A stretch of DNA of 64,000 nucleotides from an uncultured Gemmatimonadales bacterium (GCA_963708135.1 OY970192.1:3872001-3936000), one strand, 5' to 3'; shown: positions 1 to 64,000, counted from the first letter of the stretch. Notes: a model not told the origin generated them from the sequence alone. Numbers and translations are program-made.

Positions 1-900
1 CCGCGGCCGGATGCCGAGGATGACCGCGCCGCCGGCCGTGCCGGCATTCCCGTGCCCCTGCACGTCCCCGTCCCCCTGCCCCTGCCCGCTACCTCTCTCT
101 GCCGGCCTTCCGTGCACCCGCCCGTGCCCCTGCCCCTGCCCCTGCCCGGTGTCCGTGTCCGTGCCCGTGCACGTAAAGTTCATCGCCGGCGAGCCGATGA
201 ACCCGCCCACGAACACGTTCGCCGGCCGGAGGTAGACCTCGCGCGGCGTGCCCACCTGCTGCAGGAGGCCGTCGCGGAGCACGGCGATGCGGTCGCCCAG
301 CGTCATCGCCTCCTCCTGGTCGTGCGTCACGTAGACCATCGTGCTGCCGAGCCGGTGGTGCAGCCGCGCCAGCTCGGTGCGCGTCTTCACGCGCAGCTGC
401 GGGTCGAGGTTGGAGAGCGGCTCGTCCAGCAGGAACGCCTGCGGCTCCCGCACGATGGCCCGCCCGAGCGCCACCCGCTGGCGCTGGCCGCCCGAGAGCT
501 GGCCGGGACGGCGCCCGAGCAGCTCCGCGATTCCCAGCGCCTCCGCCACCTCGCCCACCCGCCTCTCGATCTCCGCCCGCGCCACGCCGTGCATGCGCAG
601 CCCGAAGGCGAGGTTCTCGGCCACCGTCCGGTGCGGGTAGAGCGCGTAGCTCTGGAACACCATGGCCAGATCCCGCTCCTGCGGCGGCAGCGCCGTCACA
701 TCGCGGCCGCCGATGAGGATGCGGCCGGCCGTCACGGCCTCGAGCCCCGCGATCATCCGCAGCACCGTGCTCTTTCCGCTCCCCGACGGCCCGACCAGCA
801 CGAGCAGCTCGCCGTCGCGGATGGCCAGGTCCACCTCCCGCGCCGCCGCCTGCCCGTTCGGATAGACCTTCTCGACGCCATCGAGCACGATGTCAGCCAT
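1..900 (-). CDS. Carbohydrate ABC transporter ATP-binding subunit (MalK/UgpC-like), runs off the left edge
   Basis: Own translation from ATG at 900: [16 protein letters not shown]...GPSGSGKST (Walker A), [17 protein letters not shown] signature, [14 protein letters not shown]. Absent from the ORF track because the stop lies outside the window. Confidence 0.93.
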
Positions 901-960
901 CACCCGCCACCAGTAGTATCAGGCCTGATTTGGCAATTCGACATTTGAATACATTTGAAT

Positions 961-1128
961 AGGTTTGGCTGTCGCTTTGGTTTTGGTTTTGGTTTTGGTT
1001 TTGGTTGTAGCTGATCGGCATCGATGTATGTGTCCGAGCTGTACTCGTGTCGAATAGACGCGCGGTACGCATGTACTCCCACCAAACTAAAAACCAAACC
1101 AAAACCACAACCCAAACCAGATTCGACC
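961..1128. repeat. AT-rich element with inverted simple-repeat arms, (TTTTGG)n ... (CCAAAA)n
   Basis: ttttggttttggttttggttttgg at ~976-1006 and degenerate complement accaaactaaaaaccaaaccaaaaccacaacccaaacc at ~1081-1118, around a ~70 bp core. Confidence 0.8.
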
Positions 1129-1146
1129 GACCCTCAGCTCCCGTGC

Positions 1147-1968
1147 TCACCCTTTCACGCCGCCACTCGTCAGCCCCGCGACGATGCGGCGCTGGAACAC
1201 CAGCACGAGCAGCGCGACGGGCACCGTCGCCACGAGGGCGCCGGCCAGGATCTCGCCCCACGGCACCTGGTACTGCCCGCGGAAGAGCGCGATGGCGACG
1301 GGCACGGTGTAGCGCTCGGGGCCGAGCGTGAACGAGAGGGCGAAGAGGAACTCGTTCCACGCGTAGAGGAAGGTGAGGATCGCCGTCGTCGCCAGGCCGG
1401 GCAGCGCGAGCGGCAGCACGATCTCGCGCAGCACGCGCAGGCGGCTGGCGCCATCGACCATTCCGGCCTCCTCGAGCTCGCGCGGCAGCTCGCGGAAGAA
1501 GCCGACGAGCAGCCAGATCGTGAGCGGCATGGCGAAGGTCAGGTACGGCAGCACCAGCCCGGGATAGGTGTCGATCAGGCCGAGCGCGCGCAGCATCAGG
1601 TAGAGCGGCGAGACGATCGCGATCTGCGGGAACATCGAGGCGGCCAGGATCGCGGCCACCAGCACGCCCCGCCCGCGGAACCGCAGCCGGGCGAGGGCGT
1701 AGGCGCACAGCGCGCCGAGCGAGACGGCGAGCACCGTCGTCGCCCCGGCCACGATGAGCGAGTTGCGGATCGGGACCCAGAAGTCGCGCGCATCGAAGAG
1801 CGCACGGTAGTTGTCGAGAACGGGGTGCGGCGGCAGCAGGGCGCCGCCCGGGAGCAGCGCGGCCTCCGGCGCGAGCGAGCCGGCCAGCGCGCGCCAGAGC
1901 GGGACGAGCCCCGCCAGCACCAGCAGGGCGACGACCACGCGGCCCGCCCACTGCCCGGCGCGCCTCAC
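1147..1968 (-). CDS. Carbohydrate ABC transporter permease (MalG-like)
   Basis: EAA motif ELEEAGMVDGAS, AWNEFLFAL, several TM helices. GTG start overlaps the upstream TGA (GTGA). Confidence 0.92.
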   Translation of the reverse strand: MRRAGQWAGRVVVALLVLAGLVPLWRALAGSLAPEAALLPGGALLPPHPVLDNYRALFDARDFWVPIRNSLIVAGATTVLAVSLGALCAYALARLRFRGRGVLVAAILAASMFPQIAIVSPLYLMLRALGLIDTYPGLVLPYLTFAMPLTIWLLVGFFRELPRELEEAGMVDGASRLRVLREIVLPLALPGLATTAILTFLYAWNEFLFALSFTLGPERYTVPVAIALFRGQYQVPWGEILAGALVATVPVALLVLVFQRRIVAGLTSGGVKG

Positions 1969-2867
1969 GCGCGGCCTCCTTCCGTCCGGCCGGCGCCGAG
2001 CAGCCGGATGTAGACGAGCGCCAGCACGAAGGTCACGAGGAAGATCAGCACCGATAGCGCGGAGCCGTACCCGAAGCGCAGGTCCTGGAGCAGCGAGTCG
2101 AACGCGAGCAGCGACACGGGCTCCGTCGCCGTCCCGGGGCCGCCGCCCGTGAGCACGTAGACCAGGTCGAACACGCGGAACGCGTCCAGCGTGCGGAAAA
2201 CCAGCGCGGCGAGGATCGCCGGCCGGAGGAGTGGCAGGGTGATCTCCCTGAGCTGCCGCCAGGCGGGGGCGCCGTCCACGCGCGCGGCCTCGTAGAGCGT
2301 GGGGTCGATCGTCTGCAGCCCCGCGAGCAGCAGCAGGGCGACGAACGGCGTCATCTTCCACGTGTCCGCGAGCACGATCGGCACCCAGGCGGCCAGCGGG
2401 TGGATGAACCAGACCAGCGGCCGGTCGAGGATCCCCAGCCGGAGCAGCACCACGTTGGCCAGGCCCGTCCGCCCCTCGAACATGAAGCGCCACACCAGCC
2501 CCGCCACGACCGTCGGCACGGCCCACGGCAGCAGCACGGCGAGCCGCACCACGCCGCGGCCGCGCGTGACGCGGTGCATCCCGAGCGCGAGCACGAGCCC
2601 GAGCGTCATCTCGAGCGTCACGGAGACCGCAGTGAAGGCGAGCGTGTGGAGGAGCGCCGCCCGGAAGCGCGCATCGCCGAGCGCCTCGGCGTAGTTCGCG
2701 AGCCCGATGAAGGGCCGGCCGCGCCAGGGCATGCGCAGGTCGTGGAGGTGCAGCGACTCCCATACGGTGCCGGCGAGCGGCACGAAGGCGACGGCCGCGA
2801 GGACCACGAGCGCCGGCGCCATGAGCGTCCACGCGAGCCCGGCCTCCCGCGTGCGCCGCGCGCTCAC
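1965..2867 (-). CDS. Carbohydrate ABC transporter permease (MalF-like)
   Basis: FIGLANY, LYEAARVDGA, FRVFDLVYVLTGGGP. GTG start overlaps the SBP stop. Confidence 0.92.
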   Translation of the reverse strand: MSARRTREAGLAWTLMAPALVVLAAVAFVPLAGTVWESLHLHDLRMPWRGRPFIGLANYAEALGDARFRAALLHTLAFTAVSVTLEMTLGLVLALGMHRVTRGRGVVRLAVLLPWAVPTVVAGLVWRFMFEGRTGLANVVLLRLGILDRPLVWFIHPLAAWVPIVLADTWKMTPFVALLLLAGLQTIDPTLYEAARVDGAPAWRQLREITLPLLRPAILAALVFRTLDAFRVFDLVYVLTGGGPGTATEPVSLLAFDSLLQDLRFGYGSALSVLIFLVTFVLALVYIRLLGAGRTEGGRA

Positions 2868-4693
2868 GGCGCCCGACCGCAGGGCCAGCGCCTGCCGGCT
2901 GCCGGCGCGCTCATGGGACCCCCGCCCCGGAGTGGGTGAGTGGGGGAGTGGGCGATGCGGCCGGCGGCCACGGCCCGTCCGGTCCCCATACGCGGCGACG
3001 ATGCCGGCGCGCGCGAACGAACGCCGGCCAGCGTGACGCGGCCCGGAGGGCTCCCGCATGCACTCGCGGCGCCCCGACGCTCGCGAGGCCCGGCCGCTGC
3101 CCGGGCGAGAGGAAGCCGGCCCGGGGTCCCCCACTCTCCCACTCCCCCACTCCCGGCCGCAGACCCGCCGCCCCCCGCGGGCGCCGCGCACTCATGGGAC
3201 CCCCGCCCCGGAGTGGGTGAGTGGGGGAGTGGGAGATGCGGCCAGCGGCCACGGCCCGTCCGGTCCCCATACGCGGCGACGATGCCGGCGCGCGCGAACG
3301 AACGCCGGCCAGCGTGACGCGGCCCGGAGGGCTCCCGCATGCACTCGCGGCGCCCCGACGCTCGCGAGGCCCGGCCGCTGCCCGGGCGAGAGGAAGCCGG
3401 CCCGGGGTCCCCCACTCCCCCACTCCCCCACTCTCCGCCGCACAACCCCGTCGTCCGCAGCAGCTCCCGCATGGCCGCGGCGGCATCGTGCAGCGCGGCG
3501 GCGGGCTCCGCCTGGCGCGTGAGCGCGCGGTGCAGGCGCACCTGGAGCAGCTCGGAGAGCTGCGTGTAGACGGGCGTCACGGGCCGGGGCACGGCGTGCT
3601 CGATGATCGCGCGCGCTGCGTGCGGCGGGAGCGGCAGCACGGCGGCCAGGGCGCTGTCCTCGAAGAGCGCGGGCCGGGTCGGCAGCTCTCCCACCGCCGC
3701 GGCGCGCTCCAGCATCTGCGCCGGCGCGGTCAGGTACGCGATCAGCGCGTAGGCCGCCGCGGGGTGCCGCGACCAGCGGTTCACGGCCAGCTGTGCCCCG
3801 CCGAGCGCGGCGGTCGCCCGCCCGCCCGGCGCCGCGGGCATCGGCGCCACGGCGAAGCGCCCGGCCACCTTCGACTTCGCGGTGTCGTCGAGCAGGGCGT
3901 ACGCATAGGGCCAGTTACGCATCAGCGCGGCGCGCCCCTCCTGGAACGCCAGACGGCTCTCCTCCTCGTGCCAGGTCAGCGCCTCGGGCGGCACCACGCC
4001 TTCGCGCCAGATCTCGTCGCGCATCTCCGTGAGCGCGCGGATCGCCTCCGGCGAGTCCACCACCACGCGCCCGGCGCGATCGAGGATCCGGCCGCCGTAC
4101 CCGCCCAGGTATTCGAGGAACACCGTCACCAGCCCCTCGTAGCGGGCGCCCTGCCACACGAAGCCGAGCGGCCCGCCCCGGCGCTGCGCTGCGGCCGCGT
4201 CGGCGTCGAGCTCCGCGAAGGTGCGCGGCGGCGTCGCCATGAGGTCGGTCCGCCAGTAGAGCATCCCCACGTCGACGAACCAGGGTAGCGCGTAGACCCG
4301 GCCCGCCCACCGGTCCGCCGCCACGGCCTGGGGGAAGAAGTCGGCCGTGGCCGGACGGAAGCGGTCCAGCGGCAGGATCCACCCCGCCGCCGCGAACTCC
4401 GGCGTCCACACCACGTCGAGCTGCAGCACGTCGGGCTCGCGGGCGTGCGCGTTCAGCCACTGCACGTAGAGCTGGTGCCGCGTGTCCGCGGCGTCCGGCG
4501 TGGGCCGCAGCCGCACCTCGAGCTCGGGGTGCAGCCGCTGGTAACGGGCGAGCTGCCGCTTCAGGAGCTCGGCCTCCGTGCCGACGGCGCTGCCGGAGAC
4601 GGTGAGCACCGGGCGCCCGGCGGGCGCGGCGCGCCGGCAGGCGGCGGCCGGCAGCGTCGCCAGGAGAACGAGCAGCGCCGCCGCCGCCCTCAC
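2864..4693 (-). CDS. Sugar ABC transporter substrate-binding lipoprotein with a repeat-derived C-terminal tail (~190 aa)
   Basis: Lipobox-like PAAAC, PDVLQLDVVWTPEFA, ALMRNWPYAY, RPVTPVY. Typical domain ends near 3450; the ORF then reads through two repeat copies. Confidence 0.85.
   Translation of the reverse strand: MRAAAALLVLLATLPAAACRRAAPAGRPVLTVSGSAVGTEAELLKRQLARYQRLHPELEVRLRPTPDAADTRHQLYVQWLNAHAREPDVLQLDVVWTPEFAAAGWILPLDRFRPATADFFPQAVAADRWAGRVYALPWFVDVGMLYWRTDLMATPPRTFAELDADAAAAQRRGGPLGFVWQGARYEGLVTVFLEYLGGYGGRILDRAGRVVVDSPEAIRALTEMRDEIWREGVVPPEALTWHEEESRLAFQEGRAALMRNWPYAYALLDDTAKSKVAGRFAVAPMPAAPGGRATAALGGAQLAVNRWSRHPAAAYALIAYLTAPAQMLERAAAVGELPTRPALFEDSALAAVLPLPPHAARAIIEHAVPRPVTPVYTQLSELLQVRLHRALTRQAEPAAALHDAAAAMRELLRTTGLCGGEWGSGGVGDPGPASSRPGSGRASRASGRRECMREPSGPRHAGRRSFARAGIVAAYGDRTGRGRWPHLPLPHSPTPGRGSHECAAPAGGGGSAAGSGGVGEWGTPGRLPLARAAAGPRERRGAASACGSPPGRVTLAGVRSRAPASSPRMGTGRAVAAGRIAHSPTHPLRGGGPMSAPAAGRRWPCGRAP
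2910..3436. mobile_element. Tandem pair (281 bp period) of MITE-like elements with inverted (GAGTGGGG)n/(CCCCACTC)n arms
   Basis: Near-identical copies start at 2910 and 3191; each has a gagtgggtgagtgggggagtggg left arm and a cccactc-repeat right arm. Mobility is inferred. Confidence 0.7.
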
Positions 4694-5190
4694 TCCGGCG
4701 GTCCGCCGAGCAGCGGCACCGGGTCCGCGGCGTGGCCCCAGCGCAGGATCTCGAAGTGCAGGTGCGGGCCGGTGGCATCCCCCGAATGCCCGGAGAGCGC
4801 GATGACCTCGTGGCCGCGCACCTCGTCGCCGGTGCGCACCTTCAGCGCGGAGAGGTGGCCGTAGACCGTGGCCAGGTGGGGATTGTGCCGCAGGATGACG
4901 ACGACGCCGTAGCCGCGCATGGTGCCCGCGTACTCGACCCGGCCGCCCTCCATGGCGTGGACCGGCGTGCCGTCCGGCACCGCGATGTCGATCCCCCGGT
5001 GGATCTCCGGGCTCCAGCCGCGGAAGCGCAGGCCCCAGGGCGAGGTGACCGGCCCCTCGACCGGCCAGCGCGGAATGGCGCACGCCGCGAGCAGCGCGAG
5101 CGACACCACCGGCAGCAGCCGGCGCGCGGCCGGCCCGGCCCGGCGCCCGCGCCGGCGCAGCCACCCGCCCGCGGCGAGCGCCGCCCGCAC
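4690..5190 (-). CDS. M23 family metallopeptidase, probable lipoprotein
   Basis: HRGIDIA (HxxxD), YGHLS, TGPHLHFEI (HxH); LLAAC lipobox. Start uncertain (5190 or 5226). Confidence 0.88.
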   Translation of the reverse strand: MRAALAAGGWLRRRGRRAGPAARRLLPVVSLALLAACAIPRWPVEGPVTSPWGLRFRGWSPEIHRGIDIAVPDGTPVHAMEGGRVEYAGTMRGYGVVVILRHNPHLATVYGHLSALKVRTGDEVRGHEVIALSGHSGDATGPHLHFEILRWGHAADPVPLLGGPPE

Positions 5191-5234
5191 GGCCGGCCCG
5201 CTGCATCCCCGGGCGCCAGCCGCCACGCGCCGCC

Positions 5235-7262
5235 TCAGCCGCCGGCCGGCCCCGGCCGCGGCCACGCGTTGTTCGTGCGATCGACGTCCGGCAGGATGCC
5301 GTCCGGATCGATCGTCACCTTCATTACGGGGGCCGTCGTGTGCACGGTCTCGCGCAGCACGCGGATGTCGGGGAGCCACTTCGTGGCCGGGATCTTCACG
5401 CGCTGCATGCTGCCGTCCTGGAGGGTCAGGCCGAGCAGCACGGGCATCGGCAGGTCGCCCAGGTCCTCGACGGTCACCGTCACCGTCTCGCCGCCGCCCG
5501 CCGCGGCAGTCTGGTCGAGCCCGGTCACGGCCTGGTCGAGCGTACCCGTCGTGTACCACCAGGGGTAGAAGAACCAGGAGAGGTCGCGGTGCGCCAGGGC
5601 GCTCACGGTGTTGAAGAAGTCGAGCGGCTGCGGGTGCTTGAAGCGCCAGCGCCGGGTGTAGGCCCACAGCGCCGCCTGCAGGGTATCGGGCGTGATGATG
5701 GTGCCCAGCGCGCGCAGCGCGAGCCCGGGCTTGAAGTAGGCGCCCACGCCGTAGGCGACGTAGGGGCCGAACAGGTCGGCCTCGCGCATCATCGGCTTCT
5801 CGGTCTCCGTCCCGGCGATGCGGAGGTAGCCCTCCATCTCGTCCGCGAACGCGCTGTCCGCCGGGTAGAAGTGCTGCATGGCGACGTTCTCGATGTAGGT
5901 GTTGAGCCCCTCGTCCTGCCATGCGTAGTCGTGCTCGTCGGAGCCGGCCATCATCGGGTACCACTGGTGATCGACCTCGTGGATGATCACGTCGTCGAGC
6001 ATCTGCGCGTCGTCGTACGCCGAAACGAACACGATCATCGGGTACTCCATCCCGCCCTCCGGCCCCTCCGCGGACGTGATCTGCGGGTAGGCGTAGGAGC
6101 CGTAGCGCGGCGCCTGGTAGGCGATCGTGTGCTGCGTGTACAGCGCCGCCTTCTTCCACGTCGTCGCCTCGGGGCGGTAGAACGCGTTGACCGCCACCTG
6201 CGTCGTTCCGCCAAGCGTGTCCGGCTCCGCCACGTGCGTGGCGTCCCAGAGGTAGCGGTTGGACGCCGCGAACGCGAAGTCGCGGACGTCCGCCGCATGG
6301 AAGCGCCACGTCAGCTCGCCGCCCGGCGCCTGCGTCGTGGCGCTGCCCGCCCCCATGTCGTCGCGCCCCACCACGTGCACCACCGTGTCGACGCGCGCCG
6401 CCAGCGCGACCCGCTGGCGCACCGCCGGCGTGAGCACCTCGTCCGCGTTCTGCAGCTCACCCGTGCCCGCCACCAGGAAGCCCTCCGGCAGCGTCACGCT
6501 CACATCGAAGTCGCCGTACTCGAGGTAGAACTCGCCCGTGCCCAGGTACTGGCTCGTGTCCCAGCCGTGGACGTCGTCGTAGACGGCCACCTGCGGGTAC
6601 CACTGCGCCAGCAGGAACAGCGTGCTGCCCACGTGGCCCATGCGCGGCGCGCCCGCGGGCGGCACGGTGAAGTGCCAGGCGATGTCCAGCCGCGCCGTGC
6701 CGCCCGGCGCGAGCGGCCGCGGCAGCCGCAGCCCCATGAGCGTCCCCTGCACCTGGTAGGATGGCGACCCGGGGCCCGCGGCGTGCCCCGACCGCGCCGT
6801 CCTGCCGTCCACCGACACCTTCTCGAGCACCATCCCGTCCGTGATCGGGGCGTGGTCCGTCCGCGCCTCCCCCGCCTTGAACAGGTTCTGGTAGAGGTGC
6901 AGCACGAGACCGCTCAGCGTGTCGGGCGAGTTGTTCACATAGCTCACCGTCTCCTGCCCGTTCAGCCGCGCCCCCTTCGGGTCGAGCTCCGCCTCGATCT
7001 CGTAGCTCACCCGCTGCTGCCAGTACCGCGCCCCCGGTGTGCCGGCCATCGTGCGGGTGCCCGCGGCCACGGCGTCGCGGAAGCCCGGCGGCACGGGAAT
7101 CGGCCGCACGTCGTAGCGCGGGGCGCCGCGCTCCGCGGCCGGCCTCGCCGCCGGGCCGGTGGGCGCCTGGCGCGGCGCCGGCGCGGGCGGCGGCGCGTGG
7201 GCGCACGAGGCCAGCGCCGCGAGCGCGAGAAACGGAACCAGACCCGACCGTGGCGAGCCCAT
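5235..7262 (-). CDS. M1 family zinc aminopeptidase, lipoprotein
   Basis: GGMEYP exopeptidase motif, HEVDHQW (HExxH) with downstream E in WQDEGLNTY; LASC lipobox. Confidence 0.9.
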   Translation of the reverse strand: MGSPRSGLVPFLALAALASCAHAPPPAPAPRQAPTGPAARPAAERGAPRYDVRPIPVPPGFRDAVAAGTRTMAGTPGARYWQQRVSYEIEAELDPKGARLNGQETVSYVNNSPDTLSGLVLHLYQNLFKAGEARTDHAPITDGMVLEKVSVDGRTARSGHAAGPGSPSYQVQGTLMGLRLPRPLAPGGTARLDIAWHFTVPPAGAPRMGHVGSTLFLLAQWYPQVAVYDDVHGWDTSQYLGTGEFYLEYGDFDVSVTLPEGFLVAGTGELQNADEVLTPAVRQRVALAARVDTVVHVVGRDDMGAGSATTQAPGGELTWRFHAADVRDFAFAASNRYLWDATHVAEPDTLGGTTQVAVNAFYRPEATTWKKAALYTQHTIAYQAPRYGSYAYPQITSAEGPEGGMEYPMIVFVSAYDDAQMLDDVIIHEVDHQWYPMMAGSDEHDYAWQDEGLNTYIENVAMQHFYPADSAFADEMEGYLRIAGTETEKPMMREADLFGPYVAYGVGAYFKPGLALRALGTIITPDTLQAALWAYTRRWRFKHPQPLDFFNTVSALAHRDLSWFFYPWWYTTGTLDQAVTGLDQTAAAGGGETVTVTVEDLGDLPMPVLLGLTLQDGSMQRVKIPATKWLPDIRVLRETVHTTAPVMKVTIDPDGILPDVDRTNNAWPRPGPAGG

Positions 7263-7587
7263 GCTTCCTCCCCTCCAGCGTTTGATCGGCGGCCCGCGGC
7301 ACCGGCGCGGCCCGCCTCGCCGGACCGGCCAGGCCGGTCCGTGGCCTCAACTTGAGGCGCCCCCGACCCCCGTGCAACGTCCCGGCACCCCCTGCGGGGA
7401 GGCGCACGCCCCTTTCCATGTCGCCTCCGGGGAGGGGCGACCGCGGTACGGGACGTGCTGCGAGGAGCCGCGCCGCCGGGGCTGCCTGTACGGCCGCCAG
7501 GGCGAGCCGCGGGATGGGTGATGCTCGCCGCCCGCCCGCTTTACAGGATCCGGGGAATCCCTTATCCTTTCGAGCTTTGCCCCCACA

Positions 7588-8574
7588 ATGACAGCGGATC
7601 CGCACGCCCGGCGATCGGGCGCGGGGATGCCGCCGAGGGGAAGGCGAATGGGCGGAATCGCGGAAGCCGAGACCCTCGCTGCGGCGCCGGGCCGGAGCGC
7701 GCCGGCGCACGGGTGGGCGCGCGTGTCCGCATTCGTCGAGCTGACCAAGCCGGGGATCACGCGGCTCGTCACGCTGACAACCGCCGCCGGCTTCTACCTG
7801 GCCACGAGCGGTCCCGTGGACTTCGTGCGCATGCTGCACACGATGCTCGGCGTGGCGATCGTGGCGAGCGGCGCGAGCGCGCTGAACCAGTACCTGGAGC
7901 GGGACGCGGACGCGCGCATGGTGCGGACCCGGCGCCGCCCGCTGCCGTCCGGGCGGCTCACGCCGGGCGAGGCGCTGGCGTTCGCGTCGGGGATCTCGGT
8001 ATTCGGGATCCTCTACCTGCTCGTCCTGGTGAACCCGGCCACGGCGCTGGTCGTGGCGCTCACGCTGGTGACCTACGCGTTCGTCTACACGCCGCTCAAG
8101 CGAGTGACCTCGCTCTCCACGCTGGTCGGCGCGGTGCCCGGCGCGCTGCCGATCCTGGCCGGGTGGACGGGCGCGGGGGGCGCGCTCGGCACGCGCGCCT
8201 GGTCGCTCTTCGGCATCCTCTTCCTCTGGCAGATCCCGCACTTCCTCGCGCTGGCCTGGCTGTTCCGGGACGACTACAGGAAAGGCGGCTTCGTGATGCT
8301 CAGCCTGCGCGATCTCGATGGGCGGCACCTGTCGTTCCAGGCGTTCAACTACACCCTGGGGCTGGTCCTGGTCAGCGTCACGCCCACGCTGATCGGGCTG
8401 ACCGGAACCCTCTACATGGTGGGCGCCTTGCTCCTCGGGGGGGTGTTCCTGGCCCTGTGCCTGACCGTGCTCTACGAGCGCTCGGACCTGACGGCGCGCC
8501 GCCTGTTTCTGGCAAGCGTCTTGTATCTGCCCCTTCTCCTCGTGCTGATGGTGGTGGACAAGATCCCGCACTAG
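7588..8574 (+). CDS. cyoE: Protoheme IX farnesyltransferase (heme O synthase)
   Basis: ELTKPGI, NQYLERDADARMVRTRRRPLPSG, YTPLKR, WQIPHFLALA, DDYRKGG. Confidence 0.95.
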   Translation: MTADPHARRSGAGMPPRGRRMGGIAEAETLAAAPGRSAPAHGWARVSAFVELTKPGITRLVTLTTAAGFYLATSGPVDFVRMLHTMLGVAIVASGASALNQYLERDADARMVRTRRRPLPSGRLTPGEALAFASGISVFGILYLLVLVNPATALVVALTLVTYAFVYTPLKRVTSLSTLVGAVPGALPILAGWTGAGGALGTRAWSLFGILFLWQIPHFLALAWLFRDDYRKGGFVMLSLRDLDGRHLSFQAFNYTLGLVLVSVTPTLIGLTGTLYMVGALLLGGVFLALCLTVLYERSDLTARRLFLASVLYLPLLLVLMVVDKIPH

Positions 8575-8641
8575 CATCCCGCGGTCGACGCACCGGGGTC
8601 GAATCGCCGCTGGCAGGGGTCCCCTGGAACCGGAGGCAGAA

Positions 8642-9601
8642 GTGACCCGGCACAGCAAGACTCTCGTTCATGGCGCCATCGGCGGCGTCATTGCCGCGAC
8701 CGTCCTCGCGCTCTGGTTCTTCATCTTCGATGCGATACGGGGCGACCTCTTCTTCGTCCCCGGCTTCGTGGCCAGCGTGCTCTTCAATCTCGGCCACGTC
8801 TCCGAGAGCGCCGGCGTCATCATCGGCTACACCGCCCTCCACTACGCCGTCTTCATCGTGGTGAGCATCGCGCTGGCCTACCTGCTGCGCGGCGTCGGCA
8901 AGACGCCGGGCCTGTTCCTCGGCCTCGTCATCGGCTTCCTCTTCTTCGACCTCATCTTCTACGCGGGGCTCATCATCAGCGGCGCGAACATCATCAAGGG
9001 GATCGGCTGGCCCGAGGTCCTCATTGGCGATTGCCTCTCCGGGATCGCGCTCATGCTCTACCTCGGCGCCGTCCACGAGGCGCCGACCATCGCCTGGGGT
9101 GCGGAGCTGGCCGCCTCGCGCACGCTCCGCGAGGGCGTCATCTCGGGGCTCATCGGCGCCGTTGCCGTCGCCGTGTGGATGGCCATCGTCAACCTGGCCT
9201 ACGGCCGCGTCCTGTTCACCCCCGCCGCCCTCGGCTCCGCCCTCTTCTACGGCGCCCGCCACATCACCGAGGTCCATGCCGACGTCACCACCGTGATCGG
9301 CTACACCGTGATCCACGTGGTGCTCTTCGTCGCCGCGGGCTGGGTGGCCGCCGCCATGCTCACCAAGAGCGAGGAGACGCCGCCCCTCATCCTGGGGCTC
9401 GTCCTGCTCGTGGTCTCGATGGAGGCGCTCTTCATCGGCGTCACCGCCATCTTCGCGCAGTGGATCCTGGGCTACGTCGGCTGGTGGGCGATCCTGGGCG
9501 GGAACATCATCGGCGGCGTGGCCATGGGCCTCTACCTCTGGAAGGCCCACCCGCGGCTCGCGATGCGCCTGCGCGAGCGGCCGCTGGAGGACCCGACCTG
9601 A
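8642..9601 (+). CDS. Hypothetical polytopic membrane protein made of two homologous halves
   Basis: Halves begin TLVHGAIGGVIAATVLALWF / TLREGVISGLIGAVAVAVWM; both contain IGYTxxH; GGAGG RBS upstream. Confidence 0.8.
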   Translation: MTRHSKTLVHGAIGGVIAATVLALWFFIFDAIRGDLFFVPGFVASVLFNLGHVSESAGVIIGYTALHYAVFIVVSIALAYLLRGVGKTPGLFLGLVIGFLFFDLIFYAGLIISGANIIKGIGWPEVLIGDCLSGIALMLYLGAVHEAPTIAWGAELAASRTLREGVISGLIGAVAVAVWMAIVNLAYGRVLFTPAALGSALFYGARHITEVHADVTTVIGYTVIHVVLFVAAGWVAAAMLTKSEETPPLILGLVLLVVSMEALFIGVTAIFAQWILGYVGWWAILGGNIIGGVAMGLYLWKAHPRLAMRLRERPLEDPT

Positions 9602-9622
9602 GGGCACGCCCGCGTACGGCCA

Positions 9623-10283
9623 GAGCGGGGGAGTGGGGGAGTGGGGGATGCGGCGGGCTTCGGCGCCCTCGCGTCACCCGGCGCGGCGCCGATGGCGGCG
9701 GGACGCCGGTCCGGCGAACCGCCGCTGGGTCGCGGCCGCGACCCAGCGCTCGAGGCCCCGCATCCCGGCGCCCCCCGAACCCACGCGCCGCGGCGCGGCG
9801 AGGACGCGAGCCCCCGGACCCCGACGAACCCCCGGACCCGCGCGGCGCGGCGAGGGGCGCGAGGCACCCCGACGAACCCCCGGACCCGCGCGGCGCGGCG
9901 AGGGGCGCGAGGCACCCCGACGAACCCCCGAACCCGCGCGGCGCGGCGAGGGGCGCGAGGCACCCCGACGAACCCCCGAACCCGCGCGGCGCGGCGAGGG
10001 GCGCGAGGCACCCCGACGAACCCCCGAACCCGCGCGGCGCGGCGAGGGGCGCGAGGCACCCCGACGAACCCCCGAACCCGCGCGGCGCGGCGAGGGGCGC
10101 GAGGCACCCCGACGAACCCCCGAACCCGCGCGGCGCGGCGAGGGGCGCGAGGCACCCCGACGAACCCCCGAACCCGCGCGGCGCGGCGAGGGGCGCGAGG
10201 CCGGGAGATCGGAGAGGCGAAAGCGGCGTCCGCCCGGGGTCTCCCACTCTCCCACTCTCCCACTCTCCCACTCTCCCACTCCC
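9623..10283. mobile_element. Element of the same GAGTGGG-arm family, containing a 48 bp tandem array
   Basis: Left arm gagcgggggagtgggggagtgggggatgcggc; right arm gcccggggt(ctcccact)5. Confidence 0.7.
9821..10201. repeat. Tandem repeat, 8 x 48 bp, no spacers
   Basis: ccgacgaacc starts at 9821, 9869, 9917, 9965, 10013, 10061, 10109 and 10157; a degenerate copy lies just upstream. Confidence 0.95.
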
Positions 10284-10304
10284 GCCCGACCGCTCCGAAA
10301 CGCG

Positions 10305-11378
10305 TCACATCCCCACTCCCGCCTCCCACCCCAGCGCCTCCACGACCGCGTCCTCCTCCGCCGGCAGCTCCTCCGCCTCGAACCCGGGCGGCACGATGAC
10401 CGCGGGATCCTTCAGCCCGTGGCCTGTGAGCACACAGACGCAGCGCGCGTCCATGGCGACGCGCCCCTCAGCCACCGCCACGCGCAACCCGGCGACGCTC
10501 GCGGCGGATGCCGGTTCGCAGAAGACCCCTTCGCGGCGGGCGATCTCCCTCTGCGCCTCGAGGATCCGCTCGTCCGTGACCGCCAGGATCTCGCCGCCCG
10601 ACTCGCGCGCGGCGGCGATCGCCGGCTCCCAGGTGGCGGGGCGGCCGATGCGAATCGCGCTGGCCACCGTCTCCGGATGCTCCACGGGGTGGCCCAGCAC
10701 CAGCGGCGCGGCGCCGGCGGCCTGCACGCCGACCATGCGTGGCAGCGCGCTGCTCCGCCCGTGCTCCAGATAGCGGCGGAAGCCGAGCCAGTAGGCCGTG
10801 ATGTTGCCGCCGTTGCCCACCGGCAGGGCGAGGACGTCGGGGGCGTCGCCGAGCGCGTCGCAGACCTCGTACGCCGCCGTCGTCTGGCCCTCGATGCGGT
10901 GCGGGTTCACCGAGTTGACGAGGGCGACGGGGTGGTGCTCCGCGAGCGCGCGCACGAGCGCGAGCGCCGCGTCGAAGTTGCCGTCGATCGAGATCACCCG
11001 GGCCCCGTACGCCACCGCCTGCGCCACCTTGCCGATGGCCACCTTGCCCCGTGGCAGCAGGACCACCGCCGTCAGCCCGGCCCGCGCCGCGTACGCCGCC
11101 GCACTGGCCGCGGTGTTCCCGGTGGAGGCGCAGGCGACGGTGTGCGCGCCCCCCTCCATCGCCTTCGCCACGGCCACCACCATGCCGCGGTCCTTGAAGG
11201 AGCCCGTGGGGTTCATCCCCTCGTACTTCAGGTGCAGCGATGCGACGCCGAGCCACGCCGCCAGCCGGGGCGCCGCCACCGTGGGTGTGCTCCCCTCGTG
11301 CAGCGTGAGCGCCGGCGTGCGGGCCGTCACCGGCAGGAGCTCCGGATAGCGCCGGAGCACGCCCTCGTTCGCCGTCAC
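10305..11378 (-). CDS. thrC: Threonine synthase
   Basis: KYEGMNPTGSFKDRG (PLP lysine), CASTGNTAAS, PVGNGGN, FCEPASA, LTGHGLKD. Confidence 0.95.
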   Translation of the reverse strand: MTANEGVLRRYPELLPVTARTPALTLHEGSTPTVAAPRLAAWLGVASLHLKYEGMNPTGSFKDRGMVVAVAKAMEGGAHTVACASTGNTAASAAAYAARAGLTAVVLLPRGKVAIGKVAQAVAYGARVISIDGNFDAALALVRALAEHHPVALVNSVNPHRIEGQTTAAYEVCDALGDAPDVLALPVGNGGNITAYWLGFRRYLEHGRSSALPRMVGVQAAGAAPLVLGHPVEHPETVASAIRIGRPATWEPAIAAARESGGEILAVTDERILEAQREIARREGVFCEPASAASVAGLRVAVAEGRVAMDARCVCVLTGHGLKDPAVIVPPGFEAEELPAEEDAVVEALGWEAGVGM

Positions 11379-12379
11379 GTGCCACCTCCTTCCACCCGGC
11401 TCTCGCCGGCCCCGAGCACCCTTGCCCCTTCCCGCTCCACGCGCGCCGCGAAGGCGACGATCCCGCCGCGGCCGCCCGCTCCCGCTCCCGTGCCTCCGCC
11501 CCGCTGCGCGCTCGCGCCCGCCTCTGCCTCGCGGAAGAGCGCCGCCATCGCGTCGGCCACGGCGGCCATCCGCTCCGGCGGGCCGAGCGCGACGAGCCCC
11601 GAGCCGCCGCCGGAGATGGTGGCTCCCCACGCGCCCGCCTCGACCGCCGCCGCGAGCGCCGCCGCCGCGCCCGGGATGAGCGGCAGCCGGTGGCGCACGT
11701 GCAGCTCGTCCAGCAGCCCGAGGCGGATCAGCTCGGCGTCGCCGGTCTCGAGCCCGCGCACGAGGGCGGCCATGCGCCCGAGGCCGCGGGCGGCGGCCCC
11801 GTGCGGCACGCGCTCCGGCAGGGCCGCGCGCGCCGCCGCGGTCGGCAGTCCGGCCGCGGGCGCCGCGAACGCCACGCCGATCCCCTCCGCGAGCGGCAGC
11901 GGAAAGGGGTGCGCGCGCCCGTCCTCCCCCGCCGCGATCGCGACCAGCCCGCCATAGAGGGCCGGCGCGCTGTTGTCCGGGTGCCCCTCCCACGCGACGG
12001 CGTCGGCCAGCAGTGCCGGCCGCTCGGCGGCCGGCGCGCCGCGCGCAGCGTCCGCGAGCAGCAGCCCGGCCACCACCGCCGCCGCGGACGAGCCAAGCCC
12101 CTTCCCCACCGGGATCCGCGAGTCCACGCGCAGGAGCCCCCTCCCCTCCCGTCCCCCCGCTGCCGAGCGGGCGCGGAACACGCGCATGAGCAGGTCCTGC
12201 TCCGGCGGCCCGTCCACGTCGGCGGCGAACCCCTGCCGCTCGAGCCGGAGCGGCCCCGCCCCCGGCTCGTAGCATGCCGTGAGCGAGCGGTCCAGCGCCA
12301 GCCCCAGGCAGTCGAAGCCGACGCCCAGGTTCGAGGTGCTGGCCGGGACTCTCACGCAGAGCGGGTCGGGAGGAGGCAT
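11375..12379 (-). CDS. thrB: Homoserine kinase
   Basis: VPASTSNLGVGFDCLG, IPVGKGLGSSAAA (GHMP motif), EGHPDN, ISGGGS. Confidence 0.95.
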   Translation of the reverse strand: MPPPDPLCVRVPASTSNLGVGFDCLGLALDRSLTACYEPGAGPLRLERQGFAADVDGPPEQDLLMRVFRARSAAGGREGRGLLRVDSRIPVGKGLGSSAAAVVAGLLLADAARGAPAAERPALLADAVAWEGHPDNSAPALYGGLVAIAAGEDGRAHPFPLPLAEGIGVAFAAPAAGLPTAAARAALPERVPHGAAARGLGRMAALVRGLETGDAELIRLGLLDELHVRHRLPLIPGAAAALAAAVEAGAWGATISGGGSGLVALGPPERMAAVADAMAALFREAEAGASAQRGGGTGAGAGGRGGIVAFAARVEREGARVLGAGESRVEGGGT

Positions 12380-12577
12380 ATCGGCTCCAGGTAACGAATG
12401 ACGGCGGGTGAAGGTGGGGTGAGGGCGAGGGCGGGGAAACTCCACCCCCACGCTCACCCCCACCCGCTGTTCGTCTCGTTGCCGGATACACTCGGCCGCC
12501 CCGTTCGCTCTTCGCGCGGGGCGGCAGATCGGGCGCGTCGCCTGCGGCGCACCCGGGGGCGGGCCGAGCGATCCGGA

Positions 12578-12922
12578 TCAGCGGATCGTGTAGTGGGGAA
12601 GCACTCTGAAGAGGATGATGAGGCTGATGACGACCGTCGTCGCCAGCAGCAGCGGCGCCACGAACACGCTGCTGAAGACCTTGCTGTCGAACTTCAGGTG
12701 CATATAGAACATGACCACCAGGACGAACTTCGCCGCGGACAGGGTCAGCAGCAGCGGCACCATGACGGAGTGGAGGGCCGGGATGTAGTAGACCGCCACC
12801 TCGATCGCGGTGATGACGGTGAGCACCGCACCGATGGCCACGTACGTCCACGCGCCGGGATGGGTGTGGACGTCGTGCTCGACCTCGTGCTCTCTGCTCT
12901 CCGCGTAGGCTTCTCCGGGCAT
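12578..12922 (-). CDS. ctaF: Cytochrome c oxidase subunit IV (caa3 type)
   Basis: LTVITAIEV, KFVLVVMFYMHLKFD; last gene of the oxidase operon. Confidence 0.88.
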   Translation of the reverse strand: MPGEAYAESREHEVEHDVHTHPGAWTYVAIGAVLTVITAIEVAVYYIPALHSVMVPLLLTLSAAKFVLVVMFYMHLKFDSKVFSSVFVAPLLLATTVVISLIILFRVLPHYTIR

Positions 12923-12932
12923 GATCGCTCTC

Positions 12933-13537
12933 CTACTGGAGCAGGTAGACCAGGGTGAAGATGATGATCCAGACGATGTCGACGAAGTGCCAGTAGAGCC
13001 CCGCGATCTCGACCGTCAGCGCCTTGGACTGCCCGAGCTTCCCGCGCCACGCCTGGACCCATAGGCTCAGCAGCCAGATCACGCCCACCGTCACGTGCGC
13101 GCCGTGGAAGCCGGTCAGCACGAAGAACGTGGAGCCGAACAGGTTCGTCTGCAGGTGCAGCCCCTTCTCCCAGAACTCGGTGAACTCGAACGCCTGGAAG
13201 CCGAGGAACGTCGCCCCGAGCAGCGCCACCATGAAGAGCCACAGGAGCGTCTGCTTGCGGTTGCCCCGCTGCACCGCCGCGAGCGCGAGCACCATGCAGA
13301 GCGAGCTCATCAGCAGCACGAACGTGCTCACCGAGGTGAGCGGGATGTTCAGGATGTCGTGCGGATGGGGGGGAGGACGCTCTGGTGCTTGTACACCATG
13401 TACGTCGAGATCAGCGAGCCGAAGAACAGCGTCTCCGACCCCAAAAAGATCCAGAACCCCAGCTTGAAGGTGTTCAGCCCCGTCGAGGTCTCGTGCTCGA
13501 GAACGCTCTCCGCCGGGAGTGCCGCCGCGTGATCCAT
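12933..13537 (-). pseudogene. ctaE: Cytochrome c oxidase subunit III, frameshifted in a C7 run (real mutation or sequencing error)
   Basis: N-half MDHAAA...KLGFWIFLGSETLFFGSLISTY and C-half PHDILNIPLTS...TGFHGAHV...GLYWHFVDIVW are in different frames; the switch is at G7, 13367-13373. Confidence 0.88.
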
Positions 13538-13559
13538 GTTCCTCGCTTCGCTCGTCACC

Positions 13560-13611
13560 GCAAGCGCAAAAGCAAGCGCAAACGTCATTTGCGCTTGCCC
13601 TTGCGCTTGCG
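13560..13611. repeat. Short inverted simple-repeat hairpin between ctaD and ctaE
   Basis: gcaagcgcaaaagcaagcgcaaa-cgtca-tttgcgcttgcccttgcgcttgc. Confidence 0.8.
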
Positions 13612-13612
13612 T

Positions 13613-15442
13613 TCAGTGGATGGGCTCGTACGCCCAGTTCACGACGCCGATGGCCGCCCAGGCCAGCCCGATCAGCGGCAGCCACCACAGCTTCATGTCG
13701 CTGTGCATCGGCATGAACAGGATGAACGTCCCCGCGATCCCCACCGCGGTGAAGATCGGCCAGTAGGAGGGCGGCGGCAGGTGCACGTGCTCGGGCTCGG
13801 CCTGCGCGGCCGCGATGATCTCGTCCGCGCCCTCGAGCCAGAGCGGCTCGCGGTTGTGGATCACCGGCACGCGGCCGAAGTTGTACTCCGGCGGCGGCGA
13901 GCTCGTCGCCCACTCGAGCGTGGGCGCGCCCCACGGGTTGTGGCCCGCCGGCGTCCCCTTCCTCCAGCTGCGCAGCAGGTTCCAGGCGAAGATCAGCACG
14001 GCCACGGCCGTGAGGTAGCCGCCCACCGTGGACACGATGTTCCAGCCCTGCACGTTCAACTGCGCGGAGTAGGTGTAGGTGCGGCGCGGCATCCCGAGCA
14101 GCCCCGAGAAGTGCATCGGGAAGAAGGTCAGGTTGAGCCCGATGAAGAACAGCCAGAAGTGCCACTTCCCGAGCGTCTCGCTCATGAGCCGGCCGGTCAG
14201 CTTCGGGAACCAGTAGTAGAAGCCGGCGAACACGCCCAGCATCGTGCCGCCAACCAGCACGTAGTGGAAGTGGGCCACGACGAAGTAGGTGTCGGTCTGC
14301 TGCAGGTCGGCGGGCGAGGTGGCGTGCATGACGCCGCTGATCCCGCCCAGCGTGAACGCGCCGACCATACCCACCGCGAAGAGCATGGCCGTGGTGAAGC
14401 GCAGCTGGCCGCCCCACATGGTGGCCAGCCAGTTGAAGATCTTCACCCCCGTCGGGATGGCGATGATCATCGTCGAGATGGTGAAGAACGCGTCGGCGAT
14501 CGGGCCCAGCCCGGTCGCGAACATGTGGTGCGCCCACACGCCCCAGCCGATCAGCCCGATCAGCGAGCCGGAGTACACCATGACCGCGTAACCGAAGAGC
14601 GGCTTGCGCGAGAATGTCGGGATGACGTCGCTCACGATGCCGAAGGCGGGCAGGATCAGGATGTAGACCTCGGGGTGGCCGAACAGCCAGAACAGGTGCT
14701 GCCACAGGATCGGATCGCCGCCCGCCGCGACCTCATAGAAGTTGGTGCCCCAGAAGCGGTCGAAGGTCAGGAAGAAGAGCGCCACCGCCAGCACGGGCAG
14801 CGCCGTGATCAGCAGGAAGCTCGTGACCAGCGACATCCAGGTGAAGAGCGGCATGCGCATGAGCCGCATGCCGGGTGCGCGCAGGTTCAGGATCGTGGTG
14901 ACGAAGTTCACGCCGCCCATGATCGAGGCAATGCCGAGGATCTGCAGCCCGAGCGAGTAGAAGTCCATGTTCAGGCCGGGCGAATACTGCCGCGTGGACA
15001 GGTTCGCGTAGCCGAACCAGCCGCCGTTCGGCGCCGAGTTGAAGAACCAGCTGGCGTAGATGAACAGACCGCCGAACAGGAAGAGCCAGAAGGAGAGCGC
15101 GTTCAGCCGAGGGAACGCCACGTCGCGCGCCCCGATCTGGAGCGGCACGAGGAAGTTGAAGAACGCCACCGCGATCGGCATGCCGACCAGGAACACCATG
15201 GTCAGCCCGTGCATCGTGAACAGCTCGTTGTAGAGCTGCGCCGAGACGAACGTGTTGTCCGGCCGCACCAGCTGCGTCCGGATCAGCAGCGCCTCGACGC
15301 CGCCGCACAGCAGAAAGAACAGCGACGCCCCGCCGTACAGCACGCCGATCTTCTTGTGGTCGACCGTGGTGATCCAGTCCCGGAACCCGCCGCGCCGATG
15401 CGCGGCCGCTCCCGCCTGGACGTGTGCTTCCGCTGTGGCCAT
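13613..15442 (-). CDS. ctaD: Cytochrome c oxidase subunit I (A1 type)
   Basis: TVDHKKIG, FTMHG, GHPEVY, WAHHM, VAHFHY, GMPRR. Confidence 0.97.
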   Translation of the reverse strand: MATAEAHVQAGAAAHRRGGFRDWITTVDHKKIGVLYGGASLFFLLCGGVEALLIRTQLVRPDNTFVSAQLYNELFTMHGLTMVFLVGMPIAVAFFNFLVPLQIGARDVAFPRLNALSFWLFLFGGLFIYASWFFNSAPNGGWFGYANLSTRQYSPGLNMDFYSLGLQILGIASIMGGVNFVTTILNLRAPGMRLMRMPLFTWMSLVTSFLLITALPVLAVALFFLTFDRFWGTNFYEVAAGGDPILWQHLFWLFGHPEVYILILPAFGIVSDVIPTFSRKPLFGYAVMVYSGSLIGLIGWGVWAHHMFATGLGPIADAFFTISTMIIAIPTGVKIFNWLATMWGGQLRFTTAMLFAVGMVGAFTLGGISGVMHATSPADLQQTDTYFVVAHFHYVLVGGTMLGVFAGFYYWFPKLTGRLMSETLGKWHFWLFFIGLNLTFFPMHFSGLLGMPRRTYTYSAQLNVQGWNIVSTVGGYLTAVAVLIFAWNLLRSWRKGTPAGHNPWGAPTLEWATSSPPPEYNFGRVPVIHNREPLWLEGADEIIAAAQAEPEHVHLPPPSYWPIFTAVGIAGTFILFMPMHSDMKLWWLPLIGLAWAAIGVVNWAYEPIH

Positions 15443-15470
15443 TCCCGCATCCCGCCGAATGAGTGGTCCG

Positions 15471-16538
15471 TTACTTGAGGCTGGCCAGGTACGCCGCGAT
15501 CGCCTCGACCTCGTGCTGCGTCAGCCCCGTCGGCGGCATCCCGCCCCCGCCGACCTTGATGCCCGGCATGTTGGCCCCCGGCTTCACGGCCGCCGGATGC
15601 GTGATCCACTTCACCAGGTTCTGCTGCGACATCGGCAGCATCCCCGCGCCGATCGTCTCGCGCGACCCCAGCCGCGTGAGGTTGGGCCCGATCAGGCCCG
15701 CGGCCGGGGTGCCCTCGAGCGTGTGGCACGCGACGCACAACTTCGTCCCGAAGATCTTCTCCCCCTGCACCGCCAGGGTGTCGTTCGGCGGCGGATGCTC
15801 GGGCGTCTTCATCGCCGCGACCCACGTCTGGAAGTCCGCCGGCGTCTCGACCACCGCCCGCACCCGCATGTCCGCGTGCGCCGTGCCGCAGAACTCGGCG
15901 CACTGCCCCAGGAACACCCCCGTGCTGTCCGCCGTGAACACGATGTGGTTCACCCGCTTCGCGCCCGTGCCCGGCAGCGCCGGCTGCGGGTTCACGTCCC
16001 GCTTGCCGCCCAGCCGCGGGATCCAGAACGAGTGGATCACGTCCGCAGAGTGCATGGTCAAATCGATCGGCCGCCCCGTCGGGATGCGCAGCTCGTTCGC
16101 CGTCACCACACCGTACTCCGGGTAGCGGAACTCCCACCACCACTGGTGCCCGATCACCTCGACCGTCAGCGCGTTCGCAGGCGCCGGCGCCTGCGTCTCG
16201 AAGATGCCGTGGATCGTCGGCACCGCGATGAAGGCGACGATGATCGCCGGGCCGATCGTCCACGCGATCTCCAGCTTCGCGTTGCCGTGCACCGGCTCCG
16301 GCCGCGGCGCCCCCTCCTTCTCCCGGAACCGCAGCACGATCACGACGAGCGCGCCCCAGACCACCGCGAGCACGAACATCGTCCACCAGAACGTGTTCTC
16401 GAACAGGTGGTTCAGCAGGCGCCCGTACTCCGTCACGGGCTCGAACGTCGTCTGCGGATGACCCGCGCAGCCGACGGCCAGGCCCGTGAGGGCCGCGACC
16501 GCCGCTGCGCGGATGAGGCTACGACTGCGAGCGGTCAT
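15471..16538 (-). CDS. ctaC: Cytochrome c oxidase subunit II fused to cytochrome c (caa3)
   Basis: LAVGC lipobox, GHQWWWEF, DVIHSF, CuA motif CAEFCGTAHADM, heme motif CVACH. Confidence 0.95.
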   Translation of the reverse strand: MTARSRSLIRAAAVAALTGLAVGCAGHPQTTFEPVTEYGRLLNHLFENTFWWTMFVLAVVWGALVVIVLRFREKEGAPRPEPVHGNAKLEIAWTIGPAIIVAFIAVPTIHGIFETQAPAPANALTVEVIGHQWWWEFRYPEYGVVTANELRIPTGRPIDLTMHSADVIHSFWIPRLGGKRDVNPQPALPGTGAKRVNHIVFTADSTGVFLGQCAEFCGTAHADMRVRAVVETPADFQTWVAAMKTPEHPPPNDTLAVQGEKIFGTKLCVACHTLEGTPAAGLIGPNLTRLGSRETIGAGMLPMSQQNLVKWITHPAAVKPGANMPGIKVGGGGMPPTGLTQHEVEAIAAYLASLK

Positions 16539-16602
16539 TCGCTCCTCTCTGGATCCAGCCGGATTGGGCCGCCTGGGGCGCGGCCGGGCGACGAAAGCCG
16601 CG

Positions 16603-16632
16603 GACAATAGTAATCATTCTCCGCGCGGTCAA
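16603..16632 (-). promoter_or_regulatory. Sigma70-like promoter of the oxidase operon with an overlapping Fur-like box
   Basis: Minus strand TTGACC-17 nt-TATTGT; GAGAATGATTACTATTGTC matches the Fur consensus GATAATGATAATCATTATC at 14/19. Confidence 0.6.
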
Positions 16633-17732
16633 GCCGCACCCGGCCGCGCCGCCGCGAGTGGGCCATGCTGCCACGATGCCGCCATCCGACGCGCCTGCCG
16701 CGCGAGCGCCGCCCACAGCGCGAACGCCCCCCACACCGCCGTCCCCGCCGCCACGTGCGCGGCCCGGAAGGTGGGCGGGAAGCCCATGCCGACCATGCCC
16801 GCGGCGATCGCGACCTGGAGCGCGACGACGCCGAGCGCGGCCAGCCCCGCGCGCCGGACCGCGGCATCGGCGGCGCGCCGCCCCGCCAGGATGGCGCCGG
16901 CGAGCGCCTGGAGCACGAGCAGGTAGGCCAGCAGCCGGTGCGTGAACTGCAGGTCCACGAGCCCGCCTCCCGCCGGCAGCAGGCGGCCGTTGCAGAACGG
17001 GAACCCCTGGCACGCGAGCGCCGCGGCGGAGGGGGCGCCGCCCGGGGGCGCGCCGGTGTTGGCCACGAGCGCGCCGAAGGCGACGACGACGAACGCCAGC
17101 CCCGCTCCCGCGGCGGCCGTGCGCCAGACCCGGCGGGCATCGCGTGCGCGCTCCCCGGCCGCCATCTGCATGGTTCCGGCCAGCCGTGGCGCCGGCGTCT
17201 CTCCCGCGGCATGGAGCCCGCCGCTCACGCGCGCGGCGCCGAAGGAGCCGCCCCGGACCGCGGCGACGATCAGCGTGCCGAGCAGCGCCATGGCGTTGGC
17301 CAGGTGCAGCGCGGTGACGGCGGCGGAGGTCAGCTCGAGCTTCACGGTGAGGGCCCCGAGCAGCACCTGGGCCACGAGCAGCCCGGCTGCCAGCAAGGCC
17401 GGCCGGAGCAGCCCGTCGGGCCCCGCGAAGCCGGGCTCGCGCCGGTGCCGCAATGCCCGGACCACCACCGCGCCGATGACGAGGACGATCCCCGCCGCGA
17501 GCAGCCGGTGCGTGTACTCGATGACGGTGTTGAAGGTGAACGGCGGGATCCAGTGGCCGTGGCAGCGCGGCCAGTCGTCGCCGCAGCCGAGCCCCGACCC
17601 GGAGATCCGCACGATCCCGCCCACCACGATCAGCGCGTAGGTATAGACGGCCGCGAAGGCCGCGAGCCGCCCGAATCCCCGGCGCGCGACCGAGCCCGCC
17701 CCCGGGGTGCCGGGCGCGAAAGCCATGTCCAT
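16629..17732 (-). CDS. ctaA: Heme A synthase (COX15/CtaA)
   Basis: GGIVRISGSGLGCGDDWPRC, IEYTHR, ALHLANA, CQGFPFCNG, QFTHR, AAHVA. Confidence 0.93.
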   Translation of the reverse strand: MDMAFAPGTPGAGSVARRGFGRLAAFAAVYTYALIVVGGIVRISGSGLGCGDDWPRCHGHWIPPFTFNTVIEYTHRLLAAGIVLVIGAVVVRALRHRREPGFAGPDGLLRPALLAAGLLVAQVLLGALTVKLELTSAAVTALHLANAMALLGTLIVAAVRGGSFGAARVSGGLHAAGETPAPRLAGTMQMAAGERARDARRVWRTAAAGAGLAFVVVAFGALVANTGAPPGGAPSAAALACQGFPFCNGRLLPAGGGLVDLQFTHRLLAYLLVLQALAGAILAGRRAADAAVRRAGLAALGVVALQVAIAAGMVGMGFPPTFRAAHVAAGTAVWGAFALWAALARQARRMAASWQHGPLAAARPGAA

Positions 17733-17935
17733 GGCACACAACTCCGTGACCCAGTTTGGATTGAGGCCACAATATGGGAGAAGTCGCGCCGCACGGCCAG
17801 CGGGCGGGGCCGGAGAGTCCAGAGTGGGCGAGTGGGAGACGGGGCTGCACCCGATCGCGGCGCGGGGTGCCGGGCCCGAGAGTGGCGCCCACCGCGCCGC
17901 TGGCCACACGATCCGCTGGCCACTATCGTGCCGGC

Positions 17936-19081
17936 ATGGGATACGACGTCCTGGTCATCGGCGGCGGGATCGCGGGTTCGGCGGCGGCGCTCGCGGCCGC
18001 GGGGCGGGGCGCGCGCGTGGCCCTGGTGCGCGCGGCGCCGGGCGTCACGGCCATGGCGGAAGGCGGCTGGGCGGGGCCGGTCCCGCCCGCGCTCGGCGCG
18101 GCGCTCGCGGACGCCGGGCTGCGGCTCGTGCCCGCGCCTGGGCCGCTGCCGCACCCGGCGGGGGAGCTGCGCCGTTACGATGTCGCGGCCGCGTCGCATG
18201 CGGCGGTGCCGCTGACCGGAGGTGTGCTGGTGTGCGGCATCGCGGGGCTGCCCGGCTTCGTGGCACCGGCGCTTGCGCGGCTCTGGGGCGACGCCGCCGC
18301 CGTTCCGCTGGCCGCGGCCGTGCTGGACCTCGGCAGGGCGACGCCGCCGGCCGGGTGGGCGCCCGCGTCGCTGGCGGCGATGCTCGATGGCGACGCCGCG
18401 CTTCTCGCCGCGCCGCTCGCCGCGCTGCTGGCGGAGCGGAAGCCGCCGGGCGTGCTGCTGCCGGCCGTGCTGGGCGTGGAGCGCACCGACGCCGTTCTCG
18501 CCGCGGCGCGCGAGCGGACCGGGGTGCCCGCCGGAGAGGCGCTCGGAATGCCGCCGTCGCTTCCCGGCTGGCGACTCGATCGGGCGCTCCTCGCCGCGCT
18601 GGAGGCGGCGGGCGTGGAGCACGTTGCCGGCCGGGTGGTCGGCACCCGCGCCGCCGGGACGCGGCTCGTGGCGGTGCTCGTGGAGGAGCCGGGCGCGGGC
18701 GGCCCGCCCCGCGCGGTCGAGGCCGCCGCCTTCGTCCTCGCGACCGGCAAGTTCGCGGGCGGCGGCCTCCGGGCGGGCCGCTCCTTCCGCGAGCCGGCGC
18801 TCGGCGTGGAGGTCGGACTCGAGGCGCTCGGCCGCGTCTTCGACGACGCGCAGCCGATCGTCGCCGCGGCGCTCGAGCGCGCCGGCGCGCAGCCGCTGCT
18901 CGAGGTCGGCGTCCACGTGGACGGCGACGGCCGCCCGGCCGCTCCCGATGGCGCCGTGCCGTGGCGGAACGTGCGGGCCGCGGGCACCGTCCGGCGGGGC
19001 CTCGGCGCCGCCGCGCCCGGCCTCGGGCTGGCCGCGGCCGACGGCTGGGAGGCCGGCCTCGCCGCCGCGGCGCCGGCATGA
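17936..19081 (+). CDS. FAD-binding protein resembling anaerobic glycerol-3-phosphate dehydrogenase subunit B
   Basis: YDVLVIGGGIAG, LPAVLG, PPSLPGWRL, VLATGKFAGGGL, GVHVD...NVRAAG. Confidence 0.7.
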   Translation: MGYDVLVIGGGIAGSAAALAAAGRGARVALVRAAPGVTAMAEGGWAGPVPPALGAALADAGLRLVPAPGPLPHPAGELRRYDVAAASHAAVPLTGGVLVCGIAGLPGFVAPALARLWGDAAAVPLAAAVLDLGRATPPAGWAPASLAAMLDGDAALLAAPLAALLAERKPPGVLLPAVLGVERTDAVLAAARERTGVPAGEALGMPPSLPGWRLDRALLAALEAAGVEHVAGRVVGTRAAGTRLVAVLVEEPGAGGPPRAVEAAAFVLATGKFAGGGLRAGRSFREPALGVEVGLEALGRVFDDAQPIVAAALERAGAQPLLEVGVHVDGDGRPAAPDGAVPWRNVRAAGTVRRGLGAAAPGLGLAAADGWEAGLAAAAPA

Positions 19082-19133
19082 GCGGTCGTCGTACACGGTG
19101 GGCGCTCGCGCGGCCTCGCGTGGAGGGAGCGCG

Positions 19134-19568
19134 GTGATCCGGCGCGCCGCGGCCTGGCTCAACCTGGCCTGGCGGATGGCCGCGCACGTGGCCGCCCTGC
19201 CGCTCCGCCCGTTCCGCGGCGGCGGCGGGGAGCGCTTCCTGGCGACGGTCGGCCCGGAGGGATACCGGCCCCTGACGCCCGAGCTCCGCGCGCACTTCCC
19301 CCCTCGCATGCGTTGCGTGAGCTGCGGGCTGTGCGCCCTGGCGGCGCCCGCCGGCGGCGGAACGGGCGCCACCGCCGCGAGCGCGTGGGGCGAGCCGTGG
19401 ACGTTCGTCGTGGGCGCCTCCCGCTCGATCGACCGCGCCGACCTCGTGGCGGCCGGAACCCTCGACGCGCTCCCGCCCGAGCGTGCAGCTGCCGCCGCGG
19501 CCGTGTGCCCGATGGGCGTGCCGATCGCGCGCATGGCGGAGAGCGCGCGATCGGCCGACGGGCCGTGA
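19134..19568 (+). CDS. Small Fe-S protein with a partial ferredoxin motif
   Basis: CVSCGLC and distal VCPMGVPI; GGAGG upstream of the GTG. Confidence 0.65.
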   Translation: MIRRAAAWLNLAWRMAAHVAALPLRPFRGGGGERFLATVGPEGYRPLTPELRAHFPPRMRCVSCGLCALAAPAGGGTGATAASAWGEPWTFVVGASRSIDRADLVAAGTLDALPPERAAAAAAVCPMGVPIARMAESARSADGP

Positions 19569-19640
19569 ATCGAGGGCCGGCGCGGATTCACCGGTGACGG
19601 ATGGCTTGACGGGGCGACCACGCGCCGGACACACTTCAGC

Positions 19641-20819
19641 ATGAGAAGGGTCCATGCGGTTCTGGTTCTCTCCCTGCTCCCGGCGCTCGGCGCGGTGAGC
19701 GGCGCCTCGGCCCAGGAGCGGCCGCGCGCCCGCGAGGCGGGGGTCATCGTCGGCGTCCTCCCGCCCGGCCCGCTCAATGCCATCACGGACGTGGCGGGCG
19801 TCCTGGTCGGACAGACCACGGTCGTGCGCGGCGACTCGATCCACACCGGCGTCACCGCCATCCTGCCGCACGCGGGCGACCTGTTCCACGAGAAGGTCCC
19901 GGCGGCGATCCATGTGGGCAACGCGTTCGGCAAGCTCGTGGGCACGACGCAGGTGAAGGAGCTCGGCGAGATCGAGACCCCGATCCTGCTCACCTGCACC
20001 CTGTGCGTCTGGCGGGCCGCGGATGCCATGGTGGCGTGGCTGCTCGAGCGGCCCGGGATGGCGGATGTCCGCTCGATCAATCCGGTGGTCGGCGAGACGA
20101 ACGACGGCTACCTGAGCGACATCCGCGCCCGGCCGATCACGCCGGCGGACGTGGTGGCGGCGCTCGAGGGCGCGAAGGGCGGACCGGTCGAGGAGGGCGC
20201 AGTGGGAGCCGGCGCGGGCACCGTCGCCTTCGGCTGGAAGGGCGGCATCGGCACCGCCTCGCGGGTGCTGCCCAGGTCCCTCGGCGGCTACACGGTGGGA
20301 GTGCTGGTGCAGACCAACTTCGGCGGAATCCTGCAGGTCAACGGCGCGCCGGTCGGGCGCGCGCTCGGGCAGTACGCCTTCCAGCGCGCGCTCGAGTCCG
20401 CCAGGCTGGACCCGGACGGCAGCTGCATGATGGTGGTGGCGACGGACGCGCCGCTGGACGCGCGCGGCCTCGACCGCCTGGCCGCCCGCGCCCTCGCCGG
20501 CCTCGCCCGCACCGGTTCCTCCATGAGCAACGGCTCGGGCGACTACGTGATCGCCTTCTCCACCGCCGCCTCCGTGCGCCGCGGGCCCGCCGAGGGGCCG
20601 CGCACGGTCCAGGACCTGCCCAACGACCTCGTCTCGCCGCTCTTCGAGGCCGCCATCGAGGCCACGGAGGAGGCGATCTACGACTCGCTCTTCAAGGCCC
20701 ACACGGTGCGCGGCCACATGGGCACGGTCGAGGCGCTGCCGCTCGACCGCACGCTCGACGTGCTCCGCAAGCACGACGCCCTGCACTGGGACCGCACGCT
20801 CCCGCCCGGCGCCCACTGA
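19641..20819 (+). CDS. P1/S58 family aminopeptidase (DmpA-like), secreted
   Basis: NAITDVAGVLVG, GETNDG, GAGTVAFGWKGGIGTASR, DGSC autoprocessing site, GSGDY; signal peptide. Confidence 0.92.
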   Translation: MRRVHAVLVLSLLPALGAVSGASAQERPRAREAGVIVGVLPPGPLNAITDVAGVLVGQTTVVRGDSIHTGVTAILPHAGDLFHEKVPAAIHVGNAFGKLVGTTQVKELGEIETPILLTCTLCVWRAADAMVAWLLERPGMADVRSINPVVGETNDGYLSDIRARPITPADVVAALEGAKGGPVEEGAVGAGAGTVAFGWKGGIGTASRVLPRSLGGYTVGVLVQTNFGGILQVNGAPVGRALGQYAFQRALESARLDPDGSCMMVVATDAPLDARGLDRLAARALAGLARTGSSMSNGSGDYVIAFSTAASVRRGPAEGPRTVQDLPNDLVSPLFEAAIEATEEAIYDSLFKAHTVRGHMGTVEALPLDRTLDVLRKHDALHWDRTLPPGAH

Positions 20820-20860
20820 GCCGGGACGGGGGCGGGCGTCCTCGCCCCGCGGGAGGAAGG

Positions 20861-23227
20861 ATGCTCTCTCCCATGCTCCTGCACCCTCGCACGGCTGCCG
20901 CCATCGCCCTCTCGGCGACGACGCTGGCGTTGCTCGCCGCGGCCGCGCCCGCCGGCGCGCAGGAGGTGCGCGGCCGCATGGTCGAGGAGGGCTCGGCGCA
21001 GCCCGTGGCCGGCGCCATCATCGTGGGCGTGGACTCGGCCGGCCGGGACGTCGTCAAGGTGCTGACGGACGGCGGGGGCCGCTTCGTCCTCCGGCTGCCG
21101 CACCCGGGCACGTGGCGGCTGCGCGGCGAGCGGATCGGCTTCCGGAACACGCTGTCCCGGCCGCTCGCGCTTGCCGCCGCCGAGGTGGCGAGCACCACGC
21201 TGCCGGCGCCGGCCGAGCCGGTGCGCCTCGCGGCCATCGAGGTGAAGAGCGCGCGCCGCTGCACGATCCGGCCGGCGGAGGGCCGGGCCACGGCCCGGGT
21301 CTGGGAGGAGGCCCGAAAGGCGCTCGAGACGGCCGCGCTCACCAGCCACGAGCGCCTGCTGCGCTTCGACATGGTGCGCTCGGAGCGTCGCCTCGATCCG
21401 CGCACGCTGACCGTCCAGCACGAGGACCTGCGCGACCTGAGCGGCTACAGCGACAACCCGATCCGCTCCCTCCCCGCCGCGAACCTGGCCGATAGCGGCT
21501 ACGTCCGCCCGCGCCCGGATGGCAGCACCGACTACTTCGCGCCCGACGCCGGGGTCCTGCTCTCCGACCTGTTCCTCGACTCGCACTGCCTGCGGCTCTC
21601 CGGGGAGGATCCACCCGCGCCGGACGAGATCGGCGTGGCCTTCGAGCCCGTCAGGGGGCACCGCGCGCACGACATCGATGGCGTGCTCTGGCTGGACCGA
21701 ACGACGGCCGAGCTGCGCACGCTCGACTTCCACTACGCCGACCTGCCGCAGGCCGTGGACCTGTCGAGGGTCGGCGGCCACGTCGAGTTCGAGCGCGTGC
21801 GCGGCGGTGGCTGGATCGTGCGCCGGTGGTGGATCCGCATGCCGATCGTGCGCCAGAACCTCGGCTACTTCGACCAGCGCACCGTCCGGAGCCAGGACCT
21901 GCTCGCGCTCCATGAGTCGGGCGGCGAGGTGACCCGCATCGAGGGCGCGGGGCCGGGCGCCCTCTCCGCCACCCGCCGCGCCGCCGTGCACGGCGTCGTC
22001 TGGGACAGCGCCGCCTCCGCGCCGCTCGCCGGCGCCCGCGTCTTCCTCTCCGGCACCAACCGCGCGGCCACGACCGACAGCGCCGGCCGCTACCGCATCG
22101 AGGGGATCCCGGCCGGCTCCTACGCCGTCTCGTTCTCGGACGCCGCACTCGAGGAGATGGGCGTCCCGGCGCCGGCCGTCCAGATCCAGCTCCATCCAGG
22201 CGACGAGGCCGCCGCCGATCTCGCCGCGCCCTCCACCGCCACCGCGCTCGCCACGGTCTGCCCGCCCGACGCCCGCGACGACACCACCGGGTTCGCCTTC
22301 GGCGTGGTGCGCGACTCCGCCACCGGCCGCCCCGCCGCCGGCGCCGTCGTTACGCTCCGCTGGACCTGGTACGACATGCGCTCCGCGGGCGGACGCACGC
22401 AGGTGAGCGCGACGCCGCTCGGCGTCGAGGTCGAGGCCGACGGCCGCGGCCGCTGGAAGGTGTGCCGCCTCCAGGCCGACCGGACCATCGCCGCCGCGGC
22501 CGCCTGGGGCGGGCACGCCTCCGCGCCCGTTACCTTCGAGGTCGCCCGCACGCGCTGGGCGCGGCAGGACCTGCGCGTCGGGCTCGCCCCGGTACGCCGC
22601 GGCGACCTGGCCCGCATGGCCCTCGACGCGCTCGGCACGCCGGACGGGATGCCCGGCCGCGCGACCGGCGCCCGGCGCGCCGCGGCCCCCGCGCGCGGGG
22701 GCGGGGAGACGTCGCCATCCGGTGGCGGCAGAGGCCGAGGGAGCCGGCGGGAAGCGCTCACGGGCGATCACTTCACGCGCGCGGCCATCGCCCAGATGGG
22801 CGCCCACGACCTGCTCGACGTGCTGCGCCGCATGCCTTCGCTGCGGGTGCACGGCGCCGGCGCGATCCTGTGCGTCGAGGCCTCCCGCGGGCTGGGACAG
22901 GCCGTGCCCGTCGGACCGGAGCCGGTGACGCCCGGCAAGAAGGCCAGCCCCACGGCCGGCGCGCCCGGCACACAGGCCGCGACCGCCGGTAATCCGATGG
23001 AGCCGCGCGCCGATCCCGGCCTGGACACCACCGAGCCGAGCGCGTGCCAGTGGCCGGCCGTGTACGTCAACGACGGACCGCTCCCCTCGACCTCGGCCGC
23101 CAGCCTGCTGCGCACGCTGGACCTGGACAGGGTAGACCGCGTCGAGTACCTCTCGCCCGCCATGGCACAGACCCGCTACGGCTCGCGCGTGGTGAACGGG
23201 GCGCTCGTCATCACAACTCGCCGCTGA
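20861..23227 (+). CDS. Secreted protein with carboxypeptidase-regulatory-like domains and a C-terminal TonB-plug-like domain
   Basis: Signal peptide, repeated TDxxGRF/Y Ig-like domains, C-terminal VEYLSP...RYG...GALVITTR. Confidence 0.75.
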   Translation: MLSPMLLHPRTAAAIALSATTLALLAAAAPAGAQEVRGRMVEEGSAQPVAGAIIVGVDSAGRDVVKVLTDGGGRFVLRLPHPGTWRLRGERIGFRNTLSRPLALAAAEVASTTLPAPAEPVRLAAIEVKSARRCTIRPAEGRATARVWEEARKALETAALTSHERLLRFDMVRSERRLDPRTLTVQHEDLRDLSGYSDNPIRSLPAANLADSGYVRPRPDGSTDYFAPDAGVLLSDLFLDSHCLRLSGEDPPAPDEIGVAFEPVRGHRAHDIDGVLWLDRTTAELRTLDFHYADLPQAVDLSRVGGHVEFERVRGGGWIVRRWWIRMPIVRQNLGYFDQRTVRSQDLLALHESGGEVTRIEGAGPGALSATRRAAVHGVVWDSAASAPLAGARVFLSGTNRAATTDSAGRYRIEGIPAGSYAVSFSDAALEEMGVPAPAVQIQLHPGDEAAADLAAPSTATALATVCPPDARDDTTGFAFGVVRDSATGRPAAGAVVTLRWTWYDMRSAGGRTQVSATPLGVEVEADGRGRWKVCRLQADRTIAAAAAWGGHASAPVTFEVARTRWARQDLRVGLAPVRRGDLARMALDALGTPDGMPGRATGARRAAAPARGGGETSPSGGGRGRGSRREALTGDHFTRAAIAQMGAHDLLDVLRRMPSLRVHGAGAILCVEASRGLGQAVPVGPEPVTPGKKASPTAGAPGTQAATAGNPMEPRADPGLDTTEPSACQWPAVYVNDGPLPSTSAASLLRTLDLDRVDRVEYLSPAMAQTRYGSRVVNGALVITTRR

Positions 23228-23267
23228 GCCGGCGACGGGCCGACCCGGCCCGCGCGGGAGGACTCCG

Positions 23268-25148
23268 ATGGCCGCCTTCTCCACCGATCTCCGCGCCGCG
23301 GCGCGCGCCCTGCGGCGCGCACCCGCCTTCACGCTGCCGGCTCTCGCCTCGGTGGCGCTCGGCGCCGGAACGGCCGCCGCCGGCCTGACCCTGTTCCGCC
23401 TCCGCACCCTCGTGCCGCTCCGCCTCGCCGAGCGGGTACGTGTGGACGGCGTCGCCGCGCCCGACTGGGGCCAGCGCTGGAGCGACGCCGCGCACATGCC
23501 CGCGGCCCTCCAGCAGGAATCGCTGCGCGCGCTGCTGCTCATCCTCTTCGCGCTCTCGATCGTCGTCCTGGCCATCGCCTGCCTCAGCGCCCTCGTGCTG
23601 CTCGCCGGCCGGGCGTCCGCGCGACGCCGCGAGATGGCCGTCCGCGCCGCCCTCGGCGCCGCGCCCCGCCGCCTGCTCGGCGGGCTCGCGGCCGAGGGCG
23701 GGCTCCTGGCCGGCGGCGGCATCGCGCTCGGCGCGCTGGTCGGAGCGGCGGGCGTCGCTCTGCTCCACGCGGCCTGGCCCGCCGGCCTCGTCCCGTGGGC
23801 CTCGCTCACCCCCGGCCTCGGCGCCGCCGGGCTCGCGCTCGCGCTCCCCGCCCTCGGCATCCTTGCCCTCTCGCCCGCGCCCGCCGCCGGCCTCGCGGGC
23901 GGACTGCGCGGCGCCCTCGCCGCCGGCGCTCGCACCACCACCGGCCGCGGCGAGGGGGCGCTGCGCAACCTGCTCGCGGGCGTCCTCGTCGCCGGCTCGC
24001 TCACCCTGCTCGCCGGCGCGGGGATGCTGCTGCGCAGCTCCTTTCCCGTCCTCGATGCCGCCACCCTCGGCTTCGACCCGAACGACACGCTCACCTTCCA
24101 GGTGGACGTGCACGGCTCGCCCGCCCAGCGCGCGCAGAAGATCGCCCTCGCCATGGCCCGGATCCGCGCCAACGGCGGCGTGCTCCACGCCGGCTACGGC
24201 ACCCCCGGCGTCTGGCTCGGCGTCGGGCCCGAGGACCGGGTCACCATCGAATGCCCGCTGTGCACCATCGGTGAGTTCTGGACCCCGATCATGCTCACCG
24301 AGGTCCGCCAGCACGTTGTCGATCCCGGCCTCTTCCCCACCCTCGGCCTGCGCGTCGTGGAAGGCCGCGGGTTCGACTCCGGCGACGGACCCCGCGCAGC
24401 GCCCGTCATGCTCGTGAACCGCGCCCTCGCCGCCACCGTGTTCCAGGGCCACGACCCCGTCGGCCGGCAGATCCGCATCGGCACCATCCCGCACGGACGC
24501 TGGTACCGCATCGCCGGCGTCGTGGACGACGTCGGCGCCCGCGGCCTCGGCGCCCCCGAGCACGCCGCACCCACCCTCTACTTCTCCGCGCTCCAGCACC
24601 CGCCGCGCGCCCTCGCCGTGGCCATCCGCGCCGCCCGCGGCGACCCGGCCGACCTCGCGCCCGCCGCCCGCAGCGCCTTCGCCGCCGTGGACCCGACCAT
24701 GACCATCCACGACGTCGCCCCCATGACCGCCGTGCTCGCCCGCTTCGCCGCGCCGCTCCGCTGGCTCGGCGTGCTCTTCGCCCTGCTCGCCGGCGCCGCC
24801 CTCCTCCTCGCCCTCCACGGCGTCGGCTCCGCCATGGCTTTCAACATCGCCCGCAGACGCCCCGAGATCGGCGCCCGCATGGCCCTCGGCGCCACCCCCG
24901 CGCGCATCCTCCGCATGGTGCTCCGGGAGACCCTCCGCCTGACCGCCGGCGGGGCCGCGCTCGGCCTCATCGGCGCCATCGGCGTCGGCCGCGTCCTCCA
25001 GCAGCGCTACCCCGGCGTCCGCCTCCTCGACCCCGGACTCCTCACCGCCCTCGCCGCCACGCTCGTCCTCACCGCGCTCCTCGCCGCGGCCCTCCCCGCG
25101 CTGCGCGCTGCGACGCTCGACCCCGCGCTCAGCCTGCGCGCGGAGTAG
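23268..25148 (+). CDS. FtsX/MacB-type permease, shortened ADOP-like
   Basis: [43 protein letters not shown]-terminal [10 protein letters not shown]. Confidence 0.85.
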
Positions 25149-25155
25149 CGCCCCC

Positions 25156-25198
25156 TTGCGCTTCTACAGGTCCGCGCCTATCCTGCACCTGTAGAAGC
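25156..25198 (+). promoter_or_regulatory. padR promoter with a 12 bp inverted-repeat operator
   Basis: TTGCGC-17 nt-TATCCT overlapped by gcttctacaggt (25160-25171) / acctgtagaagc (25187-25198). Confidence 0.7.
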
Positions 25199-25219
25199 CA
25201 GAGGGGAGCCAGGGAGCCG

Positions 25220-25552
25220 ATGGACGCCGAGCGAATCGACCTGCCGCAGGGGACGCTGGACCTGCTCATCCTGAAGGCGCTCTCGCTGCAGCCAATGCAC
25301 GGGTGGGCGATCTCGGAGCGGCTGCAACAGGTCTCGAAGGCCGCGCTGCGGGTCCCGCAGGGGTCGCTCTATCCGGCGCTGCACCGGCTGGAGCGGCGCG
25401 GCTGGATCCGGGCGGAGTGGGGCTCGTCGGAGAACAACCGGCGGGCGCGCTTCTACGAGCTGACGCGTGCGGGCCGGAAGCAGCTGGCGGCGGAGACGGA
25501 CGCCTGGGCGCGGCTGACCACGGCGGTCTCGCTGGTGCTGGAGATGGGGTGA
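25220..25552 (+). CDS. PadR family transcriptional regulator
   Basis: [41 protein letters not shown]. Confidence 0.95.
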
Positions 25553-25607
25553 GGCCGGGCCTTTCATCCGGGCCGGCGGAACCGCGCTGGGGGACGCGAA
25601 GGATCGG

Positions 25608-28298
25608 ATGCTGAGCGAATTGTGGAGCGATCTGCGCTACCGGCTGCGCGCCCTCTTCCGGCGTGCGGAGGTCGAGCGCGAGCTGGACGAGGAGCTTCGG
25701 CTCCACGTGGCGCGACAGGCCGAGAAGTACGTGGCGCAGGGAATGGCTCCGGAGCAGGCGGCACGCCGCGCCCGCGTCGTCTTCGGCGGGGTCGATGTGG
25801 CCAAGGAAGCCAGCCGCGACGCGCGCGGCACGCAGCTCCTGGAGACGCTGTGGCGCGACACGCGGTATGGCGTGCGCTCGCTCGCGCGGGCACCCGGCTT
25901 CACCGTCACGGCCATCCTCTGCCTGTCCCTCGGCATCGGCGCAACGAGCACGGTATTCGGGATCGTGGACGCGCTCTTCTTCCGTCCGCCGCCGGGCATT
26001 GGCGATCCCGCCGGGATCGTGCGGCCGTACGTCACGGTGAGCAGCTCCCACGTCACGATGAGCGGCTCCGACCGCATCTCGTATCCCGCGTACGAGCGGC
26101 TTCGGGACGGGACCCGCTCGCTCTCGGGTCTGGCCGGCTATGCCGACGTGTCCCTCGACCTGGGGACCGGCCTGGGGGCGCGCCACGCGGATGGGCTCCT
26201 CGTAAGCGGCAACTACTTCTCGGTGCTGCGGGTCCGGCCGGCGCTGGGCCGCTTTTTCCGGCCGGATGAGGACGCGGGCCCCGGCTCGCCGCCTGTCGTC
26301 GTGGTAAGCCAGGCCTACTGGCGAGGAGAGATGGGCGGGCGGCCCGACGTGATCGGCAGCCGGCTGACGATCGACGGGAACGCCTACACCGTCGTCGGCG
26401 TCGCGCCGCCCGGCTTCCGCGGCGTCGAGGCGGGCGCGCCCGCAATGTGGATGGCGGTCTCGCAGGCTCCGAAGGTCGGCTTCGGCTCCACATTCTTCAA
26501 GCGCCGCACAGCCATCTGGTTTGCGACGGTGGGTCGTCTCGCGCCCGGTGTGACGCGGGCCGCGGCGCAAGCCGAGATCGCGCCGCTCCTGACCCGGGCT
26601 CTTCGCGATGAATGGGGGTCGGACATCGATCCCCGGATCACCGTGGGCCCCGTGCTGTCCGCGCGCGGCCCGTCGCCATCCACGCAGGCGAGGATCGCAC
26701 TCTGGCTCGCCCTCGCCGCCGCGCTGCTCCTCGCCATCGCGTGCGCCAACACGGCCAACCTGCTGCTGGCCCGCGCGGTCACCCGGCGCAAGGAGCTAGC
26801 GGTCCGGCTCTCGCTGGGCGCGGGGCGAGGCCGGCTCGTGCGGCAGCTCCTCGTGGAGAGCGGCCTGCTGGCGTTGGGCGGGACCGTACTCGGCCTTCTC
26901 CTCGCCCGCTGGGGCACGGCGCTCGTGCCCGCCGTCGGACTGCCGTCCCTCTCCTTCTTCGCGCACGGCCGTGTGCTGGTCTTCGCCGTGGCCGTGGCCG
27001 TGGCCTGCGTGCTGCTCTTCGGCCTCGTGCCGGCCGTGGCCGCCACGCGCACGAACCTCGCCGCCGCAGTGAAGGAGGGCGCCCGCGAGGGCGTCGACCA
27101 TCGCTCCCGGCTGCGCGGCGCGCTCATGGTCGTGCAGGTCGCGCTGGCAGTTCTGCTGCTCGTCGGCGCCGGGCTGTTCGTCCACAGCCTCCGCAACGTG
27201 CAGGCGATCCGGCCCGGTCTGGACGTGGACCGGCTGCTCGTCGCCCGCCTCGATCTCTCCCGCGCCGGCTACGGCGACACGGCGGCCGCCGCCTTCTCCG
27301 ACCGCGCCGCCGACCGGCTGCGCCACCTGCCGGGCGTGGCCGGCGCGACCGTAGCCGCCTCGGTCCCCCTCTCCGGCGGCTGGTCGCTGCGCTCGTACGG
27401 CGTGCCTGGCGGCACGTCCGGTACGGCGAACGAGGGTGAGCTGGACCTGTCGCAGCAGTCCCACGTGATCACGCTCGACGTCGGCTCGCGCTACTTCGCC
27501 ACGCTCGGGACACCCATCCTGGCGGGCCGGGGGTTCACCGAGGCGGACCGCGCGGGCGCCCCGGCCGTGATCGTGAACCACGCATTCGCCGAGCACGAGT
27601 GGCCGGGCCGCAACCCGCTCGGCCGCTGCATCGACCTGGGCCCGGACGGGGACGTGACCTGCTACCACGTGGTGGGAGTGGCGGCGAACGCGCGGTACGT
27701 GACCCTGGAGGAGCCGCCGCGGATGGCTTTCTTCATGCCCCTCGAGCGTGAGCCGGAGCAGTCCCGTCTGCTCCTCATCCGTGCGTCCGGCCGCCCCGAG
27801 GCCCTCGTGCCCAGCATACGCCGGGCCCTGGTCGAGCTCGACCCGAGTCTCCCCTACATCGAGCTGAAGACGCTCGCCGATGTGCTGCGCCCCGAGCTGC
27901 AGCCACGACGGCTCGGGGCATCCATGTTCGGGGCGTTCGGCCTGCTCGCGCTGGTCCTCTCGGCCGTCGGCCTCTACGGCGTGGTGTCCTACACCGTCGC
28001 GCAGCGCACCCACGAGCTGGGCATCCGCATGGCGCTCGGCGCACGGCGCGCCCAGGTCCTGGGCCTGGTCGTGCGGCAGGGCGTCCGCCTCGCCCTGGCC
28101 GGCCTCGCCATCGGCACCGCGGGCGCGCTCGCGGCCACCCGCTTCGTGACCCGCCTGCTCTACGGCGTCACGGCGACGGACCCGCTCACCTTCGCCGGCG
28201 TCGCCCTCGCCCTTGGCGCCACTGCAGTGCTCGCCAGCCTCATCCCCGCCCGCCGCGCCACCCGCGTGGACCCCGCCACTGCCCTGCGCCGCGAGTAG
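25608..28298 (+). CDS. ADOP family duplicated ABC-type permease
   Basis: Permease-prefix ELDEELRLH, IACANTANLLLAR, two FtsX domains, RRATRVDPATALRRE; follows padR. Confidence 0.93.
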   Translation: MLSELWSDLRYRLRALFRRAEVERELDEELRLHVARQAEKYVAQGMAPEQAARRARVVFGGVDVAKEASRDARGTQLLETLWRDTRYGVRSLARAPGFTVTAILCLSLGIGATSTVFGIVDALFFRPPPGIGDPAGIVRPYVTVSSSHVTMSGSDRISYPAYERLRDGTRSLSGLAGYADVSLDLGTGLGARHADGLLVSGNYFSVLRVRPALGRFFRPDEDAGPGSPPVVVVSQAYWRGEMGGRPDVIGSRLTIDGNAYTVVGVAPPGFRGVEAGAPAMWMAVSQAPKVGFGSTFFKRRTAIWFATVGRLAPGVTRAAAQAEIAPLLTRALRDEWGSDIDPRITVGPVLSARGPSPSTQARIALWLALAAALLLAIACANTANLLLARAVTRRKELAVRLSLGAGRGRLVRQLLVESGLLALGGTVLGLLLARWGTALVPAVGLPSLSFFAHGRVLVFAVAVAVACVLLFGLVPAVAATRTNLAAAVKEGAREGVDHRSRLRGALMVVQVALAVLLLVGAGLFVHSLRNVQAIRPGLDVDRLLVARLDLSRAGYGDTAAAAFSDRAADRLRHLPGVAGATVAASVPLSGGWSLRSYGVPGGTSGTANEGELDLSQQSHVITLDVGSRYFATLGTPILAGRGFTEADRAGAPAVIVNHAFAEHEWPGRNPLGRCIDLGPDGDVTCYHVVGVAANARYVTLEEPPRMAFFMPLEREPEQSRLLLIRASGRPEALVPSIRRALVELDPSLPYIELKTLADVLRPELQPRRLGASMFGAFGLLALVLSAVGLYGVVSYTVAQRTHELGIRMALGARRAQVLGLVVRQGVRLALAGLAIGTAGALAATRFVTRLLYGVTATDPLTFAGVALALGATAVLASLIPARRATRVDPATALRRE

Positions 28299-28540
28299 TC
28301 CAGCGGGCCCCGCCCGCGGAGTGCTCGGGCCGTTCAGCTGCCCGAACGTGCAAACATTGGCGGCCGGTTTTCCGGGCGGACTCGGAGGCGGCGCGCCTCA
28401 TGCCCAACCCTGGATCTCCGCCGAGGACGCGCACCCTGGCACGCCATGTGCCATTGCAGCCGTCGCACCCGACCGGGGTTGGGAAAGGAGGCGGCGAATG
28501 CTGCCTCCGTCGATAGGCGGTGCGGAACGGAGAGGAGCCA

Positions 28541-28693
28541 ATGCTCTGGACGATTGCGGTCATCCTTCTGATCCTGTGGGCGCTGGGGATGGTGTCGGGC
28601 TACACGCTGTCAGGCTTCATCTGGATCCTTCTGGTCCTCGCGGTCATCGTTGTGCTGATCCGCGTCATCCAGGGGAGACGACCGGTCGCCTGA
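28541..28693 (+). CDS. Small membrane protein, lmo0937-like
   Basis: Own translation: MLWTIAVILLILWALGMVSGYTLSGFIWILLVLAVIVVLIRVIQGRRPVA; AGAGGAG RBS. Too short for the ORF track. Confidence 0.88.
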   Translation: MLWTIAVILLILWALGMVSGYTLSGFIWILLVLAVIVVLIRVIQGRRPVA

Positions 28694-29026
28694 CGCTGGA
28701 TCCAGGGACGCGCAGGAGGGGCCGCGCTGAGGAACGCGGCGGCGAAAGGGCGGCCTCGCGTGCTTCCGGGTGCCGCCCCGGGGGCAGCAGCCGCCCTCGC
28801 TGCTCGCCCTCGATCTGACGGCGAATCCCGCGGAGCGGGGCATCCTCGAGCAGCGTATCGTCACTGGCCCGTCGAGCGCCGGAAGAACGCAGCTTGATGA
28901 GGCCCGCCGCCGGGGAGCCCACGCGGTGGTCGCCCGTGGCGTGGAGGCACCTCACGAGTGAATCCCGCGAAGGGAGCGCGGCGGTCCCCTGATCCGGGTG
29001 CCGCGGCTCGACAGCGGCGTCTCCGT

Positions 29027-30223
29027 CTACCCCTCGATCGCCCCCACGCTCACCGTCTCGACGATCGACTCGAGCGCCTCCGCCTGCCGCTCGGCGTCGG
29101 CCTCGCCGAGTTCCATCAGCCGGTTCACGTACTCGGGCACGAACAGCAGCATCGACAGCAGGTCCGGGCTCGCCGTCTCGCGCGTTCCCAGGCCGCGCGT
29201 CAGGAACTTGAAGGCCCGCGGCAGCTGCGGCTCGTACTTGCGCGCCATCCGGCCCAGGTCGCGCGAGGGCCGGATCGCGATGAAGTCCACGATCCTGAGC
29301 CCGCCCCGCTCCTCGGCGGGCAGCTTCTCCAGCAGCGCGTTGAAGCGCTGCATGCGCAGCGCATCCTGGTCGATCAGGTCCAGGAAGATCGCGTTCATGA
29401 GCGCGCCGAAGACCGTCGCCGGCGGGGGATAGCCGACCAACTGCTTCCGCCGCGCGGCCGTCGGCGGCGCGTCGTAGCGCGTGGAGATCGCGATGATCCG
29501 GCGCGCGCCCAGGTGCAGCGCCGGCGAGAGCGGCGCGGCCAGCCGCACCCCCCCGTCGCCATACCACGCGTCGCCGATCCGGACGGCGGGAAAGAACAGC
29601 GGGATCGCCGCGGAGGCCATGACGTGGTCCACCGTCAGGTGCGTGTGCACCGCCCGCCGCTGCGGCCGCTTCCATGGCGCGATGTCGCGCCCCTCCACCC
29701 AGACCACGGACTGCGCCGTGGTGTAGGAGGACGTGCTCAGCGCGACGGCCTTCAGCACCTCCCGGTTCAGGTTGTACTCGATCCCGGTCAGCCGGCCATC
29801 CACCGCGCCGAACGCCTCCTCGAGGTAGCGGCGGAGCGGCGACGTGTCGAGGAAGCTCTTCACCTCCCGCCCTGGCAGCACGCCCCCCGACATCAGCCGG
29901 CCGCCCCAGCGGAAGACGTTCCACGCGAGCGAGCCCGCGCTCACGTCGAACACCTGCTCCGGCGTGAGCTGCACCCACAGCGTGGCCAGCTCTTCGATGC
30001 CCTGTCGGAACGTGCCGTGGCGGCAGGCGAGATGGGCGGCGTTGACCGCGCCGGCGGAAACCCCCGTCAGGATCGGCAGGTCGAGGTCCGGGTACTTGCG
30101 CGCGAGCCACCGCAGCACGCCCACCTGGTACGCGCCCCGCGCACCCCCGCCCGTGAGGACGAGGGCCAGGTCATCTCTCGGCGTGGCCGCGGCCTTTCCT
30201 CGGGCGCGCAGCGTCGTGCTCAT
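29027..30223 (-). CDS. Patatin-like phospholipase
   Basis: LVLTGGGARGAYQ, GVSAG nucleophile, DGG motif. Confidence 0.93.
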   Translation of the reverse strand: MSTTLRARGKAAATPRDDLALVLTGGGARGAYQVGVLRWLARKYPDLDLPILTGVSAGAVNAAHLACRHGTFRQGIEELATLWVQLTPEQVFDVSAGSLAWNVFRWGGRLMSGGVLPGREVKSFLDTSPLRRYLEEAFGAVDGRLTGIEYNLNREVLKAVALSTSSYTTAQSVVWVEGRDIAPWKRPQRRAVHTHLTVDHVMASAAIPLFFPAVRIGDAWYGDGGVRLAAPLSPALHLGARRIIAISTRYDAPPTAARRKQLVGYPPPATVFGALMNAIFLDLIDQDALRMQRFNALLEKLPAEERGGLRIVDFIAIRPSRDLGRMARKYEPQLPRAFKFLTRGLGTRETASPDLLSMLLFVPEYVNRLMELGEADAERQAEALESIVETVSVGAIEG

Positions 30224-30255
30224 GCCCGGTCGAATCGCAAGAGGAGTTCCGGTCT

Positions 30256-31851
30256 TCAGTCCAGCTGAACCTGCCGGACCTGATGGACGTCCGGCACCCG
30301 CCGCAGCGCGGCCAGCAGGTCGGCGTCGAGGCGCCCGTCCACGCTCACGGCCGCCAGCGCATCGCCGCCCTCCGTCAGCCGCGCCTGGTGGTACTCGGCG
30401 ATGTTCACGCCCCCATCCCCGAGCAGCGTGCCGACCCGCCCGATCACCCCCGGAACGTCGCGGTTTCGCAGCACGACCAGGGCGCCGCGGGGCAGAATGT
30501 CCACGTGGAAGTCGTCGATCCGCACCACCCGCGGGTGCCCCTCCGCCAGCAGCGCCCCGGCCACGCGTGTCCGGCGGGCGCCGGTCAGGCGGAGCTCGAC
30601 ATACTCGGCGTAGTCGCCGTCGGGCGTGAGCCGCACCCGCTCGACGCGCAGCCCGCGGCTGGCGGCGAGGTGGAGCGCGTTCACGTAGTTCACGGCGCCA
30701 CGGCCGACGACGTCGCCGAGCAGCCCGACCAGCGCGGCGGCGGAGAGCGGCCGGAGGGCCTCCTCGAGGCCGCCGGCGTGGCAGATCTCGACGGCGCGGG
30801 TCGGCCCATCGGCGCACGCGGCCGCGAGCCGGCCGAGCCGCTCGGCCAGCTCGAGCAGCGGCCGGATCCGCCGCATCGCCTCGCCGCCGACCGCCGGGGC
30901 GTTGACCGCGCGCGAGTAGTCGCCCTCGAGCAGCGCATCGCGCACGGCCTCGCAGATCTCGACGGCGACGTTCTGCTGCGCCTCGGTCGTGGCAGCGCCG
31001 AGGTGCGGGGTGAGGACGATGTTGGGGAAGGCGCGCAGCGGGGATTCGGGCGCCAGCGGCTCGGCGGCGTAGACGTCGAGCGCGGCGCCCGCGACGTGGC
31101 CGCTCTCGAGGGCGCGGGCGAGCGCGGCCTCATCGACCACGCCGCCGCGCGAGGCGTTCACGATGTAGACGCCCGGGCGGGTGCGGGCCAGCGCGGCGTC
31201 GTCGAGCAGCCCCTCGGTGGCCGGCGTGAGCGGCACGTGGAGCGTGATCACGTCGGCGCGCGCCAGCACCTCCTCGAGCGTGGCCGCCTCGACGTCCAGC
31301 GCCTCCGCCCGGTCGAGCGTGAGGTACGGATCGTAGGCGACGACGTCCATGCCGAACGCCCGCGCGCGCTTCGCCACCTCGCCGCCGATGCGGCCGGCGC
31401 CCACCAGCCCCAGCGTCTTGCCGTACAGCTCGATCCCGGTGTACGCCTTCCGGTCCCACGCCCCTTCCTTCACCGAGCGGTCGGCCGCCGGCACCTTGCG
31501 CGCGAGCGAGAGCAGCAGCGCGAAGGTCAGCTCCGCCGCCGAGATCGTGTTCCCGGACGGCGCGTTGAGGACCGCCACGCCCCGCTCCGTGGCCGCCTCC
31601 ACGTCGATGTTGTCCACCCCGACGCCCGCTCGACCGATCACCTTCAGCCGGTCCGCCCGCGCCAGCGCCTCGCGCGTGATGGTGGTCGAGCTGCGCACGA
31701 TGACCGCGTCCGCCTCCGCGATCGCCGCCGCCAGCGCCTCCCCCGAGAGCCCCTTCCGCTCCACCAGCTCGAAGTGGCCGTTCTCGCGCAGCGGCAGCGT
31801 CCCCTCCGGCGCGATGGCATCGGCCAGCAGCACGGTGAACCGCTCGCTCAT
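30256..31851 (-). CDS. serA: D-3-phosphoglycerate dehydrogenase (long form with ASB and ACT domains)
   Basis: GRAGVGVDNID, GAGRIG, NASRGG, LTPHLGAAT, C-terminal DVPGVIG ACT domain. Confidence 0.95.
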   Translation of the reverse strand: MSERFTVLLADAIAPEGTLPLRENGHFELVERKGLSGEALAAAIAEADAVIVRSSTTITREALARADRLKVIGRAGVGVDNIDVEAATERGVAVLNAPSGNTISAAELTFALLLSLARKVPAADRSVKEGAWDRKAYTGIELYGKTLGLVGAGRIGGEVAKRARAFGMDVVAYDPYLTLDRAEALDVEAATLEEVLARADVITLHVPLTPATEGLLDDAALARTRPGVYIVNASRGGVVDEAALARALESGHVAGAALDVYAAEPLAPESPLRAFPNIVLTPHLGAATTEAQQNVAVEICEAVRDALLEGDYSRAVNAPAVGGEAMRRIRPLLELAERLGRLAAACADGPTRAVEICHAGGLEEALRPLSAAALVGLLGDVVGRGAVNYVNALHLAASRGLRVERVRLTPDGDYAEYVELRLTGARRTRVAGALLAEGHPRVVRIDDFHVDILPRGALVVLRNRDVPGVIGRVGTLLGDGGVNIAEYHQARLTEGGDALAAVSVDGRLDADLLAALRRVPDVHQVRQVQLD

Positions 31852-32945
31852 CGCGCGAGCACCTCCTCCACCGCCCCGAGCACCGCTTCCGTCTCCGCCA
31901 CCGTGTGGTCCCCCATGTGGCCGATCCGGATCGTCGCCTCCTTCAGCGCGCCGTACCCCGTGGCGATCGTATAGCCCCGCTCCTTCACCGCCCGCACCAC
32001 CTCCGGTCCCGTGCGCCCCTCCGGCACCCTGATGCAGGTCACGCACGGCGAGCGGTAGCCCGCCGGCGCCAGGACCGAGACGTCCGCCTTCTCCCGCACC
32101 CGCTCGACCCACGACCACGTCGTCTCCGCCATGCGCATGTGCCGCTCCCAGCGCCGCTCGATCCCCTCCTCGTTGATCCGCCGCACCTGCGCCGACAGCG
32201 CGTACAGGAGCGAGACCGCCGGCGTGTTCGGCGTCTGGTTCTTCTCGATGTTCTTCTCGAACTCCAGGAAGTCGAAGTAGATGCCGCGGTCCTTCTTCGA
32301 TGCCGCCCGCTCCAGGATCGCCTCGTTCGCGACGCCGAACGCGAGCCCCGGCGGCAGCGCCAGCGCCTTCTGCGAGCCCGTCAGCGCGAAGTCGAGCCCC
32401 CACCCGTCGGTCTCCAGCGCGCCGCCGCCCACGCTGGACACGCCGTCCACCAGAAGCACCACGTCGCCGGCCGCGTGCACCACCTCCGAGATCTCCCGCA
32501 CCGGGTTCAGCACCCCGGTCGACGTCTCCGAGTGCACCACCGTCACCGCGTCGTAGATGCCGCGGCGGAGCGCCTCCTCCACCATCTCCGGCGTGTTCAC
32601 CTCGCCGAACGGCACCTCGAGCGGGTCCGCGTCGAGTCCCGTCGCGTTCGCGATCCGGTGGAAACGCTGGCTGAACGCGCCGTTCACCAGCGACAGCACC
32701 CGCCGCCGCGCGCCGTTCCGGAGCGCCCCCTCCATGAGCCCCGTGGCCGAGGAGGCGGACAGGTACACCGGCCGGCGCGTGCGGAAGATCTCCTTCAGCC
32801 CCGGCTCGATGCCCCCGATCAGCGCCTCCATCTCCTGGACCCGGTGTCCGATCATGGGCTGCGTCATTGCCTCGAGAATCTCCGGCAGGACCTCGGTCGG
32901 GCCCGGCAGGAAGAAGCGGCCGAAAGCGGGGTGCGTCGTCGACAT
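31848..32945 (-). CDS. Class V PLP aminotransferase (AGT/serine-pyruvate type), probable phosphoserine aminotransferase
   Basis: LPGPT, HSETSTG, VDGVSS, TGSQKALALPPG, RIGHMG; stop overlaps the serA start. Confidence 0.85.
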   Translation of the reverse strand: MSTTHPAFGRFFLPGPTEVLPEILEAMTQPMIGHRVQEMEALIGGIEPGLKEIFRTRRPVYLSASSATGLMEGALRNGARRRVLSLVNGAFSQRFHRIANATGLDADPLEVPFGEVNTPEMVEEALRRGIYDAVTVVHSETSTGVLNPVREISEVVHAAGDVVLLVDGVSSVGGGALETDGWGLDFALTGSQKALALPPGLAFGVANEAILERAASKKDRGIYFDFLEFEKNIEKNQTPNTPAVSLLYALSAQVRRINEEGIERRWERHMRMAETTWSWVERVREKADVSVLAPAGYRSPCVTCIRVPEGRTGPEVVRAVKERGYTIATGYGALKEATIRIGHMGDHTVAETEAVLGAVEEVLAR

Positions 32946-33031
32946 GATTCGTTCTCGCGGGTGTCGAAGGGGCGGCGGCTGGCTACGGGACGAAAGTGGC
33001 GGCGGACGAGTGGACCGGCAAGGCTGCCCTC

Positions 33032-33835
33032 GGGTTGAAGGGGCAGGTTCAGGTGGAGGGGCAGGTTCAGGTGGAGGGGACAGGGGCAGAAACGGAAGGC
33101 AGGAGGCATGTTCAGGGGGAGGTGTAGGTGTATGGGGCGCAAGGTTGGCGCGTTCCGCCATGGTGGCGCCCGGGGATGGGCCAAGAATCGGGGCATGGCT
33201 TCTCTTCTCGACCACGACCGACTGGAGGTCTACCACTACGCCCTCCAGTTCGACCGGCAGGCGAATGTCCTGCTGCGCACCGCCGGCGTCCGCGGCGACA
33301 AGCGCGACCAGCTCCGCCGGGCAGCGGCCTCGATCGTCCTCAACATCGCAGAGGGGGCTGGAGAGTTTTCGCCCAAGGACAAGGCCAGGTTCTATCGCTA
33401 TGCGCGTCGCTCCGCCACGGAATGCGCTGCCGTCCTCGACCTCCTGATGAACGACTATGGCCTGGACCCCGCGGCCCTCGCCGAGCCGCGGAAATCGCTG
33501 TCCAGCATCATCGCGATGCTGGTGCGGCTACTCCAGACGCTGGATCCCACCATTCCCCGCCGCACCGGAAAGCGGCCACCCCCTTCAGACCCCTGATCCC
33601 GACCCCCTGAACCTGCACCTCCCCTTCCACCTGAACCTGCCCTCTGCCTTCTGTACCTGCCCCTGCCCCTCAACCTGCCCCTGCCCCTCAACCTGCCCCT
33701 GCCCCTCAACCTGAACCTGCCCTCTGCCTTCAGTACCTGCCCCTGCCTTCTGTACCTGCCCCTGCCTTCTGTACCTGCCCCTGCCTTCAGTACCTGCCCC
33801 TGCCTTCTGTACCTGCCCCTCCCCCTCAACCTGAC
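33032..33835. mobile_element. Cassette: four-helix-bundle gene between inverted low-complexity arms
   Basis: Left arm ggggcaggttcaggtgga x2 plus variants; right arm has its complement tccacctgaacctgcc (33626-33641) plus 18 bp x3 and 19 bp x5 arrays. Mobility is inferred. Confidence 0.7.
33195..33596 (+). CDS. Four-helix-bundle protein (23S rRNA IVP / bAvd-like family)
   Basis: HDRLEVY, DQLRRAAASIVLNIAEG, RFYRYARRSATEC. Confidence 0.92.
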   Translation: MASLLDHDRLEVYHYALQFDRQANVLLRTAGVRGDKRDQLRRAAASIVLNIAEGAGEFSPKDKARFYRYARRSATECAAVLDLLMNDYGLDPAALAEPRKSLSSIIAMLVRLLQTLDPTIPRRTGKRPPPSDP

Positions 33836-33844
33836 CCGCGCCGT

Positions 33845-34522
33845 TCACCAACCGCCGAGCCCCCCACGAATGGCTACCTCCATCACCTCCTTCATCCCGC
33901 CGGCCACGAAGTCCGCCCCCTCCACCACCGCCTCGCGCCGAAACACGCCCGTATACGCCGCGAACGCATCCGCGGGCGGCCGCGCCTCGAGGTCCGTCGC
34001 GCCATCGCCGACCACGAGCACCGGCCGCGGGAGCGGCGGCCTGCCGCCCTCCCCCGCCAGCCAGCGCGCGAGCACCTCCGGCTTCCCGCCCGAGCGGGCC
34101 AGCGGCGAGGCGGTGTCGAAGCCGGCGTAGGCGCCGTCGGCAGAGAAGAAGATGTCCACCGCGGCCACGTCGTCGCCTTCGATGCCGAGCTCGCGGCCCA
34201 GGGCGGCGACGGCGGGGCGCAGCCCGCCGGACATGATGCGTACGGCGATGCCCGCCTCCCGTAGCCCCCGGACGAGCGTGTGTGCCCCGGGCTGGAGCGC
34301 GGCGATGTACTGGCTGCCGAGCCTCTCGACGCGCGCCCGGTCGGGCCGCACGATCTCGAGCCGGCGGCCGTAGACCTCCTCGAGCGGCACCTCCCCGCGC
34401 ATGGCCCGCGCCGTGAGCGCCTCGATCTCGGCCTCGTGCGCGCCCGCGGCCAGCGCGTCGATGCCCTCGATCGAGGAGAGGGTGCCGTCGCAGTCGAGGA
34501 CGACGCCGCGGAACGCGCTCAC
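33845..34522 (-). CDS. serB: HAD-IB phosphatase, probable phosphoserine phosphatase
   Basis: DCDGTLSSIEGID, AMRGEV, MSGG, GDGATDL; in the serA operon. Confidence 0.85.
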   Translation of the reverse strand: MSAFRGVVLDCDGTLSSIEGIDALAAGAHEAEIEALTARAMRGEVPLEEVYGRRLEIVRPDRARVERLGSQYIAALQPGAHTLVRGLREAGIAVRIMSGGLRPAVAALGRELGIEGDDVAAVDIFFSADGAYAGFDTASPLARSGGKPEVLARWLAGEGGRPPLPRPVLVVGDGATDLEARPPADAFAAYTGVFRREAVVEGADFVAGGMKEVMEVAIRGGLGGW

Positions 34523-35982
34523 CGCGCGGCCAGCTCGCGGATCACGTCGTAGACGAACTTCGTGCCGAAGCGGAGGTTCTCGAGGGACACCCGCTCGTCG
34601 TTGCCGTGGACGCCGTGGCTGTCCGCCTCGGTGGTGCGGAACGGATCGAAGCCGTAGCAGTCGATCCCCTTCTCGCGGAAGAAGTGGCAGTCGGTGAAGC
34701 CGGTCTGCATCTCGGACAGCACGAGCGCGCCGGGGTCGTTGCGGAGCGCCACGGTCCGGAGCGCCTGGTAGAGCGGCCCGGTGGTCGGGGACACCGTGGC
34801 CGGCCAGCCGATGCCCTGCGGCTTGACCTCCACGGAGTCGTCGCCGATCACCTGCCGGATCTGCCGCAGGAAGTCGTCCTGGCCCTGCCCGGGCAGCAGC
34901 CGCACATCCAGCGAGGCGTGCGCCTCGGGCGGGATCACGTTCACCTTGTTCGAGGCGCCCAGCATCGTGATGGACACCGTGTTCCTGAGCAGCGCGTTCT
35001 GGAACGGATCCTTCTCGATCTCGGCCAGCCCGACGGGGTCTCTGACCGTGGCCGCGATGTCGGCGTAGAGCGGCCGCAGCTCGGGAGACGCCACCTTCGC
35101 CAGGTCGTGGAAGTAGGCGGCCGTCACGGGCAGCACCTCGACCGGCGTCCGCCACGCGCGGATCCGCTCCAGCGCCCGCACCAGCCGGTTCGGCGCACTG
35201 CCGACCAGCGGCATCGAGGCGTGGCCGGGCCGGCCGTGCGCGACGAGGTCCAGCCAGAACGGGCTCTTCTCCGTGACCGTGATGCCGTAGTAGAGCAGCC
35301 GGCCGTCATCGGCCAGGGAGATGTCGCCGCCCTCGTTCAGAATCGCGCCCGCATCCTTCACCAGCTCGAAGTGGTTCCTCGCGACGTCGCCCGCGCCGAG
35401 CGTCCCGCCCACCTCCTCGTCGCTCGTGGACACGAACACGACGTCCCTGTCCAGCTTCGCGCCCGACCGCTTCAGCGCCAGCAGCGCCTCGAGCTCCGTG
35501 ATCGCCATCCCCTTCATGTCCTGCGCGCCCCGGCCCCACACGTACCCGTCCTTGATCAGCCCCGCGAAGGGATCCACGCTCCAGTACTCGGGCGAGGCCG
35601 GCACCACGTCCATGTGATTGAGCAGCACGAGCGCCGGCTTCTTGCTCGCCGCCGGCAGCGGCGACGGCCAGCGCGCCACCAGGTTCGCCTTCCCCGCCAC
35701 CGGCCCCCACGTCGTGTACTGGATCCCCTCCCGGTCCAGGATGCAGGCCAGGAACGCCGCCGCCTTCGCCTCGTTCCCCGGCGGGTTCGTGGTGTTAACG
35801 TGGATGTAGGCCGATAGCGTCTCCGACGCCTCCTTCTCCACCAACGCCCAGTCCGTCGGGTGCGCCGCGGCCGCCGGCGCGGGCGGCTGCACCTCCGAGC
35901 CGCACGGCTTCTGGGCGGCCGCCGCCGCCGGGAACGCCAGCAGGACGGCCAGCAGCGACAGCGGGGTGCGGCGAGCGCGCAC
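34519..35982 (-). CDS. Secreted M20/M25/M40 metallopeptidase
   Basis: LNHMDVVP, WGRGAQDMKG, DEEVGG, HGNDE; signal peptide. Confidence 0.9.
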   Translation of the reverse strand: MRARRTPLSLLAVLLAFPAAAAAQKPCGSEVQPPAPAAAAHPTDWALVEKEASETLSAYIHVNTTNPPGNEAKAAAFLACILDREGIQYTTWGPVAGKANLVARWPSPLPAASKKPALVLLNHMDVVPASPEYWSVDPFAGLIKDGYVWGRGAQDMKGMAITELEALLALKRSGAKLDRDVVFVSTSDEEVGGTLGAGDVARNHFELVKDAGAILNEGGDISLADDGRLLYYGITVTEKSPFWLDLVAHGRPGHASMPLVGSAPNRLVRALERIRAWRTPVEVLPVTAAYFHDLAKVASPELRPLYADIAATVRDPVGLAEIEKDPFQNALLRNTVSITMLGASNKVNVIPPEAHASLDVRLLPGQGQDDFLRQIRQVIGDDSVEVKPQGIGWPATVSPTTGPLYQALRTVALRNDPGALVLSEMQTGFTDCHFFREKGIDCYGFDPFRTTEADSHGVHGNDERVSLENLRFGTKFVYDVIRELAAR

Positions 35983-36255
35983 GGGTTGCCTCCTTGTCAG
36001 GGATCGGTGGTGAGAGCGGGTGCGGAATGGTGCCGAATACTGCAGGCGCGCCTCCGGCGGCGGCAAGGGACGGCCCACCGCAGAGCTGCGGGCCGCTCCG
36101 GCCGCTCCGGCCGCTCCGGCTCCGCCGCTCGGCGCCCGTCGCGAAGGGGTTGTGCCCCCCTCGCGAAGGATGCAGCTTGGCCGCACGGACGCCCGGAGAC
36201 CGGCCCGGCGGCCACCTCCGCGGCCCCGCGGTTCCCCCAACACCGGAGGCGGCGC

Positions 36256-36873
36256 ATGTCCAACAGGGACGCCCGGCTCGACGCCTACATCGAGGAGGCG
36301 CGCGACTTCGCGCGGCCGATCCTCGTCCATCTCCGCGCGCTCGTCCACGAGGCCGTGCCCGAAGCCGAGGAGACGATCAAGTGGAGCATGCCGAACTTCA
36401 CGGCCGACGGCTCGATCCTCTGCTCCATGGCCGCCTTCAAGGAGCACTGCGCGTTCAACTTCTGGAAGGCCGGCCGCCTGTCGGACCCGGAGGGCATCCT
36501 GAAGCCCACGGGCTCTGAAGGGATGGGCCAGCTGGGCCGCATCACGCGGCTCGAGGATCTCCCTCCGGACGCCGTCCTGAAGGCATACCTGCGGGAGATG
36601 GCCGAGCTCAATCGCCAGCCTTCCGCGCCGCCGCCGAAGCGCGCGCCCAAGCCGCCCGCCGAGGTGCCACCCGACCTGGCCGCCGCGCTCGAGCGCGACG
36701 ACGCCGCGCGCGCCACCTTCGAGGCGTTCTCCCCCAGTCACCGCCGCGAGTACATCGAGTGGATCAGCGAGGCGAAGACAGAGCCGACCCGCAAGAAGCG
36801 CCTCGCCACTACGCTGGCGTGGCTCGCGGAGGGCAGGTCCAGGAACTGGAAGTACGAAGCCGGATCCCGTTAG
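36256..36873 (+). CDS. YdeI/OmpD-associated family protein (DUF1801 + OmdA)
   Basis: EETIKWSMP, AAFKEH, FSPSHRREYIEWISEAK...TRKKR, RNWKY. Confidence 0.9.
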   Translation: MSNRDARLDAYIEEARDFARPILVHLRALVHEAVPEAEETIKWSMPNFTADGSILCSMAAFKEHCAFNFWKAGRLSDPEGILKPTGSEGMGQLGRITRLEDLPPDAVLKAYLREMAELNRQPSAPPPKRAPKPPAEVPPDLAAALERDDAARATFEAFSPSHRREYIEWISEAKTEPTRKKRLATTLAWLAEGRSRNWKYEAGSR

Positions 36874-37007
36874 GCGACGTCGTGGCCGCACCCTGTCCGG
36901 CGTTGCGCAAGCCCGCCCACTCCGCCAACTTGTGGGGTGTGCCGCCGGCGGCCCCCGCGCTGCCGCGGGCGGCCAGCGGTCACCCCCACCACCGGAGCAG
37001 TCCCGCG

Positions 37008-37379
37008 ATGATCACGGTCCTCCTCGTCGACGACCAGTTCGAGCTCCGTGCCATCCATACGGCCTACCTGGAGAAGCACGGCATCCGCGTCTTCACCGCC
37101 GCCGACGGCGACGCCGCCCTCGCCGAAGCCCGCGCGCGACGCCCCGACGTCATCATCCTCGACCATTCGCTGCCCTACCGCACGGGCGTGGAGGTGGCGC
37201 GGGAGCTCAAGGCCGACCCCGTCATGGCGGGGACCCCCATCGTCATGATGACGGCCATGACCTACGGCGCCGTGGGCCGCCGTGCCCGCGCCGCCGGCTG
37301 TGCCTCGTTCCTGGCCAAGCCCGTGGCCCCGGCGCGCGTGCTCCAGGAGGTACTCCGCTTCGGGCCGCGGGCCGCCTGA
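37008..37379 (+). CDS. Single-domain response regulator
   Basis: VLLVDD, PDVIILD, MMTA, FLAKP. Confidence 0.9.
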   Translation: MITVLLVDDQFELRAIHTAYLEKHGIRVFTAADGDAALAEARARRPDVIILDHSLPYRTGVEVARELKADPVMAGTPIVMMTAMTYGAVGRRARAAGCASFLAKPVAPARVLQEVLRFGPRAA

Positions 37380-37395
37380 GGGAACGGCAGCGGCC

Positions 37396-37683
37396 GTGTC
37401 GCGCGCCTTCGTCAACGAGGATGCCGGGGACCACGACCGCGGCCTGCGCTGGGAGCTGCCGCCGCCTGACGATCCCTCCTACGACGCCTCCGCCGCCCTT
37501 GCGCTGCTCGAGGGCGCGCGCGACGGCAACGCCCAGGCCGCCGAGGAGGCCACCGGCTACCACTGGGGTGACCCCCAGCTCCACCCCCACGTCCGCCGCC
37601 TCATGGACAAGGAGCTCGAGCGCCCGCTCGGCGAGCAGGACGCTCGCTTCCTGACGCTGGCGAGGCGCTTCCTGCGGGGGTGA
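37396..37683 (+). CDS. Small hypothetical protein beginning MSRAFVNED
   Basis: GC3-rich codon pattern; N-terminal motif resembles that of some GreA/GreB-like proteins. Confidence 0.65.
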   Translation: MSRAFVNEDAGDHDRGLRWELPPPDDPSYDASAALALLEGARDGNAQAAEEATGYHWGDPQLHPHVRRLMDKELERPLGEQDARFLTLARRFLRG

Positions 37684-37736
37684 GATCGGGGAGAGCATGC
37701 ATCGGCGCTCCCGCGGCTCCTCGGCTTGCCGGCGCC

Positions 37737-38178
37737 ACTCTCTCTCGCGGAGACGCGGAGGTTCGAGGCTCCGAGGGATTCGCTCAGAGGTTGTGGACCA
37801 TGCGCTTGATGCCGTCCTTCAGGAAGGCGGTGTTGAAGTTGAGCAGGAGGCCGGCAGTAGGTCGAGCAGGCGCAGGTAGGTGAGGAGCTGCCGCTGGTGA
37901 ATCGGCGCGATCGCCTTCACCGATTTCACCTCGACCACTTCGCGGAGTCGCGGAGAATTCGTTCAAACCGCGCTCGCGCCCGCCCGGCGACCTTACCGGG
38001 GCGATCCATGATTGGGAATCAAACATCCCGCCCGCGCCCCAGCCCCTGACTCGCGCCTCCAGGCTTTCGCCTTTGAAATGGCGTCCCTCTGCGCCTCCGC
38101 GAACCTCCCGCGGCTCCGCGAGAGAGAGCCCGACGACGAACCCTCCTCGCGCAAGGAAGCCCCTCCGCGAGAGAGAGT
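37737..38178. mobile_element. Decayed cassette with 16 bp perfect terminal inverted repeats and (CGCGGAG)-type arms
   Basis: actctctctcgcggag (37737-37752) / ctccgcgagagagagt (38163-38178); internal ctccgcg/cgcggag repeats. Confidence 0.65.
37784..37938 (-). pseudogene. GxxExxY (PD-(D/E)XK-like) protein, C-terminal fragment with a frameshift
   Basis: Own translation: VVEVKSVKAIAPIHQRQLLTYLRLLD / frameshift / GLLLNFNTAFLKDGIKRMVHNL*. N-terminal half missing. Confidence 0.85.
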
Positions 38179-38267
38179 CCGACAATGCCGGCACCCTGGA
38201 TCAGGATGCGCATGGGCCGCCGCTGGTGGTCCCGCCGCAAACGGGCGCGCCAAGGGCGCGGCCCGCG

Positions 38268-38546
38268 CTACACCCGCCTGCCCCGCGAGATCAGGCCCAC
38301 CACCAGCGCGAACAGCGTCGCGCCGAGGACGGCCCAGATCACCGGAAAGGCCTGGCCGCCCACGTTGATCACGAAAACCGCCGGCAGCCCGGCGGCCCGC
38401 GCGATCCACTGGCCGAGCAGCGCACCGATGAAGCCGACGACGATGGAGACCAGGCACCCGCCGAGCGAGTAGCCCGCGATCGACTGGCCGATCGCCCCGC
38501 ACACCGCGGCGATCAGCAACAGGATGAGGAAACCGAGCAGCGTCAT
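38268..38546 (-). CDS. GlsB/YeaQ/YmgE (transglycosylase-associated) membrane protein
   Basis: GGCLVSIVVGFIGALLG, IWAVLGATLF. Confidence 0.88.
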   Translation of the reverse strand: MTLLGFLILLLIAAVCGAIGQSIAGYSLGGCLVSIVVGFIGALLGQWIARAAGLPAVFVINVGGQAFPVIWAVLGATLFALVVGLISRGRRV

Positions 38547-38684
38547 GTCCGCCCTCCCTTCTGCGCCCATGGACCAGCCGCCCCCCGTCGCAAGCCGCGG
38601 GCCCGACCGAGCGACCCCCCGCCCCCGGACCGATTCCTGCAGCCTTCCTCCGCAGCGAACGAACGCACCCACCCCGGAGGGGCC

Positions 38685-38957
38685 ATGCCTACGGATGCCG
38701 AGAAGCGACGCAGGCGCCGCGAGATCCGGCTGCTCCAGAGCGAGTCCACCTGGCTGCAGAAGGCGCTCTTCGCGCTCAGGAAGGCGGAGGCCGCCCACGA
38801 AGACGTGGCGGACCTGCGCGAGGACGATGACGGCGAGCCGATCCGCCTCGCCGTCGATGGCCGCGAGCTGGAGCTGGAGCCCCTCGAGGACGCCATCGAG
38901 GAGCGCGCCCAGATTCTGCTCGACAACGTGCGCCGCATGCGCCGCGAGCTCCGCTAG
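38685..38957 (+). CDS. Small hypothetical coiled-coil protein
   Basis: GGAGG RBS; MPTDAEKRRRRREIRLLQSESTWLQKALFAL; GC3-rich codons. Confidence 0.7.
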   Translation: MPTDAEKRRRRREIRLLQSESTWLQKALFALRKAEAAHEDVADLREDDDGEPIRLAVDGRELELEPLEDAIEERAQILLDNVRRMRRELR

Positions 38958-39203
38958 CGCCGCACGCCTTTTCGATCGGTCCGGCCCGAGCCGCCCCGCC
39001 GCGCGCCCCATAGGGGTGCGGAGGAATGGTGCCGCATCTCGAGCAGCCCGCTGCCGCGCCCCCATTGACGACACATGCCCGCGACCGAGATCTTCCCCCA
39101 TCCACGGCACCCGTCCGGCCACTGTCATCGAACCCGCGCGCCCTCGCCCACCGCGCCCCCGCGCCACCCGGGCCCCAGCGCGCACCGCCCCGGAGACCAC
39201 CCC

Positions 39204-40732
<1,529 letters not shown>

Positions 40733-40736
<4 letters not shown>

Positions 40737-41281
40737 CCACCGCAGGCGACGCTTCCCCCGCCGACCTCCGCTTCCCGATCGGCCGCTTCGCGCCCGTCCC
40801 GTCGCTCGACGCCGCCGGGCGCGAGGCCGCCATCGCCGCGATCGCCGCCGCGCCGGCGGAGCTCCGCGCGGCCGTGGCGGAACTGGACGACGCGCGGCTC
40901 GACACGCCCTACCGCCCCGGCGGCTGGACGGTCCGCCAGGTCGTGCACCACGTGCCGGACAGCCACATGAACAGCTACGTCCGGTTCCGCCTCGCCCTGA
41001 CCGAGGACACGCCCGCCGTCCTCGCGTACGACGAGGCGGCGTGGGCCGAGCTGTCGGATGCCCGCACCCTGCCGATCGCCGTCTCGCTCGACCTGCTCGA
41101 CGCGCTGCACGAGCGCTGGGTCACGCTGCTCCGCTCCTTCGGCGAGGCGGAGTGGCGGCGCGCCTTCCGCCACCCGGAGCACGGCCTCATCTCGCTCGAG
41201 AAGAACCTCCAGCTCTACGCCTGGCACGGCCGCCACCACGTGAGGCACATCACCGCGCTGCGCGAGCGGATGGGCTGGTAG
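40733..41281 (+). CDS. YfiT/DinB family thiol transferase
   Basis: LRFPIG, LDTPYRPGGWTVRQVVHHVPDSH, YAWHGRHH. Confidence 0.92.
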
Positions 41282-41285
41282 CCGC

Positions 41286-42053
41286 GTGCCGGTCGCGGAC
41301 GACCTCCTGTCGCGCTTCTACCCGGCGCTCCTTGCCGGCAACCTGCCCGCCATCGCGGCGCTCTTCGCCGCGCAGCCGCTCATCGAGGACGCGCGCCTCG
41401 GGCTGATCGAGGGCAACGCGGAGCTGAAGGAGTTCGTGCGCGAGGCCGGCGACTGGCTGCGCTGGCAGAAGGCGGCCATCGAGGACGTCGCCACCACGGC
41501 CGACGAGCGCCGCGTGGTCGAGGAGCTGGTGCTCCACCTCGAGGGCGACGAGGGACCGACGGCGCTCCCCGTCGCGGTGGTCGGCGACGTGGCCGGCGCG
41601 GGCTTCACCGCGCTCCGCATCTACCATTCGCTCTGGCCGCTCCTCGGGGCGCACACGCTCCGCATGCCCGTGCTCCCCGGCGCCCCGGGGCTCCGCGTCC
41701 CCGGCGTCACCGGCGAGTACCAGCGCGCGCTCGCCGCAGGCGATGTCGACGGCGTCCTGGCCTGCTTCGAGCCGGATGGCTACGTCCGCGAGCCCGCCGG
41801 CGACGGCTACACTTACCGCGGCGCAGAGGCGCTGCGCGAATTCTACGGCGCCATCCTGGCCGGCGGCGGGATCCCGCTCGAGCACTGCACCATGACCCAC
41901 GATGCGACGCGGACGGTGCTCGAGTACAATGTGCTCCAGTGGGGCGACGTCGCGCTGCCGCCGCAGGCCGGCGCCGCGGTCTACGAGCGGGGCCCCTCCG
42001 GCCGCCTCGCGGCCGCCCGCATCTACGATGATGTGGAGCGGCCGGTCGCCTGA
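41286..42053 (+). CDS. Tandem SnoaL/NTF2-like domain protein
   Basis: Two NTF2-like halves ending ALRIY and AARIYDD. Confidence 0.75.
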   Translation: MPVADDLLSRFYPALLAGNLPAIAALFAAQPLIEDARLGLIEGNAELKEFVREAGDWLRWQKAAIEDVATTADERRVVEELVLHLEGDEGPTALPVAVVGDVAGAGFTALRIYHSLWPLLGAHTLRMPVLPGAPGLRVPGVTGEYQRALAAGDVDGVLACFEPDGYVREPAGDGYTYRGAEALREFYGAILAGGGIPLEHCTMTHDATRTVLEYNVLQWGDVALPPQAGAAVYERGPSGRLAAARIYDDVERPVA

Positions 42054-42174
42054 GGCGCGCGGCGACGTGGCCAGGCCCCCGCCGCGGCCGGCTTGCCCGC
42101 CACCCCCCGCAACCCCATCCTTGCCCGCGTCCCCCTGGAGCCATCCGATCCCCGCGGGCGAGGGAGGTAGCCGA

Positions 42175-42495
42175 ATGCTCGTCACGACCATGAACGATGT
42201 TCCCGGCCACGTCGTCACCGAGGTCTTCGGCGAGGTGTTCGGGCTGACGGTCCGGTCGCGGAACGTGTTCTCCACGGTCGGCTCCGCGCTCAAGTCGATC
42301 ATCGGCGGCGAGCTCGGCGGCATGACCAAGATGCTGGCGCAGGGCCGCGAGGAGGCCATGCAGCGACTGGCCGAAGAGGCCCAGGCGCGCGGCGCGAACG
42401 CCATCCTCGCCATGCGCTTCGACACCTCCGAGCTCGGCAAGACGTGGACGGAGATCTGCGCCTACGGCACCGCGGTGAAGATCAACCGGAAGTAA
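42175..42495 (+). CDS. YbjQ/UPF0145 family protein
   Basis: VTTMNDVPG, GGEL, GANAILAMRFD, AYGTAV. Confidence 0.92.
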   Translation: MLVTTMNDVPGHVVTEVFGEVFGLTVRSRNVFSTVGSALKSIIGGELGGMTKMLAQGREEAMQRLAEEAQARGANAILAMRFDTSELGKTWTEICAYGTAVKINRK

Positions 42496-44212
42496 GGCCC
42501 GCCCATGCGGCGGCCGCGTCCAGCCGGCCGCGTACCATGGCGCCGTCTCCGGCCTCCAGCGCCTGCCGGAGCCCCGTGAGTCGCGCCTCCAAGGCGCCCA
42601 GCGCGGGGACGACCAGGTCCGCGTTGTCCAGCGCGATCTCCGTCCACAGCTCCGCGTCGCTGCCCGCCAGCCGCGTGGCGTCATGGCCGCCGCGGCCGAG
42701 CGCCTCCCGCCCCACGCCCGCCGCCGCCAGCGCCAGCCCGAGCGCGCTGGACGCGAGCTGCGGCAGGTGGCTCGTCCACGCCAGCCGCGCGTCGTGCGCC
42801 GCGGCCTCCAGCCGCTCCGGCCGGCCGCCCAGCTCCCGCCAGAACGCCGCCGCCCGCTCGACCGCCTCCTCCTCCGCGCCGGCGTGAGGGCACAGGTAGA
42901 CCGGCGCCCCCGCGAACAGCCCCAGCCGCGAGGCGCCCCACCCCGCCCGCTCGCTCCCCGCCAGCGGGTGCGCGCCCACGAACGTCGTCAGCCCCAGCTC
43001 CGCCGCCCGCGCCACTACCGCCCGCTTCGTGCTCGCCACGTCCAACACCAGCAGGCGACGCCGCAGCCGCGCCGCCTCCCGCCCGAGCAGCTCCGCGGCC
43101 GCCTCCGCCGGCACGGCGAGGAGGACGGCCTCCACGTCTTCCAGCCCGGGCAGCTCGAGAGGCTCCCGACCCGCCACCCCCGCCGGCATGTCCGCGAGGC
43201 TCCCCGCCACCACGCCCGCCTCGAGCGCCGCGCGCAGCGTGGCCGGATCGCGGTCCCACCCGAGCACGCGCACGCCGCGCGCGGCCAGCTCCCGGGCCAG
43301 CGAGCCGCCGATCAGCCCGAGCCCCACGATGCCGGCGCTGCGAAGTCCCGCCGGCGGGCGCCCGGCCGCGCCGGGGTGCTCGCCCGAGAAGCTGCCCAGC
43401 ACGGACAGCGAGCGGGCGCGCCCGCGGGCGGCCTCGAGGGCGGCGGCGGGGCGGGCGGCGGATGCGTCGCCTTGAAGCTCCAGGAAGAAGCGGTACGTCC
43501 AGGGGCGGGCGCCGGGCCGCGACTCGAGCCGCGTCAGGTTCACGCCGTGCTCCGCGAAGGCGCCGAGCAGCGCCGCGAGCGCGCCCGGCCGGTTCTCCGT
43601 CTCCGCGACGAGCACCGTGCGCACCTCGCCCGCGCGCGCCTCCTCCGGCTCCCCGCCCGGCGCCGCGACCAGGAAGAAGCGAGTCTGGTTGTCGGTCCGG
43701 TCCTGCACGCCGTCGGCGAGCACCCGCAGCCCGTAGCGCTCCGCGGCGGCCCGCGAGGCGAGGGCCGCCAGCGTCGTATCGTCCGACTCGGCCACTGTGC
43801 GCGCGGCGCCCGCCGTGTCGTGTACGGCCACCGCCTCGAGTTCGGGCCGCGCGGCAAGGAAGCGCGTGCATTGCGCGAGCGCCGCCGGATGCGACAGCAC
43901 CCGCCGCACGTTCGCGGCCACCGCGCCCGGCAGGCCGACCAGCGCGTGCCGCACCGGACGAGCGACCTCGCCCACGATCCTGAGCTCGCCGGCCACGAGC
44001 ACGTCGTACGCGGCGGCAATGCTGCCCATGGCGGTGTTCTCCACCGGCAGCAGCCCGTAGCGCGCGTAGCCCTCGAGCACCGCGCGGCCGACCTCCTCGA
44101 AGCTCGGCCGCGGCACCGGCTCGGCCCGGCCGCCGAACAGGGCGAGGACGGCTTCCTCGCTGAACGCGCCGGGCTCGCCCTGGTAGGCGACGCGGGGGCC
44201 GCCGCCCCTCAC
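42482..44212 (-). CDS. Prephenate dehydratase-ACT fused to prephenate dehydrogenase (PheA-TyrA)
   Basis: AYQGEPGAFSE, PVEN, SHPAALAQC, NQTRF, LESRP, then GIVGLGLIGGS, DVASTK, HPLAGSE, SHLP in one ORF. Confidence 0.88.
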   Translation of the reverse strand: MRGGGPRVAYQGEPGAFSEEAVLALFGGRAEPVPRPSFEEVGRAVLEGYARYGLLPVENTAMGSIAAAYDVLVAGELRIVGEVARPVRHALVGLPGAVAANVRRVLSHPAALAQCTRFLAARPELEAVAVHDTAGAARTVAESDDTTLAALASRAAAERYGLRVLADGVQDRTDNQTRFFLVAAPGGEPEEARAGEVRTVLVAETENRPGALAALLGAFAEHGVNLTRLESRPGARPWTYRFFLELQGDASAARPAAALEAARGRARSLSVLGSFSGEHPGAAGRPPAGLRSAGIVGLGLIGGSLARELAARGVRVLGWDRDPATLRAALEAGVVAGSLADMPAGVAGREPLELPGLEDVEAVLLAVPAEAAAELLGREAARLRRRLLVLDVASTKRAVVARAAELGLTTFVGAHPLAGSERAGWGASRLGLFAGAPVYLCPHAGAEEEAVERAAAFWRELGGRPERLEAAAHDARLAWTSHLPQLASSALGLALAAAGVGREALGRGGHDATRLAGSDAELWTEIALDNADLVVPALGALEARLTGLRQALEAGDGAMVRGRLDAAAAWAGLTSG

Positions 44213-44568
44213 CGCTGCTCCGTCTGCGCGCCGCGGCACAGCCCGACGATGTGCCAGAAGACGTCGCGCACCTGCTCCACCGGCAGCCCGGCCTTTCGCG
44301 CGGCCGCCGCCGCGCGCCGGACCACCGCCGCCTCGCGCGCGGGATCGAGGGTCGGCAGCCCCGCCGCCCGCTTGGCCGCCCCCGCGGCGCGGGCCAGGCG
44401 GAGCCGCTCCCCGAGCAGCGTGACGAGCTGCGCGTCGATGGTCTCGATCCCTTCGCGGATGAGGTTGAGCGCGAGGGCGTCCGGCCCCGGGACGGACGCC
44501 GCCTCCCGGGAGGCGCGCACCGGGGCCTTGCCGTTGGAGCTCGCGGATCCGCCCGCGCGCGCGCTCAC
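44209..44568 (-). CDS. Chorismate mutase (AroQ type)
   Basis: [31 protein letters not shown]. Confidence 0.88.
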
Positions 44569-45620
44569 GCGGCCCTCCCGGCCGCGCCGGCGGCGCCGGC
44601 GAGGGTGCGGCCGGCCGCGGCGGCGAAGGGCGCGAGGGCCGCCATCAGCGCCGAGAACTCGCCGGTCGAGAGGCTCTGCTCGGCGTCCGAGCGCGCCTCA
44701 TCCGGGCGGGGGTGAACCTCCACGATCAGGCCGTCGGCACCCGCGGCCACCGCCGCGAAGGCGAGCGGCGCCACCAGAGACGCACGCCCGCCGGCGTGGC
44801 TCGGGTCGACGATCACCGGGAGGTGCGTCTCGGCACGCAGCACCGGGATCGCCGCCACGTCGAGCGTGTTTCGCGTCGCCGTCTCGAACGTGCGGATCCC
44901 GCGCTCGCACAGCACGACCTGCGCGTTGCCGTTGCTCATGATGTACTCCGCCGCGAGCAGCAGCTCCGTGATCGTGGCGGAGAGCCCGCGCTTGAGCAGG
45001 ACCGGCCGCTGCACCCTGCCGACCTCGGCCAGCAGCGGGTAGTTCTGCATGTTGCGCGCACCGATCTGGAGCATGTCCGCGTGCTCCGCGACACGGTCCA
45101 CCTGGCGCGTGTCCATCACCTCCGTCACGACCGGCAGCCCCGTCTCCGCCCGCGTCTCCGCCAGCAGCTCGAGCGCCTCCTGCCCGAGCCCCTGGAACGC
45201 GTACGGCGAGGTGCGCGGCTTGTACGCCCCCCCTCGCAGCATCCCCGCCCCCGCCTCCCGCACCGCCACGGCCGTCTCGCGCAGCATTGCCCGCCCCTCC
45301 ACCGAGCACGGACCCGCGATGACGCACAGCGCCTCGCCCCCGAACACGGCCGCCGCGCCGTCGCCCGCGCGCACCAGCGTCGCCTGCGCCGCGAACGCCC
45401 GCGCCGCCCGCTTGTAGGGGGTCGACACGCGCTCGACGCGCGCCACCCCCGGCAGCCGCGCGAGCTGCTCGGCCGGCAGCGCGTCCACGTCGCCCAGGCA
45501 TCCGATCACCGCCTGCAGCTCGCCGCGCGAGAGGGTCGTGCGCACGCCATACGCCTCGACACGCTCGCGCACGCGGTCGATATCGTCGGCCGATGCGCCG
45601 ACACGGGTGATGATGATCAC
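44565..45620 (-). CDS. aroF: DAHP synthase (type I-beta with N-terminal ferredoxin-like regulatory domain)
   Basis: [41 protein letters not shown]. Confidence 0.95.
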
Positions 45621-45647
45621 GGGGCCTCCTGCTGCTCGGGCGGACAC

Positions 45648-45683
45648 AAAAAAAGCGGCCCGTGGGACTCTCCCACGGGCCGC
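45648..45683 (-). terminator. Intrinsic terminator of the aro attenuator
   Basis: Minus strand gcggcccgtggga-gag-tcccacgggccgc-TTTTTTT: 13 bp stem and U7, 28 bp upstream of aroF. Confidence 0.92.
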
Positions 45684-45706
45684 CGCTCACTCGAAGCTCT
45701 CGTCTG

Positions 45707-45793
45707 CTACACGCGCACACGCGAAGCTTCACGGCCCGTGGCATGGGTCGCGTAGCTAAAGTAATAGGCGTAGAAGCGCGGCTGCGTGTGCAT
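45707..45793 (-). CDS. Phe/Tyr-rich attenuator leader peptide (28 aa)
   Basis: MHTQPRFYAYYFSYATHATGREASRVRV*; 6 of codons 7-14 are Phe or Tyr. Confidence 0.88.
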   Translation of the reverse strand: MHTQPRFYAYYFSYATHATGREASRVRV

Positions 45794-45801
45794 GATCGAA
45801 A

Positions 45802-45831
45802 TGGATAGCCCCCACCCCACCGCCCTGTCAA
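45802..45831 (-). promoter_or_regulatory. Sigma70-like promoter of the aro leader
   Basis: Perfect TTGACA (45831-45826), 18 nt, weak TATCCA; leader ATG follows 8 nt later. Confidence 0.6.
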
Positions 45832-46065
45832 GGGGGCACGCTCCGGCAGCCGGAGCACTCCGCCTTCGCCCGCCGCACCGCGCCAGTGCCTCGAGACGCG
45901 CCTCCCAGAGCGGATCCGCCACCGCCCCGGAGCAGCCGCAGGCCCTCCCGCCGTCCCCCGAATCCGAATCCCAGCGGCGCGGCCCCGGAATCCAGCGGCG
46001 CAGCCCCGGAATCCGAATCCGTTAGTTCCCGTACCGGGCTTCGACTTCCGTGATGGCGGGGCGCC

Positions 46066-46235
46066 GTGAACTCCCCACGCGTACCCCGGCGCGGAGACGG
46101 TTGGGGAGTTGACCGCGCTATTCGTCGTCAACTCCCCAGAGGTCGCAGCTCCACGGGAACGATTGGGGACTTTACCGCGCTATTCGCAGTCAAGTCCCCA
46201 ATCGTCGATTCCACGGCCAATGCGTGGGGACTTTC
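46066..46235. repeat. REP/REPIN-like cluster of alternating inverted TGGGGA(G/C)TT motifs
   Basis: Hairpins tggggagttgac/gtcaactcccca (46102-46138) and acgattggggactt/aagtccccaatcgt (46159-46205), plus outer half-sites. Confidence 0.8.
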
Positions 46236-46291
46236 CTCTCCTCGCGGGCCCGGTACGTCGGTGCGGACGGCGCGCGTCCGACACAACCGGC

Positions 46292-47278
46292 CTAGAGGTC
46301 CAACGACAGCTCGAGCCCCCAGTACGTCTCGTGCGTGAGGAAGAACTCGCCCATCGGCGAGGGGCCGTGGAACCAGCGCGCGATGAGGCGGCCGGAGCGG
46401 CCGGCGCCGTCGTCGAGCCGGATCCCGCCCGCGGCGGACCATGCGCTGCCCCACGTCGTGCGCTGCACGGACTGCCAGTCCAGCCCGGCTACGACGCCGA
46501 AGCGCGGGCTCGCACCCGGCGGGTGCCACTCGCCATCGAAGCCGGCCTGCGCCTGCCAGCGATCCTTCCGGCCGTTCACGAGCAGGTCGCGCTCGGTCTC
46601 CGAGTAGAAGATCCACTCGCCGCCCGCGTAGGCACGCAGCGGGCCGAAGCTGCGCGCGCCCGTGAAGTCGAGGCCGTCGCCGCCGAGCTCGATGCGCCGG
46701 GCGTTGTTGTTCTGCATGAGCTCGTCGCCGAGGTGCGAGCTGCGGTGGATCAGCCGCCACCGGTAGGCCCACGGCCCGCGAGAGAGCTCGAGCGGCGCGG
46801 CCACCATCCAGTCGCTGGCCGTCAGGTCGCGGCTGAGCTGCTCGATGCGGAACAGCGCGCGTACGCCGACCTCGATGCCGAGCGTCATCTCGCCGTCATC
46901 CCACCGCCGCAGCCGCATCGCGGCGAGCTCCTGCCCCAGGTTCACGACGGCGTCCACTTCATGGGCCGAAGCGGCCGAGTCGGGCAGGTCGAAGCGCGGC
47001 CGCTCGCGCGGCGTGTGCGAGAGGATGTCCGTGTCCACGAGCGCGCCGGCCAGCCTTGGCTCGTGCGGATCGGCGAGGATCTGCCGGAACGCGTGCTCCC
47101 GCGGGAACCACTGGAACTGGCCCGAGTGCTGCGCGCGCGCCGGCGCGGCTGCGGCCAGGAGCGTGGCGAGCGCGGCGGCGCCCGCGAGCGGGCGGAAGAG
47201 TCGCGGGTGCCGGGGAGGCGCGGAAGGGCTGGGTCTCGGCATGGCCGGCATGCTACTACCCGGCCGGGGAGGGCACAA
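46292..47278 (-). CDS. DUF1207-like secreted / outer-membrane protein
   Basis: FRQILADPHEPR, LTASDW, HRSSHLGDE, beta-strand C-terminus; start uncertain. Confidence 0.75.
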   Translation of the reverse strand: MCPPRPGSSMPAMPRPSPSAPPRHPRLFRPLAGAAALATLLAAAAPARAQHSGQFQWFPREHAFRQILADPHEPRLAGALVDTDILSHTPRERPRFDLPDSAASAHEVDAVVNLGQELAAMRLRRWDDGEMTLGIEVGVRALFRIEQLSRDLTASDWMVAAPLELSRGPWAYRWRLIHRSSHLGDELMQNNNARRIELGGDGLDFTGARSFGPLRAYAGGEWIFYSETERDLLVNGRKDRWQAQAGFDGEWHPPGASPRFGVVAGLDWQSVQRTTWGSAWSAAGGIRLDDGAGRSGRLIARWFHGPSPMGEFFLTHETYWGLELSLDL

Positions 47279-47308
47279 GCGGGGCGGGGGACGCCTCGGA
47301 GCGCCCGA

Positions 47309-49075
47309 TCAGGCGGACGCCCCCGCGAACGGCAGGTAGACCGTGAACCGGGTGCCCGCGCCGGGCGTGCTGTCAACGTCGATCGCGCCATCGAAGTGGC
47401 GCACGATGCCGTAGGCCGTGGCCAGCCCCAGGCCCGTGCCCTTGCCGGCCGGCTTGGTCGTGAAGAACGGCTCGAAGATGCGCGTGAGCACCTTCCGGTC
47501 CATCCCGGTGCCGGTGTCGCTCACCTCGAGGGCGACGTAGCTCGGCGCGCGCCGCTCGCCCTCCGAGCCGTCGCGTGGCACCGCGGTCTCCGGCGCCCGG
47601 TAGGTGCGGAGCGTCAGCGTGCCCCCCTGGGGCATGGCGTCGCGGGCGTTCACGGCGAGATTCAGGATCACCTGCTCGAGCTGCCCCGGATCGGCCATGA
47701 CCGGCTGGCTCTCGGCCGCCAGCGCGGAGACGAGCTCGATGTGCTCGCCGATGACGCGCCGCAGCATGAGCTCCGTCCGCCGCGTCACCGCGTTCAGGTC
47801 CACCACATCGGCGCCCGCCGGCTGCTTGCGGCTGAAGGTGAGGAGCTGCCGGGTCAGCTCTGCGGCGCGGGCGGTGACGCGCCGGATCTCGAGCAGGTCC
47901 TCCTGCGCCTCCTCGCCGCCCGCCATTGCCATCTCGGCGTGCCCGCTGATGGCCGTGAGCAGGTTGTTGAAGTCGTGCGCGATCCCGCCGGCCAGCCGGC
48001 CGAGCGCGTCCATCTTCTGCGACTGCCGGAGCTGCGCCTCGAGCTCCAGTTCGGAGGTGATGTCGCGCCCTACCGCCACGTAGCTCAGGGGCTTCCCCGT
48101 CCGGTCGCGAACGCGTGAGATGCTCGCGTACTGGTCGTAGAAAGAGCCATCCTTGCGCCGGTTCACGAAGTGGGAGCGCCATACGTCGCCGCGCTCGAGC
48201 ACGTCGTACATGCGACGATAGAACGCATCGTCGTGGCGGCCGCTCCTCAGGATCCTCGGCGTCTGCCCCATCGCCTCCTCGCGCGTGTAGCCGGTCACCT
48301 TCTCGAAGGCCGGGTTGACGTAGCGGATGGTGCCATCCAGGTCCGTCACCACCACCACCTCGCCGGACTGCTCGACGGCGCGGCCGAGCAGGTCCGACTC
48401 CCGCCACGCGCGGTGCAGCTCCGAGAGGTCCGTCACGATCGCTAGCGTGCGTGGCCCCTCCTCCGTCTCGACCGGGCTCAGCGAGATGGAGACTGGAATG
48501 CTCTCTCCATCCTTCCGCTGCGCCGCAAGCGAGAGCGGCTCGCCGAGGGAGCGCGCCGTAGGGCTGGCCTCGTACTCCTGGCGCTGCGCGACGTGCTGCC
48601 GCCTCGCCGCCGGCGGCACGAGCAGCTCGATGCTCCGGCCGCCGAGCTCGCCCGCATCGTAGCCGAGCATCCGCTCGAGCCGGTCGTTTACGAACACCAT
48701 CCGCCCGCGCTCGTCCACCAGCACCACGCCGTCCGCCATGGCGTCCAGCACCTCGTGCAGCCGGCGCCGGCCCGCGCGCGCGCTGCCGTCCAGCACCGCC
48801 CGGCCGAGCGGGCGCGCCACGAACAGGTACAGCAGCGGCCCCGCGACCAGCGTCAGGAGCGCGGCATCCACGAGCGCCCTGGTGACCATCGGCAGCGGCG
48901 GCAGGCTCGCGAGCAGCAGCATGCTGACGAGCTCGGACGCCGCGACGATGACGAGCGTCGCGAGTAGCGCGCGCAGCGCCGCCGGCGTCCTCCAGAGGGA
49001 CGCGGTCGGGCTCGTGCCCGGTGGGCCGGGCGTCCCCTCCGTGGGAGCGCCCGGCGGCGTCTTCAGTGGTTGCAA
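47309..49075 (-). CDS. Membrane-anchored PAS-PAS sensor histidine kinase
   Basis: Two TM helices, two PAS domains, GIAHDFNNLL H-box, NARDAM, DTGTGM, FFTTK, GTGLGL. Confidence 0.93.
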   Translation of the reverse strand: MQPLKTPPGAPTEGTPGPPGTSPTASLWRTPAALRALLATLVIVAASELVSMLLLASLPPLPMVTRALVDAALLTLVAGPLLYLFVARPLGRAVLDGSARAGRRRLHEVLDAMADGVVLVDERGRMVFVNDRLERMLGYDAGELGGRSIELLVPPAARRQHVAQRQEYEASPTARSLGEPLSLAAQRKDGESIPVSISLSPVETEEGPRTLAIVTDLSELHRAWRESDLLGRAVEQSGEVVVVTDLDGTIRYVNPAFEKVTGYTREEAMGQTPRILRSGRHDDAFYRRMYDVLERGDVWRSHFVNRRKDGSFYDQYASISRVRDRTGKPLSYVAVGRDITSELELEAQLRQSQKMDALGRLAGGIAHDFNNLLTAISGHAEMAMAGGEEAQEDLLEIRRVTARAAELTRQLLTFSRKQPAGADVVDLNAVTRRTELMLRRVIGEHIELVSALAAESQPVMADPGQLEQVILNLAVNARDAMPQGGTLTLRTYRAPETAVPRDGSEGERRAPSYVALEVSDTGTGMDRKVLTRIFEPFFTTKPAGKGTGLGLATAYGIVRHFDGAIDVDSTPGAGTRFTVYLPFAGASA

Positions 49076-49118
49076 GGAATGCGGCTCATCCGGAAAAGGA
49101 AGAAGATCTACGGTGATC

Positions 49119-51404
49119 TCAGTCGGCTTCGGCGCCGGCCTGCCCGACCAGCGCCTCGCCCCCCGGGGCCTCCTCCTCGACCCCGGCCTGCACGGCGGCG
49201 AACCCCGCCGTCTCGACCGTCCCGCCCCGCAGCACCCGGATCGCGGAGTACTTGAACTCGGGGATCTTGCCCCACGGATCCAGCTTCGGGCTGGTCAGGA
49301 AGTTGGCCGGCGCCTCGGCGTAGCAGAACGGGAGGAACACCGCGCCGTCCGGTACGGCGTCGTCGTGGCGGGCAATGGCCACGACGTGCCCGCGCCGCGA
49401 CTCGAGCGTCACCGCCTCCCCGGCGGTGAGACCCATCCGCTCCATCATGAGCGGGTTCAGGCTGGCCATCGGCGCCGGCTCGAGGGCGTCGAGGACCGCG
49501 GCGCGGCGGGTCATGGCGCCCGTGTGCCAGTGCTCGAGCAGCCGGCCGGTGATCAGCACGGTCGGGTACTCGTCGTCCACCGGCTCGCCGGCCTCCTGGT
49601 AGTCCACGGGCACCAGCTTGCCGCGGCCGCTGGGCGTCGGGAACCGCTCCGTGAACAGCACCTCGTCGCCCGGATCGCCGACCTCGCGGCAGGGATACGT
49701 CACCGCGTGCTCGCGCTCCAGCCGCTCCCACGTGATGCCGTGGTAGCTCGGCATCGCCTGCCGCATCTCCTCGAAGACATCGGCCGGGCCCGCGTAGCCC
49801 CAGTCGAGGCCCAGCCGGCGCGCGAGCTCCTGGATCAGCTCCAGGTCCTGGCGCGCCTGCCCTGGCGGATCCAGCGCCCGCCGCCCCAGCTGCACCCGCC
49901 GGTCCGTGTTCGTGAACGTGCCCGTCTTCTCCGCGAACGCCGTGGCCGGCAGCAGCACGTCGGCGAAGCTCGCCGTCTCCGTAAGGAAGATCTCCTGCAC
50001 GACCAGGTGCTCGAGGCGCGCGAACGCCTCCCGCACGTGCTGCACATCGGGGTCCGACATCGCGGGGTTCTCTCCCATGATGTACATGCCCTTGATGCGC
50101 CCGGCCTTCGCCGCGTGCATGATCTCCACGACCGTGAGCCCGGTATTCGGATCGAGCCCGGGGCGGTTCCAGAGCGCCTCGAAGCGCGCGCGGGCGGTGT
50201 CGCTTTCCACGTTCTGGTAGTCGGGGTAGACCATCGGGATGAGCCCCACGTCCGACGCGCCCTGCACGTTGTTCTGGCCCCGCAGCGGGTGCAGCCCCGC
50301 GCCGCGCCGGCCGACCTGCCCCGTCACCAGCGCCAGCGACACCAGGCAGCGCGCGTTGTCCGTGCCATGCACGTGCTGCGCTATACCCATCCCCCAGAAG
50401 ATCATCGAGTTCCGCGACGTGGCGTACAGCCGCGCCGCCGCCCGGATCGTCTCCGCGTCGATTCCCGTGACCGCCGCCATGGCCTCCGGGCTGTAGGCCT
50501 TCACCAGCCGCTTCAGCTCCTCGAAGCCCTCCGTCCGGCTCTCGACGAACGCCGGCTCCGTCAGCCCCTCGCCGATGATCACGTGCAGGAACGCGTTCAG
50601 CAGCGCCACGTCCGTGCCCGGCCGGAACTGCAGCGAGTGCGTGGCCAACCGCGCCATGTCCGTGCGCCGCGGGTCCATCAGGATCAGCTTCGCGCCCCGC
50701 TCGATCGCGTTCTTCATGAACGTGGCCGCCACCGGGTGGTTCACCGTCGGGTTGGCGCCCACCACGATGAAGCAGTCCGCGTACTGCACGTCCGCCACCG
50801 GGTTCGAAACCGCCGCGGAGCCGACCGTCTCGCCCAGCGCCGCCACGGACGAGGCGTGGCACAGGCGCGTGCAGTGGTCCACATTGTTCGTGCCGAACCC
50901 CGCGCGCACCAGCTTCTGGAAGAGATACGCCTCCTCGTTCGAACCCTTGGCCGACCCGAAGCCGGCCAGCGCGCCGCCGCCGTGCGTGTCCCGTATGCGA
51001 CGCAGCCCGTCCGCCGCCCGGTCGAGCGCCTCATCCCACGTCGCTTCCCGGAACGCCTCGAGCGGGTGCTCCGGGTCGACCAGGTTATTCGCGTCCTTCG
51101 CCACGCCCTCGCGCCGGATGAGCGGCACCACGAGCCGCTGCCGGTTGTGCACGTAGTCCCAGCCGAAGCGGCCCTTCACGCACAGCCGCCCGTGGTTGGA
51201 CGGCCCCCAGCGGCCGGTGACCTGCCGGATCCGGTTGTCCATCACCTGGTAGGTCACCTGGCAGCCCACGCCGCAGTACGGGCAGAGCGACGGAATCTCG
51301 GTCACCCGTCCCTTCCCGCTTTCGCTTTCGCTTTCGCTTTCGAATCCGTTCGCGACCCGCGCCAAAAGCGAACGCGAAACCGACTCTGCCTTCTGTTCAG
51401 CCAT
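49119..51404 (-). CDS. fdhF: Formate dehydrogenase alpha subunit, Mo/W-bisPGD catalytic part (Cys ligand)
   Basis: CPYCGVGC, LCVKGRFG, DHCTRLCHAS, LRGQNNVQG, TGRLLEHWHTG, IPEFK. Confidence 0.92.
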   Translation of the reverse strand: MAEQKAESVSRSLLARVANGFESESESESGKGRVTEIPSLCPYCGVGCQVTYQVMDNRIRQVTGRWGPSNHGRLCVKGRFGWDYVHNRQRLVVPLIRREGVAKDANNLVDPEHPLEAFREATWDEALDRAADGLRRIRDTHGGGALAGFGSAKGSNEEAYLFQKLVRAGFGTNNVDHCTRLCHASSVAALGETVGSAAVSNPVADVQYADCFIVVGANPTVNHPVAATFMKNAIERGAKLILMDPRRTDMARLATHSLQFRPGTDVALLNAFLHVIIGEGLTEPAFVESRTEGFEELKRLVKAYSPEAMAAVTGIDAETIRAAARLYATSRNSMIFWGMGIAQHVHGTDNARCLVSLALVTGQVGRRGAGLHPLRGQNNVQGASDVGLIPMVYPDYQNVESDTARARFEALWNRPGLDPNTGLTVVEIMHAAKAGRIKGMYIMGENPAMSDPDVQHVREAFARLEHLVVQEIFLTETASFADVLLPATAFAEKTGTFTNTDRRVQLGRRALDPPGQARQDLELIQELARRLGLDWGYAGPADVFEEMRQAMPSYHGITWERLEREHAVTYPCREVGDPGDEVLFTERFPTPSGRGKLVPVDYQEAGEPVDDEYPTVLITGRLLEHWHTGAMTRRAAVLDALEPAPMASLNPLMMERMGLTAGEAVTLESRRGHVVAIARHDDAVPDGAVFLPFCYAEAPANFLTSPKLDPWGKIPEFKYSAIRVLRGGTVETAGFAAVQAGVEEEAPGGEALVGQAGAEAD

Positions 51405-52090
51405 CACTCCCCCCTCTCCTGCCACGACACGTCCCACGGCAGCAGGTTGTCGAGCGCCGGCTCGTCGGCGCTGCCGAAGACGCGCGCGGGCATGAGCGCG
51501 CCGGTCGGGCACGCCTGCACGCACTCGCCACAGGCCACGCACGTGCTGCCGCCCATCGGGTCCTCCAGGTCGAACACGATCCGCGCCCGCGCGCCCCGGC
51601 CGGCGTAGCCGATCACGTCGTTCACCTGCACCTCGCGGCAGGCGCGCAGGCAGCGCGTGCACTGGATGCAGGCGTCCAGGTGCACGGCGATGGCGGGGTG
51701 CGAGAGGTCCGGCGCCGGCTGCGCCCGCACCGGCAGCCGCCCGGCGACCACGCCCAGCTCTTCCGCCCAGAGCAGAAGCTCGGAATCGTGACGGTACGGC
51801 TCCGCCGGCATGTCGCCCAGCAGCAGCTCGAGCACCATGCGCTGCGCCCGCCGCGCACGCTCCCCCGCAGCCCGCACCTTCATTCCTGCCGTGGGCGCGC
51901 GGCAACACGACGCCGCGAGCACGCGCTCGCCCTCGATCTCGACCACGCATGCGCGGCAGTTGCCGTCGGGACGCAACCCCTCGGCGTAGCAGAGGTGCGG
52001 CACACGCGCGCCGTGGCGCTCCGCCGCCTGCAGGATCGTCTCGCCGTCCCGCGCCTCGATCTCGCGGCCGTCCAGATTGAAGTGGACCAT
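51404..52090 (-). CDS. Fe-S subunit ([2Fe-2S] plus [4Fe-4S] clusters) matching the usual N-terminus of FDH alpha
   Basis: PHLC...GNCRAC...SC; CIQCTRCLRAC; CVACGECVQACP. Confidence 0.9.
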   Translation of the reverse strand: MVHFNLDGREIEARDGETILQAAERHGARVPHLCYAEGLRPDGNCRACVVEIEGERVLAASCCRAPTAGMKVRAAGERARRAQRMVLELLLGDMPAEPYRHDSELLLWAEELGVVAGRLPVRAQPAPDLSHPAIAVHLDACIQCTRCLRACREVQVNDVIGYAGRGARARIVFDLEDPMGGSTCVACGECVQACPTGALMPARVFGSADEPALDNLLPWDVSWQERGE

Positions 52091-52093
52091 CGG

Positions 52094-53785
52094 CTACGCC
52101 TCCAGCTCCTGCGGGAAGTGCCGCACCACGCTGCGGAACGGGTTCGGCGCCGCCTGGCCCAGCCCGCAGATCGACGCGTCCGCCATCACCGTGGACAGCT
52201 CCTCCAGCAGTTCCGTGTCCCACCGCTCCCGCTCCATCAGCTTCACCGCCTTGGCCGTGCCCACCCGGCACGGCGTGCACTTGCCGCACGACTCGTCCGC
52301 GAAGAAGCGCATGAGGTTGAGCGCCACATCCTTCGCGCGGTCCTGCTCCGAGAGGACGACGATCGCCGCCGAGCCGATGAAGCAGCCCTGCTCCGCCAGC
52401 ACGTCGAAGTCGAGCGGCAGGTCCGCCAGCGCCGCCGGCAGGATCCCGCCCGACGCGCCACCCGGAAGATAACCGTACAGCGTGTGCCCCGGCGCCATCC
52501 CGCCCGCGAACTCCTCGACCAGCTCGCGCGCCGTCACGCCCGCCGGCGCCGCGTACACCCCCGGCCTCGCCACCCGGCCGCTCACCGAGAACAGCCGCAC
52601 GCCCTTGCGCCCCCGGCGCCCGCGCGCCGCGAAACGCTCCGCGCCGCCCTCCAGGATCTCGCGCAGCCAGTAGACGGTCTCCACGTTGTGCGCGAGCGTC
52701 GGCCGGCCGAACAGCCCGACCTGCGCCGGGAACGGCGGCCGCAGCCGCGGCTCCCCGCGCTTGCCTTCCGCGCTCTCGATCAGCGACGTCTCCTCGCCGC
52801 AGATGTAGGCGCCCGCGCCGCGCCGCAGGTGGATGCGCGGCAGCGCGCACGGCGGGTCCGCCTCCAGGGCCGCGATCTCGCGCTCCAGGATCGCACGGCT
52901 CGTTGCGTACTCGTCCCGCAGGTAGATCGTGACGTCCTCCGCCTCCACGGCCCACGCCGCGAGCAGCATCCCCTCGAGCACCCGATGCGGGTCCGTAATC
53001 ATGCAGAAGCGATCCTTGAACGTGCCCGGCTCGCCCTCGTCCGCGTTCAGCACCATCGAGCGCGGCCCCGCCTCCGCCCGCACGAAGCCCCACTTCCGCG
53101 CCGTCGGGAACCCCGCGCCGCCCAGGCCACGCAGCCCCGATGCTCCCACCGCATCGATCACCTCCTCCACCCGGCGCCGGCCCTCCACGCATTCCGCCAG
53201 CAGCGAATAGCCGCCCGCCGCCCGGTAGTCGCCGTAGGCGACGTAGCCCGGCAGCTCCGGCCGCGTCTCCCCCGCCAGCACCGCCTCCTCGACCGTCTCC
53301 ACCGTGGCGCCGTCCACCGGACACATCCCCACCAGCGTGGCCGGCGCGTGCTGACAGCGCCCCAGGCAGGGCGCGCCGATCACGCGTACGCCCGGCCCGA
53401 GCCGCTCCGCCAGCATCTCGCGGAGCGCCTCCCCGCCCTCCAGATGGCACGAGATCGACTCGCACACCCGCACCGTCACGGGCGTCGGGTCCGCCTCGCC
53501 GTCGCGGACCAGATCGAAGTTGTGGTAGAAGCTCGCGACCTCGTAGACCTCGGCCGTGGCCAGCCCCAGCTCGTCCGCGAGCGCGACCAGGTGCGGCGGC
53601 GACAGCCGGCCGTAGGCGTCCTGGATCCGGTGCAGGTGCTCGATCAGGAGGTCCCGCCGGCGAGGGGACGCGCCGAGAAGCCTCCGCACCTCCTCGTGCG
53701 CGGCGGGATCCAGCACCCGGCCCTTCGGAACCGGCCGCAGAATCGCGGCCCTGCCGCCGTTCCGGCCTCCTTTGCCGCCCGGCAT
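52094..53785 (-). CDS. NAD-dependent formate dehydrogenase beta subunit (NuoE+NuoF-like fusion)
   Basis: LIEHLHRIQD, GLRGLGGAGFPT, NADEGEPGTFKDR, GAYICGEET, ESCGKCTPCR, SICGLG. Confidence 0.92.
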   Translation of the reverse strand: MPGGKGGRNGGRAAILRPVPKGRVLDPAAHEEVRRLLGASPRRRDLLIEHLHRIQDAYGRLSPPHLVALADELGLATAEVYEVASFYHNFDLVRDGEADPTPVTVRVCESISCHLEGGEALREMLAERLGPGVRVIGAPCLGRCQHAPATLVGMCPVDGATVETVEEAVLAGETRPELPGYVAYGDYRAAGGYSLLAECVEGRRRVEEVIDAVGASGLRGLGGAGFPTARKWGFVRAEAGPRSMVLNADEGEPGTFKDRFCMITDPHRVLEGMLLAAWAVEAEDVTIYLRDEYATSRAILEREIAALEADPPCALPRIHLRRGAGAYICGEETSLIESAEGKRGEPRLRPPFPAQVGLFGRPTLAHNVETVYWLREILEGGAERFAARGRRGRKGVRLFSVSGRVARPGVYAAPAGVTARELVEEFAGGMAPGHTLYGYLPGGASGGILPAALADLPLDFDVLAEQGCFIGSAAIVVLSEQDRAKDVALNLMRFFADESCGKCTPCRVGTAKAVKLMERERWDTELLEELSTVMADASICGLGQAAPNPFRSVVRHFPQELEA

Positions 53786-53941
53786 GGCTAAGCCCTTTTC
53801 AGGAGAAGAGATGCCACTCAGCAAGGTAATCGGACAGTTTGCCCTGTCGCAAGCGCTCTGCTACACCAGGCCGGAGACTCAGCGACGGAGAGTGCGGCGC
53901 AGTGCTGGACAGCCCCGCCGGGCGACGGCTACGTTCGCTCC

Positions 53942-55753
53942 GTGACCTTGCCTCCGCCCGGACTCCCTTCCGATATCCCGCGGCTCGACGGACCGCCCCG
54001 GCCGCTTCCCGCGCCCGATCATGACCTGCGCGCCGAGGACCCGTTCGTGGTCGCGGGCCGGGCGGCGTGCGTGACCGGCCTCGCCTCGGCGGGTGCGGAC
54101 GAGATCCGCGTCCACCCCTGGACGGTCGCGCGGGCGCTCCGGCTGGAGGACGCCGATCTGCTGGAAGCGCGCCTCTCCGCGGTCGGGGCGCAGCGCCGCC
54201 TCGTTGTGCGCGGCCGCGAGGTGGAGGAGCGCCTGTATGTGCCACGGGATGCGCCGTTGGTGCTGGCGGAGTGGCAGGCCGCTCCCCAGCCGGAAGGCTC
54301 CGCGCCGTGCCACGACCCGCTCGACCTCTCGATCGCGTGGTCGCTCGGGGCCGGGGGCGCGGCGGCGGCGGCGCCCGTCCCGGGGGGCCGAGCGTTCGGG
54401 GTCCGGCTTCCCGACGGCGCCGCGGCGGCGCTGGTTTCCAGCGTGGCGCCCGCAAGCTGGACGGCGGACTCGCTGCTCGTCCGGCTGCTTCCGGGCGAGA
54501 TCTTCCGGCTGGCGTTCACGGCGGGCGCGGACGAGGCCTCGCTGGCCGCCTCCGTCGCCACGCTCCGCTCGGTCGAGTCGCTGGTGCCGGCCCGCGCGGC
54601 AGCGCTGCGCCGCCAGGCGGCGGAAGGCGCGGGCGTGGACGCTCCGGATCCGTTCGTGGGGCAGGTCCTGGCGGCGGCCGTGGAGCGCCTGGACGGGTTC
54701 CTCCTCGCGATCCCCGGGGGTGGAGCCTGCCTGGTGGACGGCTACGGCGGCGCGGCCCCGGAGATCGTCACCCCCACGGCGGCGGCGGCCGGCATCGCGC
54801 TGCTCGCCGGGGGGTGCTTCGATCCCGCCCTGGACGCGCTCCGCTTCCTGGGCGAGCGCCTCGACGCGGCCGGGCTCCCGCCTTCCCGGGTGGCGCTGAA
54901 GGGCAGCGCCCGGCCGGGCGGGCTGGAGGACGCCGCCGCCTACCTCCGGCTGGCCTCGCACGCGCTCGACTGGACGGGAGACAGCGCCCTCATCGGTGAC
55001 GAATGGCCGCGTGTCCGCCGCGCCCTCGCCGCCCTCCTCGCGGACCTCGAGGGCGGCGCCGCGCCGCCCCGCCGCCTCCTCGAGGCGCTGTCCGCAGCGG
55101 CTCGGACCCTCGGGGATGCGGCCACGGTGGACGCTCTGGCCGCGGCGCTGCGGCGCCCGGGTAGCGCCCCCGAGTCCCGCCACATCCCGGATGCCGGGCT
55201 GTCCGCTTTCATGGAGGGACGGACCCGGGCGGGGCTCCGGGCCTGGCGGGCGGCCGCGGGGGCGGGGGCGGGCGTGCCGCCGGCGCTCTGGCCCGGCGAC
55301 GGCGGGCGCGCGGACGCCGCGGCCCCGGCGGCGGCCCTCGTCGCCTCGCTGCTGCTGGGCTGGCTCGGCGCCGACCCCGATGCATCGCGGCACCGGTTGC
55401 GGCTGCGGCCGCAGGTTCCGGAGGATCGGGCGGGCTTCGAGGCCCGGGTGAGGGTCGGCGCCTCGCGCGTGCGCCTGCGGCACACGGCAGAGGATCGGCT
55501 GCACCGCTTCGAGATCGAGCAGCAGACGGGGGCGCTGCCGCTCCGGGCCGTGCTCGAGCCGGTGCTGCCGGATTCTCGCCTCCGGGCCGTGCGCATCGAT
55601 GGTGCGCCGGCGGAGCTCGACCCACGACGCTTCGGCGACGGCCTGCTCGTGCCGGTGCAGCTGATGCTGGATCACGCCCGGATGGTGGAGATCGAGGTAG
55701 AGGACGCGACGGATCTGCCGGGGGTGCCGCCGACGATTCAAGACTTCCGGTAA
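53942..55753 (+). CDS. Hypothetical protein, possibly a degenerate glycoside hydrolase (debranching-enzyme-like)
   Basis: Long ORF with GC3-rich codons; EIRVHP N-terminus, DWTGD...WP helical segment, LGADPDA...LRLRPQVP C-terminal pattern. Confidence 0.5.
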   Translation: MTLPPPGLPSDIPRLDGPPRPLPAPDHDLRAEDPFVVAGRAACVTGLASAGADEIRVHPWTVARALRLEDADLLEARLSAVGAQRRLVVRGREVEERLYVPRDAPLVLAEWQAAPQPEGSAPCHDPLDLSIAWSLGAGGAAAAAPVPGGRAFGVRLPDGAAAALVSSVAPASWTADSLLVRLLPGEIFRLAFTAGADEASLAASVATLRSVESLVPARAAALRRQAAEGAGVDAPDPFVGQVLAAAVERLDGFLLAIPGGGACLVDGYGGAAPEIVTPTAAAAGIALLAGGCFDPALDALRFLGERLDAAGLPPSRVALKGSARPGGLEDAAAYLRLASHALDWTGDSALIGDEWPRVRRALAALLADLEGGAAPPRRLLEALSAAARTLGDAATVDALAAALRRPGSAPESRHIPDAGLSAFMEGRTRAGLRAWRAAAGAGAGVPPALWPGDGGRADAAAPAAALVASLLLGWLGADPDASRHRLRLRPQVPEDRAGFEARVRVGASRVRLRHTAEDRLHRFEIEQQTGALPLRAVLEPVLPDSRLRAVRIDGAPAELDPRRFGDGLLVPVQLMLDHARMVEIEVEDATDLPGVPPTIQDFR

Positions 55754-55765
55754 GGAGGCCGGCCC

Positions 55766-57937
55766 TCAGCCGCCCGGGCGCATGCGCCCGATGAGCCGCC
55801 TCCAGCGCGGGTCCTCGTGCAGCGCGTCGAACGCGGGCGTGACCGCGACGCCGTCCATGAACGAGGCCCGCTCCGCGTAACCGCGCTCCAGCCACCGGAA
55901 CGCCGCGTCCACGTCGCCGAGCCCAGCGTAGGCCATCGCGACGTGGAACGGTGGGATGTAGCGCGTTGCGGCGGACGCGAGCAGGGTGCGCAGGATCCTC
56001 GTCGCCACGCGACGCTCGCCGAGCACCGCATGGGCGTAGCCAAGGTGGGCGGAGTCGCGCGCGCCGCTCAGCTCCGCCGCGCGCCGGAACGCGTCGATCG
56101 CCTCCGTCGCCATTCCCTTCTGAAGGTACGCGTGTCCGAGCTGCTGATACGAGAGGTCGAGCTGCGGGTTGAGCTCGAGCGCGTCACCCAGCGCGCGGAT
56201 CGCTCGATCGGGCTGCCGGGCGTTCACGTAGACCCGCCCGAGCACCTGGCTGGCAACCGCGGCGAGCGGGTCCAGGGTACGCGCCGTCTCCAGCTCCGCG
56301 ACCGCCTCCTCGAACCTGCCCTGGTCTTGCAGGCAGATGGCGAGTGGCACGCGGGCGAAGGTGTAGCCGGGATCGAGCGCGATCGCGCGCCGGAGCTCCC
56401 GCTCCGCCGCCGCCATGTCGAAGTCGTGAACTAGCAGCACGTGCCCCAGCGAGGTGTGCGCTTCCGCGAGCGTGGCGTCGCGGGCGAGCGCCTCGAGCGC
56501 GGCCGCCCGCGCGCGGGCGAGCTCCGCTCCGGGCAGGCCATAGCCGAACACCGCCAGGCGGGCATGCACATCGGAGAGTCCGGCGTGGGCGCGCGCGTAG
56601 CCCGGGTCCAGCGCGAGCGCCTGCTCGAAGTAGGTGGCCGCCTGAAGCAGCCCCTCCCGGTTCGTGCGCGTGCCGAAGACGTGCCGACCTTTCAGGTACA
56701 GCGCATGCGCACCAGGCTCCGGCGTCCGCCCCTCGATCGGAGCCCCGCCCTGCCCGCCGCCGACGGCCAGCCGCGTTCGCACCGCGGCGGCAAGGAGGCC
56801 GGCGACATCCTCGGGCGACGCGAAAACCGCATCCAGCTCGCGCACCAGCTCCCCGGCGCTCCGGGGCCGCGCCTCGGGCGCTTTGGCCAGCAGGCGCATG
56901 ATGAGGCTGGTGAGCCCCGGTGGCAGGTCCGGGCGCCGCTCGCCGAGAGGCCGCGGTTGCTGCGCCACCTGCGCGGCCAGCATCTCCCGCGGCGGGCGGG
57001 CGCCGAAGGGGTGCGCACCATTGAGCGCCTCGTAGGCCACCAGACCCAGTGCGTACAGGTCCGCGGAGCGTCCGGCGGTAGGTTCGGCGAGGACCTGCTC
57101 GGGGGCCATGTACGCCGGGGTTCCGAGCAATGCGGCGGGCCGTCCCCGCCCTGCGTCCGGCGCGACGCCGGTGTCGCCGGCATGCCCCCCGGCTTCGCGG
57201 AGCTCCCCGGCCGCCCGGCTCACTGCCCGCGCGATCCCGAAGTCCGCGACGACCGCGTGCCCATCGACGAGAAGGATGTTCTCCGGCTTGATGTCGCGGT
57301 GGACGATGTCGTGGCGGTGCGCGTAATCCAGTGCGCTCGCCACCTCTCGCACCAGGCGAACGACGACCTCGACCGGTAGCGGCCGCTCCCGGCGCAGCCG
57401 CCGGCGCAGCGACTCGCCCTCGACGTATGGCATCACGTAGTACAACTGCCCGCTCGCCTCGCCGGACGCGTGAAGCGGCAGGATGTGCGGGTGCGTCAGC
57501 CGCGCTGTCACCCGGATCTCGCTGAGGAATAGTTCGGCGCTCACCGCCGCGCCCAGCGCGACATCGAGCGCCTTGACAGCCACCTGGCGGGCATGCCGTC
57601 GGTCGTAAGCCACGTAGACGGTGGCCATGCCGCCCCGCCCGATCTCGCGCTCGATCTCGTACTGGCCCGCCAGCGCGCGCCGAAGCGTGCACAGGGCGGC
57701 CGAACGCGGGGCGAAGAGCTCAGCGGCAGGCACCGCGAGGAAGCTCCCGGACCGGCGGGCCCGCTCGCATGCGGCCACCAGCCGCTCCACCTCGTCACGA
57801 AGCGCCGCATCCGCTCCGCAGACGCGCTCGAGATGCGCGCTGCGCTCGGGCGCGGACAGGTCGAGCGCCGCCTCAGCCGCGCGTCGGATCGTGGCCCAGC
57901 GCTGCGACGGCGGCAGGCGTCCGTCAGGCGCCGTCAT
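55766..57937 (-). CDS. Ser/Thr protein kinase with C-terminal TPR repeats
   Basis: GRGGMATVY, VAVK, HRDIKPEN, DFG, GTPAYMAPE; TPR repeats. Confidence 0.93.
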   Translation of the reverse strand: MTAPDGRLPPSQRWATIRRAAEAALDLSAPERSAHLERVCGADAALRDEVERLVAACERARRSGSFLAVPAAELFAPRSAALCTLRRALAGQYEIEREIGRGGMATVYVAYDRRHARQVAVKALDVALGAAVSAELFLSEIRVTARLTHPHILPLHASGEASGQLYYVMPYVEGESLRRRLRRERPLPVEVVVRLVREVASALDYAHRHDIVHRDIKPENILLVDGHAVVADFGIARAVSRAAGELREAGGHAGDTGVAPDAGRGRPAALLGTPAYMAPEQVLAEPTAGRSADLYALGLVAYEALNGAHPFGARPPREMLAAQVAQQPRPLGERRPDLPPGLTSLIMRLLAKAPEARPRSAGELVRELDAVFASPEDVAGLLAAAVRTRLAVGGGQGGAPIEGRTPEPGAHALYLKGRHVFGTRTNREGLLQAATYFEQALALDPGYARAHAGLSDVHARLAVFGYGLPGAELARARAAALEALARDATLAEAHTSLGHVLLVHDFDMAAAERELRRAIALDPGYTFARVPLAICLQDQGRFEEAVAELETARTLDPLAAVASQVLGRVYVNARQPDRAIRALGDALELNPQLDLSYQQLGHAYLQKGMATEAIDAFRRAAELSGARDSAHLGYAHAVLGERRVATRILRTLLASAATRYIPPFHVAMAYAGLGDVDAAFRWLERGYAERASFMDGVAVTPAFDALHEDPRWRRLIGRMRPGG

Positions 57938-58517
57938 CGCGAAGCTCGCGGTGGAGCCACCCCTTCGCCATCAGCCAGTCCCGGGAAACCGTCCGCTTCG
58001 ATACGCCGAGCGCCTGCGCCGTTTCCGTCTCCGTGAGCCCCGCGAAAAAGCGACACTCCACGATCCGCGCCAGCCGCTCGTCCAGCGCAGACAGGCGGTC
58101 CAGCGCCTCGTCGAGGGCGATCAGCTCCCCCGCGCGCTCCGCGACGGCGAGCGCGCCCGCGTCGTCCGCCTCCGCGAGCGACACCGGACGCCGGCCGGCG
58201 CCCCCGCGCCGGAGCGCCCAGTGCTTCCGGGCGTAGTCGACCAGGATCCGGCGCATCGTGCGCGCGGCCACGGCGAAGAACTGCGCGGGCTCCACCCACT
58301 GCGTGCGCGTCTGACTGGAGAGGCGGAGATAAGCTTCGTGGACGAGCGCGGTGGTACAGAGGGTGTGGCCCGCCGGCTCCGCGCCGAGCTGGCGATGAGC
58401 GATCCTGCGCAGATCGCCGTAGACCAGCGGGAGGAGCCGGTCCATGGCTTCCGGCGCACAACGGGCCAACGCGGCGAGCGCCGCCGTGACCTCTTCCTGC
58501 TCCTCGGCCTCGGGCAT
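57924..58517 (-). CDS. ECF sigma factor, kinase-associated type
   Basis: LLPLVYGDLRRIA, HTLCTTALVHEAYLRL, MRRILVDYAR, VECRFFAGL, RDW; overlaps the kinase start. Confidence 0.93.
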   Translation of the reverse strand: MPEAEEQEEVTAALAALARCAPEAMDRLLPLVYGDLRRIAHRQLGAEPAGHTLCTTALVHEAYLRLSSQTRTQWVEPAQFFAVAARTMRRILVDYARKHWALRRGGAGRRPVSLAEADDAGALAVAERAGELIALDEALDRLSALDERLARIVECRFFAGLTETETAQALGVSKRTVSRDWLMAKGWLHRELRDDGA

Positions 58518-58694
58518 GTCCGCACCTCGCCGGTGCACGAGAAACGTGACGCCGACCCGGCACGCGTGGCGTCTTCCGTCCCCGTCCTGCGCGTCTACTG
58601 ATACCGCATCGCCGCGCCGTACCCTCGAACGTATGGCGACGCCGGTGTGGCGGCAACGCAACTCTTCTCGCCGACCACTCACACGGAGGTGATC

Positions 58695-59270
58695 ATGCCC
58701 GCACCGATTCGTCACGCCAGCGGCTCGCCGATCCTCGCGCTGCTGGCCCTCGGACTCATCGCGGCCGGCTGCGACAACCCCGGAATCACGGCGCCCGCCC
58801 GCTCCGCTGCCCCGGCCTTCGACCGCGCGGCCCAGCCGCCGCAGGTCACCGGCCAGCGACCGCTCACGGGGCGCTGCGTCACCTCGTTTCCCCCGGTCGC
58901 GCCGCCGCTTCCGCCGGTGCTGCACCAGGAGGACACGGGCACCTGCCAGCTCACGCTGCTCGGTCGCTCGACCTATTTCTCCGCCAAGGACATCGATTTC
59001 GCGGCCGGCACCCAGACCACGACCGAGCTACGCCTCACGGCGCCGAACGGCGACGTGCTGCGCGGCGCCGGCGCCGGGACGAATTCGCCCGGCGAGCCGG
59101 GGCACGTGAACTTCACTGCGGAAATCACGTTCAACGGGGGGACCGGCCGCTTCGAGCACGCCACCGGCCACGCGTCCATCGCGGGGGCGGCGGACCTCGC
59201 TGCTCACTCCTCGAGCCTTACGCTTCAGGGGTGGATCACCTACGACCCGGCGGACCGGAGCGGCCGGTGA
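58695..59270 (+). CDS. Hypothetical lipoprotein (beta-rich)
   Basis: GGAGG RBS, IAAGC lipobox, GGTGRFEHATG. Confidence 0.8.
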   Translation: MPAPIRHASGSPILALLALGLIAAGCDNPGITAPARSAAPAFDRAAQPPQVTGQRPLTGRCVTSFPPVAPPLPPVLHQEDTGTCQLTLLGRSTYFSAKDIDFAAGTQTTTELRLTAPNGDVLRGAGAGTNSPGEPGHVNFTAEITFNGGTGRFEHATGHASIAGAADLAAHSSSLTLQGWITYDPADRSGR

Positions 59271-59305
59271 TGCATCGGCTTGCATTACGCTTCCGCGGAG
59301 GGCGA

Positions 59306-60058
59306 ATGGCCGCCACCGCGCTGAGGTCGAGCGCGCCGACCACGAATCCGCCCATGCCGGGAAGGCGCTTCGACCATGCCTTCTTCTCCGGCATGGCCGT
59401 TCTCATGCTGGCCACAGTCCTCGTCGGGTTTGCCCCCACATACTACCTGGCCGGTCTGTGGAACGCGCCACTACCCAGCCGGATAATCGAGGTGCACGGC
59501 GCCGTCTTCTCCTGCTGGATCCTGCTGCTCCTCGCCCAGACGACGCTGGCCTCGACCGGCCGCCTCGCGGTCCACCGCCGGCTCGGGATCGCGGGCGTGC
59601 TGCTCGCGTGCGCGATGGCCATCATGGGCGTGCTCGCCGCGATCGACGCCCTGGACAGGGGCATCCCTCCACACGGCGATGCCGCCGCCTTCTTCATCGT
59701 TCCTCTGTCGGCCATCCTGCTGTTCACGACGCTCGCTGTGTGCGGCTTCGAGCGGCGCGCCGATCCCGCGGCCCACAAGCGCCTGATGCTCCTGGCCACC
59801 ATCGCGCTCATGGGCGCACCCATCGCGCGCCTGCACCTCGCGGTGGTCTACAGACAGCCGCACGCGGCCGACCGCGCCTCTGAGACCTTTCTTCTCCTGC
59901 TGCTCGCGTACGACCTGTGGTCGACGCGGAAGGTCCACCGCGCCACCCTCGGGGGCGCCGCGCTCGTTGCGCTCGTGCACGAGCTGACCGGCCCGATCGG
60001 AACAACGGCCGCCTGGCATGGGATCGCTGGGTGGGCCCGCTCGCTGCCCCTTCGGTGA
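59306..60058 (+). CDS. Hypothetical multi-pass membrane protein with conserved histidines
   Basis: GFAPTYY, VHGAVF, VHRRLG, AHKRLMLLAT; alternative start at 59270. Confidence 0.8.
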   Translation: MAATALRSSAPTTNPPMPGRRFDHAFFSGMAVLMLATVLVGFAPTYYLAGLWNAPLPSRIIEVHGAVFSCWILLLLAQTTLASTGRLAVHRRLGIAGVLLACAMAIMGVLAAIDALDRGIPPHGDAAAFFIVPLSAILLFTTLAVCGFERRADPAAHKRLMLLATIALMGAPIARLHLAVVYRQPHAADRASETFLLLLLAYDLWSTRKVHRATLGGAALVALVHELTGPIGTTAAWHGIAGWARSLPLR

Positions 60059-60204
60059 CGACCGGGCCGGGGTCCTGCCGCCTCGAGGGACCCCGGCCGG
60101 GCGCGCTGTTGCTTCTCCCCCACTCTCGCCGTTCGCGGCCCCCCGACCTTGACACGGCGCGGCGGACGCGGCCTCTTGCCGGTGACCTCGAACCGGAGCC
60201 GCTC

Positions 60205-63024
60205 ATGTCGGGAGGATTCTCGCGCCGTCGATTTCTCGTGCAGGCGGGGCAGCTGGGCTGCGCCCTGCCGCTCCTCGGATCGCCCGCCGCGCGCTGGATT
60301 CTGGAGTCGCGGGAAGGCGGCCTCGATCCGGTCGCCCATCCGCCAATGCCATCCTCCCTCTTCTCCGGGCTCCACTGGCGCATGCTCGGCCCGTTCCGGG
60401 GCGGACGCGTCGATGCGGTGAGCGGCGCGCCGGGTCGCCCGCACGAGTTCTACTTCGGGGCCGTGAATGGCGGCGTGTGGAAGACGATCGACGCGGGCCG
60501 GACCTGGCGGCCGGTGTTCGACGGCCAGCCGGTCGCGTCCATCGGCGCCCTCGCGGTGGCGCATTCGGCCCCCGACGTCGTCTACGTAGGGACGGGCGAA
60601 TCCACCCTGCGCGATTCGGCCGGCTACGGCAACGGCGTGTACCGCTCGTCGGACGCCGGCCGGAGCTGGACGCACATCGGTCTCGAGGACACGCAGCACA
60701 TCGGCAGGATCGCCGTCGATCCGCGCAACCCCGAGGTCGTGTTCGTCGCCGCCATCGGCCACCTGTACGCCGCGAACGAGCAGCGCGGCATCTTCCGCTC
60801 GCGGGACGGCGGACGCACCTGGCGGAAGGTCCTGTACCGGAACCCGGACGTCGGCGCCGTCGAGGTCGTCGTGGATCCGACGGACCCGAACGTGGTGTAC
60901 GCCGGGCTGTGGAACACGCGGCGGCCGCCGTGGTTCGTGTACGCGCCGAGCAACGGGCCGGGCGGCGGCATCTTCAAGTCGACCGATGCCGGCGACACGT
61001 GGCGCCAGTTGACGGGGGGACTGCCGCCGGAAGGGATCGGGCGCACCGGGATCGCGGTGTGTCCCAGCGAGCCGAGTCGGCTGTACGCGGTCGTCAACTG
61101 CCTCGTGCCGGAGCCCGGCGCCGCGGCACCGCCGGCCACGGCGCGGAACCGGTTCGGGCCACCGCAGGTGCCGATGCAGGGCGGGCTCTTCCGCTCGGAC
61201 GACGCCGGCGCGACCTGGCGGCGGCTCTCCTCGGATCAGGCGTTGTGGGGACGGGGGTGGTACTTCGAGAAGATCGCGGTGGACCCGCGGGACGCCGACG
61301 TCGTCTACGTGCCCAACGTCGCGGTCAACCGCTCGATGGACGGGGGGCAGACCTGGGATGTGCCGCGCGGCTCGCCAGGTGGCGACGACTACCACCAGAT
61401 GTGGATCTCGCCCGACGACCCGGGAACGATCATCGTGGCCAGCGACCAGGGCTGCATCATCACGCACGACGCGAAGGAAAAGGATGCGGCGGACGTGACC
61501 TGGACCTCGTGGCTCAACCAGCCGACCGCACAGATCTACCACGTGTCCATCGATCCCCGCTTCCCCTACTGGGTCACGGGCGCGCAGCAGGACAGCGGCG
61601 CGGTGGCGGTTCACTCGCGCGGCAAGTTCGCCGAGATCAGCATGCGCGACTGGGAGCCCATCGGCGCGGGCGGTGAGAGCGGCTACACCGCCGGCGACCC
61701 GCTGCATCCCGGGATCATCTACGGCGGCAGCGGCCAGCGCTACGACCTCGAGCTGAACCGCAGGATCCCCACGACTTCCCCGCAGGTGCCGGAGGGCGAG
61801 CACGCGCGCGCCGACTGGACCCAGCCGCTCGTGCTCTCGCAGGCCGATCCGCACGCGCTCTATTACGCCAACCAGTACCTGTTCCGGTCCCGCGACAAGG
61901 CCGCGACGTGGACGCGGATCAGCCCCGATCTGACCCGTCCGGACCCGGGCACGCCGCCTAACCTGGACGCCGCGGCCGCCGCCAATGTGGGCAACGACCG
62001 GCGCGGAGTGATCTACACGATCGCGCCCTCGCCCGTGCGGGCCCCGCTCATCTGGATCGGGACCGACGACGGCTGGATCCAGGTGAGCCCCGATGATGGG
62101 GCGACGTGGCACAACGTGACGCCCCCGGCGCTGACCTCGTGGAGCCGGATCACCATGATCGAGGCGTCGCACTTCGACGAGCGCACGGCGTACGCGAGCG
62201 TCGATCGGCACCAGCTCGAGGACTTCGGGCCCCACATCTACCGCACGCGCGACCTGGGCGGGAGCTGGCAGGAGATCACCAGCGGTCTGCCCGACGACGG
62301 CTACGTCCACACCATCAGGGAGGATCCCACCCACCGCGGCCTGCTGTTCGCGGGCACCGAACGGGGCGCCTTCATCTCCTTCGACGACGGCGGGAGCTGG
62401 CAGCCGCTGCAGCTGAACCTGCCCGTCACCTCGGTGCGCGACTTCGCCGTCTACGAAAACGATCTCGTCGTGGCCACCTTCGGCCGCGGGTTCTGGGTCA
62501 TCGACGGCATCGCGCCGCTGCGCCAGGCCGACGCGAGCATCGCGCGCGCCGACGCCTACCTGTTCCAGCCGCCGGACACCACGGTGCCGATCCAGGGCCG
62601 CGACGACGGGACTCCCCTGCAGAAGGGCGAGCCGCAGGCCGACAACCCGCCCGACGGCGTGGCGATCGACTACTTCCTGAGGGAGAACGCGACGTCGCCC
62701 GTCACCCTCGAAGTGCTCGACGACCACGCGACCGTCCTCGCGACCTTCTCCAGCGCCGCCCCGCCCCCGGCGCCGAGGCAGGGCGGGATCCCGAGAACCT
62801 CTCCCCAGTGGCGGCCGCCGCCGGCCCGCTTCGAGGCGACGGCCGGCGCCCACCGCGTCGTGTGGTTTCCCGCGCCGGCAGAACCGGCGGGCAGGAGCGG
62901 AGGCGTGTTCGGCGCGCCCCGCGTGCCCCTGACCGGCACGTTCACGGCGCGCCTCGCCGTGGCGGGGCGCAGCTACTCCCGCACCTTCCGGGTGCTGCCG
63001 GACCCGCGCAGGACGGACGGCTGA
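60205..63024 (+). CDS. Tat-exported BNR/VPS10-repeat beta-propeller protein (glycosyl-hydrolase-like)
   Basis: SRRRFL twin-arginine motif; WRMLGPFRGGR; many SxDxGxTW Asp-box repeats. Confidence 0.88.
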   Translation: MSGGFSRRRFLVQAGQLGCALPLLGSPAARWILESREGGLDPVAHPPMPSSLFSGLHWRMLGPFRGGRVDAVSGAPGRPHEFYFGAVNGGVWKTIDAGRTWRPVFDGQPVASIGALAVAHSAPDVVYVGTGESTLRDSAGYGNGVYRSSDAGRSWTHIGLEDTQHIGRIAVDPRNPEVVFVAAIGHLYAANEQRGIFRSRDGGRTWRKVLYRNPDVGAVEVVVDPTDPNVVYAGLWNTRRPPWFVYAPSNGPGGGIFKSTDAGDTWRQLTGGLPPEGIGRTGIAVCPSEPSRLYAVVNCLVPEPGAAAPPATARNRFGPPQVPMQGGLFRSDDAGATWRRLSSDQALWGRGWYFEKIAVDPRDADVVYVPNVAVNRSMDGGQTWDVPRGSPGGDDYHQMWISPDDPGTIIVASDQGCIITHDAKEKDAADVTWTSWLNQPTAQIYHVSIDPRFPYWVTGAQQDSGAVAVHSRGKFAEISMRDWEPIGAGGESGYTAGDPLHPGIIYGGSGQRYDLELNRRIPTTSPQVPEGEHARADWTQPLVLSQADPHALYYANQYLFRSRDKAATWTRISPDLTRPDPGTPPNLDAAAAANVGNDRRGVIYTIAPSPVRAPLIWIGTDDGWIQVSPDDGATWHNVTPPALTSWSRITMIEASHFDERTAYASVDRHQLEDFGPHIYRTRDLGGSWQEITSGLPDDGYVHTIREDPTHRGLLFAGTERGAFISFDDGGSWQPLQLNLPVTSVRDFAVYENDLVVATFGRGFWVIDGIAPLRQADASIARADAYLFQPPDTTVPIQGRDDGTPLQKGEPQADNPPDGVAIDYFLRENATSPVTLEVLDDHATVLATFSSAAPPPAPRQGGIPRTSPQWRPPPARFEATAGAHRVVWFPAPAEPAGRSGGVFGAPRVPLTGTFTARLAVAGRSYSRTFRVLPDPRRTDG

Positions 63025-63130
63025 GCTCAGCGCCGATCCCCCCATGCCGCCGGGAGGTGATGGAAAATCCGCCCCGTCCGTTGCAAACGGACGGGGCGGA
63101 TGGGACCAACGGCTCCATGGGACGGAGCGC

Positions 63131-63319
63131 CTACTTGGCGAGGTGGCCTTCCCCGCGCAGCAACTCCTTCAGCTTGCTCGGCCGGTCGCTCACGGCCGAC
63201 TTGATGATCGAGCGTGCGTACGTGATCCGCTCGTCATCGGAGAGCTCATCCACGACCGCGATGGGAGCGCCGAACCGCAGGAGCAGCCGCTTGGCGTCCT
63301 TGGCCACACTGTCGTCCAT
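63131..63319 (-). CDS. Small hypothetical protein (62 aa)
   Basis: AGGAGG RBS; MDDSVAKDAKRLLLRFGAP... Confidence 0.7.
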   Translation of the reverse strand: MDDSVAKDAKRLLLRFGAPIAVVDELSDDERITYARSIIKSAVSDRPSKLKELLRGEGHLAK

Positions 63320-63553
63320 CGGTCCTCCTCCTGTCGGGGAATCCTGATGTGGAAATTTACCAAGACGCCCGAACCGGGGCAAGCTCGACCCGGCCCGCTG
63401 ATTCCGCCGATCCCCTGATGCCGCCCGTCCCCACGCGACCCCACGCGGCGGGCCGGGGGCGGACGTGAATCGGGACCCTTCCACTGGCGGTCGCGGTATA
63501 GCATTGTTGTAGCGAGCCCGACGCAACGGGCTGCACCAGCTTCGGGAGGCGCC

Positions 63554-64000
63554 ATGTCCAGGATCATCCTGGCCGCCCCCATCCTTCTCTCCCTCGTCTT
63601 CCGTGCGGACACGCTCCACGCGCAGTCGGTCGCGGGCAAGGTGCTCGAGGCCGGCACAGAGCGCGCCGTGGTGGCCGCCGACGTGCGTCTGCTCGGCCCG
63701 CGGGACAAGGTGATGGCACGCACCTCGACCGACACCGCCGGCTACTTCGAGCTCGAGGCACGCTACGAGGGACGGTACCGGCTCCAGGTGGCCGCCCTCG
63801 GCTACGCGGAGGCGCGCTCGCGCGACTTCGCCCTCGGGGCCGGCGAGCTCGTCGAGGTCCGCTTCCTGGTCGATGCCGCCGCCCTCATGCTCGCGCCCCT
63901 CACGGTCACGGCGCGCTCGCATCCGCCGAGCCGGTACCTGGTCGATTCCGGGTTCTACGACCGCGAGAAGTCGGGCATCGGCACGTTCCTCACGCGCGAG
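63554..64000 (+). CDS. Secreted carboxypeptidase-regulatory-like domain protein, runs off the right edge
   Basis: Own translation: MSRIILAAPILL...QSVAGKVLEAGT...TDTAGYF...LGY...GFYDR; GGAGG RBS. Confidence 0.8.
   Translation, partial: MSRIILAAPILLSLVFRADTLHAQSVAGKVLEAGTERAVVAADVRLLGPRDKVMARTSTDTAGYFELEARYEGRYRLQVAALGYAEARSRDFALGAGELVEVRFLVDAAALMLAPLTVTARSHPPSRYLVDSGFYDREKSGIGTFLTRE

Follow-up and report, generated by a model that had tools for sequence, protein, structure and literature searches.

Four-helix-bundle proteins of the TIGR02436/PF05635 family are known from intervening sequences (IVS) of 23S rRNA; there, according to the accessible part of PMC4990558, the S23p ORF (Coxiella burnetii helix 45; Leptospira) lies between terminal inverted repeats and is sporadically distributed, and the Coxiella IVS has tandem heptamers. 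Tandem units are also known as long heptamer repeats, GGGAATC in Xanthomonas and GGGGAYT in Nostoc (PMC4692102) and TAACTGA in Beggiatoaceae (PMC4679880). The supplement of PMC4692102 gives a run of four GGGAATC units 6 nt past the bccP stop, directly ahead of XCC0516, for which no matching downstream arm is found in that paper's table; the accessible parts of the two papers make no link from long repeats to the four-helix-bundle family, and the term “four helix” is absent from that of PMC4679880. All five protomers of Avd touch an RNA stem-loop, flipped-out bases entering crevices of the protein (bioRxiv 10.1101/2023.10.23.563531, accessible part), and 18 four-helix-bundle genes have been recorded in cas loci (PMC3936711).

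The window analysed here, a 64,000-nt stretch of bacterial DNA, combines traits of these systems. Its cassette at 33032 has a PF05635/TIGR02436 ORF between complementary, stem-forming termini as in the 23S rRNA IVS, but it does not lie in rRNA: its flanks are protein genes, and the window has no Rfam match. The features of GGGAATC-type repeats also recur, namely units of 6–9 nt repeated about four times, a G-rich sense strand behind stops and an arrangement as convergent inverted pairs.

Inverted arm pairs in the window

One architecture with locus-specific units had been proposed in the initial annotation for at least eight loci, and a window-wide check confirmed all eight, which amount to nine arm pairs (Table 1). 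Aligned in direct orientation, the arms score far below their inverted alignments, and all nine pairs form in the folding ensemble of both strands (z −1.9 to −7.2 against dinucleotide shuffles), those at 51316 and 9623 being the weakest. The proposed coexistence of loaded, decayed and empty forms was borne out among the loci, as were the two cases of cargo. The product of the intact gene matches TIGR02436 with E 6e-17 (61.8 bits, cut-off 24), while the GxxExxY remnant covers profile positions 71–97 only (E 2.7e-4, 23.3 bits against a cut-off of 35; E 1e-5 in Pfam); a full-length GxxExxY (TIGR04256) ORF was not found at the 37737 cassette, of which a related gene-less copy is present at genome position about 4,413,500. 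Two intact GxxExxY genes are encoded elsewhere in the genome. Units of three cargo-less window loci likewise flank four-helix-bundle genes elsewhere in the genome: the GGTTTT type an intact one, the GGTGAG type two, and GCTTTC/GAAAGC one.

Table 1. Cassettes, arms and associated genes in the 64,000-nt window (arm alignment: matches/aligned positions, inverted orientation)
Position	Strand	Feature	Arm alignment	Composition and setting
49..174	.	Solo hexamer arm (CCCCTG/GCCCGT)		In frame within ABC ATPase gene; absent from the initial annotation
962..1120	.	Cargo-less cassette	28/33 (961 locus)	GGTTTT-type hexamer arm 962-1010, unique ~70-bp core, complementary arm 1081-1120; between sugar permease (1147-1968 -) and ABC ATPase (start 900 -)
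2905..3442	.	Octamer-armed (GGGRGAGT) cargo-less element	24/27 and 22/23 (2910 locus)	Two tandem 281-bp copies, 97% alike
9623..10283	.	Octamer-armed cargo-less element	22/26	Core with 8 tandem 48-bp copies (9818-10201)
12403..12467	.	Short decayed GGTGAG-type hexamer pair	16/19	Between cox subunit IV and thrB
13559..13611	.	Minimal GCAAGC/GCTTGC hexamer hairpin	21/23 (13560 locus)	Starts 2 nt past cox1 stop; z −7
33036..33130	+	5′ arm of loaded cassette	75/91 (33032 locus)	GGGGCA/GGTTCA/GGTGGA hexamers
33195..33596	+	Intact four-helix-bundle gene		133 aa, TIGR02436/PF05635
33604..33837	+	Expanded 3′ arm of loaded cassette		19/38-bp higher-order repeats of hexamer
37737..38178	.	Decayed GxxExxY cassette	29/31	CGCGGAG-type arms 37737-37777 and 38089-38178
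37858-37938	-	GxxExxY/PDDEXK_3 C-terminal gene remnant		Inside the 37737..38178 cassette
39240..39329	+	Solo C-rich hexamer arm (CCCTCA)		5′ end of predicted M20 peptidase ORF 39204-40736; absent from the initial annotation
49119-51305	-	FdhA		Split part at the 51316 locus
51316..51387	.	GCTTTC/GAAAGC hexamer pair	17/19	Linker between split Fe-S N-terminal part and FdhA
51404-52090	-	Fe-S N-terminal part		Split part at the 51316 locus

Several of the loci had further been placed at gene junctions inside conserved operons, a setting that needs correction for some of them. The octamer copies at 2905..3442 lie inside the 3′ end of a sugar-binding-protein ORF (2864-4693 -) that reads through both, and at 51316 a start codon (ATG) that overlaps the TGA upstream opens a frame running through the pair into FdhA. 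As for the operon setting, the 9623..10283 element fills the gap between the convergent stop codons at 9601 and 10305 (thrC), and the four-helix-bundle gene of the 33032 cassette is antisense to its host operon (serB-like/aminotransferase), with 8 nt between the end of the 3′ arm and the stop codon of the serB-like gene (33845). Short-read contigs of a soil run matched 32488-33631 with 0 and 37854-39164 with 1 differing letter; since the run may stem from the source sample, this agreement speaks only against an assembly artefact. Removal of the 33032 or 37737 cassette was seen in none of the joints listed for these contigs, which cannot show absence.

The 33195-33596 protein belongs to a clade with hexamer arms (here called the window clade) and is predicted to adopt a four-helix fold (pLDDT 93.6). 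A fold search with the model returned 2GSC (Xcc0516; TM 0.79) and 2RLD (BT_0352; TM about 0.7), solved family members with five chains each, as well as DGR Avd chains at TM 0.63–0.69, with E 0.4–0.6 and an identity of 7–10%. Purifying selection on a family gene (dN/dS about 0.12 from 46 usable pairs, with dS near saturation) was measured at the orthologous site in another genus described below. One copy in the genome is broken by an IS, and past the 12 known matches no decayed four-helix-bundle sequence was detected in other intergenic regions (E below 2).

Arms, cargo genes and insertion sites across genomes

Around TIGR02436 genes, unit-matched inverted arms were present at 27 of 30 loci of the phylum, compared with 16 of 1013 control genes and 0 of 53 shifted windows, and at 45 of 75 full-flank loci across phyla, compared with 0 of 145 shifted controls; the combined shifted controls thus stand at 0/198, and the proposed enrichment around this cargo family is strong. 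Arms picked independently on the two sides match in 69 of 83 loci (permuted mean 3.1), and paired arms were seen at 24 of 39 loci on viral contigs. The association has its gaps: three of the 10 intact four-helix-bundle genes of this genome score 0 with the strict detector, 30 of the 75 cross-phylum loci fall below the paired-arm score, and 26 of 58 full-flank loci of the window clade pass it. For GxxExxY genes the enrichment is weaker (8/30 with arms, 0/50 controls). GxxExxY was considered as an obligatory mobilising nuclease and rejected, because many genomes with four-helix-bundle genes have no GxxExxY match (e.g., G034, 13 versus 0), within the limits of draft assemblies.

In the genome-wide scan for tandem and inverted repeats that the initial annotation had called for, arrays were present in 348 of 2498 intergenic regions (64 after shuffling). 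The 116 regions with two or more arrays comprise 36 in which the first and last are inverted, 18 in which they are direct and 62 with neither relation. Inverted pairs exceed the permuted mean of 13.2 (maximum 20 in 200 permutations), and direct pairs exceed theirs (mean 4.0, maximum 9), so that direct orientation is enriched too; with the octamer family left out, 11 of 68 regions are inverted (null 2.7, maximum 7) and 15 direct (null 2.1). The majority of arrays are unpaired. In 35 of the 36 inverted pairs it is the G-rich arm that leads, and past a stop the arm on the sense strand is G-rich in 81 cases and C-rich in 15. The periodicity detector misses irregular units, among them most GxxExxY arms and the 10–11-bp arms at genome position 4,811,497.

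Period and anchor motif track the protein clade: units of 7 nt with an A/G-G anchor go with the main clade, 6 nt with the window clade and 8 nt with others. Period 7 was found in 65 of 81 scored loci, with the anchor G in 64 of these 65 and a preceding A/G in 63, although the heptamer motif as a whole is weak (4.14 bits of information versus 3.26–3.6 shuffled); period 6 characterises 31 of 33 scored metagenome loci of the window clade, and the two close homologues of the gene associated with octamers are flanked by 8-mer arms. On the protein tree the period changes 8 times against 15.6 after shuffling; this is a quick tree built from 126 columns, in which 56 of 117 forks are open, branches are long and the present genome alone supplies six of the seven rows with period 6. 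Such agreement of unit and clade is also expected from plain co-inheritance of gene and arms. Polarity is not universal: the C-rich arm comes first at 29 of 33 window-clade loci, and the window's own cassette is G-first. The median of about 4.5 units per arm would suit the sites of a pentameric Avd-like ring. Stop triplets within the units do not amount to a targeting rule (29/65 versus 24.6 shuffled, not significant).

At an orthologous site in one genus the unit reads N-N-N-C-W-R-A-G. In the 5′ arm 88 of the 89 units keep A and G, whereas agreement between the arms at the variable positions is 0.51 within a locus and 0.45 between loci. The earlier view that the fold-back structure and not the arm sequence is conserved is thereby not supported, period and anchor following the clade and the variable positions hardly pairing. 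Of 50 genomes compared at this site, 21 have the same gene, 2 another and 27 none, and gene presence is distributed nearly at random on the host tree (14 changes versus 16.3 shuffled).

Cassettes abut host stop codons, and the same junction is empty or differently filled in relatives. A sense stop precedes 54 of 73 loci, 39 of the 54 lying within −10 to +12 nt of it, and convergent stops are within 12 nt of the cassette in 22 of 27 cases; cassettes occur between convergent and divergent genes too, so that every gene orientation is used. The predicted empty alleles exist. The junction of the 962..1120 cassette measures 6–60 bp in five of six assessable relatives, the sixth having a different hexamer cassette; the first stop of the sugar-binding-protein ORF lies 579 nt past the conserved end, compared with 9–84 nt in 8 relatives; at a cox1-cox3 junction arm pairs built from other units occur in 7 of 24 relatives (judged by eye); and the Fe-S part and FdhA form one ORF in 11 of 16 assessable relatives. 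The serB-like junction of the 33032 cassette is short in 15 of 17 relatives having both locus genes, and the four-helix-bundle gene of the cassette is there in none of the 17.

One gene-less family, with octamer units, has multiplied in this lineage only: 193 pattern matches were counted in this genome and 0 in 38 of 40 relatives. Its cores are related across megabases of the genome, one element lies inside queA, and 74 of 113 clusters are solo. Evidence for local hopping is weak (3 of the 35 related pairs are at most 50 kb apart, versus 13 of 406 pairs overall). Target duplications, a test suggested in the initial annotation, did not emerge around 39 octamer clusters: the longest direct repeat flanking their approximate, pattern-set boundaries averages 4.95 against 5.17 permuted, and extra terminal repeats were likewise none above permutation.

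Proposed cassette behaviour and competing explanations

On balance it is probable that these loci are a family of selfish, transposase-less insertion cassettes: the encoded protein would recognise the arms of its own cassette, and empty pairs and solo arms would be what such cassettes leave behind. A complete cassette would be an Avd-like four-helix-bundle gene between two inverted arrays of about 4–5 short units, and a parallel family would have a GxxExxY nuclease-fold gene as cargo. The protein would form a ring with equivalent sites that bind the periodic units, which would explain their fixed spacing, their number and the inversion; by analogy to Avd and its stem-loop, the likeliest ligand would be the RNA stem made by the arms. 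Slippage and copying between the arms would homogenise the unit within a locus, and deletion of the gene would leave empty pairs and solo arms. New copies may arise by host recombination or repair at the protein-bound hairpin, the weakest step of the scheme, and between genomes the cassettes might spread through allele replacement between orthologous junctions or by hitch-hiking inside insertion sequences. Transposase motifs lie beside 19 of 80 window-clade loci, and all 14 of the 14 ORFs submitted to Pfam are DDE-type transposases. A mobilising enzyme of the cassettes themselves was not found in searches for reverse transcriptase (RT; RVT_1/PF00078, 0 matches in the 97.65% complete genome) and Y1 transposase (PF01797, 0 matches; 6 of 14 control genomes positive).

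The initial annotation saw in the cassettes an mRNA analogue of the 23S rRNA IVS, with a selected fold-back by which the insert is cut or looped from operon transcripts. All nine pairs do fold, stop codons directly adjoin the arms and start codons are close by, the arms match within loci well above permutation, and RNase III cuts the Coxiella IVS stem at the first heptamer (PMC4990558, accessible part). RNase III, however, was not found in this genome and was found in 1 of 135 same-class genomes, of which 93 carry a four-helix-bundle gene, versus 14 of 15 genomes of other classes; as the cassettes thrive in this class all the same, classic processing is unlikely to be the general reason for the arms. 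Nor is there strand-specific wobble in the arms (G-U versus A-C mismatches on the cargo sense strand 120:107, p 0.43), and the hardly pairing variable positions of the orthologous site, the antisense cargo, the in-frame copies within host ORFs and the use of all gene orientations make excision from mRNA quite unlikely; the insert may still loop without being cut. Under the preferred reading as selfish cassettes the hairpin would keep the insert compact and tolerable, and excision would not be needed. Alternatively the host may have domesticated the system, with the ring protein acting as a post-transcriptional regulator on a regulon of paired and solo arms near stops and starts, comparable to the regulator-binding role proposed for TAACTGA in Beggiatoaceae (PMC4679880, accessible part). 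This agrees with the preponderance of G-rich sense-strand arms after stops, with purifying selection on the gene and with reoccupation of the same junctions; it is made unlikely by the near-random presence on the host tree, the lineage-specific burst, insertions in coding sequence such as queA, the 51 of 151 phylum genomes in which this search did not find the gene, and the copy here that an IS has broken.

Were the arms a neutral by-product, slippage making the repeats, quasi-palindrome template switching making and matching the inverted partner, and the cargo sharing no more than history, this would agree with arms homogenised within loci with higher-order repeats, enriched direct pairs, mostly solo arrays and mismatches free of strand bias, all of which are seen. 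This account leaves unexplained the presence of arms at 27/30 and 45/75 loci against 0/198 controls, the conserved anchor with variable neighbours, the constant unit number, the clade-linked period and the dispersed elements with related cores, and we consider it very unlikely. Least credible to us is retro-mobility, in which an Avd-like ring holds the cassette RNA and recruits an RT in trans that copies it to new sites: the structural likeness to DGR Avd (own fold search; PMC10053308, accessible part) and the docking at stop codons, suggestive of a link to transcripts, speak for it, but the genome lacks an RVT_1 match despite the lineage-specific burst, and a crude pattern detected no RT motif closer than 2.5 kb to any of the 39 viral loci.

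Relation to described systems

Binding is directly testable for the selfish-cassette reading, as each protein is given its own arms as a cognate candidate ligand, with the clade-specific spacing as a built-in control. Three loose ends would be joined in one testable system, namely the function of the very large PF05635/TIGR02436 family, the origin of ORF-bearing rRNA IVS and the origin of long intergenic 6–9-nt repeats; it would also become clear why four-helix-bundle genes can look like parts of unrelated operons and of cas loci, which matters for guilt-by-association screens.

Like MITEs and passenger-carrying insertion sequences, the cassettes have terminal inverted arms and dispersed gene-less copies, and those of the window clade are often beside IS5-, IS630- and DUF772-type transposases; they differ in that no target-site duplication was found, in arms that vary in unit number and sequence, and in that the copies in this window have no adjoining transposase. 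With REPIN/RAYT and BIME arrays, as far as the accessible parts of the sources describe them, they share non-autonomous inverted doublets with a spacer, lineage-specific expansion and tandem arrays beside the cognate gene, and the octamer family fits this description in its inverted doublets with spacer and many extragenic, lineage-specific copies; the arms here, however, are tandem short units instead of single palindromes, and the cognate gene is not an HUH transposase. The four-helix fold is common to DGR Avd (4DWL, 8UB7), Xcc0516 (2GSC) and BT_0352 (2RLD), which form five-chain assemblies in the solved structures; in contrast to DGRs the genome has no reverse transcriptase, and the low identity given above separates the window protein from Avd.

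Long heptamer repeats (PMC4692102, PMC4679880, accessible parts) resemble the arms in that they are intergenic, count about four units per run and often occur as convergent inverted pairs, and in being G-rich on the sense strand past stops and on the antisense strand ahead of starts. Those papers, in the same parts, discuss a single unit for each genome, as a G-quadruplex or a regulator site, whereas here many units coexist, several of which could presumably not form quadruplexes.

The heptamers of the Coxiella IVS fit the anchor motif found here (PMC4990558, accessible part). The copies described here differ from 23S rRNA IVS in occupying gene junctions and ORFs rather than rRNA and in pointing either way, in their many gene-less and solo forms, in periods of 6 and 8 and in thriving in a class with RNase III found in only 1 of 135 genomes. 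A general rule linking arms and gene was not stated in the literature searched, mostly open papers, so that a prior description is possible. We tentatively suggest a cross-phylum mobile element without transposase, integrase or RT of its own, in which an Avd-like ring would read equally spaced motifs, the spacing of 6, 7 or 8 nt being set by clade, and would target stop-adjacent sites through host enzymes; its gene-less derivatives may be the source of much unexplained 6–9-nt intergenic repeat content, and the IVS would be a copy that landed in rRNA. The best reading of the known 23S rRNA IVS is that it is one member of this cassette family.

Inverted arms and the genes they enclose

The source genome is a single 5.45-Mb contig (72% G+C, 97.65% complete), for which gene coordinates were obtained with a codon-model caller and checked against NCBIfam and Pfam profiles. 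The eight loci with inverted simple-repeat arms listed in the initial annotation are all present as described there, as is the cargo of two of them, that is, an intact TIGR02436 four-helix-bundle gene in the cassette at 33032 and a GxxExxY remnant in the one at 37737. The nine arm pairs at these loci match as inverted rather than direct copies, and ensemble folding pairs them on both strands (z −1.9 to −7.2). Genome-wide, repeat arrays occur in 348 of 2498 intergenic regions (64 after shuffling), with all four orientations of the flanking genes represented; 116 regions carry at least two arrays. Of these, 36 form inverted pairs, with the G-rich arm leading in 35, while 18 form direct pairs (permuted mean 4.0) and 62 neither. 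Since the permuted mean for inverted pairs is 13.2 and the maximum 20, arm pairing exceeds chance; the inverted architecture is upheld to that extent, but the majority of arrays are unpaired.

TIGR02436 has 12 matches in the source genome, comprising ten intact genes and one gene split by an insertion sequence (IS); intact GxxExxY genes number two. Under one fixed score, matched inverted arms flank 7 of the 10 intact TIGR02436 genes and 27 of the 30 best TIGR02436 loci of the phylum, whereas the same holds for 0 of 53 shifted windows and for 16 of 1013 control genes matched in size. In the cross-phylum set, 45 of 75 full-flank loci reach the score (80 were collected, five being excluded for short flanks) versus 0 of 145 controls, and independently picked arrays on either side of the gene match each other in 69 of 83 loci (3.1 when permuted). 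For GxxExxY genes, 8 of 30 loci reach it, one from the source genome, versus 0 of 50 controls; their arm units are irregular and the periodicity detector misses many. The anticipated enrichment is thus strong around four-helix-bundle genes and, as measured, weaker around GxxExxY genes. Most of the commonest array units of the source genome are also found next to a four-helix-bundle gene in the same genome.

Features located in the window or elsewhere in the source genome
Frame	Position	Strand	Feature
Window	49-174		ABC ATPase; in-frame solo hexamer arm, ~45 codons inserted just downstream of the conserved GSPAMN motif
Window	9818-10201		eight near-identical 48-bp copies in the core of an octamer element
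Window	12933-13537	−	cox3 (cytochrome oxidase subunit III); two frames, split at a G run near 13370
Window	33195-33596	+	four-helix-bundle gene of the 33032 cassette
Window	39204-39329	+	CCCTCA run giving a predicted Thr-Leu repeat, the hydrophobic stretch of an N-terminus resembling a signal peptide, M20 peptidase
Window	49119-52090	−	fdh; formate dehydrogenase alpha split at a linker into Fe-S and catalytic parts
Genome	212,802-214,310		GCGGGAT heptamer arms around three putative small ORFs, adjoining a predicted tRNA-Arg
Genome	539,821-541,445		queA broken by seven tandem 234-bp octamer-armed elements
Genome	2,369,211-2,370,796		four-helix-bundle gene between GCAAG-type arms, broken by an IS (IS4-like by eye) with a short direct repeat at its flanks
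Genome	5,377,229-5,381,066		22 predicted tRNA genes clustered in <4 kb

Unit period, anchor positions and the encoded protein

Among 81 scored loci the unit period is 7 in 65, 8 in 8, 6 in 7 and 9 in 1, with a median of about 4.5 units per arm. When the heptamers are put in phase, two positions read A/G-G, the G being present in 64 of 65, with loose preferences at the others, amounting to 4.14 bits versus 3.26–3.6 when shuffled. Period clusters on the protein tree, a quick and poorly resolved one on which kin share labels (8 changes vs 15.6 shuffled), and motifs, judged by eye, track protein clades across phyla. In an independent test, metagenome homologues of the window protein had period 6 at 31 of the 33 loci that could be scored; the paired-arm score is reached by only 26 of this clade's 58 full-flank loci. 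Arm polarity is not universal, because here the C-rich arm leads in 29 of 33.

The proposal that the fold-back and not the arm sequence is conserved is not supported, the period being clade-linked. At the orthologous site, one junction in the genus of locus L155, units read N-N-N-C-W-R-A-G, the A and the G being kept in 88 of 89 units, while agreement between arms at the three variable positions is 0.51 within versus 0.45 between loci (p 0.02; 18 of 20 loci used). Because the anchor is kept and the variable positions are barely matched, the arms look, from their sequence, more like inverted repeated recognition sites than like a fully pairing-constrained duplex. Counted on the cargo sense strand, G-U and A-C mismatches stand at 120:107.

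The model of the window protein (pLDDT 93.6) matches the solved family members Xcc0516 (TM 0.79) and BT_0352; its match to the diversity-generating retroelement (DGR) accessory protein Avd (TM 0.63–0.69) is weak by E-value. Several arginines and a lysine are among the invariant residues. In Avd, an RNA stem-loop is bound by all five protomers, with flipped-out bases entering crevices (bioRxiv 10.1101/2023.10.23.563531). Given five equivalent sites and 4–5 units per arm, the putative ligand of the window protein would, by analogy, be the units of its own arms.

Three profiles for RNase III, a near-universal enzyme, gave no match in the source genome. Among genomes at least 90% complete, it was found in only 1 of 135 of the same class versus 14 of 15 of other classes, which suggests an apparent class-wide loss; the four-helix-bundle gene is present in 93 of the same 135.

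Placement, turnover and mobility

By a crude ORF rule without shuffle control, a sense stop codon precedes 54 of the 73 loci with enough flank, at −10 to +12 nt in 39 of them; of 27 convergent stops, 22 are no more than 12 nt away, start codons are placed less tightly, and 11 cassettes are antisense within the host operon, as is the 33032 cassette. Copies also lie inside coding sequence. A sugar-binding-protein ORF reads through two elements of the octamer family (gene-less, GGGRGAGT-armed), and an overlapping ATG gives read-through at the fdh cassette. The cox3 frame split is probably an assembly indel; as such single indels are possible, reading frames within repeats are provisional. The M20 peptidase N-terminus may possibly be a recruited arm. 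A different palindromic repeat, forming CCCTCTCC...GGAGAGGG hairpins, occupies armed-cassette junctions at L166 and L180, both of the orthologous site, and at locus L011.

Empty alleles had been predicted, and short junctions are indeed common in relatives, the comparisons of window loci being between genera. Of the 17 relatives whose locus has both genes, 15 have a serB-like/aminotransferase junction of 191–314 nt between two anchor residues, as against 1025 here; the four-helix-bundle gene is absent from this junction in all 17. The permease–ATPase junction spans 6–60 nt in 5 of 6 assessable relatives, the sixth holding a different hexamer cassette. Between cox1 and cox3, 24 of 29 other loci could be assessed by eye: arm pairs built of other units are seen in 7 and a solo arm in 2, and the remaining 15 have no arm, among them one with a plain TGATG overlap; the weaker matches may be paralogous clusters. 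In 11 of 16 assessable relatives a single ORF spans the two fdh parts; the linker is a recurrent cassette site, where one relative with a split fdh carries another hexamer cassette, and in one relative the insert is an in-frame run. A metagenome locus (L324) has the four-helix-bundle gene at the methionine-gene junction that the source-genome copy near 3,278,000 also occupies; the unit differs. At the orthologous site (50 of 61 genomes read), 21 genomes hold one gene lineage, 2 another and 27 none, many of the latter with other hairpins; gene presence requires 14 changes on the host-gene tree versus 16.3 shuffled, and dN/dS is about 0.12 (46 usable pairs, near saturation). From these empty and alternative alleles it follows that armed junctions are repeatedly lost and reoccupied.

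Neither a reverse transcriptase nor a Y1 transposase was found in the source genome. The pattern of the octamer family matches 193 times there and not at all in 38 of the 40 relatives. Of its clusters, 39 run from a G-arm to a C-arm and none the opposite way, and 74 are solo. Target duplications had been suggested as a check, and none was found around these clusters. Octamer-element cores are related across megabases, the densest tandem octamer array encloses a gene of the four-helix-bundle family, and the 48-bp repeat has no full-length copy elsewhere in the source genome. A transposase motif adjoins 19 of 80 window-clade loci, and all 14 ORFs tested beside such loci encode DDE-type transposases. 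The hexamer clade (metagenome loci L305–L376) often adjoins transposases of the IS5, IS630 and DUF772 types or is carried by them as a passenger, with three or more independent cases; in two loci (L346, L358) the stop codon of the transposase is immediately followed by the armed cassette, which presumably, to go by IS end motifs, lies inside the end of the insertion element. This association gives a route between genomes but does not account for targeting.

Relation to known systems

In the literature covered, which includes few subscription papers or preprint supplements, no general rule was stated for inverted short-unit arrays bounding this family outside rRNA. PMC4692102 places runs relative to host genes as here, with 70 convergent pairs in one genome, finds its repeats not generally linked to mobile elements, and tabulates a four-unit run directly before XCC0516. 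What the window contributes is the presence of several unit families within a single genome, a period that follows the protein clade, the weak pairing of the variable positions and the failure to find RNase III across the class. The cassettes are a real and widespread element family, which by the tested defining features falls outside 23S rRNA intervening sequences, REPIN/RAYT, MITE and DGR systems alike; its best placement is as a novel form of ORF-bearing intervening sequence that behaves more as selfish repeats of the REPIN type do, with no known transposase.
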